A DNA stretch of 64,000 nucleotides, taken from the NCBI GenBank assembly GCA_951406725.2, contig OX597837.1, positions 21,638,001 through 21,702,000 on the forward strand. The letters run 5' to 3'. Below, piece after piece: positions 1 to 64,000 of the stretch. Every line of letters begins with the position of its first letter. Position 1 is the stretch's first letter. The translations under genes and the position numbers were made by a program. The notes under the pieces were generated by a model, which did not search any database, had not been told where the DNA came from, and saw only the letters and a program-made list of their open reading frames with translations. This stretch comes from Octopus vulgaris. Lineage: Eukaryota.

Positions 1-26
1 CCTATTTCCAAATTGAGTAATATAAT

Positions 27-402
27 CAAAATCGAAATCGATCAACATCAATGGAAATTGTAGCTGTGATACCAGTGCCGGTAGCACGTAAGAGAACCAT
101 CCGAACATGGCCGTTGCCAGCACCGCCCCGACTGGCCTCCGTGCTGGTGGTACGTAAAAAGCACCATCCGATTGTAGCCGTTTGCCAAGCACCATCCGAT
201 CGTAGCTGTTTGCCAGCCTCCCCTGGCACGTAAAAAGCACCCACTACACTCTCAGAGTGGTTGGCATTAGGAAGGGCATCCAGCTGTAGAAACACTGCCA
301 GATCAGACTGGGCCTGGTGCAGCCTTCTGGCTTCCCAGACCCCAGTTGAACCGTCCAACCCATGCTAGTATGGAAAACGGGCATTAAATGATGATGATGA
401 TG
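27..402 (+). mobile_element. SINE-like family C (GAT tail, internal ~50-60 nt repeats)
   Basis: Carries the motif ggttggcattaggaagggcatccagctgtagaaac...ccatgctag and a (gat)n tail. Other copies lie near 2165, 7692, 12250, 20890, 22990, 30008, 35838, 47620 and 54131. Confidence 0.75.
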
Positions 403-859
403 ATATTCCCATAGCCAGACATGGTTTTCACAGAGGACTGGAAACAAGAACTTCATTTGTATGATGATCATCATCATTTTACAACCATCCTGTAATGTCT
501 AAACAAGATTACACACATACAAACATATACGATCATCATCATCATCATCATCATCACCATTTTCAATGCTGGCATGGGTTGCATGGTTCGACAAGAATTG
601 GTAAGCTAGAAGACAGCACCAGGCTCTGTCTGCTTTGGCATGGTTTCTAGGGTTGGATGCCCTTCCAAATACCCATCATTTTACAGAGTGTACAGGTTGC
701 TTTTAACATGGCCCACAGCACTGGTGGAGTTATCAAGTAAGTTGCAAGACAAAAGACCCTCAACTGGGAGGGGGTGTAGTATCAAGGGGAAGTGGCTTTG
801 TGCCAGTTGACAGAGGTTAAAGTACGATAAAGGGTCAGAGACAGGGGGCTTGCTGTTGA

Positions 860-1320
860 GGAAATACAGAGGTAGTCTTGTTAAAAATGGAAGGAGAGAT
901 TTAGAGAGAAAAATAGGACAGAGAGAGAGAGAGAGAGTTGGTAATGGGTATGAGGGGGTGGGAGCACACACAGACCCTCAAGGTAAAGTGGGGGTGGGCA
1001 GGGTGAGAGAGCAGAGGTGATTGAGGGGAAAGTTTCATAAGATGGTGAGGAGAGCTGGTGGTAGAGGTGTCTGTAGCAAGTGATGGTGAGAGATACAGGA
1101 GTGGCCGGGGGGGGGGGCTATGGTAGATATGGGAGAGCATAGAGAGTGACAGCAGATAAGGGAGGTGTGAAAGATGGAGTATGGCAGAGAGGAGAGGAAG
1201 CAATAGCTGAAGGAACAGAAAGGAGGTGATTGGTGGATATAGAGGGCAGGGGAGATAATGAGAAATGGAAGTGGTTCCATTGGGGAAGAGGAAAGTTACC
1301 AAAAAGGGAGGGGGTGTAGC
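860..1320. repeat. Purine-rich low-complexity tract
   Basis: Strong G/A strand bias with decayed (GA)n. A similar tract lies at 41040-41590. Confidence 0.6.
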
Positions 1321-2726
1321 ATTTGCCTATTCTGCTCTCAGGTGATTACAGCAGCCCAGTAGTACCATAGATTGAAAAGTGATGAGAGAGAGAGAGAGAG
1401 AGAGTGTGTGTGTGTGTGTGTGTCTGTTATCTTCTACTTGTTCCAGTAATTTTACTGCAGCCATGCTGGAGCACTGCTTTGAAGGGTTTTAATCAAACAA
1501 ATCAACCCCAGGATATATTTTTTACGCCTGGTATTTATTCTATCAGTTTTTTTTTTGTTGAACTGCTAAGTTGCAAGGATGTAAGAACACCAACACCGGA
1601 TGTCAAGCAGTGGAGGGGGACAAACACAGACATACACATACATACATACAGATATATACACACACACACACACGATGGGCTTCTATCAGTTTCCATTGAC
1701 CAAAACCACTCACAAGGTCAGCCCGAGGTTATAGTAGATAACACTTGCCCAAGGTGCCACAATGGGACTGAACCTGGAACCTTGTGTTGGGAAGTAAGCC
1801 TGTGTCTATGTATGTATGATGGGCTTCTTTCAGTTTCCATCTACCAAATCCATTTACAAGGCTTTTTCAGTTGGCCCAAGGCTATAGAAGACCCTTCTCC
1901 GAGGTGCCATACAGCAGGATTGAACCCAATACCACTTAGGAATCAAGCTTCTTAACCACACAGCCAAGTCTGTACGTAGCCATGCTAGATATGAAAATAA
2001 GCTATTACAAGGTGGTGCCCCAGCATGGCCACAGTCAAAATGACTGAAATAAGTAAATGATGATATTAAGTCTACAAAACATCGACGAGAACTTTAACTA
2101 GAAAAATTACTTCATGATCAAATTGATAAATATAAATATTTTGTTCATGTAAAATTTTCTTCTCCATCATCATCATCATCATCATTTAACGTCCGCTTTC
2201 CATGCTAGCATGGGTTGGACGGTTCAACTGGGGTCTGGGGAGCCCGAAGGCTGCGGGGGAAAAAAATGGAGCAAAGAGAACAGAATGAAAAATTTTATTC
2301 TACAAAAAAATTCAAAATAAATAAAAAATAAATAAAAAATTTGAAAAATACAAATAGATAAGGTCTTTTTTTTTGTTTTTTGGTTTCCCCACCCACCCCT
2401 AGATTTCCTGGTCAGAATTATTAAGCAACAATATATCTATATATGTGTGCACACATTCCACTAGAGTCACAGATTATTCCACTAGCCTCACCAACAACAC
2501 TCGGCAGTGGTGATGGTCACGAGCTATTCCACAAACCGGTGTCACGTTTTTGCAATGAAATTCTTTGTAGATAAAGAGAAGAGACATAAAAATACGTTCT
2601 TATCTGAATTTCAACTGCTTGTGTCTTGTCATTTTTTTTCTGTCTTTTTGCTGTTGTTGTTGTTGTTGTTATTGTTGTTTTCTTGAAATTTCCTTTCCTT
2701 TTTCTTTGCATAGCACTACAAGAAGG

Positions 2727-2893
2727 TCATGATTTCTTCAACCCAAATACACGATCAAGAAAAGTTCGAGATTTACGTTTAAAATCAATGATTTCTCTGC
2801 AGAGAATATGAAAAGATTCTAACACTTTGTTAACATCTTCTGATGCTGAGACTTCCATAAATGGACACCCAAAATCAATGGCAAGCAGACGAC
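2727..2893 (-). CDS. RERG: RERG-family GTPase, last coding exon (G5 box EVSAS, TGA stop, no CAAX)
   Basis: tttcag|GTCGT..., GRLLAIDFGCPFMEVSASED...LKKS*. Exon lengths 57+74+208+167 plus 1 nt from the upstream exon give 507 nt, a multiple of 3. Confidence 0.92.
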
Positions 2894-2925
2894 CTGAAAT
2901 GAAAATTGTACACAATTATATATAA

Positions 2926-3226
2926 CTAACAGTATCACCCGGCGTTGCTCGGGTTTGTAAGGGAAATAACTATATAAGCACTTTTAGAGAGTTACTTCCC
3001 TTATATAATAGCAAAAAAAATGCATTAAAAATGGGGAAAAATTATGGTAAATTTTTTTTTTAAATCGTAGACTCATCGTAGACGCGCGCTAATACCCAGA
3101 AGGGCTCGATATGAATCACGACTATAAGATACCCGCTTTTGGTTAAACTGCACCGCAAAATGTGGGAGTAGTTAGGAATCTAAATCGTAGGAGGCAGACA
3201 CACAACTTCACTTTTATATATAAAGA
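2926..3226 (-). mobile_element. Non-autonomous Helitron
   Basis: Minus strand starts TCTTTATATATAAAAG and ends with a cccgagcaacgccggg hairpin followed by (C>T)TAG, inserted between A and T. Longer relative at 48376-48884. Confidence 0.75.
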
Positions 3227-3545
3227 TTAAACATAATTAAAAATTATAGTACCAATATAGTACAAATTAAATAACACATTTTCCACTTTGTCTGCTGGGA
3301 CCAATGAAGTGGTCTGTATTACAGGAAATTATGTTCCACTTAATGCAAGTACATATAAGCATATATTTCTACAGAAACACATTTTAACTCAGACACAACA
3401 GAAAAGGGCACCCTGGGGCTATAGAAGACACTACTTGCCCTAGGTGCCATGCAGTGGAACTGAACCTAAAACTACATGATTATTAAAAATCAAAATTCTT
3501 TACTTCATGGTCATGCCTGTGCTTTGTTTCTTATTCATTCTGCAG

Positions 3546-4640
3546 GGTTAAATAAGTGACTAGTTGGTTCAATCTGCATTCCAAGCCAGCAAACATACAA
3601 ATGTAAAAAAACTATATCGACTGGGCGAATAAACCATCAGACAAAACTTATGAGGTACCAGTCACCACAAATTTCACTATGAATGAATGTGTGTTTATTA
3701 GTGAGGTTATAGGGCCTGACTTTGGTTGAGAGTAAACATGATAAATTTTGTCCTATTGGAAAAAATTATTATAACAATAAGACAAAATTTATCATGTTTA
3801 CTCTCAACCGAAGTAAGGCCCTATAACCTCACTACCTCCTCCTGGTCCAATAGAAAAACAAAAGGACCTTATGGAGAGGGTCTCTAATAAACCAGCCTCT
3901 GTGTGTGTGTGTGTAGGGGCCACACAAGCCATTCATATATTCCTAGCTTCCTCATCAACTACCAGATCAGAGAGCAAAAGACCCTGTTGATGGCTTTCTC
4001 CAGGTTGATAGATGTCAATTACAGCAGCTTTAGTTTAAGCTAAATATTTCTGATGTTGCTTCACCAGCTAGAGAACATTATAATTAAAAACTATAGTATC
4101 AATACAGTATGGGTTAAATAAGTGATCGCTGATGAATTTTAAGAAAAAAATATAATTAGTTGGTTCAATCTGCATTCCAAGCTACCAAATGTAAAAGTCT
4201 GTTGATTGGGTGAATAAAACAATTAGACAAAGCTTAATTCTTTAACATTTAATCTGGCCATATCTGGCTCAAATAGTCTACCTGTTTTATGCTCAAACTG
4301 GCCAGATCCTGCCTCTCACACCTACTCTACAGTGTCATTTTTGAAATTATACAATCACATATCAAAATCTCAAGGCTACAAGATAATAATTGATTAGTTG
4401 ACAGAGAAATGTGAATGCTAAAGGGTTAAAGAACCAGTCACCACAAATTTTACAATGAATGAATGCGTGTGAAGGGCTCACACAAACCATTCATCTATTC
4501 CTAGCTTCCCCATCAACCACCAGAATTGAGAGCAAAGATTCCTGTTAAAGGCATTCTACAGGTTGATGGATGCTAATTACAGCAGCTTTACTTTCAGCTA
4601 AATACTGCTCCTGAAGTTGCCTCACCAGGTACAGAACATT
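3546..4640. repeat. Old tandem duplication (about 3546-4080 vs 4112-4640), each copy with a different insert
   Basis: Shared blocks gggttaaataagtga, tagttggttcaatctgcattccaagc, ccagtcaccacaaattt, ccattcat.tattcctagcttc and caggttgat...aattacagcagcttta. Confidence 0.8.
3699..3834. repeat. Inverted repeat, 60-bp arms, 16-nt spacer
   Basis: 3699-3758 is the near-perfect reverse complement of 3775-3834. Confidence 0.9.
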
Positions 4641-5204
4641 GGTAATACTTCTTTCTAACAAAAAATTTGAACTGCATCTCATATAGCCTAACTTTTTCTA
4701 ATTAATGAAGCTTTAACTCTTTCATGACCCGGTCTAACAATTTGATACTTTTATCATTTCCTCTCACCAAAGTATCTCCTCGAACCTGACTACGATACTG
4801 CTACACCAGTTGTCAGGTATGATACCTTCCTGTACAACCTGATTGACCATGTTTATTTTTTAAAAAAGTGAATTTTTAAACACTGATTGGCTGTGAGGGG
4901 CCGTTAGAGTAAAATAGGAAATAAAGGGGCCCATAAGTAAAAAAAATGGTTGAGAAACACCACTCTAAATATTTACTAGACTGGCTAAAGCAGCCAGAAT
5001 TCTATTAAATCGTATTCTAATATATAAAAAAAAGGATACCTTTGACAATGTAGCTCCACATACCTTATATAGTATATCAGAACAAAGACAGGATGGTCAA
5101 GGCTGTACTGCTTTTGATCATAGATCTGATCAACCAGGGCTGACCTGGGGTTAAATAACGCAAATACCTGTGGGAGATTCTGCAAATGGAAATGGATTAT
5201 TTAC

Positions 5205-5412
5205 CTTCATCATGTGTCACCTGACGGACATGGGCCATATCAGCTTTGTTACCAACTACAATCACCGGGACATGGGCAGCTTTTTTGACGTCTTCGATTT
5301 TCCGTCGAATATCTAAAATTATGTCAAAGCTTGTCCGACTGGTCACTGAGTAAACCAACATGAATCCATCACCCCAGCGGATCACATCGTCCCGAGCTCC
5401 ATTATCTTGGTT
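5205..5412 (-). CDS. RERG: RERG-family GTPase, 208-nt coding exon with G4 box NKAD
   Basis: gacag|AACCAA...GATGAAG|gtaaat, phase 0/1. Encodes IRWGDGFMLVYSVT...VIVVGNKADMAHVRQV. Confidence 0.93.
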
Positions 5413-5499
5413 CTGTCGTTACATAAACAAAACAAGAAAAATACAATAAGAAAAACTATAGTTGTTTACTACAAACAACAACATAGGCTTGTAACAGAA

Positions 5500-6030
5500 A
5501 ACTGGCAGAGACACATAGAGATGACAGGACTGACACAGTCACATAGAATTGACAGTCACACAGACACAACACAATTACACAGGAACAACACAGTCACACT
5601 AAAGTATGAACAGTGACAAAAGAGCTGACACAGTGACACAAGAACTGTCACAGTGATACAAGAGCTGGTGCAGTCACACAAGAGCTGGAACAGTCACACA
5701 AGAGCTGGCACAGTGAGACACAAGAGCTGGTCCAGTCACTCAAGAGCTGTCACAGTGACACAAAGGCTGTCACAGTAATACAAGACCTGTCACAGTGGCA
5801 CAAGTGTTGTCACAGTGACACAAGAGCAGTCACAGTGACACAAGACCTGTCACAGTGGCACAAGTGTTGTCACAGTCACACAAGAGCAGGCAGTGACACA
5901 AAAGCTAGCACAGTAACACAAGAGCTGACACAGTAACACAAGAACTGGCACAGTTACATAAAAGCTAGCAGAGTGGCACAAAAGCTAGCACAGTGGCACA
6001 AGAGCTGACACGATGACACAAGTGCTGGCA
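5500..6030. repeat. 20-bp minisatellite (gtcacagtgacacaagagct), more than 20 copies
   Basis: Visible 20-nt periodicity, decaying at both ends. Confidence 0.92.
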
Positions 6031-7287
6031 GTTCAGATTACTGTATTTTCCAGCATACAAGTCAGCACAGTATATAGTGTAAACATTCAAACATTGTCAC
6101 TATCTTTTGAAATCCTGAAGCATTCCACAAGGAATTTTCAGTTCTCCAATGCCATCTTGGTATATAAGTCAATGGACCTTTTGTTTTTCCACTGTAAATT
6201 TCAATCTGTAAAATTTGGCTGGCAAGCCAGAAAATATTGTAACACATTTGCAAACTTCAAGGGTGAAAAAAATGCAACCATTATCATTATTATTACAGTT
6301 GTATAATGGTGAGCTGGCAGAATCATTAGCACACCAGGCGAAATGCTTAGCGGCATTTTGACCATCTTTATGTTCTGAGTTCAAATTCTGCCATGGTTGA
6401 CTTTGCCTTTCGTCCTTCCGGGGTTGATAAAATAAGTACCAGTTGAGAACTGAGTTCAATGTAATCAACTTCAATATTCCCCTCCCTAAATTGTTTATGT
6501 ACCTTCCTCCCTTCTGCCATCCCTCCCCATTTTACATGATCACTTGACCTGCTAGAAATAGCAGCCAAGTCTCTATTAACTCTTTTGTTACCATATGGTG
6601 GTGATGGGGGTGGTGAAGGTAGTCGAGATGATGCTGGTGATTGTAGTAGTGATGATGACGAGTCTGACACCTCACAACTCTACTTGGCTCTGCTCACTTA
6701 GATATCAGGAGAACATTTAACAAGTCTTCCAAGAATGGCAGAGGTGATAATGAACTGGTATCATGTACAATAAAGGGATTTATCTCACCTGCATTTATCA
6801 CCAAATTATTGAATCCCTTTATTAAATCCGTCTTGTGTCCAAAGGAAATATCATCAACATCACTTTCACTACCCTCACCACCAACATCATCTTTTTTTTT
6901 ATGTCTCCTTTTCAATGTTGGCATGGGTTGGATAAAGACTTATGGAGGCAGTATTTTTAGACCAGATGTTTCTTCCTGTTTGCCAAACACTTAACTGTTG
7001 TTTTCTTTTTTTTCAAGTAAGGTATTTTTATTCGAATGGCCTTCACAAGTTAAAAGTGCAAAGCTCTGGGATACATTGTTTAAAGGAGATGTAAATAGGA
7101 TAACACTGATCTTCTCAAATGGTATCATACGAAGATCTGCATGTGAACATTCATGCGTACACACAAAGACATGTGTGTAGTGTGAGTGTGATTTATCAAA
7201 ACAGATATTTTCTATGGCTGGATGCTTCCCTGTCACCAATTGTCAACCCTGTTTCCAAACAAGGTAATATTTCCACAAGGCAGCAAG

Positions 7288-7685
7288 CTGGTGAGCTGGC
7301 AGAAATGTTAGCACGCCGGGTGAAATGCTTAGCAGTCTTTCGTCTGCCGCCACGTTCTGAGTTCAAATTCTGCCAAGGTCAACTTTGCCTTTCATCCTTT
7401 CAGGGTCGATTAAAATAAGTACCAGCTACGCACTGGGGTCGATATAATCAACTTAATCCGTTTGTCTGTCCTTGTTTGTCCCCTCTGTGTGTATTCCCTT
7501 GTGGGTAGTAAAGAAATAGGTATTTTGTCTGTCTTTATTTATTGAGTTAAAATTCCACTGCAGTCGACTTTGTTTTCATCTTTTGCGGTCGATAAATTAA
7601 GTACCACTTATGTAGTGGGGTCGATCTAATCGACTGACCCTACCTCCCCAAAAATTTCAGGCCTTGTACCTAGAGTAGAAAAGAA
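7288..7685 (+). mobile_element. SINE family B, full copy followed by a 5'-truncated copy
   Basis: Head ggtgagctggcagaa, B-box-like gagttcaaat, core gcctttcatcctttc..ggtcgat..aagtacca (resembles the Deu/Nin-type SINE domain, from memory), tail ccttgtgggtagtaaagaaat. Confidence 0.8.
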
Positions 7686-7951
7686 TATATATCATCATCA
7701 TCATCATTTAATGTCCGTTTTCCATGCTAGCATGGGTTGGACGGTTTTGACTGAGGGTTGGCAACTAGATGGCTGCACCATGCTCCAGTCTTGATCTAGC
7801 AGAGTTTCTACAGCTTCCTAATGCCAACCACTCCGAGAGTGTAGTGGGTGCTTTTTACGTGCCACCTGCACATAAATATATATATTTATATATATATATG
7901 CCAGCATGGAGAATAGACATTAAATGATGATGTCAGTAGGATGTTGTTTAA

Positions 7952-8162
7952 CCCTTTTGATACCAACCCGGCTGAAAGTGCCTCTGTCTCTATGTCTTGT
8001 TTCTGAAAGTTCTGAATGAAAATCTTCCACCAAACCTTAGTCACAATTTATGTTCCTAACACTAGCTGAATGATAACCAAGTTATTTTGCTAAATTCTTT
8101 GTTATATTCAAAATTAATTGAAAGAAACAGAACATCTCAACAGAAATATGGTAACGAAAGGG
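7952..8162. mobile_element. piggyBac-type MITE (family 1)
   Basis: TTAA|CCCTTT...AAAGGG|TTAA. Related copies near 9995-10214, 22734-22953 and 40569-40790. Confidence 0.8.
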
Positions 8163-8377
8163 TTAATGGAGACTTGGCTGCTATTTCTAGCAGGTTAAGT
8201 GATCATGTAAAATGGGTAGGGATGGCAGAAGGGAGGAAGGTACATAAACAATTTAGGGAGGGGAAAAGGAAGAAAGAAAGAGATAACAAAAGAAGAAAAG
8301 GAAGAGGAACAAATTCTTTTTCTGTGAGTTTGAAAGTTTGACAGAAACTGAGATGTGTCAAAATTTCAGCTGGAAGA

Positions 8378-8380
<3 letters not shown>

Positions 8381-8432
<52 letters not shown>

Positions 8433-8453
8433 CGTGTGTGTGTGTGTGTGTGA

Positions 8454-8494
<41 letters not shown>

Positions 8495-8825
8495 GAGAAG
8501 GGAAAGAGAGGGAAGGAGATGTAAGTAGACAGAAAGAGAGGGAGGGAGAAAGGTGTGGAGAGATGGCGGAACAGGGGGAGGGGAAAGAGAGGGATAGAGC
8601 AGAAAGAGAGAGAAACATGGAAGGAGAGGGAGGTAGAAGGCGAGAGAGAGAGAGAGAGAGAGAGAAAGAAAGAAAGAGAGAAATGAGAAGGGAAAGAGAG
8701 GGAGGGAGAAAGGTGTGGAGAGATGGTGGAACAACAAGGGGAGGGGGAAGAGAGGGATAGAGCAGAAAGGGAGAGAAACATGGAAGGAGAGGGAGGTAGA
8801 AGGCGAGAGAGAGAGAGAGAGAGAA
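8381..8825. repeat. (TG)n/(GA)n microsatellites plus duplicated purine-rich unit (8491-8660 vs 8681-8823)
   Basis: Direct inspection. Confidence 0.85.
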
Positions 8826-9223
8826 AGAGAATTAGGTTCTCAATGGAGTAATGGAAGATGAAAATAAATTTTAAAATTCCAAGAGAGAATTACCAGGTTT
8901 TCAATGGGATGGTAGTGGTGGGGGGGAGTGTGAAAAAAAAGGGAAGAAAAAAAACTTTTCTGAGAGAAAGGGAAAGAGAGGGTGAAAGAGAGAGAGAGAC
9001 AGAGATTTGGTTTTAAACAGATAAAAAGAGAGGCAAGATGAAGAAGAAGAAGAAAAGAAAAAAGAAAATAAAGAAAGAAAGGCAAAAAAACTTGGAAACA
9101 AGTGAAAAACGTAAAATAAATAAATAAATAAGTAAAGTGTGCCGCTTCTCTGCTAAGATATGTTTTGCTAATTTAGAAGCTGTTATAACAAACTGACTTA
9201 CCAAAGACGTGGAACCAACTTAC

Positions 9224-9297
9224 CAAAGATCTTGTGTCCATTATTTCAAAAGCTACAGATTCTCCATCCACAACTGCATTGTGTTTGTATTTTGTGT
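9224..9297 (-). CDS. RERG: RERG-family GTPase, 74-nt coding exon: (D)TKYKHNAVVDGESVAFEIMDTRSL
   Basis: cccaag|ACACA...TCTTTG|gtaagt, phase 1/0, in frame with both neighbours. Ras beta2-beta3 pattern (VDGE...EIMDT). Confidence 0.88.
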
Positions 9298-9839
9298 CTT
9301 GGGTGGGGTGGAAAGAAAAAGAAAGAAAGAAAGAAAAGAGAAATTAGAAACAACAAATTGGAAGAAGTGAGGGTTGGGGGGGGGGTTTCAAGATGTGGGG
9401 GGTGAGGTTAGGTAATTTTTTTTTTTTTAAGAGTTGAGGAATGGAGGAAATATAAATAAAGAAAGAAAGAAAAAATACAAGGAAAACAGAAGAGATTAAC
9501 AGGATGGCACCATGGAGGGAAGCCGGCAATTTAATTTGTTCCGACACAGGTAAACTTATGTTGGTAAAAGTACTAGCAGGGAGAGAGAGAGGAGAAGAGA
9601 AGAAAGGAAGAAGAGAAAATAAAAATGGGGGAGAGAAGAAGAAGAAGAAGAAAGAAGGAAGGAAGAAATAATTGGAATAAAAATAAACAAGAACAAAGGT
9701 AAAAAAGGAGGAGGTAAAGAAGAAAAAAATACAGAAGGAAAAGAAGGAAAAAGAAAATAGGAAGAGACACAGAAGAAGAAAAATTAAGAGAGAGGCAACT
9801 AAAAGACTTACAAAGAATCCTTGTTTTGGGGAAAACCGA

Positions 9840-10275
9840 CTTAGCTTTTATGTAAAAGAATTTAGGTTCAGGTGAAAAGTTTTTGGTTTAGGTTAACAGT
9901 TTTTGGCATAGATTACCAAATTAGACTTAGGTTAACATAATTCTGTCTGTATTAACATAATTCCAATCAGATCAACAGAAATAGGCTTAGATTAACCCTT
10001 TTGTTACCGTATTTTGTTTAAATACATTGCCTTGTTTCAATCAGTTTTTAAAATGAAGAATTTAGTAAAATAAATTTGTTATTATTAAGTTGGTGTTTTG
10101 AACATAAATTAATATGGAATTTTGATGGAAGGCTTTGATTTAACCCTTTAGTATTTATAACAGAAAGTTTGTACCAAAGAACCAATTGGCAGTCTCAGGT
10201 TGATATCAAAAGGGTTAACAGAATTTGGGGTTAGATTAACAGAGTTTGATTAGCATAAACTGAATATCACTTAGA
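9840..10275. repeat. Degenerate ~20-bp minisatellite (gattaacagaattaggctta-like) split by a TTAA MITE
   Basis: Recurring ttaaca..att..g.tta units on both sides of the MITE at about 9995-10214. Confidence 0.55.
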
Positions 10276-10479
10276 CAAGACATTTTTCAAAGTAAAAAAA
10301 AATAAATTATTAAACGAAATAAACTATAGACAATTTAAAGTCAAATTTAATTCAAAATGGTAGAAAAATAAATTTTATCTAGCTGGGGTAATAGTTTGGG
10401 TTGGTTGGCCACAGGGTCACAGTGGAGACTGACTGAGACACTGCTTTGAAGTTTGCTTATGACGCACCCATGAACCAGA

Positions 10480-10750
10480 CAGTTGTGTTTAAACTGGGCA
10501 ACAACAGTGTATATACTCCACTAAAGGTACCCAGGGATTTTGCAGTGGTATTAAACGGGATGACAACACCAACAGATTCCACCAAAGGTACCCCAGGACC
10601 AAGTAGTGGTACTACACTGAATGACAACAGAGCTAACTCTGTTAAAGACAGCCAAAGACCAAGCAGTGATGTTAAACTAGAGTATAGTAGAGTGGATTCT
10701 AGTAAAGGCACCCCAGGAACTTCAGGTGTTGTTAAACAGAGCAACAGATT
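10480..10750. repeat. Degenerate ~60-bp tandem repeat, 4-5 units
   Basis: aaaggtaccc-like anchors at 10523, 10584, 10644 and 10704. Confidence 0.7.
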
Positions 10751-13487
10751 GTCTACTGCCCAAGAACAGGAATAGAGACTCTGATGGGCTTCCATATAAT
10801 TTCTGTCAACTAAATTTCTCTTCCAGTATTTTGGTTAACCAGTGATGATTAAAGAAGACATTTGGGATCTTTACCTTTTGATCGACAGATTTTAAAAAAA
10901 TAATTTTTTGTAACTAAACACTTTCAAACTTCGGACACTGATAGAATGTGTCATATAAAATATCTTTTACTCTTAGCATTTTTGAGAAAAACTTATATTT
11001 ACAAAGTAATTTCATGTCAAAGTTCTCGTATTTCGGTAATTTCAACCAATCAATGACGTGTATTCAGCTGAATAAAATTAGTGCTGTTGTTTGTCAACAA
11101 GAACTTCCAGCGGTGTATATTAAATACCAGTTACATACTGGGGTTTATGTAATCGACTTAATCCCTTTGTCTGTCTTTGTTTGTCCCCTCTATGTTTAGC
11201 CCCTTGTGGGCAATAAAGAAATAAGAAACGTTTGGATGCCGGGCGAAATATTAAGTGGTATTTCGTCTGTCTTTACGTTCTGAGTTCAAATTCCGCTGAG
11301 GTCGACTTTGCCTTTTATCCTTTCGGGGTCGATAAATTAAGTACCAGTTGTGTACTGGGGGGAGGGGGGGAATCTAATCGACTGGTCCCTACAACAAAAT
11401 TTCGGGCCTTGTGCCTAGAGTAGAAAAGAATATGGAAGGGTATGATTTGAAGCGACTTAGCTGTTATTTCTGGCGTGCTGAGCAATCTTGTTGGCCAGAG
11501 TCTCAGAAGGTAATCTGTAGAAGTAGAATGGTTGTGTACAAGATATTGGATTACCAGCTCTTGCAATACCCAAGTTCAAATCTGATTCAAGTATTTCAGT
11601 CTCTTTCAGAATAGGACACTTTCATTCTACATGCATGTCATTGCTGTTTAGCCCCAGGTCGGCTCTGTATGAGCAGATGTATGATCAAAGGAATACAGCT
11701 ACAATATCTGTTACCCTTCCATTCATATTTAGGATGTATGAGGATAAACCAGAAATTAATGCAATTTCTCTTTGCATTACTCTTTCACTCAGCCATGGGT
11801 GTACAAGGGCTGAGTCAAGAAGAATGCAAATAAAAATTACATAACTTCCTGATTACTTTATCCCAGAGTGCAAAGTTTGTTGATTGGATTTGAACTCAGA
11901 CCATTTTCCCTGGTGCTCTGATGATTCTACCAATTCATCACCTAACTAGTCTCCTTTTTTTCTTTCTTCTCAGGGTACAGAATACCTTGGATTACATCAC
12001 TCCAAATATCTGTCCTTTTCTTTTTTAAGAACATAATGGTGATGTTTTAACCTTTTAGCATTCAGGTTACTCTGCCAAATGCAATGCTTATTATTTACTT
12101 CACATTGTTTTGAATTAATCATGTATTATCTCAAAGCTTCAAAATTTTGATGATATGATTGTTTATTTTTAGAATGACATTGTAGGGTTGGTGTGAGAGG
12201 CTGGATCTGGTAGGTTAAACCCTTTAGCCTTTAATCCAACCATCAAACAAAACCGTTGCCAGTGCTGCTGGACTGGCTCCTGTGGATGTGGCACATAAAA
12301 AGCACCATTTGAGTGTGGCCGCTGCCAGTACCGCCTGACTGGCCCTCGTGCTGGTGGCATGTACAAGCACCCACTACACTCTCGGAGTGGTTGGCGTTAG
12401 AAAGGGCATCCAGCCATAGAAACTCTGCCAGATCAGATTGGAGTCTGGTGTAGCCATGTGGTTCACCAGACCTCAGTCAAATCGTCCAACCCATGCTAGC
12501 ATGGAAAGCGGATGTTAAACGACAATAATGATGATAATGATATCTGGCCCAGATATTCTCCCCTTTTATGTTAAAACTAACCAGATCCAGCCTCTCACAC
12601 CTACCCTACAATGTCATTCTAAAAACAAACAAACACACCGTTAAAATCTTGAAGTTACAAAATAATGTATACTTACTTCAAAACAATGTGAATAAATAAG
12701 CAATATATTTGACAGAGTAATATGAGTACTAAAGAGTTAAAAAAACAGGTTTGCAGTGGTAGTAGAAAACATTTGCCCAAGGTGCCATGCAGTGGGACTG
12801 AAACCAGAACCATGTGGTTGGGAAGCAAACTTCTTACCACACAGCTACACCTGTGCTTATTTCAAACATATATATTCCATTATTTTCCCCCATATAACTT
12901 TGAAGTTGAATTTGGCCCCAACATATCTGTTCCAGTTAATTATCTTTTCAGTCCAACCCAATAAGATGTTTAACTAAATATTACTTTCTAACTTTGGTAC
13001 AAAACCAGCAATTTCAAGAGAGGAAATAATATCGACTCCAGTGCTTGACTGGTACTTTATTTTACTAACCCCAAGGCGAACTGGCAGAAACGTTAGCACA
13101 CCGGGCGAAATGCTTAGCGGTATTTCGTCTGCCGCTACATTCTGAGTTCAAATTCTGCCGAGGTCGACTTTGCCTTTCATCCTTTCGGGATCGATTAAAT
13201 AAGTACCAGTTACGCACTGGGGTCGATATAATCGACTTAATCCGTTTGTCTGTCCTTGTTTACCCTTTCTGAGTTTAGCCCCTTGTGGGTAGTAAAGAAA
13301 TAGATACTTTATTTTTCTAACCCCAAAAGGATGAAAGGCAAAGCCAGCCTCAGTGGAATTTCAACTCAGGACATAAAAATGGATGAAATGCTGTTACGCA
13401 TTTGACCCAGCTTGCCACCTCATGTTTAACCCTTTATTATTCATATTATTTTGTCAGAAGTACTGCTTATTTATTCACATTTATTCA

Positions 13488-13699
13488 GGCGTAGGAGTGG
13501 CTGTGTGGTAAGTAGCTTGCTTACCAACCACATGGTCCTGGGTTCAGTCCCACTGCGTTGCACCTTGGGCAAGTGTCTTCTACTATAGCCTCGGGCAGAC
13601 CAAAGCCTTGTGAGTGGATTTGGTAGACGGAAACTGAAAGAAGCCCGTTGTATATATGTATATATATATAACTAATGTAGGATAAGATTTTTTCGAAAC

Positions 13700-13758
<59 letters not shown>

Positions 13759-13955
13759 ATATGTTTGTGTGTGTCTGTGCTTGTCCCCCCCAACATCGCT
13801 TGACAACCGATGCTGGTGTGTTTATGTCCCCGTAACTTAGCGGTTTGGCAAAAGAGACCGATAGAATAAGTACTAGGGTCGATTTGCTCGACTAAAGGCG
13901 GTGCTCCAGCATGGCCAGTCAAATGACTGAAGCAAAAAAATAGAGAAAAAAAAGA
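13488..13955 (+). mobile_element. SINE family A (internal TA/TG microsatellite)
   Basis: Head ggcgtaggagtggctgtgtggtaag...gggttcagtccc, body ccttgggcaagtgtcttctac, tail ccagcatggcc...aaatgactgaa. Confidence 0.85.
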
Positions 13956-14405
13956 GAATTGTTTAGAGTTAATCATGCATTATTTCAAAGCTTAGAGACT
14001 TTGATGGGGTAACTGTTAATTTTTAGAATGACACTGTAGGTTTAGTGTAAGATGCCAGATCTGGCTAGTTTGAACATAAAACAAATGGAATATTTTGGCT
14101 GGATGTAGCCAGTTTAAATGCTAAAAGGTTAAGTAAACATTAAAAAGCAGACAGCTTGTAAAGTTCACCTTGTGTGAGGTTATTACAATTCCAACAAGGG
14201 AGAAAGAATTTCTTTCATCAATTAGTATAATATTTCTAACAGGTGAAGCAACTCTTTTGAGCCTCCCATGCTAGTTAATAATAAATTAATATTAATTGTG
14301 TCATAGAAAATAAATAAATCACCAGCCTCTAAAATCGACTTCATCCACACACAACTTTCATGGACACATACACACGTCAGCAATTTTCATCAATTTATAA
14401 CATTA

Positions 14406-14798
14406 ATGGCTGTGTGGTAAGTAGCTTGCTAACCAACCACATGGTTCCGGGTTCAGTCCCACTGTGTGGCATCTTGGGCAAGTGTCTTCTGCTATAGCCC
14501 CGGGCCGACCAATGCCCTGTGAGTGGATTTGGTAGATGGAAACTGAAAGAAGCCTGTCGTATATATGTATATATATATATGTGTGTGTGTGTGTGTTTGT
14601 GTTTGTTCCTCTAGCGTTGCTTGACAACCGATGCTGGTGTGTTTACGTCCCCCGTCACTTAGCGGCTCGGCAAAAGAGACCGATAGAATAAGTACTGGGC
14701 TTACAAAAAATAAGTCCTGGGGGTCGATTTGCTCGACTAAAGGCGGTGCTCCAGCATGGCCGCAGTCAAATGACTGAAACAAGTAAAAGAGTAAGAGT
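14406..14798 (+). mobile_element. SINE family A
   Basis: Same head, body and tail as 13488. Confidence 0.85.
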
Positions 14799-14838
14799 AA
14801 CAAAGTGTTAATTACTAGGGAAAAAAAAAATTATTATT

Positions 14839-15279
14839 AACAATAATAAATCTCAGAGCGAGTTATAAACAGTAGCTACAACACATCGTGACATTAGCCA
14901 TATTTAAATGGCAAATATACGTCACAATGTGTTGCAGCTACTGTTTATAACTCGCTCTGAGATGTATTATTGTTTGTTTACACTTTTTCGATATCAGTGT
15001 CTATCGATACTGGAAAAAGTATAAGTGTTTGTGAAGGGAACCTACTTCTCATCGACAACTGTGATTGTCACATGCCGATGACGGGTTAATACCTAGAAAC
15101 TCGAGTCCGTGTGTATCATAAGTTGAAGACAGGAAGGATGGCTTCCCTTTGCAAATGCTGATAGGGCACAGAAAGTGTGTCTATAGCCAGCTGCAGGAGG
15201 TGTCCTCCTGGGGCTACAAACTACAGTAGCATCCACCCTTAGGGGTTAGCCATATTTAAATGGCAAATATATGTCACAA
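14839..15279 (+). mobile_element. Penelope-type/retrozyme-like insert: 352-nt monomer, terminal direct repeat and inverted 5' fragment
   Basis: Direct repeat ttagccatatttaaatggcaaatata.gtcacaa at 14894 and 15246. Inverted repeat 14839-14892/14921-14974. Flanking aaaattattatt on both sides. Internal hammerhead. Confidence 0.75.
15069..15113 (+). ncRNA. Type I hammerhead ribozyme fold, U4C core
   Basis: cacatg CCGATGA cgggt-taat-accta GAAA ctcgag TC cgtgtg. Stem I is 6 bp, stem III is palindromic, site GUC. The closing pair of stem II is decayed. Confidence 0.7.
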
Positions 15280-15541
15280 AATTATTATTTTTTAAAAATA
15301 AATTATTATATATTGTGGTGTCTAAATAAGAAAGAGGCGCAGGTGTGGCTGTGTGGTAAGAAGCTTGCTTCCCAACCATATGGCTTTGGATTCAGTCCCA
15401 CTGTGTGGCACCTTAGGAAAATGTCTTCTGCTATAGCCTTGAGTTGACCAAAGGCATGTGAGCAAATTAGCTCGATGGAAACTGAAAGAAGCCCATTGTG
15501 TATGTATGTATGTGTGTGTGTGTGATGTGTGTGTGTGTGTG

Positions 15542-15582
<41 letters not shown>

Positions 15583-15709
15583 TATATATATATATATTTA
15601 TAGCTGAAATTTACAGAAAGACAAAAGATGAAGACAGGTGTATAAAGCAACAAACAGGTTGCTTATACACCTGTCTTCATTATATTTAATTTGCAATATA
15701 TTATTACTT

Positions 15710-15915
15710 ACTTTTTTACTTGTTTCAGTCATGTGACTGTGCCTATGCTGGAGCACCACCTTTAGTCAAGCAAATCGACCCCAGGACTTATTCTTTGTAA
15801 GTCTAGTACTTATTCTATCGGTCTCCTTTGCCGAACCACTAAGTTACAGGGACGTAAACACACCAGCATCAGTTGTCAAGCAATCTTGGGGGGACAAACA
15901 CAGACACACAAACAT

Positions 15916-15952
<37 letters not shown>

Positions 15953-16170
15953 CATATATATATACATATATATATATATACATATATATATACATATATA
16001 TATATGACGGGCTTCTTTAAGTTTCCGTCTACCAAATCCACTCACAAGGATTTGGTTGGCCCGAGGCTATAGTAGAAGACACTTGCTCAAGATGTCACGC
16101 AGTGGGACTGAACCTAGAACCATGTGGTTTGTAAGCAAGCTACTTACCACACAGCCACTCCTATACCTAT
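15710..16170 (-). mobile_element. SINE family A
   Basis: Reverse complement of the family A consensus. Confidence 0.85.
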
Positions 16171-16339
16171 ACTTAGTCAAAAGTTTGGAACATAAGTCTG
16201 AAAATTTTTTCTTCAAGATATTGGACCATTGGATCTGTTATTAGGTAAGTAGATCTCTACGTTGTATATATTTGAATCAAATTGTACTTGGGTATAACAA
16301 TTTGAATTTTTTAAAAATGTTCCAAACTTTTGGCCATGA

Positions 16340-16343
<4 letters not shown>
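16171..16343. mobile_element. Tc1-like MITE
   Basis: Terminal inverted repeats gtcaaaagtttggaacat / atgttccaaacttttggcc. Confidence 0.6.
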
Positions 16344-16409
<66 letters not shown>

Positions 16410-17029
16410 CCGATTATGGAAGATTAACAATCAGTGTGTCACACAAATTGAGGGGTAAAGTAAATAGTGAACTCTTATTAAGCCTTTGGCATTAAATCTG
16501 GCCATGTCTGACTCAAATATTCTACCTGTTTTATGTTCAAATTGACCACATTCAACCTCTCACACCAACCCTACAAAGCCGTTACAAAAATATATAAACA
16601 GGTCATCAAAATCTTGAAACTACAAGATAAAAGGTAAATGGGTAAAAACCCCCTTTCAGTCATGAACGACCATAGGATCACACCTAGAAATTTTCCATCT
16701 GAGGCACAAATCTGAGCAAGATTATTTATGGAAGACCAGCAGTTACCCATGCATACCAGCCTGCCCTCTCCATGCCACCAATGTTGTCCAAGGGAAAAGA
16801 AAAGACTAATACAGTTTGGCACCAGTGATGTTGCAACGCATTCCTACAGCTGAGTGAACTGGAGAAATGTGAAATAATGTGCCTTGCCCAAGAACACAAC
16901 TTACAGCCTGGTCCAGGAATCGAACTCACTACCTCATGATTGTGAGCCCAACGCTCTAACTACTTAGCCATGTGTTTTTAAGTTACAAGATAATGCATGA
17001 TTAATTCAAAACACTGTGAATAAATAAGC

Positions 17030-17803
17030 TTTACTCTTTTACTTGTTTCAGTCATTTGACTGCGGCCATGCTGGAGTACCACCTTTAGTCGAGCAAATCA
17101 ACCCCGGGACGTATTCTTTGTAAGCCCAGTACTTATTCTATCGGTCTCTTTTGCCGAACCGCCAAGTGACGGGGACGTAAATACACCAGCATCAGTTGTC
17201 AAGCAATGCTAGGGGGACAAACACAGACACACAAACATATACACACACATACATATATATCATCATCATCATCGTTTAGCGTCCGTTTTCCATGCTAGCA
17301 TGGGCTGGACGGTTCTACTGGGGTCTGTGAAGCCAGAAGGCTTCATCAGGCCCAGTCAAATCTGGCAGTGTTTCTACGGCTGGATGCCCTTCCTAACGCC
17401 AACCACTCCGTGAGTGTAGTGGGTGCTTTTTACGTGCCACCCGCACAGGTGCCAGACAGAGCTGGCAAACGGCCACAAACGGATGGTGCTTTTTATGTGC
17501 CACCGGCATGAGGGCCAGGCGAGGCTGGCAACGGACACGAAACGGGGCGGTGCTGGCAACGGTCGCAAAACGGAAAGTACTCTTACATGCCACCGGCACT
17601 GGTAACACATCTGCAATTTCCATTGATCGATTTCGATTCTGATCCTCACTTGCCTCAACAGGTCTTCACAAGTAGAGTTTTGTGTCCCAAGAAGGGAAGG
17701 TATGCATACATAGGCTGGCTCCATCCCATGTAGAAGGCCACGGGTTATGGACTCACTTGTCCTGCCGGGTCTTCTCGCGTACAGCACACTTCCAGAGATA
17801 TAC

Positions 17804-17840
<37 letters not shown>

Positions 17841-18007
17841 TACGACAGGCTTCTTTCAGTTTCTGTCTACCAAAATCCACTCACAAGGCTTTGGTCGGTC
17901 CGAGGCTATAGCAGAAGACACTTCCCCAAGATGCCACACAGTGGGATTGAACCCGGAACCATGTGGTTGGTAAGCAAGCTACTTACCGCACAGCCACTCC
18001 TGCGCCT
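17030..18007 (-). mobile_element. SINE family A with a family C element (about 17259-17797) nested in its microsatellite
   Basis: The family A tail and head flank a family C copy. Confidence 0.8.
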
Positions 18008-18292
18008 ATATACATTTAACAAAAAAAAAAATCTGAATGTTAAAGGGCTAGAGGTCCACAGTTTTGTGTGTTGGTGCTTTTATTCTTTTACTGAAAGTCT
18101 CACAAGAGTGATTTAAATATGGCCATAGGTATGGTTGCATGGTTAAAAAGTATTCTTTACATCCCTGTGGTTCCAAGGTCAGTCTCACTGTGTAGAAACT
18201 CAGGCAGGTATCTTGTATCATAGCCTTGAGTTGACACTAATCCCTTGTAATTGAAATTTAGTCGACAGAAATTATGCAGAAATCTGTTATAT

Positions 18293-18848
18293 ATTTCTTT
18301 ATTGCCCACAGGGGCCTAAACATAGAGGGGACAAACAAGGACTGGTACTTAATTAATCAACCCCAAAAGAATGAAAGGCAAAGTCTAACTCGGCAGAATT
18401 TGAACTCAGAAAGTAACAGCAGATGAAATACCTATTTCTTTACTACCCACAAGGGGCTAAATACAGAGAGGACAATCAAGGACAGACAATTGGATTAAGT
18501 CGATTACATCAACCCCAGTGCATAACTGGTACTTAATTTATCGACCCCAAAAGAATGAAAGGCAAAGTCTACCTTGGCGAAATTTGAACTCAGAAAGTAA
18601 CAGCAGACGAAATACCTATTTCTTTACTACCCACAAGGGGCTAAATACAGAGAGGACAATCAAGGACAGACAATTAGATTAAGTTGATTACATCAACCCC
18701 AGTGCATAACTGGTACTTAATTTATCGACCCCAAAAGGATGAAAGGCAAAGTCTACCTCGGCGGAATTTGAACTCAGAAAGTAATGGCAGATGAACTACC
18801 GCTAAGTATTTTGCCCAGCATGCTAATGATTCTGCCAGCTTGCCGCCC
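18293..18848 (-). mobile_element. SINE family B, chained copies (about 178-nt period)
   Basis: Unit tatttctttactacccacaagggg...gaactcagaaagtaa is repeated with a single head. Confidence 0.8.
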
Positions 18849-20569
18849 TGCAGAAATCTGTTATATGCTTGCCTGTATACATGCATGCATATATAAGTGG
18901 CAAGTGTCTTTTGCTATAGTGTTCCATTTGATCTGATCAATAGAATGGCCAGTTTGTGAAATTAATATGCAAGTGGCTGAGCATTCCACAGACACGTGCA
19001 CCCTTAACATATTACTCAGGGAGATTCAGCATGACACAGAACATAAGGCTGACCCTTTGAAATACAGGGACTGCTCATTTTTGGCAGCTGAGTGGACTGG
19101 AGCACTGTGAAATAAAATGACTTGTTTAAGGACACAATGCATCAGCAGGAATTGAACTCACAACCTTATGATTGTGAGTCGAATAACCTAACCACTAAAC
19201 CAGATGCCTTCACAATGCATAGAGATATATAATCTCATCATCATCATTTGATGTTCACTTTTCTATGGCTGCATAGGTTAGATGGAATTTGTTGAGGCAG
19301 ATTTTTCTATGGCTGGATGCCTTTCCTGTAACCAACCCTCACCTGTTACCAAGCAAGGTAATATTTCACCATGAAACACACACACACAAAAGGTCAACAA
19401 CACTGCTTGTACGACGGTGATACTCATTTACAATCATCAGATGATGTCAAGATAGGGATACACATAAGAACACATACAAAGGGGCTTCCTTCAGTTTCTG
19501 TCTACTAAATCCACTCACAAGGTTTCAGTCAGCTTTAGGCTATAGTAAAAAACACTTGCTCAAGGTGCCATGCAGCGGGATTGAACCCAAGACCAGATGG
19601 GTAGGAAGCTAACTTCTAAACCACACAGCCACATCTGTGCCTAAAACACACAAGCGCATTTTTTGTTTTTGCTTGCGTTTGCATTGTATGAGAGTCACTC
19701 GCTATGAGTGGTGGTCATGGTGGTGGTATTGTCACTATTACTACCAACAAATCGTCTGCTCACTTTGTACCAGGTAAAGGCATCCAGTTGTAAAACAATG
19801 CCTCAATAGCATATCCACCTAACTCATGCTAACATAGAAAAGCAGATGTAAAAACGAACAAACAAATGAATTTACACACACACATACACACACACGCACA
19901 CACACACGCACACACACACACACACACTAGTGGCCAAAATTCTAGATGCTTTCTTAAATATTTGTTACTGCTTGTTGGCTTGATGCCTTTTCTCTGCTCA
20001 TAATTTATTTTTGTAGTCATCTTCAAAAGATATTTTATTGTTCTCTAACCTATACTGGTTTAAAATTGATATTGTTCTTTGATATTTCAATACACTAAAA
20101 CACACATATATCAACCGAAACCAGAGGCATATGAAAGAGTATATAAAACAAAATCAGTTTATTTAGTTTACAATATGGTAGTTTGTAACAGTATTTAGTA
20201 GAATAACTTTTTTTGTTTTGATTACTTACATCAAGTCTTTTTGGCTTAGAAGTGATAAGATACTTCAACTAGTCAAGATTTATGATTCTAAACCAAACAT
20301 TGATGATTTCTTCAATTAACTGGATTTTGTTGCTTGGTCTTGAAACTGATACTAGTCTTTTGATTCTTGGCCATAAATTTTCTACCTTGTTGAGTTTGGG
20401 GCTGTTTCCAGGTCATTGTAAAATATTTATTTTGTTGTCTTTCAACCTTTCGTATGGGAATTTGTTGCATGTCATGGAGCAATGTCTTGCTGAAAAGTTG
20501 CTTTATCTGAATCACATGGAAGTTTAACTCTTGAAGAAAAAGAAATTTGGCTTCCAAATAATTACTCCG

Positions 20570-20850
20570 GAGTGATGTTACTTGACGGAGTGCCTAACTC
20601 GAGAGATAAAGGTGTCTTTTCCAGGTCAAGCTATTACTTTTCTGCGTAGAGAGGTCACAGCCCCAGTACTACAGACATGGTTAGAATATTGCAGGAAAGA
20701 ATCACGAGAGGGTTTCAAATCAAGCAAACTGGCAGAAGGCTTAGAATGAGATGGTTGGATAATATCGATAGTCTCTGTCGGTCATACTGTTTCTGATATA
20801 ATCCCATTGAGGAGGGAGGTGTCAGCGGACTCTAACCTTATGACCACCTC
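20570..20850 (+). mobile_element. RTE-type LINE 3' fragment
   Basis: Decayed reading frame with an RMRWLDNI motif typical of RTE C-termini. Confidence 0.5.
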
Positions 20851-21402
20851 AGGAACAGTGGGCAGAGAAGATGGATGGATACTTCCAGGGCACATAAAAA
20901 GCACACAGCCCACTCTGTAGAGTGGTTGGCATTAGGAAGGGCATCTAGTTGTAGAAACCATGGCACAACAGATAATTGGAGCCTGGACAGCTCCTGACTG
21001 ACCAGCTCCATGCCAAACTGTCCAACACATGCCAGCATGGAAAGAGGACACTAAACAATGATGATGAACTATGATTTCAAATGGCCAGCATCTCTGCCAG
21101 ACGGTCCACAATACAAAACAACAACCTTACACAGATGGAATGTTTCATCATTGTTGTAATACTACCAAGTGGGAAATTTTCATTTGACAAGGGCCCACAC
21201 ATGCAACTTTTGCCTCACACTTCTACAAACTGAAACTTGTTTTATCACATAAAACTTATTGCAAGTCTTTCTGCTGTCAACTCCTGTCATTCTCTTACCA
21301 TAAAAGATGTTTTCTTCTCTGGCAAACATCTAGATATCAGTCACTTGTAGGGACACCATATTTTGTTATGCAACCATAATATAATACAAAGTATATTAGA
21401 AG

Positions 21403-21740
21403 TTGCAGTGTGGAAGGTGTTTATAAGCCATTTAAGAAACACACAAAAGCCGCTAGATTCACTTTAACATTTAAATTTAATTTACCAAAATATTTTCGTC
21501 ACTTTGAGACCATGACCTGTTCACTGACTAAATTCCGTGCTGCATGGAATTTTGTCAGTGAACAAGTCGTGGTCTCAAAGTGATGAAAATATTTTGGTAA
21601 ATTAAATTTAAATGTTGAAGTGAATCTAATGGTTTTTGTGTGTTTCTTAAATGACTTATAAACACCTTCCACGCCGCAATTGTTTTCGTTCCAACACATG
21701 ATCTCAGATCAGGTCACTTGCTATGCAAGTACATCTCCAT
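21403..21740. mobile_element. Palindromic Penelope-type insert (about 138-bp arms, centre 21541) with a 3' extension
   Basis: 21403-21540 mirrors 21542-21679. Each arm carries a hammerhead-like fold. Confidence 0.7.
21548..21603 (+). ncRNA. Hammerhead-like fold with G3-C8 swapped core (mirror copy on minus strand, 21479-21534)
   Basis: aattttgtca GTGAACA a gtcg..tgat GAAA atat TT tggtaaatt. The mirror arm has stem II gtca/tgac. Confidence 0.5.
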
Positions 21741-22133
21741 AAATATATTAAAAGTATTACAAGTCAATATTGTGTCCTACTGTGTTAGCGGTGCTATTAA
21801 AGGTTAGCTCTACAGAAACTATGGTCAGCACTGACTTGTTAATTATGTCTCATATACGAATACATCTAATGTAAACAACAATGCAACTGAAAATGGAAAA
21901 ATAGGTATGGGTGTATTACTCTTTTATTCTTTTACTTGTTTCAGTCATTTGACTGTGGCCATGCTGGGGCACCGCCTTTACTCAAGCAAATCGATCCCAG
22001 GACTTATTCTTTGTAAGCCTAGTACTTATTTTATTGGTCTCAAACCACTAAGTTACAGGTACATAAACACACTAGCATCGGTTGTCAAGCGATGTTGAGG
22101 GGACAAACAAAGAAACACAAGCATGCATATACG

Positions 22134-22173
<40 letters not shown>

Positions 22174-24173
22174 TCTTCTTTCAGTTTCACAAGGCTTTGG
22201 TCGGCCCGAGGCTATAGAAGACACTTACCCAAGGCTACTTACTACACCTTTGTACATGTATATTTCAGGAGTCTTTTCTTCATCAGCACCCATCTAATCC
22301 ATTAATCATCCATGAACTTATTGCTTAAATAGCCACTAAATATAGCGGTATAACATTACTGGATAGACTAATTTGCATAATTAACACGTTCCTGACAGCT
22401 GGTATGTACATATGAATTACTTGTAGGGATACCATATTTCATTATGCAACCATAATATACAGCAAAGTATATTAAATGCTTTAGTCAATAACCTTAACAT
22501 GTGATCCAGATATCAGTTTAATTTTCTTTTAACTCTTAAGTTCTCCATCAAAGATTGTATACCTGACTGCTCTGTGTACTTCACCATTTTAATACCAACC
22601 CACCTGGAACCACCCTTAGTTTTATAATTAAAAACTTCATACTTTAAAATGATCTTAGTTAAAACCTTCCATCAAAATTCAATGTTAATTTATGTTCCAA
22701 ACACCAGCTTGATAATGACAAAATTTATTTTAACCCCTTTGTTACTGTATTTATTTTGAGATGCTCTGTATTTCTTTCAAATACTTTAAATATAACAAAG
22801 AATTTAGCAAAATAACTTAGTTCTCATTAAGCTAGTGTTAGAAACATAAATTGTGACTAAGGTTTGGTGGAATATTTTAATTCAAAACTTATGAAAACAA
22901 GACATTTTTACTCAGAGCCAAAGCCGGTTTCAGCCAGGTTGGTAATGAAAGGGTTAATGAATTTTTCATTAGTTTCAAACTGAATTGCTGGCACACAAAA
23001 ATCATCCAGTCCACACTGTTTAGTGGTTGGCATCTGGAAGGGCATCCAGCTGTAAAAGCCATGCCAAAGCTGACCTTTCCTGTGCTGGTGTCATGTAAAA
23101 AGTACTCAATCCACTCTGTAGGGTGGTTGATGTTAGGAAAGGTATCCAGCCATAAAGACCGTTCCAAAACAGACACAGAAGTCTGGTGCAGTCTTCTGCC
23201 TGGCCAGCTTCTGTCAAACCATCCAACTCATGGCACCATGGAAGGCAGACGATAAATGATGGCAATGATGATGGTGAATTGAAACAAAGGCAGTGAATTT
23301 CAGCAGAAATATGGTCACAGAATGGTCAAACTTGACCCCCAACAGATGATAATCATCATCCTTGTTTAACATTCACTTTTCCATGTTTGCATGGGTCAGA
23401 CGGAATCTGTTGAGGCAGATTTTCTGTAGCCATCTGTAGCCAACCCTTACCTGTTCTCAAGTAAGGCAATATCTTCCCCATAGCTAGACATATCTTTCAT
23501 TGAAGAATGGGAACAAACAACATTGCTTGTATACTGATAATGCTCGTTTATAAGAATCACATGATGCCCAGACAAGGGTGTACGCAAATGTGCACACGCA
23601 CACACAAACACATACACCAACACACACAGCAGCAGCTGCTTTCAGTTTCTTATTTCTTTATTGCCCACAAGGGGCTAAACACAGAGGGGACAAACAAGGA
23701 CAGACAAAGGGATTAAGTCGATTACATCGACCCCAGTACGTAACTGGTACTTTATTTATCAACCCCAAAAGGATGAAAGGCAAAGTTGACCTCAGCAGAA
23801 TTTGAACTCAGAATGCAGTGGCAGACGAAATACCACAAAGCATTTCGCCTGGCGTTCTAACGTTTCTGTCAGCTCATCGCTTCTTTCAGTTTCTGTCAAC
23901 CAAATCTACTGACAAGACTTTGGCTGGCCTGGTACTATAATAGAAGATACTTGCACAAGGTGCCACACATCACACAGTGAAACTGAACCTAAGACTAAAT
24001 GATTGGAAAGCAAGCTTTGTAACCACACAACCATGCCTGTTTGATGTATTTCTTATGGTGGTGTTAATTACTAACAGCCAATTGACCCATGTCAGTTATT
24101 TGGTTCACCTGTTTTGTTGGATTTTTTTTACTCCTGTTTTTGTTTTCAGTTCTCACAGTTTCATGTCTTTTAA

Positions 24174-24394
24174 CCCTTTAGTGTTCGCATTATTCTGCCA
24201 AAATTAATCCTTTTTTATCCACACTGCCTTGAACTAATCCTGCATTATCTTGTAGCTATGAGATTTTGATGAGGTAGCTGTTAATTTTTCAAACAATACT
24301 GTAGGGCTGGTGTGAGAGACCAGATATGGCCAGTCTGAACATAAAACAGGCAGAATACTTTTGGCCGGATATAGCCGGTTTAAATGCTAAAGGG
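24174..24394. mobile_element. piggyBac-type MITE (family 2)
   Basis: TTAA|CCCTTTAG...CTAAAGGG|TTAA. Relatives near 4237-4424, 12050-12740, 13430-14130, 47838-48053 and 57711-58251. Confidence 0.8.
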
Positions 24395-24595
24395 TTAAAG
24401 TGTAGACCAACCTTCCTTGTACTGGATTTTCATGCATCTTCTCCCAGTTTTCAGACTATTTGTTGAAAAATGAAGTCCCTTTTTGTTTGCTAACATAAAA
24501 GAATCTTCATAACAAATGTGGAAGGCCAAGTTCAAATACATGTACCATCAATGTTTGATCAGTTACCAGAAATATAGTGAGTGTGTATATATGAT

Positions 24596-24725
24596 GACTG
24601 GCTATCGACAATGGTGTGATTGAGTCTCAAATGCTGGTTGGCTATCTAATATAGTGTGACCATGCCTTAGTGCTGATTGGCTATGAAAAGTGGTACATCT
24701 TCACTACTCGATGTTGATTGGTTAT
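24596..24725 (-). promoter_or_regulatory. Four CCAAT-like boxes at about 40-nt spacing inside the Tc1 5' region
   Basis: g(a/g)(c/t)tgg(c/t)tat at 24596, 24636, 24675 and 24716. Two are exact CCAAT on the minus strand. Confidence 0.4.
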
Positions 24726-25000
24726 TGAAGATGAAGTAACAATCTACGTATTTACTCCCACATACTAGAGTTTTATATGCTCTTAGTTTTCCAATTATCT
24801 ACTTTAGTGTAAACAAAATATCAATTTTGAAGCATCATAGGTTAGAGAACAATAAAATATCATTTGAAGATGACTACAAAAATAATTATGAGCAGGAAGG
24901 TGGCATAAAGCCAACTAAGAACAACTGTTTAAGAAACTATCAAGAATTTTGGCCACTAGCGTGTATACATAAGTCTCTGTCTCTCTTGCTAAATATATAT

Positions 25001-25545
25001 ATCATCATCATCATCATTGTTAAACGTCTGTTTTCCATGCTAGCATGGGTTGGACGGTTCAACTGGGGTCTGGGAAGCCAGAAGGCTGCACCAGGCCCAG
25101 TCTGATCTGGCAGTGTTTCTACGGCTGGATGCCCTTCCTAACGCCAACCACTCCGTGAGTGTAGTGGGTGCTTTTTACATGCCACCTGCACAGGTGCCAG
25201 ACGAGGCTAGCAAACGGCCATGATTGGATGGTGCTTTTTACGTGCCACCGGCACGGAGGCCAGTCGGGGCGGCGCTGGTAACGGCCACGTTTGGATGGTT
25301 CTCTTACGTGCCATCGGCACTGGTATCACAGCTACAATTTCCAATGATGTTGATCGATTTTGATTTTGATTTTCATTTTCACTTGCCTCAACAGGTCTTC
25401 ACAAGTAGGGTTTGTGTCACAAGAAGGAAAGGTATGCATAAGTGGGCTGGCTAAGTCTCAGGTAGAGGCCACAGGTTATGGTCTCACTTGTCCTGCCGGG
25501 TCTTCCCATGCACAGCATACTTCCAAAGGTCTCGGTCTCTGGTCT
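25001..25545 (-). mobile_element. SINE-like family C
   Basis: (cat)n followed by the family C consensus. Confidence 0.78.
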
Positions 25546-26712
25546 GTTTCAGTCATTAGACTGCAGCCATGCTGGGGCACCATCTTGAAGAATATTTTAA
25601 CCAAATCAATTGATCCCAGTACTTATTTCTTTAAGCCAGGTACTTATTCTATCAGTCTGTTTCCCAAACTGCTAAGTTTCGGGGACATAAACACATCAAC
25701 ACTAAATGACAAGCATTGATGGGAGACAAACAAAAACACACACATATACGACAGGCTTCTTTTAGTTTCTGTTTACCAAATCCACTCAAGGCTTTGGTTG
25801 GCCTAAGGTTAAAGCAAAAAACTGTTGCCCAAGGTGCCATGCAGTGGGACTGAACCTGGAACCAAGTAGTTAGTAAGTAATCTTCTTATCACACAGTCAC
25901 TCCTGCACCTTCGACAACTCCAGGACTTACTTTTGGTTAAGCTTGGTAATTATCCTATCAGTCTATTTTAGCCTTGGAGAATTCTTTGGTTGAATGGTTC
26001 AACCCCAGGTCTTATTGTATTGATTCTTTTCTAAATCGCTAAGTTATGGGGACAGAAACACACCGGCACCGGTTGTCAAGTGGTGTTGGGGGACAAACAC
26101 ACAAGGACATGCATACACACATATAGATATGAAGAAATTTTAGTTGAATGAATTGACCCCAGGACTTGTTTTTTGTTAAACCTGGTACTTATTTTATCAG
26201 TCTGTTTTAGCTGAACCGCTAAGTTACAGGGACATAAACACACCAACACCAGTTGTTAAGCAGTGGTGGGGGACAAACACAGACACAAAGACAACATACA
26301 TATGACAGGGTTCTTTCAGTTTCCATCTACCAAATCCACTCACAAGGCTTTGGTCAGCCTGAAGCTACAGTAGAAGACACTTGCCCAAGGTAGCACGCAG
26401 TGGGACTGAACCCAGAACTATGTGGTTGGGAAGCAAGTTTCTTATTTCTTTACTGCCCACAAGGGGCTACACACAGAGGGGACAAACAAGGACAAATGGA
26501 TCAAGTTGATTATATTGACCCCAGTGCGTAAGTGCTACTTATTTAATCGACCCCGAAAGGATGAAAGGCAAAGTCAACCTTGGCAGAATTTGAACTCAGA
26601 ACATAAAGACAGATGAAATACCACTAAGCGTTTCACCCGGTGTGCTAACGTTTCTGCCAGCTCGCCACAAGTTGGGAAGCAAGTTTCTTACCACACAGCT
26701 ACACCTGCACCT
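25545..26712 (-). mobile_element. Stack of family A SINEs with a family B copy nested at about 26440-26667
   Basis: Repeated family A bodies. The duplication gttgggaagcaagtttc flanks the family B copy. Confidence 0.75.
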
Positions 26713-26728
26713 ACATATATGTTTTTTG

Positions 26729-27145
26729 GGATCTTTTCGGTTTGAACGGCAGTTTTTTAAAATAATTTCCACGTAACTAAACAATTTTAAACTTCGTATA
26801 CTGGTAGAATGTGTTTATAAAACATCTTTTTCTCTTGGCTTTATTGAGAAAATTCTATAGTTTGTAAGATATTTGTTGTTTTTTTTCTTCAATTTCTGCA
26901 ATTTCAACCAATCAATGACGTCTTATTGAGGTAAAAAAACATTCTGTGCCGTATGAATATGTCCCTTGTTCGTTTAAGAAACAGATTGGGTTTATTTACA
27001 TTTGTGAAGAAAAAAAAGATACCCTTCCCCCACCCCTAACCGTAAAATAGATTGAAATGCAATAAATCGATACTAGGGTCATAATTATGGGTGACAATTT
27101 CATATGACACCGCTAGAAAAACTGCCTTTCAAACCGAAAAGATCC
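26729..27145. mobile_element. MITE with ~30-bp TIRs (GGATCTTTTCGGTTTGAA...)
   Basis: ggatcttttcggtttgaacggcagttttt / aaaactgcctttcaaaccgaaaagatcc. A partial relative lies at about 10865-11110. Confidence 0.8.
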
Positions 27146-27317
27146 GGGTTTTTTTCTTTTTTTTTTTTAGAAATGTGTATTCCCTGGTATTACATGGTAG
27201 AGTATGTCACTTCTCTTGTATAACAGGCTCAGAAGGAGTGCGGGGACAGAGAAAAACAGGACACTTAAGGAGTTCTTTTGTTTATAACAAAAACAAAACA
27301 AAAAATAAGGGACTTAC

Positions 27318-27374
27318 CTGATGACTGATCATATTCTCCAATAAACCTTCTGGTAAGGAATCGGACAGACAATG
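27318..27374 (-). CDS. RERG: RERG-family small GTPase, 57-nt coding exon (switch I): (A)LSVRFLTRRFIGEYDQSS
   Basis: Minus strand reads ctttag|CATTG...TCATCAG|gtaagt, phase 1/1. The peptide matches the RERG-type ALxVRFLTxRFIxEYD segment. Assignment is to the family; exact orthology is untested. Confidence 0.9.
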
Positions 27375-27718
27375 CTAAAGAAGAGAGAGAGAGAGAAAAG
27401 TTACAATTACATTACTTTTTACATAGGTACAAGACGCACGAAGAATGAAATTTCCTCTTCAATAATACGACATAATGTTTGCAGTGAATTTCACCTTTCA
27501 ACCAATCATCTACATACTCTTTACTCTTTTACTTGTTTCAGTCATTTGACTGTGGCCATGCTGGAGCACCGCCTTTAGTTGAGCAAATCGACCCCAGGAC
27601 TTATTCTATCGGTCTCTTTTGCCGAACCGCTAAAAACACAGGGATGTAAACACACCAGCATTGGTTGTCAAGCGATGTTGGGGGGGGACAAACACCGACA
27701 CACAAAGACACACACACA

Positions 27719-27904
27719 TGTCCCAGCATGGCCACAGTCCAGTCACTGAAGCAAGTAAAAAGATAGAAAATATATATATATATATATATAAATATATATA
27801 TAAAGATAGAAAATATATATATATATATATATATATAAATATATATATATATTTTTCTATCTTTTTACTTGCTTCAGTGACTGGACTGTGGCCATGCTGG
27901 GACA
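27719..27904. repeat. Inverted duplication of a SINE tail around a (TA)n centre
   Basis: 27719-27770 is the reverse complement of 27853-27904. Confidence 0.9.
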
Positions 27905-28037
27905 CCACCTTAAAGGGTTTAGTCGAACAAATTGACCCCGGTATTTTAATCCTTTAGTATTCAGATTAATCTACCAACTGTAATGCATATTTGACTGCAT
28001 TGTTTCAAGTTAATCATGTATTATCATGTAGCCTTGT

Positions 28038-28193
28038 GAAGAAGAAGAAGAAGAAGAAGAAGAAGAAGAAGAAGAAGAAGAAGAAGAAGAAGAAGAAGAA
28101 GAAGAAGAAGAAGAAGAAGAAGAAGAAGAAGAAGAAGAAGAAGAAGAAGAAGAAGAAGAAGAAGAAGAAGAAGAAGAAGAAGAAGAAGAAGAA
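28038..28193 (+). repeat. Pure (GAA)n microsatellite, about 52 units
   Basis: Direct inspection. Confidence 0.97.
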
Positions 28194-28982
28194 TGAAAGA
28201 AGAAGAAAGGCAAAAGGAGAAAATCAAAACAGCTGGAAGACAGATCCTAGGAAGATAGATTCAGCTTCTAAGGCAAAGAGAAAAGAAAAACAAAGGTGGG
28301 TGGGGGAAGCAGGAAAAGGAGGCTGGGGCACCGAATATGAAATTCAAATGGTATTAAGGTTTAAAAAAATCTGAAGAGGAAATGTAGAAAGGTTAAGTAG
28401 TATAGGTCATTTATGAAAAAAACCCCTTATTTGATCTGAGCAGTCTGCTAGGTGGCAGTAACAGTAGGTTATCATTAAACATCTTAATGTATTTACGTAC
28501 ATTTTCTTTTATGTATGTTTATGTTATGTTCAAAGTTTCTGGATAGAATGGGGGAGAGAGAGAGAGAGAGAGAGAGAGACCCTACTGTGTGGGTCTTCAT
28601 GAAGTAGACATGACAATCTCTATAACAGGCATTGGCAAACTTTATCAAGAAGCAGGCTACATGGGACATGGCACATCATCAGATGGACTTGCACGACTAA
28701 AAAAAATTCAAGGTGATTTTTTTCATTGAATGTGCTATTCCAAAAAATCCTGGTCACATCAGAAGGGCTGGACCTTGTGGTTTCAATGGTGAGTATTCAG
28801 GAATTCCAACAACTGATCCATCTTGATGAATTAGCATGTGATCTGGCTGAGTATTCCACAAACACATGTACTCTTAATGTGGGCAGAATTAGCAAGTCAG
28901 TCAACGACAAGGCTGGACATTTGAATCTGAGGAAAAAGCCATTAACTGGCCTTCACACATTTTCCATCTTTCTTTTCTTTTC

Positions 28983-29464
28983 TCTCTTTTACTTGTTTTA
29001 GTCATTTGACTGTGGCCATGCTGGAGCACCGCCTTTAGTCGAGCAAATCGACCCCAGGACTTATTCTTTGTAAGCCTAGTACTTATTCTATCAGTCTCTT
29101 TTGCCGAACCGCTAAGTTACAGGGACATAAACACACCACTATCGGTTGTCAAGCGATGTTGGGGGAACAAACACAGACACACAAACATATACACACACAT
29201 ACATATATACAATGGGCTTCTTTCATGAACACACCAGCATCGGTCGTCAAGCGATTTTGGGGGGACAAACACACACACACACACATATATATATATACAC
29301 GACAGGCTTCCTTCAGTTTCCGTCTACCAAATCCACTCACAAGGCTTTGGTTGGCCCGAGGCTATAGTAGAAGACACTTGCCCAAAGTGCCATGCAGTGG
29401 GACTGAACCTGGAACCATGTGGTTGGTAAGCAAGCTACTTACCACACAGCCACTCCTGCGCCTA
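28983..29464 (-). mobile_element. SINE family A with an internal duplication
   Basis: Family consensus with the acacacca...gggggacaaacac block repeated. Confidence 0.82.
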
Positions 29465-29611
29465 TTTACTTTCACTCAAAGGGGTTGGGTCAACTGAAGG
29501 CTAGAATAAAGGGCACTTGTTCAACACGCTCTGCAGGACTGAACCTTAGATCTCATGATTTCAAAGGGAACTTCTTAACCATTCAACCATGCTGCATCCA
29601 TAGTGAAAGGT

Positions 29612-29648
<37 letters not shown>

Positions 29649-29962
29649 CAAATTATGTATATTAACAAGTAATGATCTAGAGAAGTACTCAATACAAATG
29701 TAGAATGTATTAGTACATGTGGGCCAGTCCAGGGCCCTGTAACCCTAACCCTGTGTGCAGCTGCTTCTTCATAGAGACAAGTTCAAACTTGTGAAAAGAT
29801 AGGCTTCATCACTACAAGAGCAGAGTCAGCATGGGTAAAGATTACATTCAAACAAGGTTAAAATAACAACTCACATATGACAGCAGAGACTTGTCTGAAG
29901 AAGTAGTTACTTGCTGTGGAAACACCCAAAGTATCAGGCCACTGGACTGACCCAAATGAAGA

Positions 29963-30005
<43 letters not shown>

Positions 30006-30367
30006 CCATCATCATCATCATCGTTTAATGTCTGCTTTCCATGCTGGGTTGGACGGTTTGACTGGTGAGCCAGAAGGCAGCACCAGGCTCCAATCTGATC
30101 TGGCAAGGTTTCTGTAACTGGATGCCCTTCCTAACACCAACTACTCCGAGAGTGTAATGGGTGCTTTTTACCAGCATGAGGGCCAGTCAGGCAGTACTGG
30201 CACTGACCACGTTTGTATGGTACATTTTATGTGCCACTGGCATGGGAGCCAATCTGGTGGGACTGGCATTGACCATGCTCAAATGCTGCTTTTTACATGC
30301 CACCAGCATGGGTGCCAGTCAGGCAGTACTGACATCAGCCATGACAATGATTTCACTACTTAACAGA

Positions 30368-30575
30368 CATGGGCATCAAAACTGCTCCTTAGCCTCCCTA
30401 CAGTCCAGACCTTATTCCCTGTGACTATTGGTTGTTCCGCAAGCTGAAGGAGAACCTCAGGGGCAGTTGTTTTGAAGATGAAGGAGGCTGTAATAAGAGT
30501 CCTGAATGCCTTAACTTTGAAGGACTTGCAGGTATCTTCAAAAAGTAGCTGGAGCACTGCAATAATTGCACTGAA
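30368..30575 (+). mobile_element. mariner transposase relic
   Basis: Translates as GIKTAP*PPYSPDLIPCDYWLFRKLKENLRG (YSPDL motif). Confidence 0.7.
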
Positions 30576-30633
30576 AGAGATTAGAGTTTGTACTTCTTTG
30601 GTATTAATAAATGTTTATCCTAACACCTATATG

Positions 30634-30683
<50 letters not shown>

Positions 30684-30780
30684 ATGGGAAAGTTTACAAA
30701 AATAAAGAAAAGACAAAGGCAGGTGGAGTACAAATAAACAAATGTATTAGTATAGCGCTCAGGAATAGAAATAGAACAAG

Positions 30781-30818
30781 TCTTTTACGTTTCGAGCCTA
30801 TGCTCTTCGACAGAAAGA
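30781..30818 (-). ncRNA. Minimal hammerhead-like fold, A6U core, in a Penelope-type insert (about 30685-30890)
   Basis: tcttt CTGTCGA a gagc-atag-gctc GAAA cg TA aaaga. Confidence 0.6.
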
Positions 30819-31252
30819 TACACAGAAATAAACAAGGCGAGAAACAAGGAGAGAAAAAAATGCGTGTAGGAGCTAACGATCTATCATATGTATGCATGTG
30901 TGTATTGATGCATGAATACAAAAGAAATAGGAACTAAAAATCTAGTCAAATACTCTTTAAGCACTCCGTATGAGTCTAACTTGGCTAACCAAATTGACCA
31001 GTGAAAGTTATTGCAATCCATGTAGTCAATCTGTTACATATCCAATTTGTAAATTCCAATATAAATTCAGTATAAAGTTACAGAGTACAGTGCAAGAACA
31101 CAAATGGATGAAGAATTATAAATTCTTAATCAGCTTACACAGATTTTGGATACATTGGTATTACATAATTCCATGATTTATGCAATACAAATGTAGCCAA
31201 AATGCATGGAAGCTGTTTAAAAACGTATAATCCTCCTTTTTATTTTTTATGT

Positions 31253-31288
<36 letters not shown>

Positions 31289-31534
31289 CTGTGTGTGTGT
31301 GCATAGATGTGGTTATGTGCTAGTAAATTTGCTCCCCAACCACATGGTTTTCACTTCTGCGTTTATCTCTCCACTACCGCTTGATGAGTGTTGGTGTGTT
31401 TACTTCCCCGTAAACACACAGTTTGGTGAAAGAAATTGATAGAGCAAGTACCAGACTTAAAATAAGTAAATACTAGTGTCAATTCATTTGACTAAAATCC
31501 TTCTAGCATAGCCACAGTCTGATGACTGAAACAA

Positions 31535-31569
<35 letters not shown>

Positions 31570-31574
31570 AACAT

Positions 31575-32245
31575 TATCATCATTATCCTTTAATGTTTGC
31601 TTTCCATGCTAGCATGGGTTGGACGATTTGACTGAGGACTGGTGAACCAGATGGCTGAACCAGGCTCCAATCTTGATCTGGCAGAGTTTCTACAGCTGGA
31701 TGCCCTTCCTAACGCCAACCACTCCGAGAGTGTAGTTAGTGCTTTTACGTGCCACTGGCACGAGGGCCAGTCAGGCGGTACTGGCAACGGCCATGCTCAA
31801 ATGGTGTTTTTTACGTGCCACCTGCACAGGAGCCAGTCCAGCGGCACTGGCAAAGACCTCACTCGAATGTTTTTTCACGTGCCAGTAAGGCGATGCTGTT
31901 AACGATCATGCTCGAATGGTGCCTTCTACATGCCACCGGCATGGAAGCCAGTTAGCTGCTCTGGCAACGATCACGCTTGGATGATGCTCTTAGCGCTCCA
32001 CTAGCATGGAAGCCAGTCATCAAATTTGATTTCAATTTCACTTGCCTCAACAGGTCTTCGCAAGCAGAGTTTAGTGCCCAACGAAGGAGAGGTATGCATA
32101 AGTGGGTTGGTTACACCTCTGGCATAAGCCACAAGGTTATGGTCTCACTTGGCTTGCCGAGTCTTCTCACACACAGCATATTTCCAAAAGTCTCGGTCAC
32201 TAATCATTGCCTCGGTGAGGCCTAATGTTTGAAGGTCGTGCTTCA
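31575..32245 (-). mobile_element. SINE-like family C, long copy
   Basis: Family consensus with several internal repeats. Close relative at 48949-49497. Confidence 0.8.
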
Positions 32246-32335
32246 GGAAATGGAGATTTAAAATTGACATATTTTAAATGTAATTTATTAACATAATATT
32301 ATATTACAATTATAATATAATATGAATAGAAATAC

Positions 32336-32430
32336 AAATATTATTCCTACGAATTGTTTCGATTCATACCCAATAATGCATTTATATAAAATTCATACTT
32401 ATGGGTATGAATCTCATCAGGGAAATATTT
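32336..32430 (-). ncRNA. Type I hammerhead ribozyme, canonical core
   Basis: aaatatttcc CTGATGA gattcataccca...tgggtatgaatc GAAA c-aattc-g TA ggaataatattt. Stem II is 12 bp, stem I is 10 bp with a 2-nt bulge, site GUA. Confidence 0.8.
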
Positions 32431-32729
32431 GACAAAGTTAGACCATATTTCATGTAAGGATTGTTAATTTCTAGAGTAGACTGAATTAAATATGTCTGTA
32501 AGCGTGAACATCAATAATTTCAAAATATAATAAAAATAAAAAATTCAAATAAATAAAAACTAGTATAATGGTCATAAAATAGTCCTATGCACTTTTAATA
32601 ATACTAATCTAAAAATATTTCTGCCCATTATTTTTTATATAGAATATCTAAATAATAATATCATTTTTGGTTTTATCAATAGAGTCTATTGATAAAACCC
32701 AATCTATAAACATATAACACTTTCTACTC

Positions 32730-32850
32730 AAGCCCTGATGAGATTCTACCCAATATTATTCAAAATGCTATTTTATTATTATCATTGGATTTATTCCAGC
32801 CTTTGAATCTGCAATTATATATTGGATTGAAGTGAAATGTGTGTAGGCTT
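32730..32850 (+). ncRNA. Decayed type I hammerhead with long stem II
   Basis: aagcc CTGATGA gattctacccaatat...atattggattgaagt GAAA tgtgtg TA ggctt. tgtgtg is plausibly CpG-decayed cgcgcg. Confidence 0.6.
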
Positions 32851-32874
32851 TTTTGACTTTATTTTTGGTAGTAT

Positions 32875-33089
32875 ACTCTTTTACTTGTTTCAGTCATTTG
32901 ACTGCAGCCATGCTGGAGCACCGCCTTTAGTCGAGAAAATCGAACCCCAGGACTTATTCTTTGTAAGCCTAGTACTTATTCTATCAGTCTCTTATGCTGA
33001 ACCACTAAGTTACAGGGACATAAACACACCACTATCGGTTGTCAAGCGATGTTGGGGGAACAAACACAGACACACAAACATATACACGC

Positions 33090-33128
<39 letters not shown>

Positions 33129-33295
33129 TACAATGGGCCTCTTTCAGTTTCCGTCTACCAAATCCACTCACAAGGCTTTGGTTAGCCCGAGGCTATAGTC
33201 AAAGACACTTGCCCAAGGTGCCACACAGTGGGACTGAACCCAGAACCATGTGGTTGGTAAGCAAGCTACTTACCACACAGCCACTCCTGCGCCTA
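32875..33295 (-). mobile_element. SINE family A
   Basis: Full family consensus. Confidence 0.85.
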
Positions 33296-33380
33296 TGTTA
33301 AATTAATTTTATATCCTTACAAGCTCTCCATTCTTCTTCTTTAATCATATTATATATATATATGTGTACACACACATACA

Positions 33381-33614
33381 CACGGTGTTTTCAAAAAGTC
33401 TCTCCGCAGTGAATTTTTTTTCCAACTCTCCAAGATGTATTTCAAAACATGTGTAGAAGAGTCAACTTATGTATTGAAAATGAAGGACGACACTTTCAAC
33501 AGCTCTTATAAAGTTTTTTAAAGTCTTGTAAAGTCTAATACATTCTTTTGTAGTCTTTACTCCATCCTATAAAATTTATTTTGCAATAAAATACTGCAGA
33601 GAGACTTTTAGAAC

Positions 33615-33620
<6 letters not shown>
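33381..33620. mobile_element. Tc1/mariner MITE
   Basis: TIRs ggtgttttcaaaaagtctctccgcagt / actgcagagagacttttagaacaccc. Confidence 0.65.
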
Positions 33621-33645
<25 letters not shown>

Positions 33646-33654
<9 letters not shown>

Positions 33655-33933
33655 TAACAATGAGGGTCTTTGCAACAAGTTGCTAGACCACATACCGAAA
33701 GTATTAGAAATAGCAGCCAGATGACTGCCATTTCCTTTTACTACAAAAATATGTCTCCACAGACAACAGTATTTGTAACACATTATGTGGCAAAAATGAG
33801 TTACAAATACTGTTGTCTGTGGAGACATATTTTTGTAGTAAAAGGAAATGGCAGTCATCTGGCTGCTATTTCTAATACTTTCGGTATGTGGTCTAGCAAC
33901 TTGTTGCAAAGACCCTCATTGTTATAATTATAT
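33646..33933. repeat. Perfect palindrome, 134-bp arms, 20-nt spacer
   Basis: 33646-33779 is the reverse complement of 33800-33933. The ORF track gives near-identical peptides on both strands. Confidence 0.95.
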
Positions 33934-34024
33934 TAACTCTTACCGAATATGGTCCTTTTCCATACCGAAAAACTACTTGGTGAAATTTGTTGATTTTATT
34001 AAATTAATTATATTTCACCCTTTA

Positions 34025-34070
<46 letters not shown>

Positions 34071-34857
34071 CAGATAGATAGGTAGATGGCTAGATGACAG
34101 ATAGTCAGACAGATAGATACTTGTTAGAAGGAATTCAGTATGGTTTCTGTCTAAAAGAATTTCACTCACAAGGCACAAGTCATTATTCAGCCTAAGCTTA
34201 TGGGAAACACAAGCCCAAAGAAGCCACGTAAATGGCCTTGAACTCAGAACCCCTCAGTTACAAACTGACCTGCTTACCATACCACTGCTTAACCACCACA
34301 CAGCTATGCCTACTCGTGTATCTGTCCCGGGGTTTCACTGGCATTTTGCCATGACCTCAGAACGACGGTCGGCTGAAATGAGGGCAAAGTAGAAAGTCAA
34401 GAATTCAGAGCTAAAAACCTCTTGTAGCAAATCTTAAGTTTAAACAGCCATATGATTGTGCAAAACAAATGAACTTATGAAAGACTTAATTCATTAGTTT
34501 TGCTGCCAGAAAATGCTAAGCTCTTCTTCTACTCCGTTCCTCTATATATCTCTCATTAATTATCCCACTCACCCCCCCCCACCTACGCTCTTCTATCTCT
34601 CAGTAATTATCTCCCCTCCTTTCACCTCTACACTCCACAGCATCTGTAACGGGTCTTTACAGTGTTTTTATTTATGCTGTTCGTGCTTGTTTGCTTGTTT
34701 ATGTTTTTTTTGCTAACTGACTGGGTTGGATGAGACAGTTAATGGCAGGTTCACACACACACACAAGTCTACAGAAATATATATATATATATATATATAC
34801 ATACATACATTCTCACATATGTACACACATTCACACACACAGACACACATCACCAAC

Positions 34858-34899
<42 letters not shown>

Positions 34900-34901
<2 letters not shown>

Positions 34902-35291
34902 TCTTTACTCTCTTTTACTCTTTTACTTGTTTCAGTCATTTGACTGCGGCCATGCTGGAGCACCGCCTTTAGTCGAGCAAATCGACCCCGGGACTTATTC
35001 TTTGTAAGCCCAGTACTTATTCTATCGGTCTCTTTTGCCGAACCGCTAAGTGACGGGGACGTAAACACACCAGCATCGGTTGTCAAGCAATGCTAGGTGG
35101 ACAAACACACACACATACACATATATACATATATACGACAGGCTTCTTTCAGTTTCTGTCTACCAAATCCACTCACAAGGCATTGGTCGGCCCGGGGCTA
35201 TAGCAGAAGACACTTGCCCAAGATGCCACGCAGTGGGACTGAACCCGGAACCATGTGGTTGGTTAGCAAGCTACTTACTACACAGCCACTC

Positions 35292-35295
<4 letters not shown>
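34900..35295 (-). mobile_element. SINE family A (young, CpG-rich)
   Basis: Full consensus. Further copies at 36218-36607(+), 37449-37803(-), 50893-51350(+), 55170-55570(+) and 59359-59785(+). Confidence 0.87.
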
Positions 35296-35378
<83 letters not shown>

Positions 35379-35460
35379 AGCCAAACATGAAAGCACAAAA
35401 AACACAACACGAGGACATGGAACAAATATAGTATTATTGGACGCTCAGGAAAGAAGGAGG

Positions 35461-35495
35461 GTTTAACGTTTTGAGTGGTGCTCTTCGTCGGAAAC
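35461..35495 (-). ncRNA. Decayed minimal hammerhead, U4C core, in an insert at about 35375-35565 within (TA)n
   Basis: gttt CCGACGA a gag-cacca-ctc AAAA cg TT aaac. G12 is mutated to A. Confidence 0.5.
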
Positions 35496-35777
35496 ATAGG
35501 AGAAGGAAAGATCCAGAGAAGGGAAGACAGAGGAAAAAAATTGCCAACGGTACACACGCGGTCACATATATATATATATATGTGCACATATAAGCAAAGA
35601 TATTCACATGCATATACATATCCTCACACATACACACAACCCATAAGCACAGAAGTGGCTTATTGCTAAGATGTTCACTTTCCAACCACATGGTACCTTG
35701 GGCTAGAGTCTTCTACTATAGCCCTGGGCTACTGAAAGCCTTGTGAGAGCAGACATAGCTGCTGGAAGCTGAAAGAA

Positions 35778-35840
<63 letters not shown>

Positions 35841-36884
35841 TCATCATCATCGTCGTTTAACGTCTGTTTTCCATGCTAGCATGGGTTGGATGGTTTGACC
35901 GGGGTCTGGGAAGCCAGAAGGCTGCACCAGGCTCCAGCCCTTCCTAACGCCAACCACTCCAAGAGTGTAGTGGGTGCTTTTCACGTGCTACCTGCACAGG
36001 TGCCAGGCGAGGCTGGCAACAGCCATGATAGCCCACACAGCTTTGCTGGCACAATTGGCCGGATGATCTGCTGATAACAAACATCTGATGATAATAACAC
36101 CGCTCACTCTAACTTCCATACAAGCAGCCACAGATGTAAACAAGCATAGACACAATATCCACCTGGCATACTTTGTGAAGTTGTTGGTATTAGGAAGGGG
36201 ATCCAACCACAGAAACCATAGGAGTGGCTGTGTGGTAAGTAGCTTGCTTACCAACCACATGGTTCCGGGTTCAGTCCCACTGCATGGCACCTTGGGCAAG
36301 TATATTCTACTATAGCCTCAGGTTGACCAAAGCCTTGTGAGTGGATTTGGTAGACGGAAAGTGAAAAGAAGCCCATCATATATATATGTATATGTACGTG
36401 TGTGTGTGTTTGTGTGTCTGTCCCCCCAACATCGCTTGACAACTGATGCTAGTGTGTTTACGTCCCCGTAACTTAGTGGTTCAGTAAAAGAGACCGATAG
36501 AATAAGTACTAGGCTTACAAAGAATAAGTCCTGGGGTCGATTTGCTCGACTAAAGGTGGTGCTCCAGCATGGCCACAGTGACATGACTGAAACAAGTAAA
36601 AGAGAGTATATATATATATATATATATATAAAAGGGTAAAGACACACTTCGGTCATGAATGACCATACACCTAGAAAGTTACCTCCTAGACACAAGTCTG
36701 GGCAAGGTTGTTTTATGGAAGGCCAGCAGTCGCCCATGCATACCAGCCTCCCTCTCCACGCCACCAGTGTTATCCAAGGGAAAGACAAAGGTCGATACAG
36801 CTTGGCACCAGTGACGTCGCAACTCATTTCTACAGCTGAGTGAACAGGAGCAACGTGAAATAAAGTGCCTTGCTCAAGGCACTT

Positions 36885-36932
<48 letters not shown>

Positions 36933-37668
36933 ACACACACACACACACACATATAATGGGTAAAAGTATATCAAAAGGCATAGAACAAATATGGACTAGA
37001 TTAGTGTTCAGATCATATCACATTCTTAAAATCCAACATCTTAATCATGGGAGATGTAAACCACACACACACACACACACACATATATAGATAGATAGAT
37101 AGACAGATGTATGTATGTATGTATTTGTATATATATATACATTAAAAGGTGGTGAGCTGGCAGAAACGTTAGCAGGCTGTGCGAAATGCTTAGTGGTATT
37201 TTGTCTGAGTTCAAATTCCACAGACATCGACTTTGCCTTTCATCCTTTGTGGGTCGATAAAGTACCAGTTATGCACTGGGGTCGATGTAATCGACTTAAT
37301 CCCTTTGTCTGTCCTTGTTTGTCCCCTCTATGTTTAGCCCCTTGTGGCAATATATATATAGGTGTGTGTCTTTGTGTGTGTATGTCTTTGTGTGTGTGTG
37401 TGCTCATGTGCACACACACATTTGCATGTACCTTTCTCTAGACTTGATACTCTTTTACTCTTTTACTCGTTTCAGTCATTTGACTGCGGCCATGCTGGAG
37501 CACCGCCTTTAGTCGAGCAAATCGACCCCGGGACTTATTCTTTGTAAGCCCAGCACTTATTCTATCGGTCTCTTTTGCCAAACCGCTAGGTGACGGGGAC
37601 GTAAACACACCAGCATCGGTTGTCAAGCAATGCTAGGGGGACAAACACAGACACACAAACACACACAC

Positions 37669-37720
<52 letters not shown>

Positions 37721-38394
37721 GACAGGCTTCTTTCAGTTTCCGTCTACCAAATCCACTCACAAGGCATTGGTCGGCCCGGGGCTATAGCAGAAGACACTTG
37801 CCCGGCATTTATGAGTATAATCATCAATGAGTAACAACCAAGCAAAGTTGCTCATTTCTGATCTTCCATGTCTTGCTATGGGGAAAATATCTTGTTTGGG
37901 AGAAGATGAGGTTTGGTAAAAAGAACAGCATCCTACCATGGGAAATGTGCTTCAACAAATCCCATCTGAACTATACAATCTTAGAAAAGCAAATGTTAAA
38001 AGATGATAATGATTATATACACAAACACACACAGATTACAAAATCCCAAGTGCTTGGTGTAATATAAATTAAAATATAATGAAATATTTGTCAGAAATCA
38101 TAGTACCATTTGATCAACATATTTGTAAATAATTAAGAGAGTTTACTGTTAAAATACATAGTTGAATGTTGCCAACAGAAGTGAAGTAGGAACCTGTTAA
38201 TGTACTGATATCAAGTGGTAGTAGTAGTAGTAGCAGCAGCACCAGTAGCAGCCGTTGCTTCATGGTGTTGTACAAGAACTGGACAGTTGAAAGTTTACGT
38301 CATTTAATGTAAAGCTGTGTGTTGGCTTTGTTTAACCACCCTTGCCCATCCCTGTGGAGCCAATCCTGACTACACAGATCCATGATCAAACACT

Positions 38395-38469
38395 TCACAC
38401 ACACACATATATATATAAATATATATGCATATGTATACAAACATAAATACATACATATACATATGCAAT

Positions 38470-38501
<32 letters not shown>

Positions 38502-38538
38502 TATATATATATATATAAACATAAATACATACATATAT

Positions 38539-38569
<31 letters not shown>

Positions 38570-38790
38570 CACACACACATATATATACATACATATGTAT
38601 ACAAACATAAATACATACATATACACACATATATATATATACATACATATGTATACAAACATAAATACATACATATACACACACAATTATATATATATAT
38701 ATATATACACATATATATAGATATAGATATATACATATATATATACATACATATGTATACAAACATAAACACATATACTCCCAATTATGT
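38395..38790. repeat. Compound TA/CA minisatellite
   Basis: Repeating atatgtatacaaacataaatacatacatatac unit. A similar tract lies at 45320-45825. Confidence 0.85.
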
Positions 38791-39214
38791 ATGTATGTAC
38801 ACAAATCTTGTTCTTATTTATGTAAAGTGAAGTGTTTGATTGTAGGTCTGCAGAGTCAGGGTTGACTCCATAGGAGTGGGGAAGGTTAGTTAAACAAAAA
38901 CAACAAAGTTTTGAGTTAAATGACGTAAACTTCAATGCAAAACAAATATACAAATCTATATACAATTACACACACACACATATATGTATAACATCATTTA
39001 CTGGTTTACTGTCCATGTTCCATACTGGCATAGTTTGGACAGACTGACAGGATCTAATGGGCTCAAGTACTACATCACATTCCAGTGTCTGCTTTGCCAT
39101 GGTTTCTATAGCTGGATGCCCTTCCCAATGTTACCCACTTTACAGTAATATACTGGATGCTTTTTCAATCCACCAGCACTCGTGGAATCACCATGCAGCC
39201 TTCAAAACAACAGC

Positions 39215-40125
39215 CTGCAAAATTCAAAAGTGGAGATTTCAGCCTTGAAGATGAAGATTGAATAGGACATCCAGTTGAGTTTGATAAGCTCCTTGAGGCA
39301 TTACTTGAAGAAAATCTTGCATTATAAGTTGAAGAATTGGCAATAAAGCTTAGTTCAAACCATACAATTGTTCATCGTCATCTTCAACAACTTGGAAAGG
39401 TTCCTAAACTTCGAAAATGGGTGCCTCATGAATTGCCCAAAAGCAACTGCAAATCCCAAGTTGACAACTGCTCTTCTCTCCATTTTCGGGAACTCATTTC
39501 ACCCTTCTTGGATAGACTTGTAACGAAAAGGGGAAAAGGGGAAAAGCTCAACCACAACCGAAAATGGAACTTCATGGGGAAAAAGGTTCTTCTCTCTATC
39601 TGGTGGGATTGCAAAAGAGTAATTCACTTTGAATTTTTACCACCTAATGCAACAATCAATGCTCAAATCTACTGTCAGTAATGAGAGCATTTGAACCAAG
39701 CTTTGAAGAAAAAAAGACCTGCTTTAGTGAATCAAAAAGAAGTGATGTTTCATCAGGACAATGTGCGTCACCACACAGCAAAGATCACATCATAGAAGAT
39801 TGAAGAGCATGGTTGAGAAAAAAATTCCTCATCCACCTTATTCTCCCAACCTTGCTCCTTCAGACTACCATTTGTTTCATAATTTACAGAATCATTTGGG
39901 GGACATAATTTTCACAAGCCAGGAAGAGGTCAAAACTGACATTTCAGAATTTTTCGTTTTGAAGCCAAAAGAATTTTACATTGATGGGATTAAAAAGCTT
40001 GTAAATAGATGAAAGTCATAGATAATTAGGGAAAGTACATTGATGATTAAATTTCAATTAAATATTACATTTGATCACTTATTTTCTTTATTCAAAATTC
40101 CGACAGAACTCATGGGATGATCTGA
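39215..40125 (+). mobile_element. 5'-truncated mariner with decayed transposase
   Basis: WVPHEL, KKVLLSIWWD, FHQDN and PHPPYSPNLAPSDYHLF motifs with stops and frameshifts. The 3' TIR ends at TA. Confidence 0.9.
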
Positions 40126-41912
40126 TATATACATATATATATATATATATATAATGGGCTTTTTTTAGTCTCCATCTACCAAATCTACTCACAAGGCTTT
40201 GGTTGGCCCAAGGCTAAATTAGAAGATACTTGTCCAAGGTGGGACTGAACTCGGAACCATGTGGTTGAGAAGCAAACTTATTACCACACAGCTATGCCTG
40301 CGCCTATTTAATTATAAACATATAATAGAATTTTTCTTTAAATCATTGAATGGCTATGAGACATCCAGTAGAATAAAATAGGAATCAGAGGTCCATAGGT
40401 AAAAATACAGTTGGGAACCACTAGGTTAAAACATGAGAGAAGGTACCAGAGCAGAACAGTTTTCTTGCTGTAGAGCTGCTACATTATTTTGATGGCTTAG
40501 AAGAGAGAATGGGAATAATCGGGTGGAGATAGAAATAACGATGAAGAAGTGACTGGGTGGATGTTTAGCCCTTTTGATACCAACCTGCCTGAAACTGCCT
40601 TTGGCTCTGTAGTACAAATGTCTTATTTTTAAAAGTTCTGAATTAAAATCTTCCAGCAGACCTTAGTCACAATTTATGTTCCTAACACTAGCTTAATGAT
40701 AATGAAAGTTATTTTACTAAATTCTTTGTTATATTTAAAGTAATTGAAAGAAATGCAGAGCATCTCAACAAAAATATGGTAACGAAAGGGTTAAGGTACA
40801 ATCTTCTATTACTTGTTTCAGTCATTAGACTGTGGCCATGCTGGGGTACCGTCTTGAGGAATTTTAGTTGAACTAATCAATCCCAGTACTTATTTTGTTT
40901 TTAAGCCTGGTACTTATTCTGTAAGTTTCTTTTGCTGAACTGCTAAGTTACAGGGCTGTAAACACACCAACACCAGCTACCAAACAGTGGTGGGAAAAGA
41001 CAATCACAATCACAAACACACACATATATGGTCTTATTAAATGAGTGGGGGAAGAGGAATCAGGAGAATGGGTGGGTGGAGTGTATGGAGAAAAGAGAGA
41101 TGGTGAATGGATGAGGGGAGGGGAAATGGACAACAACTGTAAAGATCCGGTTGCATTGATGGGGGTATGTAGTGAATGGTGGATAAGGGATGCTGGATGA
41201 CTAATGATGCATAGGTTGAGGGAGGTAGGAGAGTAAGGGATGATTGACAGGAGAGAAGAAAGGGGAAGGAGAAAACAGCAGAATAACAATGATGATATAG
41301 TAGATAGGAGACTGACGAGAAAATGATGGTATGGGGTTTGAGTAGATTGAAGGAGTACTGGGGGTTGGGGCAAGAAGACAGAAGCAGGCATGGTGTATGA
41401 GGAGAACAGAGGTACAGAAGTGGAATAATAGAGACCAGTTGGTGGCTCAGTCGGGCTCTTGGTCAATATATAGCATGGAAAGAATAAAATGGTTCTGGGC
41501 AGTAAGGAAAAATGAGTGGCATCAGGAAGAGCTAGAGTTAGAGAGACGGTTGGTGGTAGGGTGTCATGAGGAAGAAATTGGGTGAAAGGCCCAGGGCATC
41601 CAGCCATAGAAACCATGGCACAACAAATTGGAGTCTTGACAGCTCCCAGACTGGATAACTCATGCCAGCATGGAAAACAGATGTTAAATGATGATAATGA
41701 TGATATATATACACACACAATATAATATATATCCGGTTCTTGACTGAAGATTGAAGGCTTCGAATATCCCATCCGTGTTTTTTGTATCGTCTTCTAAATG
41801 TTTTGTGTTCTTGTCCCAGTTTGTATTTTTTTACATATATATATATATATATATATAAAAGAATTTTTTGCGTAATGAGATAAAAAACCAAGGCTATGTA
41901 GATATAAGAACA

Positions 41913-41963
<51 letters not shown>

Positions 41964-41990
41964 GTATGTGTGTGATGGCTTGTAGGACTA

Positions 41991-43275
41991 TCAGGTTGTC
42001 AAGAAAGTTCTTGCGGTGTTTAACCTTTAAATTCAGATGCACATATCTCGGCTCAAACAAAACTTTATTAATCGAAATAAGCACCATTAGAATCAGCACA
42101 CTTTTGCCAATGCGAAACAAGTTTATTTATGCCAGTAACATAAGAATCCTGCATTCTGGTGGTGATGAAGTCACTGAAGGCGTGTTTGGCATCGTCTTGG
42201 TTTTTGAAGCAAATCTCACACAGGAAGTTGTTGAGATGCTTGAAAAAATGGTAGTCGATAGGCTAGAGGTCTGGTGAGTATGGCAGATGAGGTAGAGTTT
42301 CATAGCCCAATTCGTTTAACTTCTGCAGGGTCAGTTGTGCAACGTGTGGTCGAATGTTGTCATGGAGAAGAATTGGTCCTTTTCTATTGACCAATGCTGG
42401 CTGTTGTTGTCGGTGTTTCTTATGCATTTCATCCATTTACTGACAGCACTTCTCCACCATAATGGTTTTGCCTGGATCCAAAAAGCTGTGATGGATGAGA
42501 CCAGTCACAGACCACCAAACAGTCACCATGACCTTCTTTCGCTGCAACTTTGGTTTCAGGAAGTGCCATGGAGCTTCACTGGCATCCAACCACTGGACTG
42601 AGCATTGCCGGTTGTCGTAAAGAATCCACTTTTCATCACAAGTCACAATCTGGTCGAAAAATAGGTCGTTCTTGTTGCGTAAAAGAAGGGAAGACGACAC
42701 TTCAGAACAGTGTTTTTTTGGTAGTCGTTCAATTTATGCAGCACCCATTTCTCAAGTATTTTTGTTTTTCCAATCTCTTTCAAGTCATTGGAAATTGTTG
42801 TATACATTACGTCTAATTCAGAAGCAAGCTCTTGAACAGTTGTGCATGGATTGGCTTCCACAAAGGCTCATAGTTGATCGTTGTCAACATCTGATGACTG
42901 ACCACTACGCTTATCATCTCAAGACTCTCATCACCGCTACGAAATTTCTTGAACCACCATTGTGCTGTACGTTCATTGGTGGTTCCTGGGTCAAATGCAT
43001 TGTTGATATTGTGAGCTGTTTTAGCAGCTTTTCGGCCTAGCTTGAACTGGAATTAAAAAAATTGTGCGAATTTGCTTTTTGTCTGTGTCATATTCAACGT
43101 TCAGCAAAAAATGGCCTAATTAGTCAAATAGAAAGAAAATAACACAATTAGATAGAGTGAAAAACGGGCTTTAAAATGATATATAAAGTCAAAGTAATTT
43201 AACAAAAATTAATTTGCAAATACATCATTTAAAGCCCAAATTAAAAATTCCGCAAGAACTTTCTTGACAACCTAA
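41991..43275 (-). mobile_element. Full-length (about 1285 bp) mariner with pseudogenised transposase
   Basis: TA|tcaggttgtcaagaaagttcttgcgg ... ccgcaagaactttcttgacaacctaa|TA. Motifs KWVLHKL, IVTCDEKWILYDN and KKVMVTVWW. Confidence 0.93.
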
Positions 43276-43289
43276 TATTATGAGCAATG

Positions 43290-43710
43290 ATGGACTCCTA
43301 CCTTCACACTAAATTCATCACGGAAATTGCTGTTGATTCTCACTTTACTAGCTGTATCTTTGTACATGGCCTGTACAGCTTTCACAAGCCATTTGTCCAT
43401 ACTTTGTCTCTTTAGGGACTACCAGCTTATTGAATGCAGTACCCTACCAAATGCATTCTCCAAATCAATGAATACCAGGAATAGTGGTTTATTCTTAGCT
43501 AAATATTTTTCCTGCAGTACTTCTAGGCGTGAAGCCAAATTGCATCTCTTCTTCTAACTCTATTCTGTCACGGATCAACTGTGCTATGACCCTGTCTGTG
43601 ACCTTCATAACTTGATCCAGTAGTTTGAGTCTTCTGTAACTGCTTCTCTCTGAAGCATCTCCTTTGCCACTGTAGCAGTTTACAAGGATACTGCAATGCC
43701 CATCATTATA
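43290..43710 (-). mobile_element. RTE-type LINE reverse-transcriptase fragment
   Basis: YRRLKLLDQVMKV...MQFGF, FIDLENAF and FSVKVGVH motifs. Confidence 0.75.
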
Positions 43711-43822
43711 ACTCAATTAAATATTTGGGTTCTATTCCTGAGCGTTATACTAATACATCTGTTTGTCTTGTACACCACCTGTCTTCGTCTTTTGTTTTTT
43801 TCATAAACTTTCCCTATATATA

Positions 43823-44387
43823 TCTATATATATAAAACTCAACTTGTGTGTCTGTGTGTTTAACTTCTCGGCACATCTCCTCCTAGCCAACAAATCATAG
43901 AACCACCAAAAATGGGTCACTTAAAGTTTAGGTGAATGAAAATTGAACTGCGCTATTTCTGTTCCGAAATTCATCTTGCAAGTGCAAAAATCGATAATGT
44001 GTTTGCTTAGGCCTTATCCCATGCATTGAATAGTGAACTTTACTCAGCTGTTTGACGTGAACTGTGTTCACCACGCGTGCAAGCATGCGTAAATTGCATG
44101 AAAAATAAAAAATCAAGATGTAAAAACGAATCGCCGTAAACATTGTAGAAATTCGGCAAAGAAATGAATTTTCGGGATGTAGCCTGGAGGGTTTTTTTGT
44201 ATTAATCGTTTGGACTTTGTGAACACATACCAATTGTTTACATAACATTTTTAACGCTTTGAACTAAATGTGACCATTTTGTGTTGAGTCTGCAGTTTGA
44301 ATCACTTTAACCAAATTTTAGCAGGCTGGATTTTTGATCATCACGATACATCACCAGCGACTCCCTGAAATCCCCGTTGAGAAATCT
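43823..44387 (+). mobile_element. Probable Helitron
   Basis: The 5' end TCTATATATATAAAAC...ttgtgtgtctg matches the other Helitrons. The 3' end is degenerate. Confidence 0.45.
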
Positions 44388-44741
44388 ATTATATATATAT
44401 TAATACTTTGAATGTAACTCCTGAAAAAGAGTAAAAGTAATTATCCGATGAACGACAGGTATTACTGCTAGTATATGTATATATCTGTAGGGGGCGTGTG
44501 TGTTGTACCCTCCCCTTCCAGTGTCTGATGTTAAAGGAAAGATAACTAATCCAAAACGCAGGCATCCATCAGTATGGTTATGAGGTGCTTTTAACTGACT
44601 TGGTGTGTTTTCACCTATTTGTCTGCAGCGAGAGATTTTCTCCAAGACAAAATACAGCGAATGGCTTCTAATAGGTTTAAATATGCCTCAACCATATTTC
44701 AACTGTTAGCACACACACACATACATACATACACACATTTT

Positions 44742-45123
44742 CGAAGCACTCCGTCGGTTACGACGATGAGGATTCCGGTTGATCCGAATCAACGGAACAG
44801 CCTGCTTGTGAAATTAGCGTGTAAGTGGCTGAGCACTCCACAGACACGTGTACCCTTAACGTAGTTCTCAGGGATATTCAGCGTGACACAGAGAGTGACA
44901 AGGCTGGCCCTTTGAAATACAGGTACAACAGAAACAGGAAGTAAGAGTGAGAGAAAGTTGTGCTGAAAGAGTACAGCAGGGATCACCACCATCCCCTGCC
45001 AGAGCCTCGTGGAGCTTTAGGTGTTTTCGCTCAATAAACACTCACAACGCCCAGTCTGGGAATCGAAACCGCGATCCTATGACCGCGAGTCCGCTGCCCT
45101 AACCACTGGGCCATTGCGCCTCC
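44742..45123 (-). mobile_element. tRNA-derived SINE family D
   Basis: Head ggaggcgcaatggcccagtggttagggc...ggtttcgattccc with A and B boxes. Relatives at 56949-57250(+), 57765-58065(-), 46565-46815(-), 16640-16975(-), 18920-19213(-) and 49635-49937(-). Confidence 0.85.
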
Positions 45124-45744
45124 TAGACATACACACATATGCCTACACACACACGTTTTTTTTCTTTTTATCTCATTTCTTCTCTTCCTAGTTCTCTCCC
45201 AGACTATTCCCGAATATCTGAAGACGGACTGTGTCCAAAATGTTGGCAAAGCCACAGAAGGCTGGAACAAGTCTGATGTTCTCACAAATCACTGCTGGGA
45301 TGACATTCCCCTTGCTTACATATGTGTGCATGTACACACACTTATATACACACACACACACACATTTATACACACACACACACACATTTATATACACACA
45401 CACACATACATATATAAATATACCTGCATATGCATAAATACTTTTGACTATGTACATATACGCATATACACAATATACACAACTATGTTTATATATATGT
45501 ATGTCTATATATGTATGCATATATGTACATATACATACATGCATACATATGTACACATGCATACATATATACACATACATATATATAAACATACTTGCAT
45601 ATACATATAAATATATTTGTGTGTGTACATATATAGACACACACATATACACTCACATACACATATATATCACATAAATATACGAGTGTGTATATATGCA
45701 TGTGTGCGAGTATGTATATATAAGTGTATATGTCTGTGTGTAAG

Positions 45745-45784
<40 letters not shown>

Positions 45785-48375
45785 TACACACACACATGCA
45801 CATACACACACATACATACACATGCTAATAGGCCAGAAATTTCATAAGAGACAAGTTGATTAAATCCCCCTCAGTACTTGTTTCGTACTTTATCAACTCC
45901 AAAAAAAGATAAACAGCAAAGCTGACTTCAATGGGGAACAAAACTAAGAATGTGAAGAGCTGTAAGAAATTAAATAACACAAGTTTTTTTGTCCAATGTA
46001 CTAACGATTCTGCCAATCCAATCCGGGCCCCCTATAATTAACCATTAAGTCAACTCCCTTAACACATACCAAACAATCACCACTGAATACTAAAATGCAT
46101 AACACAACCCACACACTTCATACTCGACATAATCACCACCTGACACTATAAAACACAGCAACATATTAGAAAACAGCGTCACTACCCAACAATCTTACAT
46201 GACTCACATTGCACATATTCAACAACACAATCAAGCAACCAGATGAAAACAGTAAAATAACACCCGAAACAACAACAAAAAAAAAAAGAAACACAATAAA
46301 CCTCAAACAGATGTAGCATTCAAAGATAATTCTACTCTGCCAAAAGACAATGCTATACACATCTCTAGAAAACAGAGGGACATCTGGTAATGGTGGAGGT
46401 GGCGGTAGTGGTAGTGGTGGTGGTGGTGCAGAACAAAGTATAATACCGATTTCTTACATTGGCACAAGGCCACATATCTTAGGAGAAGGAACAGCTGTGC
46501 CATAAAGGTACAAATCAGGAGAGGGAGGATGACTGAGTCAATATCAATGACTATTAAAATATACAAATGTGCCCTTTTTAAAGCCTAGCCAGGCTCATGG
46601 ACCCGGTTTCCCGGTTTCAATGGCGTATGTGTTTCCCAGCTGGACAGACGCCAGGCCATCGCAGCGTTACTCATTTTTGCCAGCTGAGTGGACTGGAACA
46701 ACGTGAAATGAAGTGTTTTGCTCAAGAACACAATGCATCGCCCAGTCCAGGAATCGAAACTACAACCTTATGATCATGAGTTCAACACCCTAACCACTAA
46801 GCCACGCGCCTCCACATCAATGACTATTATTTGATTGATATCCATTTCATTGACTCCCAGAAGATGATCAATGCCAGTATTTGACTAAGTAAGTTCAAAT
46901 CCTGCTGAGATCGACTTTGACTTTTGGGTGTTGATAAAAAAAATACTTGTTGAGTACTGAGGTTAATTTAATCGACTTAACCTCTTCCTCATTCTGGGGT
47001 ATCACCTTGAAGATTTTTAGTTGAACAAATTGACCCCAGTACTTATATTTTTAAACCTGGTACTTATTTTATTGGTGTCTTTTGCTGAACCACTAAGTTA
47101 TAGGGACATACAGACAAAAAGACAGACACACACACACACACACAACAAGCTTCTTTCAGTTTCTTCCTATCAAATCCACTCAAGGATTTGGTCAGCCTGA
47201 AGCTATATAGAAGATACTTGCCCAAGGTGCTGTGCAGTGGTATTGAACCCAGAACCATATTGTTTGGAAGCAAACTTCTTACCACACATCAACACCTATA
47301 ATTTAGTCCAACTAATTACCTTTTATGCTACTTCATCACTTTTTACTCAACCCAGAGAGCATCTACGAAGCTCATTCAACCCATTGAAAGCAGCAACCAA
47401 ATTCCTTCCAATCACAGTCTATACTCTTAGACAAACCAGTCCCAAGAGGAATGACCCTTGGTTATAAGTCTGCCTATAAAGCTGCCCTAAAGCTAAATAT
47501 CCCCCTTTGGCACATTTAGAACCACTGTAGCTGATAAAATTGACTTGCAGTGTATGACTGATATCTCTCCTGCAGGAGTGAAAGGTAAAAGTTGAACCTA
47601 AGGCATAAGAGATTTGAACTCCGTAAAAAGCACCCACTACACTTGGTGTAGTGGTTGGTGTTAGGAAGGGTATCAAGCTGTAGAAACACTGCCAGATCAG
47701 ACTGGAGCCTGGTGCAGCCTCCTGGCTTCCCAGACCCTAGTCGAACCGTCCAACCAATGCTAGCATGGAAAATGGACGTTAAACAATGATGATGATGATG
47801 ACCACTGCCACTGCATCTGCTGCCACCACTGCCTTAACCCTTTACTGTTCAAATTACCAAATATAAAGCTTATTTATTCATATTGTTTTGAATTAGTCAT
47901 GTATTGTCTCATAGCTTTAAGATTTTGATGATGTTATTGTCTGTTTTTAGTATGACATAGTAGGATAGGTGTGAGAGGCCAGACCTGGCTAGTTTGAACA
48001 TAAAACAGGAGGCATATTTGGGGCTGGATATGGCCAGTTTAAATGCCAATGGGTTAAGTTCATTTTCTACTGCCATTCCTTAATTATTTCTAACAGACTT
48101 AAAAGCCATATCAGATTAAAGGGTAAACATTCAAAAGTCAGATATCTATAGGGGGTCACTTGACTTTCTAGAACTAACAGCGAAATTTCCATCAAATTTT
48201 ACCGTGCAGTCTTAAAATAAGGGGAAGGATACACAGGATAATATGGAGATTTGGTCCTTAACTCCTACTGAAGTCTATGTATGTTGTAAGCTACTTTCAT
48301 GTATTTCCTGCTACTGTTAGAACTACATTCAAGCAAATTTACATAGCTTTGAAATTGTGTGCATTTATACATAAA

Positions 48376-48884
48376 CTAGCAGTATCGCCCGGCGTTGCTC
48401 GGGTTTGTAAGGGAAATAACTATATAAGCATTTTTAGAGAGTTACTTCCCTTATAAATTCGGGCTTTCTTAGCCATTTTTGTTTTGGTGTCTTCAATCCA
48501 TGAAGTCGTTGTTCTAAAAGAACGCTGGTCTCCTTCACAACGCATTACGACGTTGATTTCTTTACACTCCCTTCCCCACAGCTTCACGAGGGAGGGAAGA
48601 AGGGGGAGAAGCAAACAGGTGCAGCTGTGAGCGTGGACGCCAACTCCGCCGCCATCGACACACGATGCATTTTATGCATTAAAATGGAATAAAAAGTGAT
48701 GTTAAATTATTTTTAAAATCGTAGACTCATCGTAGACGCGCACTAATAGCCAGACGGGCTCGATATAAATCACGACTATAAGATACCCGAATTTGGTTAA
48801 ACTGCACCGCAAAATGTGGGAGGAGTTAGGAATCTAAATCGAAGGGGACAGACACTCACACAACTACAGTTTTATATATATAGA
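48376..48884 (-). mobile_element. Non-autonomous Helitron
   Basis: A|TCTATATATATAAAAC...cccgagcaacgccgggcgatactgCTAG|T on the minus strand. Confidence 0.85.
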
Positions 48885-51069
48885 TAGATATATTGTTAGT
48901 ATTTTAAAGCATTCCACTCAATATTTCTGTCACTAATTTCTTGAAGAAATCATCATCATCATCATTTAACGTCTGCTTTCCATGCTGGCATGGGTTGGAT
49001 GATTTGACTGAGGTCTGGCGAACCAGATGGCTGCACCAGACTCCAATCTTGATCTGGCAGAGTTTCTGCAGCTGGATGCCCTTCCTAACGCCAACCACTC
49101 GGAGAGTGTAGCGGGTGCTTTTACGTGCCACCGGCATGAGGGCAGGTCAGGCGGTACTGGCAACGGCCACGCTCAAATGGTGCCCTTATGTGCCACTTGC
49201 ACAGGAGCCAGTCCAGTGGCACTGGCAACAACCTCGCTCAAATGTTTTTTCACGTGCCAGTAAGGCGACGCAGGTAACAATCACGCTCGAATGGTGCTTT
49301 TTACGTGCCACCAGCATGGAGGCCAGCTTGTTGCTCTGGCAACGATCACACTCGTATGGTACTCTTAGTGCTCCACTAGCACGGATGCCAGTCATCAAAT
49401 TTGATTTCGATTTCACTTGCCCCAACAGGTCTTCGCAAGCAGAGTTTAGTGTCCAATGAAGGAAAGGTACGCATAAGTGGGTTGGTTCCACCCCTGGTAT
49501 CTTAAATCATATTATATAATTATGCTTGTGAGTATATTTTTTTAATTATGTAGTCAGAATTTCCATATATATTACACAGATATTTAATCAACACATATAG
49601 TCAGTGTTTGAATATATTTTTATCTACCCAACTGGCACTCTGTAATGACAACGGCTGTTCCAGTCGATCCAATCAATGGAACAGCCTGCTCATGAAATTA
49701 ATATGCAAGTGGATGAGTACACCACAGACACATACCCTTTATGTAGTTCTCAGGGAAATTTGGCAAGACACAGAATGTGATAAGGCAGAATGTGAAATAC
49801 AGGAAATACTCATTTTTGCCTGCTGAGTGAACTGGAGCAATGTGGAAGTACCTTGCCCAAGGACATAATGCACAACCAAGAATTGAACTCATGCCCTTCC
49901 AATCATGATCTGAATACCCTAACCACTAAGCCATGTGCTTTTATCTACCTATGCAGTAAGTATTCTTAGATTTTGGACAGAATTAGCCCAGGTCATAATT
50001 GACTAAATAGCAGCACTTGATGAAAACATCTAATCATGTTTCATATTACAGTCATAATTTATGTACCATAGCCCAATCAAGTAAAAAGTTATTGTTTGCA
50101 GAAATATATCTAAGAGTAAGTGATTTATTTGGAATTTGTTGGAAGAATTCCTCCTGGAATCATTTGAATGTTATGAGTTCTTTTCTTTTCTTTATGTGTC
50201 TTGGCATAATGTTAAAGAGAGTGGAGCCAGTTGAGGTGAAATAGTTCTTAGTGTTGTGGTATGTATTTTGTACACTTCACTATTATAACTACAGATGTGG
50301 TAAGTTCTGAAATACATTGAGTAATACTAACTGCTAAATCTATGTTCAGTATTTTGATATATTTTACACTTTTATAAACCATAAATCACTGGCCAGAACA
50401 CATTATATGTATGCCTCAAATGTGCTTCCCCTGTCAACTCCTCTTTACAAAATAAGCCTCAGGCACCAGACCACATGGAACCCCCAAATTCCATTTCTGA
50501 AACCAGTTCAAGGCCACCCTGCTCTGCTGCTCCATTGACCCAAAATACCTGGGAGACAATTACCAAGGATTACCCAAAGTGGTTGCATGCCATTATCAAG
50601 GGAATGGACCAGATGGAAAATGACAGACATCAAGAGGTAGAGATCAGATGTCAAAGACAGACTTACACTTTCTTGTCCTCCATCAACCCACCCCATGATA
50701 AATGTCCCCTGGTCCTTCTATACCACCCTTGGCCTGAACAGCCACAGCCACCTCAGGCACCGGGTCCCTTTGCACCTATCAGGATAAAGTGACTCAATTA
50801 ATCACTACAGATTAACCACTCAGATACAAGTTAATACTGACTGATATCTAAAAGAAACTGTGTCTATGTAAATATATATGTGTGAAAATATTAAGGCGCA
50901 GGAGTGGCTGTGTGGTAAGTAGCTTGCTAACGAACCACATGGTTCCGGGTTCAGTCCCACTGCATGGCATCTTGGGCAAGTGTCTTCTACTATAGCCTCG
51001 GGCCAACCAAAGCCTCGTGAGTGGATTTGGTAGACGGAAACTGAAAGAAGCCCGTTGTATATATGTGTG

Positions 51070-51132
<63 letters not shown>

Positions 51133-51934
51133 TTGTGTGTCTGTGTTTGTCCCCCTAGCATTGCTTGACAACCGATGCTGGCGTGTTTACGTCCCCATCA
51201 CTTAGCGGTTCGGCAAAAGAGACCGAGGGAATATGTACTGGGCTTACAAAGAATAAATCCCGGGGTCGATTTGCTCGACTAAAGGCAGTGCTCCAGCATG
51301 GCCGCAGTCAAATGACTGAAACAAGTAAAAGATTAAAGAGTAAAGAGAGTATTGCATTTTAGGTTACATATAATTACCTTACTTCACAAAACCTTCAGAT
51401 CACCAAACAGATGATGCATTCAATAAAGGTGGCAAGCTGGCAGAATCGTTACTGCACCAGATAAAATTCTTTCAGCTCTTTAAGATTTTAAGTTCTGAGT
51501 TCAAATGCCACTGCGGTCAATATTGTCTTTCATACTTTCAGGATTGATAAAATAAGTATCAGTTGAGCACTCAAATCTGTTGGCCTTGAGTTGAAATTAG
51601 AAAGAATAATTCAATAGGGCTAGGCCAAGTAATTAATAACCAAATAATTTCAGAAAAGAACAAAAACCAGAATTAATTGTTTCTAATTGAGACACAAAGC
51701 TTGAAATTTTGTTGGGGAGATCATTAGTTGATTAGGTCAACTGCAATACTTGATTTCAAGTTTATTTTGTTGATCCCCTACAAAAATGAAAAGTAATATG
51801 GTTACAGACAAGATTTGAACTCAGGACAAACAGAGTTGAAATAAATACTAACAGACATTTATCCAATGCTCTTAAAACAGGTGCTCTGTCAGTTACAGCA
51901 GCAAGGGTTCCAATTGATCCGATCAACGGAACCA

Positions 51935-52375
51935 ATCCAAACAGATCAGGTGCTAAAGCATAACAGACCAGACCTAATGGTGGCCAACAAGATGCACATG
52001 TGCTATACAGTTGATGTTGCATGGCCCTTTGACCCACAAATAGTTAAGAAGGAAGGCAAAGAAAATAGATAAATACAACCCTCTTAAGTATGAAATAGCC
52101 CGACTATGGAAAATGAAGAAAATGAAGATAGTGTCAGTTATTGTTGCGTTCTCAGGGACAGTATCAGAAGGCATCAAGAGGAATACAAAAGGAATTCGAA
52201 TAGGGTACCCAGTAGAAATGTTACAAAATGGTTGTCTCCTTGGTACAGCCAGAATAATCAGGAAGGTATTAGATAGCTGAAAAGAACAAACAGCATGGTA
52301 CCGGAGGCTGCAGACAGCAACCCTACTGTGCATGTAAGAGTCCAGGAGTATCAACAAAACCTGTGATACAAAGAA
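51935..52375 (+). mobile_element. R4/Dong-type non-LTR retrotransposon 3' fragment (RLE domain)
   Basis: HNRPDLMV...VDVAWPFD...KY.PLKYEIARLW...CLLGTARIIRKVL* with frameshifts. Confidence 0.75.
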
Positions 52376-53184
52376 ATAATCCTTTTTTACTATAGGCACA
52401 AGGCTTGAAATTTGGGGGAAGGGGGCCAGTGGATTAGATTGACTCCAGTACGCAACTGGTACTTAATTTATCGATCATCCCCCACCCCCAGGATGAAAAG
52501 CAAAGTTGACCTCAGTGGAATTTGAACTCAGAACATAAAGACAAAATACCACTAAGCATTTCGCCCCACATGCTAACGATTCTGCCAGCTCGCTGCCTTG
52601 ATTAAAAGAAATAATAATAATAATAATTCTGTCTACTACTGGCAGAAAGCATGAAATCTGGGGCATGTGGACGAGTCAATGACAACATCCCCAATATTTG
52701 ACGAGTATTTATTTAATCAGCCTTAAAAGGATGAAAGGCAAAGTTGATCTCAGAGGAATTTGAATCCAGAATGAAATGTCAAGAAATGCTGCTAAGCATT
52801 TTGTCCATTGTGCTAATCAATTTTGTCAGTTTGCCGCCTTTATAAGTGTTTCAAATTTTTGGCACAAGGCTGGCAATTTGAGAAGAGAGGCTAAATTGAT
52901 TGCATCAAGCCCTAGTTCTCAAATGGAACTTATTAAGTGATCCCAAAAGGATAAAAGGCAAAGTTAACCTTGATGGAATCTGAACTCAGAACATAAAGCA
53001 ACAGAAGAAATGCTACAAAGCACTCTGTCCAATGTGCTAATGACTCTGCCAACTCATTACTTTAACAATCCTTTCTATTATAGGCATGGGGTCTGAAATT
53101 TTGAGGGAGGGAACTAGTCTATAACATCAACCCCAGTACATTATTTACATTCGACAGATATTTGTCCTCATCTTGTTTGTTGTT

Positions 53185-53230
53185 AACACAACGTTTCGGC
53201 TGATATACCCTCCAGCCTTCTTCAGGTGTC
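53185..53230 (-). ncRNA. Minimal type I hammerhead (inverted copy)
   Basis: gacac CTGAAGA a ggctg-gagggtatat-cagcc GAAA cg TT gtgtt. Confidence 0.72.
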
Positions 53231-53473
53231 TTGGGGAAATTTCAAACCTAGGTTCTCATTCCTAGGGTATTTTTCGATGTTATTATTATTATTATTGTTA
53301 TTGTTCAGGTCATTGCTTGGAATGCCCACGGACATATGGCATAGTGGTTAAGAGCACAGGCTACTAACCCCAAGATTCCGAGTTCGATTGCAAGCAGTGA
53401 CCTAAACAATAATAATAATAACAACATCAAAAAATACCTTAGGAATGAGAACCCAGGTTCGAAATTTCTCCAA

Positions 53474-53516
53474 GACACCTGATGAAGGCTAGAGGGTATA
53501 TCAGCCGAAATGTGTT
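53474..53516 (+). ncRNA. Hammerhead copy with a 3-nt deletion in stem III
   Basis: gacac CTGATGA a ggcta...cagcc GAAA t gtgtt. Confidence 0.6.
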
Positions 53517-54680
53517 AACAACAAACAAGATGACAAATATCCATCAAATGTAAGGAATGTAAATAATCTACATAATTCCTCATCTCTTAAATATAGAACT
53601 GTATCAATCCCAGTGTTTCACTGGTACTTAATTTGTTGACCCCAAAAGGACGAAAGGTAATGTTGACCTCAGCAGAATTTGAACTCAGAATATAAAGAGA
53701 CAAAGAAATGCTATTAAGCAATTTTATGTGCTAATGACTGCCAGCTCATCACTTTAATATTAATAACTCTTTCTATTGTAGGCTCAAGGCCTTAAAAGTT
53801 GATCTTGGTGGAATTTGAACTCAGAATGCAAAGGCAGATGAAATGTTGCTAAGCATTGTCTGGCATGCTAACAATTCTGCCAGCTCACTGCTTTAGTAAT
53901 AAACAATAATGATAATAATGGTTTCAGATTTTGGTACAAGGCCAGCAACTTCAGGGGAAGGGTAGGTCGATTACACCAATTCTAGTGTTCAACTAGTACT
54001 TATTTTATCAACCCTGAGAGGAGGGGAGGCAAAGTTGATCTCAGTGGAATTTGAACTCAGAATGTATAAGATGGACAAAATGCCACTAAGCATTTTGCCT
54101 GGTCAGCTAATAATTTGGCCAGCTCACCATAATCATCATCATCATCGATTAACGTCCGTTCTCCATGCTAGCATGGGTTGGACGGTTCGACCAGGGATCT
54201 GGGAAGCCAGAAGGCTGCACCAGGCTCCAGTCTTATCTGGCAATGTTTCTACAGCTGGATGCCCTTCCTAACGCCAACCACTCCATGAGTGTAGTGGGTG
54301 CTTTTTATGTGCCACCCGCACAGGTGCCAGGCGAGGCTGGTGCCTCAACAAGGGAGGAAAGGCATGCATAAGTGGGCTGGGCTCTAATAATAATAATAAT
54401 AATGATAACCTTTTCTACTAAAGGCACAAGGCCTGAAATTTGTGGGGAGGTGACTAGTTGATTACATCGACCCCAGTGTTTCACTGGTACTTAATTTATT
54501 GACCCTGAAAGGATGAAAAGCAAAGTTGACCTCAGCAGAATTTGTACTCAGAACATAGTGGACAGACAAAATACCACTAAGCATTTTGCCCAGTATACTA
54601 ACAATTCTGCCAGCTTGCTGCCTTAAAAATAAATAAATAAATAATAATAATAATAATGATAATAATAATAATAATAATGA

Positions 54681-55113
54681 TTTTGTTTATTGGCCACAAG
54701 GACCCAAAACATGGAGGACGAGTTACAACACAACAAAAAAATTACAACAAAAACATGTGGGGTTAACATAAATCAAGGGGGAGATACTACCACATTAAAG
54801 GATATAACAAGATATATAATAGAAAGTAGAGAAATAAATAATTAGAATCCCTAACAGTGGGGCAGTCCAGTTGGGGTAATCTGGGGTAAATCCCCCCACA
54901 AAAATTTTGGGTTACACTGCCATCTCCAAGGCATGGGAAAGTACCTTCTTCCAGTTTCTTTTCTCCTGCTTAGAAAAGCATATTCAGAGTAGATCTATTC
55001 AGTCTCACCAGCCTTGCCACTCTAGCCAACCTTTTGATAAACACACTAGAAGGCAGAACCTCCCTCTCTGCCCTCACCTTCCTTTTCAAATATTTGAAGA
55101 AATTGATGAGGGC
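54681..55113 (-). mobile_element. Tx1/L1-like LINE 3' end in (TAA)n
   Basis: ORF end ALINFFKYLKRKVRAEREVL...MLF*, 3' UTR ending ccttgtggccaataaa. Related 3' UTR at 55795-56062. The clade call is tentative. Confidence 0.5.
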
Positions 55114-55162
<49 letters not shown>

Positions 55163-56064
55163 CCTAGGCCCAGGAGTGGCTGTGTGGTAAGTAGCTTGCT
55201 TACCAACCACATGGTTCTAGGTTCAGTCCCACTGCGTGGCACCATGGGCAAGTGTCTTCTACTATAGCCTCGGGCCCACCAAAGACTTGTGAGTGGATTT
55301 GGTAGACGGAAACTGAAAGAAGCCCATCATGTATATGTATATATATATGTATGTGTTTGTTTGACTGTGTTTGTCTCCCCAACATCGCTTGACAACCAAT
55401 GTTGGTGTGTTTACATCCCTGTAACTTAGCGGTTCGGCAAAAGCAGACCGATAGAATAAGTACTAGGCTTACAAAGAATAAGTCCTGGGGTCGATTTGCT
55501 TGACTAAAGGTGGTGCTCCAGCATGGCTGCACTCAAATGACTGAAACAAGTAAAAGAGTAAAAGAGAGTAGTGACAGGCACAAAGCCTGAAGCTTGGGGA
55601 AAGTAATTATGTCAATTACATCGACCACAGCGCACAACTGGTACTTATTTTATCGATCCTCAAAAGATGAAAGGCAAAGTCAACCACGGTGGAATTTGAA
55701 CTCAGAACGTAAAGTGAGAAGAAATGCCACTAAACATTTTTTCCAGTGTGCTAATGATGATTCTGCTTAATAATAATAATAATAATAATAATAAATTCAT
55801 TTTATTGGCCACAAGGGCTGACAAACATGATTGGAAAACATAAAGGGACAAAACAGGACGAAAAGTTACAAAGGGTTTTGTCCGTTTGTGAAAAAAATCG
55901 TGTAAAAACAGTGTAACAATCAAATAATATAACAATGAAAAATTCCCAATAGGGGGAGGTGTTACGAAAGGTTCCTGGTGGAAAAACCCATAAAAGCCAA
56001 CGGGAGCCTGGTCAAAAGGCGGGTAGAGAGCCCAGAAGGTGGAACATCTAAAGATTCCCATTTG

Positions 56065-56390
56065 GTGTACGCTGCAGAATGTACGAAACACAACTTAATC
56101 TATGTTGGTTGCACAACACAACAATTAAACAAAAAGGTTTAATGGGCACAGATTCGACGTCAGGCACAATAACAGTAGTTCGACAGAACTTGCTGAACAT
56201 TTCATTTCAAACGTCTGCAATTTTGAAAAAGACTTGAAAGTGTATATTCTCAGAAAATATTCTGAATCTGCTTCACTTTCACTTCTTAAAATGCATGAGG
56301 ACAAATAGGTTTGCTGGTTATTAACATCACACCCTGGAGGAATGAATAAGACGACAGGAGAATATCATCAAATTTATACAAAACTACTAC
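56065..56390 (+). mobile_element. Penelope-like element GIY-YIG endonuclease relic
   Basis: VYAAECTKHNLIYVGCTTQQL, frameshift, RFNGHR...LAEHF...EDK*V..L.T..PGGMN. Confidence 0.8.
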
Positions 56391-56409
56391 TACTACTAAT
56401 AATAATAAT

Positions 56410-56703
56410 AAGACCTGGAAGTAGAGGTAACTCGAATGTGGAATCTAAAAACAGAAACAATCCCTATCATAGTAAGTGCAATAGGTATGATAAAAAAATA
56501 TTCAGAAAAATCCATAACAAAAACACCAGGACTTACAAACACATATAACATACAGAAAATTGCACTACTAGGCACTGCACACATCCTACGCAGAACACTT
56601 TCAATACAATAACCATCAGAGCACCACAACAAATCACAACACATACAGAGCTGCGCTCGGTAGTGAAGTGAAAGCACGTTATAAAAATAAAACTACTGAA
56701 TAT
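56410..56703 (+). mobile_element. R4/Dong-type element 3' end inserted in (TAA)n
   Basis: DLEVEVTRMWNLKTETIPIIVSAIG...IQKIALLGTAHILRRTL* with TAA repeats on both sides. Confidence 0.8.
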
Positions 56704-58699
56704 TAATAATAATAATAATAATAATAGACAATAAGCTTGTTTTGCAAAACAAGTGTAAGCGAATGTGTGTATGAGTGTGTATATGTGTTCATGTGTTTAC
56801 AAGCACATCTTTATCCACAGTAGCATCAATCCATGTCATTTTGTCCATGATTGCATGGGTTAGATGACAGGATATCACCATCCCTTGTGGGTCTTTGATA
56901 TCAGAGGAAACAGCCAATCCTTATTTTTTGTGTACAATGTGTCTTTTTGTGGAGGCGCAATGGCCCAGTGGTTAGGGCAGCGGACTTGCGGTCAGAGGAT
57001 CGCTGTTTCGATTCCCAGACCAGGCGTTGTGTGTGTTTATTGAGCGTAAACACCTAAAAGTTCCATGAGGCTCCGGCAGGGGGTGGTGGTGACTCCTGTT
57101 GTACTCTTTCGCCACAACTTTCTCTCACTCTCTCTTCCTGTTTCTTGAGTAACGCTGTGATGGACTGGTGTCCCGTCCAGCTGTGGGGAACACATACGCC
57201 ACAGAAACCGGCAAACCAGGCCCATGAGCCTGGCTAGGCTTGAAAAGGGCAACGTTTATCGTTATGTGTCTTTTTGTGCTTTTTCCCTTTTATCACTATT
57301 GCATGCCCTCCATCACCAAACAATTTACAAAATGGACCATGTACATATTATTGTACCACCAGCACTAGGAAAGTTATCTGTAAGGACCACATGAGCAAAA
57401 ACCTTCAGTCGTTTCTGAAATACCAGAGAGGGAGTTTAATGAAGAAAACTCAACTAAAATACAGGTACCTAATGTCAGTAGAAGTAACTAATATAAAGGT
57501 ACCTCATAACTCTAATTTTATTATAAGGGTACCTCACAACTGAAGGTACATATGTTTTGAGTTCAGATTCCACTGAGGTTAACTTAGCCTTTTATCCTTT
57601 CAGAGATGATGAAATAAGTATCAGTTGAACATTGGGGTCAATATAATTGACGAGCCCCCTCCACCAACATCTCAGGCCTTGCGCCTATAGTAGAAAAGAT
57701 TATTTTTTAACCCTTTAGCATTCAGATTATTCTGCCAAATTGAATGCTTATTTATTCACACTGTTTCTTCCTTCTTGAGCCATGCCTGGCTCATAAGGGC
57801 TGGTTTCCTGGTTTCCATGGCATATAGGTTCCCCACCTGGATGGGACAGCGGTCCATTGCAGGTGAGCTGCAAGATGCGGAAGGAAAGAGTGAGAGAAAG
57901 TTGTGGCAAAAGAGCCAGCAGAAGTTTGCCATTACCTTCTGCCAGAGCCGCGTTAAGCTTAGGTGTTTCGCTCATAAACGCACACATAACCCGGGTCTGA
58001 GATTCGAACCCGCGATCCCTTGACCACGAGACCACTGCTCTAACCACTAGGCCATGTGCCTCCACAACTATTTATTCACATTAGTTTCAATTAATTATTC
58101 ATTATCTCCTAGATTCAAAAATTTTGATGATGTGATTGTTTATTTTTAGAATAACATTGTATGACAGGTGGGAGAGGCCAAATCTGGCCGGTTTGAACAT
58201 AAAACAGGTACAATATTTGGGCCCGATATGGCTGGTTTAAACCCTGAAGGATTAAGGTGACTAGCAGGCAGAATTGTTAGAGCAGACAAAATGCTAGTGT
58301 TGTTTCTTTCAATTCATTTACCTTCTGAGTTCAATACCAATCAGCTACCGAAGAAGGCAAGCTGGCAGAATGGTTAGCATGCCAGATAAAATGCTTAGTG
58401 GCGTTTCATCTGTCTTTATTTTCTGAGTTCAAATTCTGCCGAGGTCGACTTTGCCTTTCAATCTTTTGGAGTCAATGTAATAGACTTACCCCCTTATCTG
58501 AAATTGCTAACTTCATGCCAAAATTTGAAACCAATATCCATCAGCTACTGAATAGGTATGATGTGGTGGACAAATGATGTTAGATGTACAAGACTAAGAA
58601 AATATTTATAGGGAGAGTTTACGAAAAAACAAAAAACGAAGACAGGTGGTGTACAAAACAAACAGATGTATTAGTATAACGCTCAGGAATACAAAAAGT

Positions 58700-58735
58700 C
58701 TTTTACGTTTCGAGCCTACGCTCTTCCACAGAAAG
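58700..58735 (-). ncRNA. Minimal hammerhead-like fold, A6U core (same family as 30781; insert about 58610-58760)
   Basis: cttt CTGTGGA a gagc-gtag-gctc GAAA cg TA aaag. Confidence 0.6.
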
Positions 58736-58836
58736 GGACACAGAAAAAACAAGGAGAGAAATATACATCTTTAAAATTGATACCATTTGTAACTAATTAT
58801 ATTCTTCATGTTGTGCAAGTTATGTGTGTGTGTGTG

Positions 58837-59050
58837 TGAGAGGGTACTGAAAAGTTCCTGGCTTTAAGGGCAACGTGAAAGGCCTGGTTGGAGGCCCAAC
58901 CTTCTGAGCTCTTTTACAGGGCTTAGAAAAACTGAAGGACCACTGCAATAAGTGTGTGAATCTAAGGGAAATATGTTGAATAAAATCATTATTAACTGAT
59001 CCTCCTGTGTTTTCTTTTACCCAAAGCCAGGAATTTTTAGCACCTCCTCA
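58837..59050. mobile_element. mariner-type MITE
   Basis: TIRs gagagggtactgaaaagttcctggcttt / aaagccaggaatttttagcacctcctc. Confidence 0.65.
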
Positions 59051-59518
59051 TGTATATGTGTGTGCATGCATGCATGTGTGTGTGTGTGCTAAAACACAAA
59101 ACCCTTGACCCTTGAGTCACTCTGTTGCTTCTGCCACAAGGCCAGTAGTTTCAGGGTAGTGGGTAAGTTGATTACATCAACACCAATGTCCAAGTGGTAC
59201 TTATTTTATCTACCCCAAAAGGATGAAAGACAAAGTCAACCTTGATAGCATTTGAACTCAGAATGTAAAGACTGACAAAATGCCACTAAGCATTTTGTCT
59301 GGTGCATTAACAATTCCACCAGCTCACTGCCTTAGTTTCTGCCAAATATTAATAAAATATAGGAGTGGCGGTGTGGTAAGTAAGCTTGCTTAACAACCAC
59401 ATGGTTCTGGGTTCAGCCCCACTGCGTGGCACCTTGGGCAAGTGTCTTCTACTATAGCCTTGGGCCAACCAAAGCCTTGTGAGCGGATTTGGTAGACGAA
59501 AACTGAAAGTAGCCCGTC

Positions 59519-59557
<39 letters not shown>

Positions 59558-59898
59558 TGTGTGTGTGTATATGTTTGTGTGTCTGTGTTTGTCCCCCCAA
59601 CATTGCTTGACAGCCGATGCTGCTGTGTTTACGTCCCTGTAACTTAGCGGTTCAGCAAAATAGATTGATGGAATAAGTACTAGGCTTACAAAGAATAAGT
59701 CCTGGGGTCAATTTGCTTGACTAAAGGCGGTGCTCCAGCATGGCCACAGCCAAATGACTGAAACAAGTAAAAGAGAGTAAAAGAATATACACACTCATGT
59801 TTTGAATCACCAAACCTATATGTGTTGTGTGTGTGTGTGTGTGCATATATATATATATACATATATATATATACTTTATTTAAAAGCAGCAGAAATTC

Positions 59899-59951
59899 AA
59901 CAAAACCTGTTACTCGGAGTTTCACGTTCCCGTTCGTCGGACAGTTTTGTT
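59899..59951 (-). ncRNA. Type I hammerhead, U4C core, in an inverted-repeat insert (59874-60070)
   Basis: aacaaaactgt CCGACGA acg-ggaa-cgt GAAA ctc-c-gag TA acaggttttgtt. Confidence 0.72.
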
Positions 59952-60246
59952 AAACTCCGAGTAACAGGCTTTGTTGAATTTCTGCTGCTTTTAAATAAAG
60001 CATATTACTCTACCCCTGGTATTTGAGTACTCTTTTTTCCACCTTGTTTCACATTTATGTGTTTACTCCGGTATATATATATATATGCATATTATTATTA
60101 TATATATAGTATTTTGCATTTTACTTAATCATCGTTATATGTTTTATCTTATATTTAATCTTTCTATAATATGTAATTTTCTAGATGGTATAATTTAATT
60201 TTTCATTATTGAGTTGATAAAAGGTGGGTTTTTTTCTAATTTATAG

Positions 60247-60286
<40 letters not shown>

Positions 60287-60596
60287 GGAGAGAGGGTCAA
60301 CAGATGAGACCCAGAGATGCTCAGTATAGAAAACACATAGTAGCATCCAAATGATTTGAACTTACACGCTGATATCTTTACTGAGAACTAAATCCGCAAG
60401 GTAAAGAGTGGCTATGAGTTTGCTCTGTTACTACATAAATATCTATATATTTATACACGAATATTCATCGTCTGAGTATTTTCACTCTTTGCTTTCTCTC
60501 TATTTACATGAATACATGTATGTATATTTCGTATATCTAACCCAAGCAGTTTTATTTGCTTGTTTATTTGCATCATTATCTATATCTATATCTATG

Positions 60597-60643
<47 letters not shown>

Positions 60644-60944
60644 CATAGAAAGAGAGGCAGTACCCTTGACATTTGCAAGCCACACTTCCTGACTGGCAGG
60701 ATTGATATGGCAGATGCCTAACCTTAACAGCTGCTTGAATAATGTTGGTGGGGAAGAAAGAATCAAAGATTTGGTCTGAATGTTTTCAACAATGTGAAAT
60801 TTACTAAAGGCCCCCAAGGACCAATTGTTGCTTCTATAATTTTGCTGTTTATCCCCCCAAGTCAACTGCGATGGAACAGTCCTATGGTAAGAAACCATTT
60901 AAACTATGTTCATCCTGTAATATTTTTCCAAAAATTTCATGGGT

Positions 60945-61372
60945 TTGGCTCTGTGGTAAAAAGATTTCTTTCCAACAACATGATTTCAGGTTCAGTCCCA
61001 CTGCATAGGACCTTGAGCAAAATGTCTTCTACTATATATTTCTTTACTACCCACAAGGGGCTAAACACAGAGGGGACAAACAAGGACAGACAAACGGGTT
61101 AAGTCGATTACATCGACTCCAGTGCGTAACTGGTACTTAATTTATCGACCCCGAAAGGATGAAAGGCAAAGTCGACCTCGACGGAATTTGAACCCAGAAC
61201 GTAACAGCAGACGAAATACGGCAACGCATTTCGCCCGGTGTGCTTACGTGTCTGCCAGCTCGCCGCCTTCTACTATAGCCTCAGGCCAACCAAAGCCTTG
61301 TGAGTGGATTTGGTAGACAGAAACTGAAAGAAGCCCATGGTGTGTGTGTGTGTGTGTATGTGTGTGTGTGTG

Positions 61373-61420
<48 letters not shown>

Positions 61421-61500
61421 TTGTTTATCCTCCACCACTGTTGATGTGTTTATATCCATGTAACTTAGCAGTTCAACAAAGGAGACCAATACATGTAAAC
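60945..61500 (+). mobile_element. Family A SINE interrupted by a young family B copy (61037-61268, minus)
   Basis: cttctactata is duplicated at both junctions. Confidence 0.8.
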
Positions 61501-61599
61501 AGGCCTGCTTTGAGCATGTACCTGTTGGAAGGAGCACAAGGGCTGAGAGAGAGATGCCTGCTCTATGGACAGGGTGATTCAATTCAGGATTCGTGTGGC

Positions 61600-61952
61600 T
61601 TTACATTCTGAGTTCAAATTCTGCCGAGGTCAACTCTGCCCTTTCATTGGGGGGGGGGGGTTGATGAAATAAATACCAGTTAAGCACTGGGGTCAATGTA
61701 ATCGATTAGCCCCCTCCCCTCCCCACAAATTGCTGGTCGTGTGCCTTTAGTAAAAGGGGTTATTATAAAAGCGGTGAGCTGGCGGAATTGATAACACACT
61801 GGACAAAATACTTTGTGGCATTTCTGTGTTCAAGTTCTACCAAGGTCAACTTTGCCTTTCGTTCTTTCAATATCAATGAAATTAACAATCAGTTAAGCAC
61901 TAGCTCCTACTCCTAAAAAATTTCAGGCCCTGTGCCTATAGTAGAAAGGATG

Positions 61953-61996
<44 letters not shown>

Positions 61997-62211
61997 GAAG
62001 GCGGTGAGCTGGCAAAATCATTAGCATGCCGGGAGACATGTTTAGTGGTATTTTGTCTGTCGCTACGTTCTGTGTTCAAATTTCACCAAGGTCAACTTTA
62101 CCTTTCATCCTTTCGGGGTAGATAAATTAAGTACCAGTTGAGTACTGGGGTTGATGAAATAGATTTAACCCCTCCCCCACAATTTCAGACCATGTGCCTA
62201 TAATAGAAAGG

Positions 62212-62246
<35 letters not shown>

Positions 62247-62865
62247 TGAGAAGGCGGCAAGCTGGCAGAAACGTTGGCAGGCCGGGCGAAATGCTTAGCA
62301 GTGTTTCGTCTGCCGCTATGTTCTGAGTTCAAATTCCACCAAGGTTGACTTTGCCTTTCATCCTTTCAGGGTCGATTAAATAAGTACCAGTTACGCACTG
62401 GGGTCGATATAATCGACTTAATCCGTTTGTCTGTCCTTGTTTGTCCTTTCTGTATTTAGCCTCTTGTGGGTAGTAAAGAAATAGGTATTTCGTCTGCTGT
62501 TATGATCTGAGTTCAAATTCCGCCGAGGTCGACTTTGCCTTTCATCCTTTCAGGGTAAATAAATTAGGTATCAGTGAAACACTGGGATCAACGAAATCAA
62601 CTTAACCCATCCCCAACAGTTTCAGGCTATGTGCCTATAGCAGAAAGGATCATTATTAAAGTGAACTGACAGAGTCAGCATGTTGGATGAAATGCTTAGC
62701 AGTATTTCGCTCATTGCTACATCCTGAGTTCAAATTCTGCTGAGGTTGAGTTTACCTTTCATCCTTTCAGGGTCAATAAAATAAGTACCAGTTATACACT
62801 GGAGTTGATCTAATTGACTCATCCCCTCCCCAAAATTGCTGCCCTTGTGGCAGAATTTGAAACCA
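61600..62865 (+). mobile_element. Head-to-tail array of family B SINEs separated by (TTA)n
   Basis: About 6 copies. Confidence 0.82.
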
Positions 62866-62868
62866 TCA

Positions 62869-62898
<30 letters not shown>

Positions 62899-62903
<5 letters not shown>

Positions 62904-63111
62904 TCTGCCTTAGTGAAGGTGGAGGTATTTTTTTCAGTTGTGTTTGTTTGTTTGTTTGTTTGCTTGCTTGTGGATAAGATATCTCAAGAACTGTTGGATG
63001 GATTCAGATGAAACTTTCAGGGATGTTTGGCCTCATGACTGGCACAAACTGATTTGACTTTGGGATCAATCCAGTTGCCTTGGCAGAGGTTTGCGCTCTC
63101 TGAGTGCTCTT
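62899..63111 (+). mobile_element. Helentron-associated (HINE/DINE-like) element
   Basis: Subterminal inverted repeat acctctgcc / ggcagaggt, internal (GTTT)n, 3' stem-loop gcgctc-tct-gagtgc. Confidence 0.55.
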
Positions 63112-63123
63112 ATTATTATTATT

Positions 63124-63662
63124 GAGTGAGAGAGCAGTGCATGCCATCAAAGTGACATTGGGGTAAAATATACGAAGCCCAGTATACCCATCGTAACTAC
63201 CCGTCTGATAAGGGTACACCAGGCACATGCATCACAACCATGTGTGCACGACATGGTGATCTCATATCAAGATAAACAGCGCTTGACCTTGCAGGTGGGG
63301 CCCAGTTAGGATTTTCTTCCCACACAAAAGGTCCCTGAATAAGGATTGTTTAGGGTCCCTGAATAAGGATTGTTTCCAAAGGTGAATTATCCAAACCTCC
63401 AAGAATTCCTTTCAACACACGGCTATGATGCTCCCCCACTACTTCTGCTCGTGGTCAGAGATGCACATATCATCAGCCACTAAGGGACATGCTCAATTGG
63501 TAATGGTCAAACAACTGACAAGCAAATCTGTGGCATTGAGCAGAATATTTGCTGTAGCCCATCTTTTTTATACCAAGACATAACAATGTACATGATAACA
63601 CTTCCAATCAGTTAAGATCAGAAGCTATGAGAGCCACTGCCTGATATTGCATCAGGACATTT
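63124..63662. other. Unclassified ~540-bp insert bounded by (TTA)n
   Basis: Higher-complexity segment with TTA runs at both ends and an internal ~22-nt duplication (ggtccctgaataaggattgttt). Confidence 0.4.
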
Positions 63663-64000
63663 ATTATTATTTATTATTATTATTATCATCATCATCCTCA
63701 TCAAGTGGCAAGCTGGCAGAATCATTAGCATGCCAGGCAAAATGCTTAACAGCATTTCATCTGTCTTTATGTTCTGAGTTCAAATTCTGCAGGGACCACT
63801 TTGCCTTTCATCCTTTCAAAGTTGATAAAATAAGTACCAGTTGAACACTGGGGTTGATATAATCGACTTAGCTCCTCTCCCAGACTTGCTGGCCATGTGC
63901 CAAAATTTGAAACCATTATTATCATTATTGGCAGACTCAGTAAGGCACCTGAGAAAAATACTTATTCTTAGTGCAAGTTTTGAAGAGTGCAGTTTGATTT

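Follow-up and report, generated by a model that had tools for sequence, protein, structure and literature searches.

A 64,000-nucleotide stretch of the Octopus vulgaris genome (contig OX597837.1, positions 21,638,001 to 21,702,000 of the forward strand; hereafter the window) raises the question of what a set of hammerhead folds with unusual catalytic cores represents, because a first-pass annotation had listed eleven of them in at least six unrelated carriers and had read the carriers as non-autonomous retroelements. Our comparison of copies suggests that the eleven folds are type I hammerheads in the pLTRs of eight families, four of which are joined to Penelope frames, and that their inherited cores are probably still selected for slow self-cleavage assisted by dimerisation or by protein.

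Hammerhead folds in the window and in the genome

All eleven folds were found again at the annotated positions, with the cores claimed for them. The U4C cores start at 15075 (+), 35491 (-) and 59940 (-), the G3/C8 cores at 21524 (-) and 21558 (+), the A6U cores at 30813 (-) and 58731 (-), canonical cores with a long stem II at 32420 (-) and 32735 (+), and the other canonical cores at 53225 (-) and 53479 (+). A relaxed type I descriptor matched seven folds in the window versus 0-2 (mean 1.0) in 12 dinucleotide shuffles, and a second descriptor, in which stem II may be flanked on each side by an extra base, again matched seven, gaining the fold at 15075 and dropping the one at 32420. At least one descriptor was passed by 8/11 folds, with paired stems in the order stem I-core-stem II-GAAA-stem III-NUH. 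The copies at 32735, 35491 and 53479 are decayed while their families are intact, and the type I order with paired stems was present in all eight families, either in young copies or in majority lines. The eleven folds amount to nine insertions, two pairs being the inverted arms of single insertions, and the eight carrier families (A to H) gave no pairwise blastn match at E<=0.05.

An Rfam scan of the window at E<=10 had no hammerhead among the 150 of 194 matches listed. Descriptor matches also exceeded shuffles in a blind sample of 800 kb taken without prior selection, where 20 of the 22 intact minimal folds had non-canonical cores, and extrapolation from this sample gives roughly 70,000 folds in the genome, mostly non-canonical. 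Six double-change matches in the sample were dropped, as they were at shuffle level (mean 3.3). The seven matches in the 64 kb of the window compare with 1.8 expected from the blind sample, the window having been chosen for its richness, and the adjoining 120 kb held only two, so a cluster specific to this locus is unsupported. The hammerhead folds are a genome-wide feature and not a property of the GTPase locus in which they were noticed.

The host gene

The fold-bearing repeat pieces sit in introns of a small Ras-family GTPase gene on the minus strand, which we take to be RERG-like. Its first coding exon is about 8 kb past the window end, followed by the second (27318..27374), the third (9224..9297), the fourth (5203..5412, Pfam Ras, E 2.4e-13) and the last (2727..2893), the borders of the last two being approximate. 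Seven folds had been noted as sense to this transcript; the count is correct (7/11), but the orientation carries no signal, as this bias is expected by chance (p=0.55). Single intronic copies of this sort are probably carried along in the GTPase pre-mRNA without effect, and there is no sign that the folds regulate the host gene.

Variant cores as traits of families

Core states were counted for families A and C in copies that had not been picked by core sequence. A6U was present in 45 of 48 such copies of family A, with U6 also in 14/14 loci fetched by upstream sequence, and G3/C8 was present in 10/10 copies of family C; U4C was found in 57/58 copies of family D. Families F, G and H carry the canonical CUGANGA core, which is otherwise replaced by A6U in A, by G3/C8 in C, and by U4C in D and part of B and E. 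U4C had been annotated in three carriers and does occur in B, D and E, but in B and E it is only the state of young subfamilies, the other copies being canonical (U4). These family copy counts rule out copy-specific decay as the source of the variant cores in A, C and D and, together with the blind sample, support the earlier proposal that the cores are family or subfamily traits that would escape a strict motif.

Within families, the free N7 position differs between subfamilies while the core is unchanged, and the two A6U copies of the window differ there as annotated (C at 30813, G at 58731). Because copies are related, the column counts reflect few independent events: N7 is the second most variable of 126 columns in family A (A27/U11/C7/G3) and ranks first of 139 in family F, but is not variable in family B after removal of CpG changes; 1/29 core and stem columns vary against 22/90 flank columns in family A (p=0.008), and 3/29 against 48/123 in family B (significant). 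The constrained columns of family F were no more conserved than the flanks (2/33 versus 7/93 vary, p=0.57). Since some families carry a changed core in nearly all of their copies, the folds probably represent natural ribozyme variants, of a kind that would escape standard searches.

Insertions and predicted self-cleavage

The family D fold (15069..15113, +) has stem II flanked by an extra base on each side, an 8-nt palindromic stem III and a predicted cut after 15107; its insertion (14844-15277) is longer than one unit and has a short 5' inversion. Family C is present as an inverted insertion (21403-21748), in which the left arm carries a fold at 21484..21528 (-, predicted cut after 21488) and no 3' tail, and the right arm carries a fold at 21551..21601 (+, 7-bp stem I, palindromic stem III, predicted cut after 21594) and a 3' tail. 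The two family A folds lie at 30781..30818 (-), in an element of an older subfamily at about 30647-30887, and at 58700..58735 (-), in an element at 58603-58761. The family G fold (32344..32424, -) has a 12-bp stem II with a long loop in an element at about 32285-32632, and the family H fold (32731..32849, +), in an element at about 32683-32854, has a long stem II and a decayed stem III; changes of the CpG type have hit both stem III and the base of stem II. By eye, short motifs are common to families A and B, and others to G and H. The family B fold (35461..35495, -) is a decayed copy with G12A, in an element (35326-35581) between (TA)n runs. Family F forms an inverted insertion at about 53141-53603 with an intact left-arm fold (53185..53230, -) and a decayed one (53474..53518, +) that has a 3-nt deletion affecting stem III and the cut site. 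The family E fold (59907..59944, -) has a near-palindromic stem III and occupies the left arm of an inverted insertion at about 59872-60072, the right arm of which lacks the core and has a 70-nt tail.

Inverted 5' arms, partial tandems, optional 3' tails and AT-rich or (TA)n targets were seen for C, D, E and F in the window and at many other loci. The annotation is supported in its palindromic stem III and in its inverted and tandem insertions. Tandem arrays were found at one locus each for family D (five units of 350-352 bp) and family B (six units of 178-197 bp), all non-coding with one hammerhead per unit. The predicted double hammerhead is the minimum-energy dimer fold for family D and for a young intact element found elsewhere in the genome; it lies 1.6 kcal above the dimer minimum for family E and 5-12 kcal above it for A, B, C and F, palindromes notwithstanding. 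The predicted cut site is bridged in all genomic copies, so that uncut RNA was the template.

This last observation fits an alternative that we consider unlikely, namely that the variant folds no longer cut and are kept as structural signals, for RNA dimerisation or as a binding site of the element protein, while positions 4 and 6 drift. Published tests have shown that changes at U4 and A6 reduce hammerhead activity, a palindromic stem III would favour dimers whether or not they cut, and in the lizard element PAc, an Anolis Poseidon (Frangieh et al. 2024, PMC11167929), catalytic mutants insert normally and no RNA-seq ends lie at the site. Against a structural signal, G5, G12, A13, A14, the 3-8 pair and NUH are fixed while N7 and H17 vary, and the blind sample has only four recurrent core classes out of some twenty that are possible. 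The 3-8 swap of family C also retains a known catalytic pair: G3/C8 is an engineered mutant in PAc, where C3G/G8C partly rescues cleavage, whereas it is the natural state in family C. Slow self-cleavage is preferred over a purely structural role.

Carriers and their proteins

In families A, E, F and H the upstream sequence runs on into fragments of GIY-YIG endonuclease or reverse-transcriptase frames. The annotation of the folds as Penelope-type minimal hammerheads is supported. The link was observed for family A at 4/13 new loci and at the blind locus L375 (GIY-YIG, E 0.0011 and 0.01), for family E at 3/11 new loci, for family F with RVT_1 (E 3.3e-8) and for family H at locus L224 (GIY-YIG, E 0.0026); the Pfam scores of the endonuclease pieces of A and H are below the curated cut-off, and the endonuclease-like pieces of E and F had no Pfam match. 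No such link was seen for B, C, D and G in the loci examined. The endonuclease frames next to family C at L081 and next to family D at L115 are parts of other elements, which had received C and D as insertions. Family B has long upstream extensions resembling those of A. Family F is not a plain tRNA SINE, since its copies run upstream into the reverse-transcriptase or endonuclease frame; ARAGORN found a tRNA in 0/8 of its loci and Rfam made no tRNA call in other copies. Family F has a tRNA-like segment at 53322..53407 (+), with A-box and B-box-like motifs; an (AAT)n run and the hammerhead lie downstream of it.

Because A, E, F and H continue into open reading frames, their short copies are mostly 5'-short ends of ORF-bearing elements. 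Going by these frames, most carriers are 3' ends of Penelope-like retroelements and not separate non-autonomous elements, and the annotation as non-autonomous is not supported in that form. Stand-alone short units are suggested only for D, with its tandem units of 352 bp, and perhaps for B and C. That the carriers are independent non-autonomous elements, as had been proposed, of a retrozyme-like kind that spreads as small circular RNAs, seems improbable, given the protein frames and the A-like extensions of B. The tandem arrays and more-than-unit copies of D, the short tandems of B, and the grouped 5' ends of C, which in 25/45 arms fall 20-26 nt upstream of the core, do favour such spreading. 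For family D taken alone the retrozyme-like reading is rather likely, and for family C we lean slightly against it. In contigs of two presumed RNA runs, D units are joined head to tail, but tandem genomic arrays alone would explain the joins, circles and tandem DNA giving the same contigs. Non-LTR retrozymes (PMC7229834; bioRxiv 10.64898/2026.07.22.740005), which derive from Penelope pLTRs, consist of units of about 350 bp repeated in tandem, each holding a single type I hammerhead, and D fits this plan. Searches for them used canonical or minimal descriptors. Most of the families described here are the terminal parts of elements with ORFs.

Origin of the cores and relation to known hammerheads

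The copies may arise as follows. The element protein would begin reverse transcription 3' of the hammerhead, with uncut RNA as its usual template, and its stops or starts 20-250 nt 5' of the hammerhead would leave short pieces with a hammerhead in the tens of thousands. Where transcripts are tandem, the palindromic stem III may let two folds pair, with weak cutting as the result. Master elements would tolerate change at positions 4 and 6 and in the 3-8 pair because, as we propose, only low activity is needed. That the variant cores are instead neutral founder mutations of a few amplified masters, with the ribozyme not needed and no present selection, is very improbable: it would suit the presence of both U4 and C4 in B and E, the sufficiency of the 3' region alone for amplification in vitro and the absence of a stem-versus-flank difference in F, but in family A, with subfamilies 70-99% alike, U6 has outlasted three or more changes of N7, no fewer than six unrelated carriers have U4C and several have U3/A8, and G3/C8 requires two coupled changes.

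Earlier publications already cover Penelope hammerheads, the U4C and U3/A8 cores and the extra base that follows A9. In published work, Penelope hammerheads depend on dimers or on protein, and insertion in vitro does not require them. Cervera and de la Pena (2014, PMC4209133) described minimal hammerheads in Penelope-like pLTRs; as far as their text was available, these share with ours the type I order, the tiny palindromic stem III, the extra base after A9, the predominance of solo copies, the inverted pairs and the U3/A8 variant, the last being the sole core change in the text, and a Hydra row has the extra base on both sides of stem II. U4C, A6U and G3/C8 were absent from the accessible part of the supplement, and the largest counts given are about 4,000-9,000 per genome, whereas the extrapolated number here is roughly 70,000. 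Perreault et al. (2011, PMC3088659) reported, in the text at hand, U3/A8, A6C (under 0.1 per min) and viroid U4C as natural and weakly active; those are rare single cases. A6U and G3/C8, which that text does not name, are fixed in high-copy families here. PAc (PMC11167929) is alike, in the portion available, in its internal start of reverse transcription, optional 3' tail, uncut RNA template and protein-assisted hammerhead. We found no printed report of a family-fixed A6U or a natural G3/C8 core in the part of the literature covered. Lunse, Weinberg and Breaker (2016) reportedly described small hammerhead variants, some 150,000 of them, in association with Penelope-like elements. According to the available part of a review (PMC6765202), those variants are similar in their reduced stem III and dimer cleavage.

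The genome offers hammerhead cores as a series of natural alleles (canonical, U4C, U3/A8, G3/C8 and A6U), with sister subfamilies one core base apart, and motif and Rfam counts would badly under-report such ribozymes in it. We suggest tentatively, at less than even odds, that A6U and G3/C8 may be naturally active cores fixed in families of high copy number. With about nine in ten intact minimal hammerheads of this genome non-canonical, animal genomes could then hide a large pool of protein-assisted ribozymes, with relaxed cores set to a slow cutting that still allows copying of the element. The very young intact element comes with its own protein, a 775-aa frame with RT and GIY-YIG domains; it is identical in 150/150 scored matches and has U4C in 32/32 folds read. 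Together, the core series and this element make the role of Penelope hammerheads, and any protein-supplied activity, directly testable. The young element and family D are both covered by contigs assembled from four presumed RNA runs, in which ends and strand do not show. Family A and the young element have a C-x4-C-xx-C linker similar to the one described for Neptune/Nematis.

Results

The 11 hammerhead folds placed in the window by the first-pass annotation were all found at their positions, and they represent nine insertions of eight repeat families, A to H, whose representatives gave no match to one another in pairwise blastn. A relaxed type I descriptor, which accepted the canonical core, cores with one changed base and cores with a paired 3-8 swap, recovered seven window folds versus 0-2 in 12 shuffles. 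A second descriptor, which permitted loops to 40 nt and an extra base at each flank of stem II, also recovered seven, gaining the fold with its core at 15075 and dropping that at 32420. Three copies failed both, namely 32735, 35491, which has G12A, and 53479, whose cut site carries a deletion, and Rfam included no hammerhead among the 150 matches listed of 194 for the window.

Judged from the sequences, our verdict is that these Penelope-type hammerheads, whose activity is predicted, are genuine and spread across the genome and that their non-canonical cores are inherited. The best 25-30 loci were fetched per family, a sample biased toward the query, and copies located in other loci were tallied apart from the query-selected ones. 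In family A, U6 was present in 45 and A6 in one of the 48 separately tallied copies, among which are the 2 window copies, 3 that belong to a single duplicated segment and those at 13 upstream-fetched loci; where the upstream region served as the sole query, 14/14 loci had U6. All 10 separately tallied family C copies carried G3 with C8, and the canonical core occurred in 0 of 39 query-selected arms. Family D had C4 in 57/58 rows, nearly all of them query-selected and some doubly counted from overlapping tandem loci. C4 and U4 were found in 10 and 12 of 23 separately tallied family B copies (two being cross-hits to A), and in 5 and 6 of 11 in family E, where copies fetched by upstream sequence had C4 in 7/8 readable cases. 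Because both C4 and U4 copies occur, U4C marks subfamilies within B and E; it makes a CpG, and therefore decay can revert the core to canonical. Families F, G and H have the canonical core.

A blind sample of the 2.8-Gb genome (800 kb from 80 positions, second descriptor) contained 22 folds in single-change classes, at about 18 independent places, versus 1.3 on average in 6 shuffles. Their cores were U3/A8 (9), U4C (6), A6U (3), canonical (2), G3/C8 (1) and C3U (1), and six double-change matches were dropped as being at shuffle-level frequency. The rough extrapolated total is about 72,000 folds (44,000-112,000); because long-loop and decayed copies escape this count, canonical folds may be under-represented in it. 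At least six different carriers have U4C, and several have U3/A8. Further U3/A8 families lie at L355:8667-9406, L268:7050-8385, L234, L353 and L193 (loci fetched from the rest of the genome), one of these families being tandem with units of about 360-380 bp. More unrelated U4C carriers, with stem III palindromes of 8-9 nt, lie at L029:638, L058:1059, L076:2836 and L362:78-534. One repeat matched twice as G3/C8 plus A6G (L249:3609, L375:1271), a class at shuffle level.

Upstream of family A lies a long C-rich region, then a GIY-YIG frame (4/13 new loci and the blind locus L375). Endonuclease-like and RT frames precede family F, a GIY-YIG frame precedes family H at one locus (L224) and an endonuclease-like frame precedes family E at 3/11 new loci; the family E piece had no Pfam match and is 43% alike to that of H over 37 residues. 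No protein frame was found upstream of B, C, D or G in the loci examined. Tandem units are 350-352 bp in D and 178-197 bp in B (one locus each). Families C, D, E and F show 5' arms in inverted orientation, 3' ends of two alternative kinds and insertion into (TA)n, features described for Penelope-like elements (Craig 2021). Family F also has a tRNA-like A/B-box segment between stop codon and hammerhead (window 53322-53407, L151-L180, L317-L336). In 9/30 loci, as in the window copy, the repeat begins at a short palindrome lying 9-16 nt 5' of the A box, so Pol III may have produced a SINE-like subset of this family.

A very young Penelope-like family outside the window (L313:1400-6500 on the minus strand, also L314, L315 and L283-L312) has a 4.27-kb unit in which an RT plus GIY-YIG frame of 775 residues is preceded by another frame, and its endonuclease matches were 100% identical in 150/150 scored places. 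Its pLTR hammerhead had U4C in 32/32 folds read, from 28/30 loci, and a variant core therefore sits in an element that has multiplied recently. Single contigs in presumed RNA runs span the full unit. The upstream frame has 454 codons and shares about 90 nt with the 775-aa frame; an A-rich run in the shared stretch marks a possible frameshift.

Discussion

Passages of Cervera 2014 (PMC4209133) describe the same architecture, the extra base and U3/A8, those of Perreault 2011 (PMC3088659) A6C, U3/A8 and viroid U4C, and the descriptor in a 2026 paper has Y at position 4. Octopus Naiad elements are listed, without canonical hammerheads, in Craig 2021. Literature searches on hammerheads with Penelope and octopus, on the variants and on broader terms yielded no report of family-fixed A6U or natural G3/C8, though Lunse 2016, Arkhipova 2017 and supplements may contain them.

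Short copies span the cut site, and uncut RNA was therefore the template. This pattern agrees with the lizard element (Anolis Poseidon PAc), for which sections of Frangieh et al. 2024 (PMC11167929) report that RT starts inside the RNA, that catalytic mutants still insert, that cleavage requires the element's protein and that C3G/G8C gives partial rescue. Where stem III has four bases, it cannot close in the monomer. In dimers of D and of the young element, the double hammerhead is itself the minimum-energy fold; it is near the minimum for E and lies 5-12 kcal above it in A, B, C and F. Weak cutting in tandem transcripts, helped by dimers or protein, would leave room for changes at positions 4, 6 and 3-8.

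The leading alternative is a structural role for the folds without cutting. Column variation among the copies carries signs of selection. The free position N7 ranks second most variable of 126 columns in family A, where H17 varies too, and first of 139 in F; in B it is not variable once CpG is removed. Columns varying by at least 12% made up 1/29 of core and stem versus 22/90 of flank in A (p=0.008), and variable columns 3/29 versus 48/123 in B (p=0.002), p values that overstate the case because copies are related and flanks hold alignment noise; in family F the stem-versus-flank difference was absent (p=0.57).

In 25/45 family C arms the 5' end lies 20-26 nt before the core; the ends cluster near 80-85 nt in B and, for many A copies, at 65-72 nt, and we infer that these clusters are transcription starts or RT stops. 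The longest family C copy (L079) has a branch-point-like and pyrimidine-rich stretch upstream of the core, ending in AG exactly where most family C copies begin; as read from its motifs, it could be an intron end or a transcription start.

The hammerheads have, in our verdict, no link to the host Ras-family GTPase gene. Its coding exons lie on the minus strand near 27.35, 9.26, 5.3 and 2.8 kb, the first coding exon being about 8 kb beyond the window end, and all 11 folds are within its introns. The count of seven folds sense to its transcript, claimed in the first-pass annotation, was correct (7/11), but as an orientation bias it is at chance. In the exon at 9224-9297 (minus strand) the G3 motif region reads MDT then RSL, the usual AG being absent, and the gene may encode an unusual protein for the Ras family. 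Fragments of mariner-type transposase (Pfam Transposase_1) lie at 39328-39678 on the plus strand and 42440-42733 on the minus strand.

Follow-up and report, generated by a model that had tools for sequence, protein, structure and literature searches.

Two hammerhead ribozyme motifs, here termed HHR1 and HHR2, stand on opposite strands of a 625-bp insert (32246 to about 32870) in an octopus intron; the window referred to throughout is the whole 64-kb stretch of DNA that was analyzed. Most probably, the insert consists of two fragments of Penelope-type 3' ends joined head to head, whose hammerheads cut in dimeric form in the parent elements and have since become inactive here. It looks like an ordinary transposon relic rather than a working ribozyme, and the only points of note are its long helix II and a predicted antisense lock. 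The features on which this reading is built are collected in Table 1.

Table 1. Features of the hammerhead insert and its surroundings (window positions)
Feature	Position	Strand	Remarks
RERG-like exon	27319..27375	-	P0001 residues 47-65; first exon downstream of the hammerhead pair
AT-rich sequence 3' of HHR1	32246..32334	-	common to other family copies; ends at the junction, 32245
HHR1, type I hammerhead	32335..32431	-	11-bp stem I, 2-nt bulge, intact core, 2-bp helix III
HHR1 predicted cleavage site	32347..32348	-	after GUA, A17 = 32348
HHR1 helix III	32349..32357	-	32351 departs from the family majority, near-palindrome broken
Spacer	32432..32727		21% GC, stops in all six of six frames
Perfect palindrome	32669..32699		15-bp arms around 32684
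HHR2, decayed type I hammerhead	32728..32856	+	core letters intact, helix II 92 nt
Complement of HHR2 5' half	32733..32752	-	predicted pairing with HHR1 32402-32422, 20 bp, -34.9 kcal/mol
HHR2 predicted site	after 32845	+	within HHR2
High-copy interspersed repeat	32874..33298 (right end approximate)	+	starts shortly past the 3' end of HHR2; recurs many times in the window

HHR1 has the conserved core letters of a type I hammerhead at a three-way junction, with helix I open. The initial annotation, made on the sequence before this analysis, had claimed every core nucleotide for the minus-strand copy, together with a perfect 12-bp stem II, and both were located: C3-A9 lies at 32420-32414 of the minus strand and G12-A15.1 at 32360-32357, and 12 of 12 pairs are formed between 32413-32402 and 32361-32372. 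The bulge that it described in stem I is also present, although the stem counts 11 pairs (4 and 7 flanking a bulge of 2 nt) and not 10. Helix III comprises two pairs, followed by an A-C mismatch. The GUA site falls where it had been placed, cleavage between 32348 and 32347 being a prediction. Helix II is 53 nt long, with an imperfect upper hairpin above the 12 perfect base pairs, and exceeds the length of the usual loop 1/loop 2 geometry.

The plus-strand relative, which had been put about 300 nt away, was measured at 315 nt from core to core (its own starts at 32735), and the two are identical at 20 of the 21 bases that align about their cores. Only one of the pair had been credited with an intact canonical core; this was too strict, as HHR2 retains all of the core letters and has its defects confined to the stems. 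The base of its stem II is damaged, the first pair being G-U and the second A-G, and G-U pairs make up most of helix III.

The stretch, or part of it, is contained in 20 of 24 public sequencing runs, which carry five organism labels and were searched as assembled contigs. Four of them (X1, X8, X9, and X19) were compared at 80% likeness, on the basis of 40 listed difference rows out of 205, 15 joints out of 27, and 32 records out of 12,844; contig counts are lower bounds and are not copy numbers. Variant letters reach maxima of at least 19 (X1), 17 (X8), and 24 (X9) contigs at positions of HHR1, and of at least 17, 13, and 14, respectively, at positions of HHR2. The linker at 32662-32674, in contrast, has a depth of 1 (X1), 2 (X8), and 2 (X9) contigs, and 32641-32678 is covered by one or two contigs per run. 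Because the motifs are multicopy and the linker is low-copy, each motif belongs to an old dispersed family, and the head-to-head junction is a local one. Paralogues of the HHR1 unit can be aligned as far as 32615-32641. Four HHR2 paralogues among those listed start at 32725/6, with dissimilar sequence upstream, and one from X19 reaches 32678. The listed paralogues differ, for the most part, by about 8-18%, and they have the ribozyme in common but mostly not the flanks. As in a Penelope terminal repeat, the hammerhead is the conserved part of a dispersed multicopy repeat. The linker is crossed into HHR2 by one contig each in X1, X8, and X9 (2, 2, and 8 differences plus 3 gaps); a check of the orthologous site, which had been proposed at the outset, gave a positive answer for the linker-HHR2 junction, common to these three organism labels. 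None of the runs with the stretch is listed as RNA, and X19, which also has paralogue contigs, is an RNA run by guess only; one of these contigs ends 2 nt past the predicted site, but assembled contigs are uninformative about ends, strand, and level.

In the explanation that we favor, two 5'-truncated 3' ends of Penelope-like retroelements or their non-autonomous derivatives, belonging to two related subfamilies, would have been joined head to head at a single locus. The hammerhead of the active parent would have cut multimeric transcripts as a dimer through its near-palindromic helix III, a known mechanism that is carried over to this family, and both copies would have decayed after insertion. 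During transcription of the host gene, the HHR2 complement would emerge ahead of HHR1 and bind its core together with the stem II 5' arm; HHR1 would then stay unfolded, and the intron is predicted to go uncut. The Penelope-type parent, the neutrality of the insert, and its inactivity in vivo are what we infer from these features. Against this explanation, the arms containing HHR1 and HHR2 have only about 21 nt in common and are not mirror copies of one element, which sets them apart from the classic inverted 5'-truncated copy.

It is unlikely, but conceivable, that the motifs are instead solo monomers of a non-LTR retrozyme, in which tandem repeats of 170-400 nt give rise to circular RNAs, and not the ends of coding Penelope elements. 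The two explanations are close, because bioRxiv 10.64898/2026.07.22.740005 derives retrozymes from Penelope ends. A retrozyme would account for a type I fold that lacks the additional nucleotide seen in minimal motifs, the low GC content, the lack of an ORF, and the length of the HHR1 unit (about 400 nt); retrozymes are known in a mussel, as described in the relevant part of PMC7229834, and leave dispersed monomers according to the pertinent sections of the same bioRxiv article. They are, however, arranged as same-strand tandems, and there is no array at this locus. Furthermore, none of the joints listed (15 of 27) is a unit-length head-to-tail return, and the paralogues mostly have the ribozyme in common without its flanks.

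Two exons in the window match the Ras family, and the best homologue is P0001, a protein of Octopus vulgaris that its source record annotates as RERG-like. Its residues 47-214 are 100% identical to the translations of four minus-strand exons (27375-27319, 9298-9224, 5412-5203, and 2894-2730), and residues 1-46, the first coding exon, are absent from the window. Judged from the protein record, the hammerhead pair lies within an intron of more than 36 kb of the RERG-like GTPase gene with HHR1 in the sense orientation, in agreement with what had been claimed for the minus copy. A 20-nt minisatellite of 21 copies (5610-6030) adjoins one of the host-gene exons. At 32245, 102 nt from HHR1, the insert adjoins an interrupted repeat; both of its ends, considered for a one-sided tail of 30-40 bp, abut other repeats. 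An AT-rich near-palindrome of 28 nt (26/28) is found 3' of HHR1 at 32296-32323. The perfect palindrome of the spacer may be a fold-back junction. No RT or GIY-YIG frame was found beside either hammerhead, so that no parent element came to light, and 32246-32870 has no ORF, the fragments perhaps being too short.

HHR1 departs from its family at 32351, where a letter that pairs in helix III carries 89-93% of depth in X1, X8, and X9, the three larger runs. Computed for the 9-nt helix III, the self-dimer energy is -4.1 kcal/mol with the family letter and +4.3 kcal/mol for the window copy. The short near-palindromic helix III of Penelope terminal repeats is therefore present in the family majority and broken in the window copy, and the loss of dimer pairing is a computed one. 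The initial annotation held that the 2-bp helix III of the minus copy may require dimerization, and a helix this short does point to cleavage as a dimer. Elsewhere in HHR1, a family pair has become a mismatch at 32379. In HHR2, the family letter at 32832 restores a stem II pair, and 32842 is C in at least 2, 3, and 8 contigs of X1, X8, and X9 (41, 65, and 73% of depth); the CpG-type decay that had been ascribed to the plus copy is supported to this extent, at the one position tested.

In HHR1, the majority differences that were listed all spare the core (12 positions) and stem II (24 positions). This fits retained function, although chance would produce it with a P of about 0.15. Among the rows listed, differences affect 5 of 97 positions within the motif, against 11 of 80 in the sequence upstream of it (Fisher p = 0.06). 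Neither result is significant, both apply to the 40 of 205 difference rows listed, and selection during the active life of the element would yield the same pattern.

Folding of the host strand adds a second, predicted obstacle to cleavage. ViennaRNA gives equilibrium predictions, with the hammerhead core, kinetics, tertiary structure, and bound proteins outside the model. On this basis, the complement of the 5' half of HHR2 is predicted to pair with the HHR1 core plus the stem II 5' arm in a duplex considerably more stable than the stem II hairpin of HHR1 (-19.3 kcal/mol). When 32246-32870 is folded, the core duplex has P 0.98 and stem II 0.03; for 32100-33000, the values are 0.93 and 0.21. 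Before synthesis of the stem II 3' arm, the core duplex is predicted at P 0.99, and on the host strand the masking complement is transcribed ahead of HHR1, by about 300 nt. Omission of HHR2 returns stem II of HHR1 to P 0.96. The same P of 0.96 is obtained for a construct of 32320-32445, outside of which the masking complement lies. The plus strand is predicted to be masked likewise (P 0.98). Even without HHR2, distal stem I has a P of 0.03 in context. Helix III has a predicted P of 0.4% even in isolated HHR1, and folding alone therefore cannot rule out activity.

A very unlikely alternative is that HHR1 has remained active or been co-opted, so that the RERG-like pre-mRNA is cut within the long intron. 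The core, the 12-bp stem II, and the 11-bp stem I are intact, the motif is sense to the gene, the listed differences are fewer inside it than upstream, and amniotes have intronic hammerheads, as reported in the relevant section of PMC6765202. Against this, helix III is disrupted in comparison with the family, the 64-kb window has no second same-strand copy of the motif, and the core is predicted to be masked in the host-strand transcript, with little of distal stem I predicted to form in context even if HHR2 is left out. In the part of PMC4209133 on related metazoan motifs, single copies cleave weakly or not at all, and in the cleavage assays of bioRxiv 10.64898/2026.07.22.740005, 8 of 9 predicted retrozyme dimers failed to cleave. 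HHR1 had been put forward as the best candidate for a still-active ribozyme. What emerges is a worn member of a multicopy family that has lost its helix III near-palindrome, and the suggestion of continued activity is weakened further by the missing same-strand partner and the predicted masking. Activity of isolated HHR1 in vitro is possible, but since the neighboring inverted copy is predicted to mask HHR1, testing it on its own would give a misleading picture.

A more radical proposal, very improbable even with its two versions taken together, is that the motifs are the two polarities of an ambisense element, left in DNA by a viroid-like circular RNA that spread in octopus genomes, each ribozyme being kept inactive by base-pairing to the other's complement, or, in weaker form, that head-to-head placement acts as an antisense lock, which lets a sense intronic ribozyme persist, with conditional release. 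As for the specific case, in which the insert derives from a single ambisense viroid-like RNA that carried hammerheads on both polarities and folded into a rod, we give it very little credence. The opposite-polarity hammerheads are able to pair mutually, the 551-nt region has a more stable fold than all 100 of its shuffles (z -3.37), and one X19 contig runs from the right arm of the palindrome into a motif resembling HHR2. However, inheritance as one unit is not what the contigs indicate, as the linker is found in 1-2 contigs and each motif in 13-24 at 80% likeness, and the listed paralogues continue for 60-370 nt into dissimilar sequence. Local hairpins, together with the inverted repeat of 21 nt, account for most of the fold. 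No matches were obtained in viral contigs, which were searched with two spacings of the core pattern. Were the ambisense reading true, viroid-like RNAs would have an animal equivalent in this locus, one that became fixed in DNA.

A chance resemblance to hammerheads in AT-rich DNA has next to no probability, for although Rfam returned no hammerhead among 112 matches in the whole window (E<=1) or 6 in the local region (E<=10), and a loose type I descriptor matched 26 of 300 block-wise dinucleotide shuffles, none of the 300 had a match with a stem II of at least 6 bp, and the idea is already contradicted by both motifs being the conserved multicopy part of a repeat. HHR1 was the sole match of the type I descriptor across the 64-kb window, and its long helix II probably falls outside the Rfam hammerhead models, hence the Rfam miss. 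A search of metagenome contigs with an exact 20-mer found none, and a gapped core pattern found five loci, which were rejected as relatives. Three are prokaryote-like coding DNA, one of these passing the loose descriptor through short stems; the other two represent one common non-coding motif that fails the type I descriptor. This motif (L003 559-646, plus strand; L004 1891-1978, minus strand) has both hammerhead core halves, separated by a long AT-rich hairpin; it may form a pseudoknot with sequence on its upstream side and is followed by C-rich repeats.

Divergent pairs recur within the 64 kb, as a second one is present at 53137-53561. A relaxed scan identified a minimal hammerhead at 53225 (minus strand), and a pattern search identified another at 53479 (plus strand). 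Here the mirror arms do belong to one element, with 79.5% identity and the minimal hammerheads head to head, as in an inverted copy of the same element, and the region folds as one long hairpin. The right arm alone has an extension of about 50 nt (53137-53610). By eye, the center of the pair (about 53335-53405) resembles a tRNA-type promoter; ARAGORN and Rfam gave no tRNA or RNA family there, and no hammerhead family was found by Rfam. The second pair is possibly a tRNA-headed non-autonomous derivative of Penelope.

Other mobile elements have also left remnants in the window. A frameshifted Penelope-type GIY-YIG endonuclease remnant lies at 55940-56380 (plus strand; weak Pfam match, E 0.062). 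No hammerhead was found behind it, and a protein search with the remnant at 55942 scored 0 of 9 candidates. The plus-strand segment 33380-33520 presumably resembles the C terminus of a Tc1/mariner transposase. A fold-back at 33646-33933, with 139-nt arms that are 99% complementary around a 10-nt spacer, begins at a TA microsatellite and has no Pfam match. At 42440-42730 of the minus strand, there is a mariner-type transposase remnant (PF01359, E 1e-18).

What the two motifs add to a known class is a hammerhead family of octopus that seems not to have been described before and whose helix II is unusually long; no description of such a family was found in the literature, mostly open-access, to which the search was confined. 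If the masking holds genome-wide, it would provide a simple reason for the tolerance of sense-strand ribozyme insertions in introns.

The surroundings in which hammerheads have been reported offer several points of comparison. In the relevant part of PMC6765202, Penelope-like elements insert adjacent to one another and need dimers, and PMC11167929 includes an account of a Penelope hammerhead for which cleavage requires protein. The sections of PMC4209133 (Cervera and de la Pena 2014) on dual hammerheads describe minimal motifs on opposite strands, 100-700 bp apart, among truncated Penelope-like elements, in which helix III is palindromic and cleavage is low or absent. The octopus pair is like them in its opposite-strand spacing, in being dispersed and heterogeneous, and presumably in weak or dimer-dependent activity. 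They differ in carrying one more nucleotide ahead of stem II and in nearly lacking helix III, neither of which applies to HHR1 and HHR2, and HHR1 and HHR2 come from two different subfamilies, unlike the pairs of that study. With non-LTR retrozymes, as characterized in the pertinent passages of PMC7229834 and bioRxiv 10.64898/2026.07.22.740005, the locus shares non-coding, low-GC, type I, dispersed monomers; retrozymes are nevertheless defined by same-strand tandems and circular RNAs, and tandems are lacking here.

The remaining comparisons are with the Penelope-like elements of PMC8557442 (Craig et al. 2021), taken from the portions of the article and its File S2 that concern hammerheads. The octopus sequences recorded there, namely one Hydra-clade motif and three Naiad ends, differ in sequence from the family of HHR1 and HHR2. 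A Naiad origin, hinted at by an 'HHR_half_core' in Naiad_Ovul, was rejected, the three octopus Naiad 3' ends being without the motif by eye; a 12-mer search of the supplement to PMC8557442 gave no match in the text as supplied, in which line breaks could mask one. Helix II in the Hydra-clade rows has a stem of 3-7 bp and a loop of 3-10 nt, and its lengths of 53 and 92 nt here are far greater. A precedent for an extended helix II is found in two spike-moss PLE-X1 rows of File S2, the only ones in which loop 2 is long (35 and 29 nt); these elements are from a plant and targeted to rDNA, unlike the octopus pair. Inverted 5'-truncated copies are described as typical in the relevant parts of PMC8557442 and its preprint, and one Hydra-clade family in File S2 has an inverted 5' copy that gives a divergent pair. 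One Hydra-clade family in that file comes from octopus. Like HHR1, the Hydra-clade hammerheads are of type I and lie near the 3' end with an AT-rich tail. By our own count, 20 of the 26 Hydra-clade rows have a 9-nt near-palindromic helix III of the form AC...GU, and it is this form that the 9-nt helix III of the octopus family majority matches.
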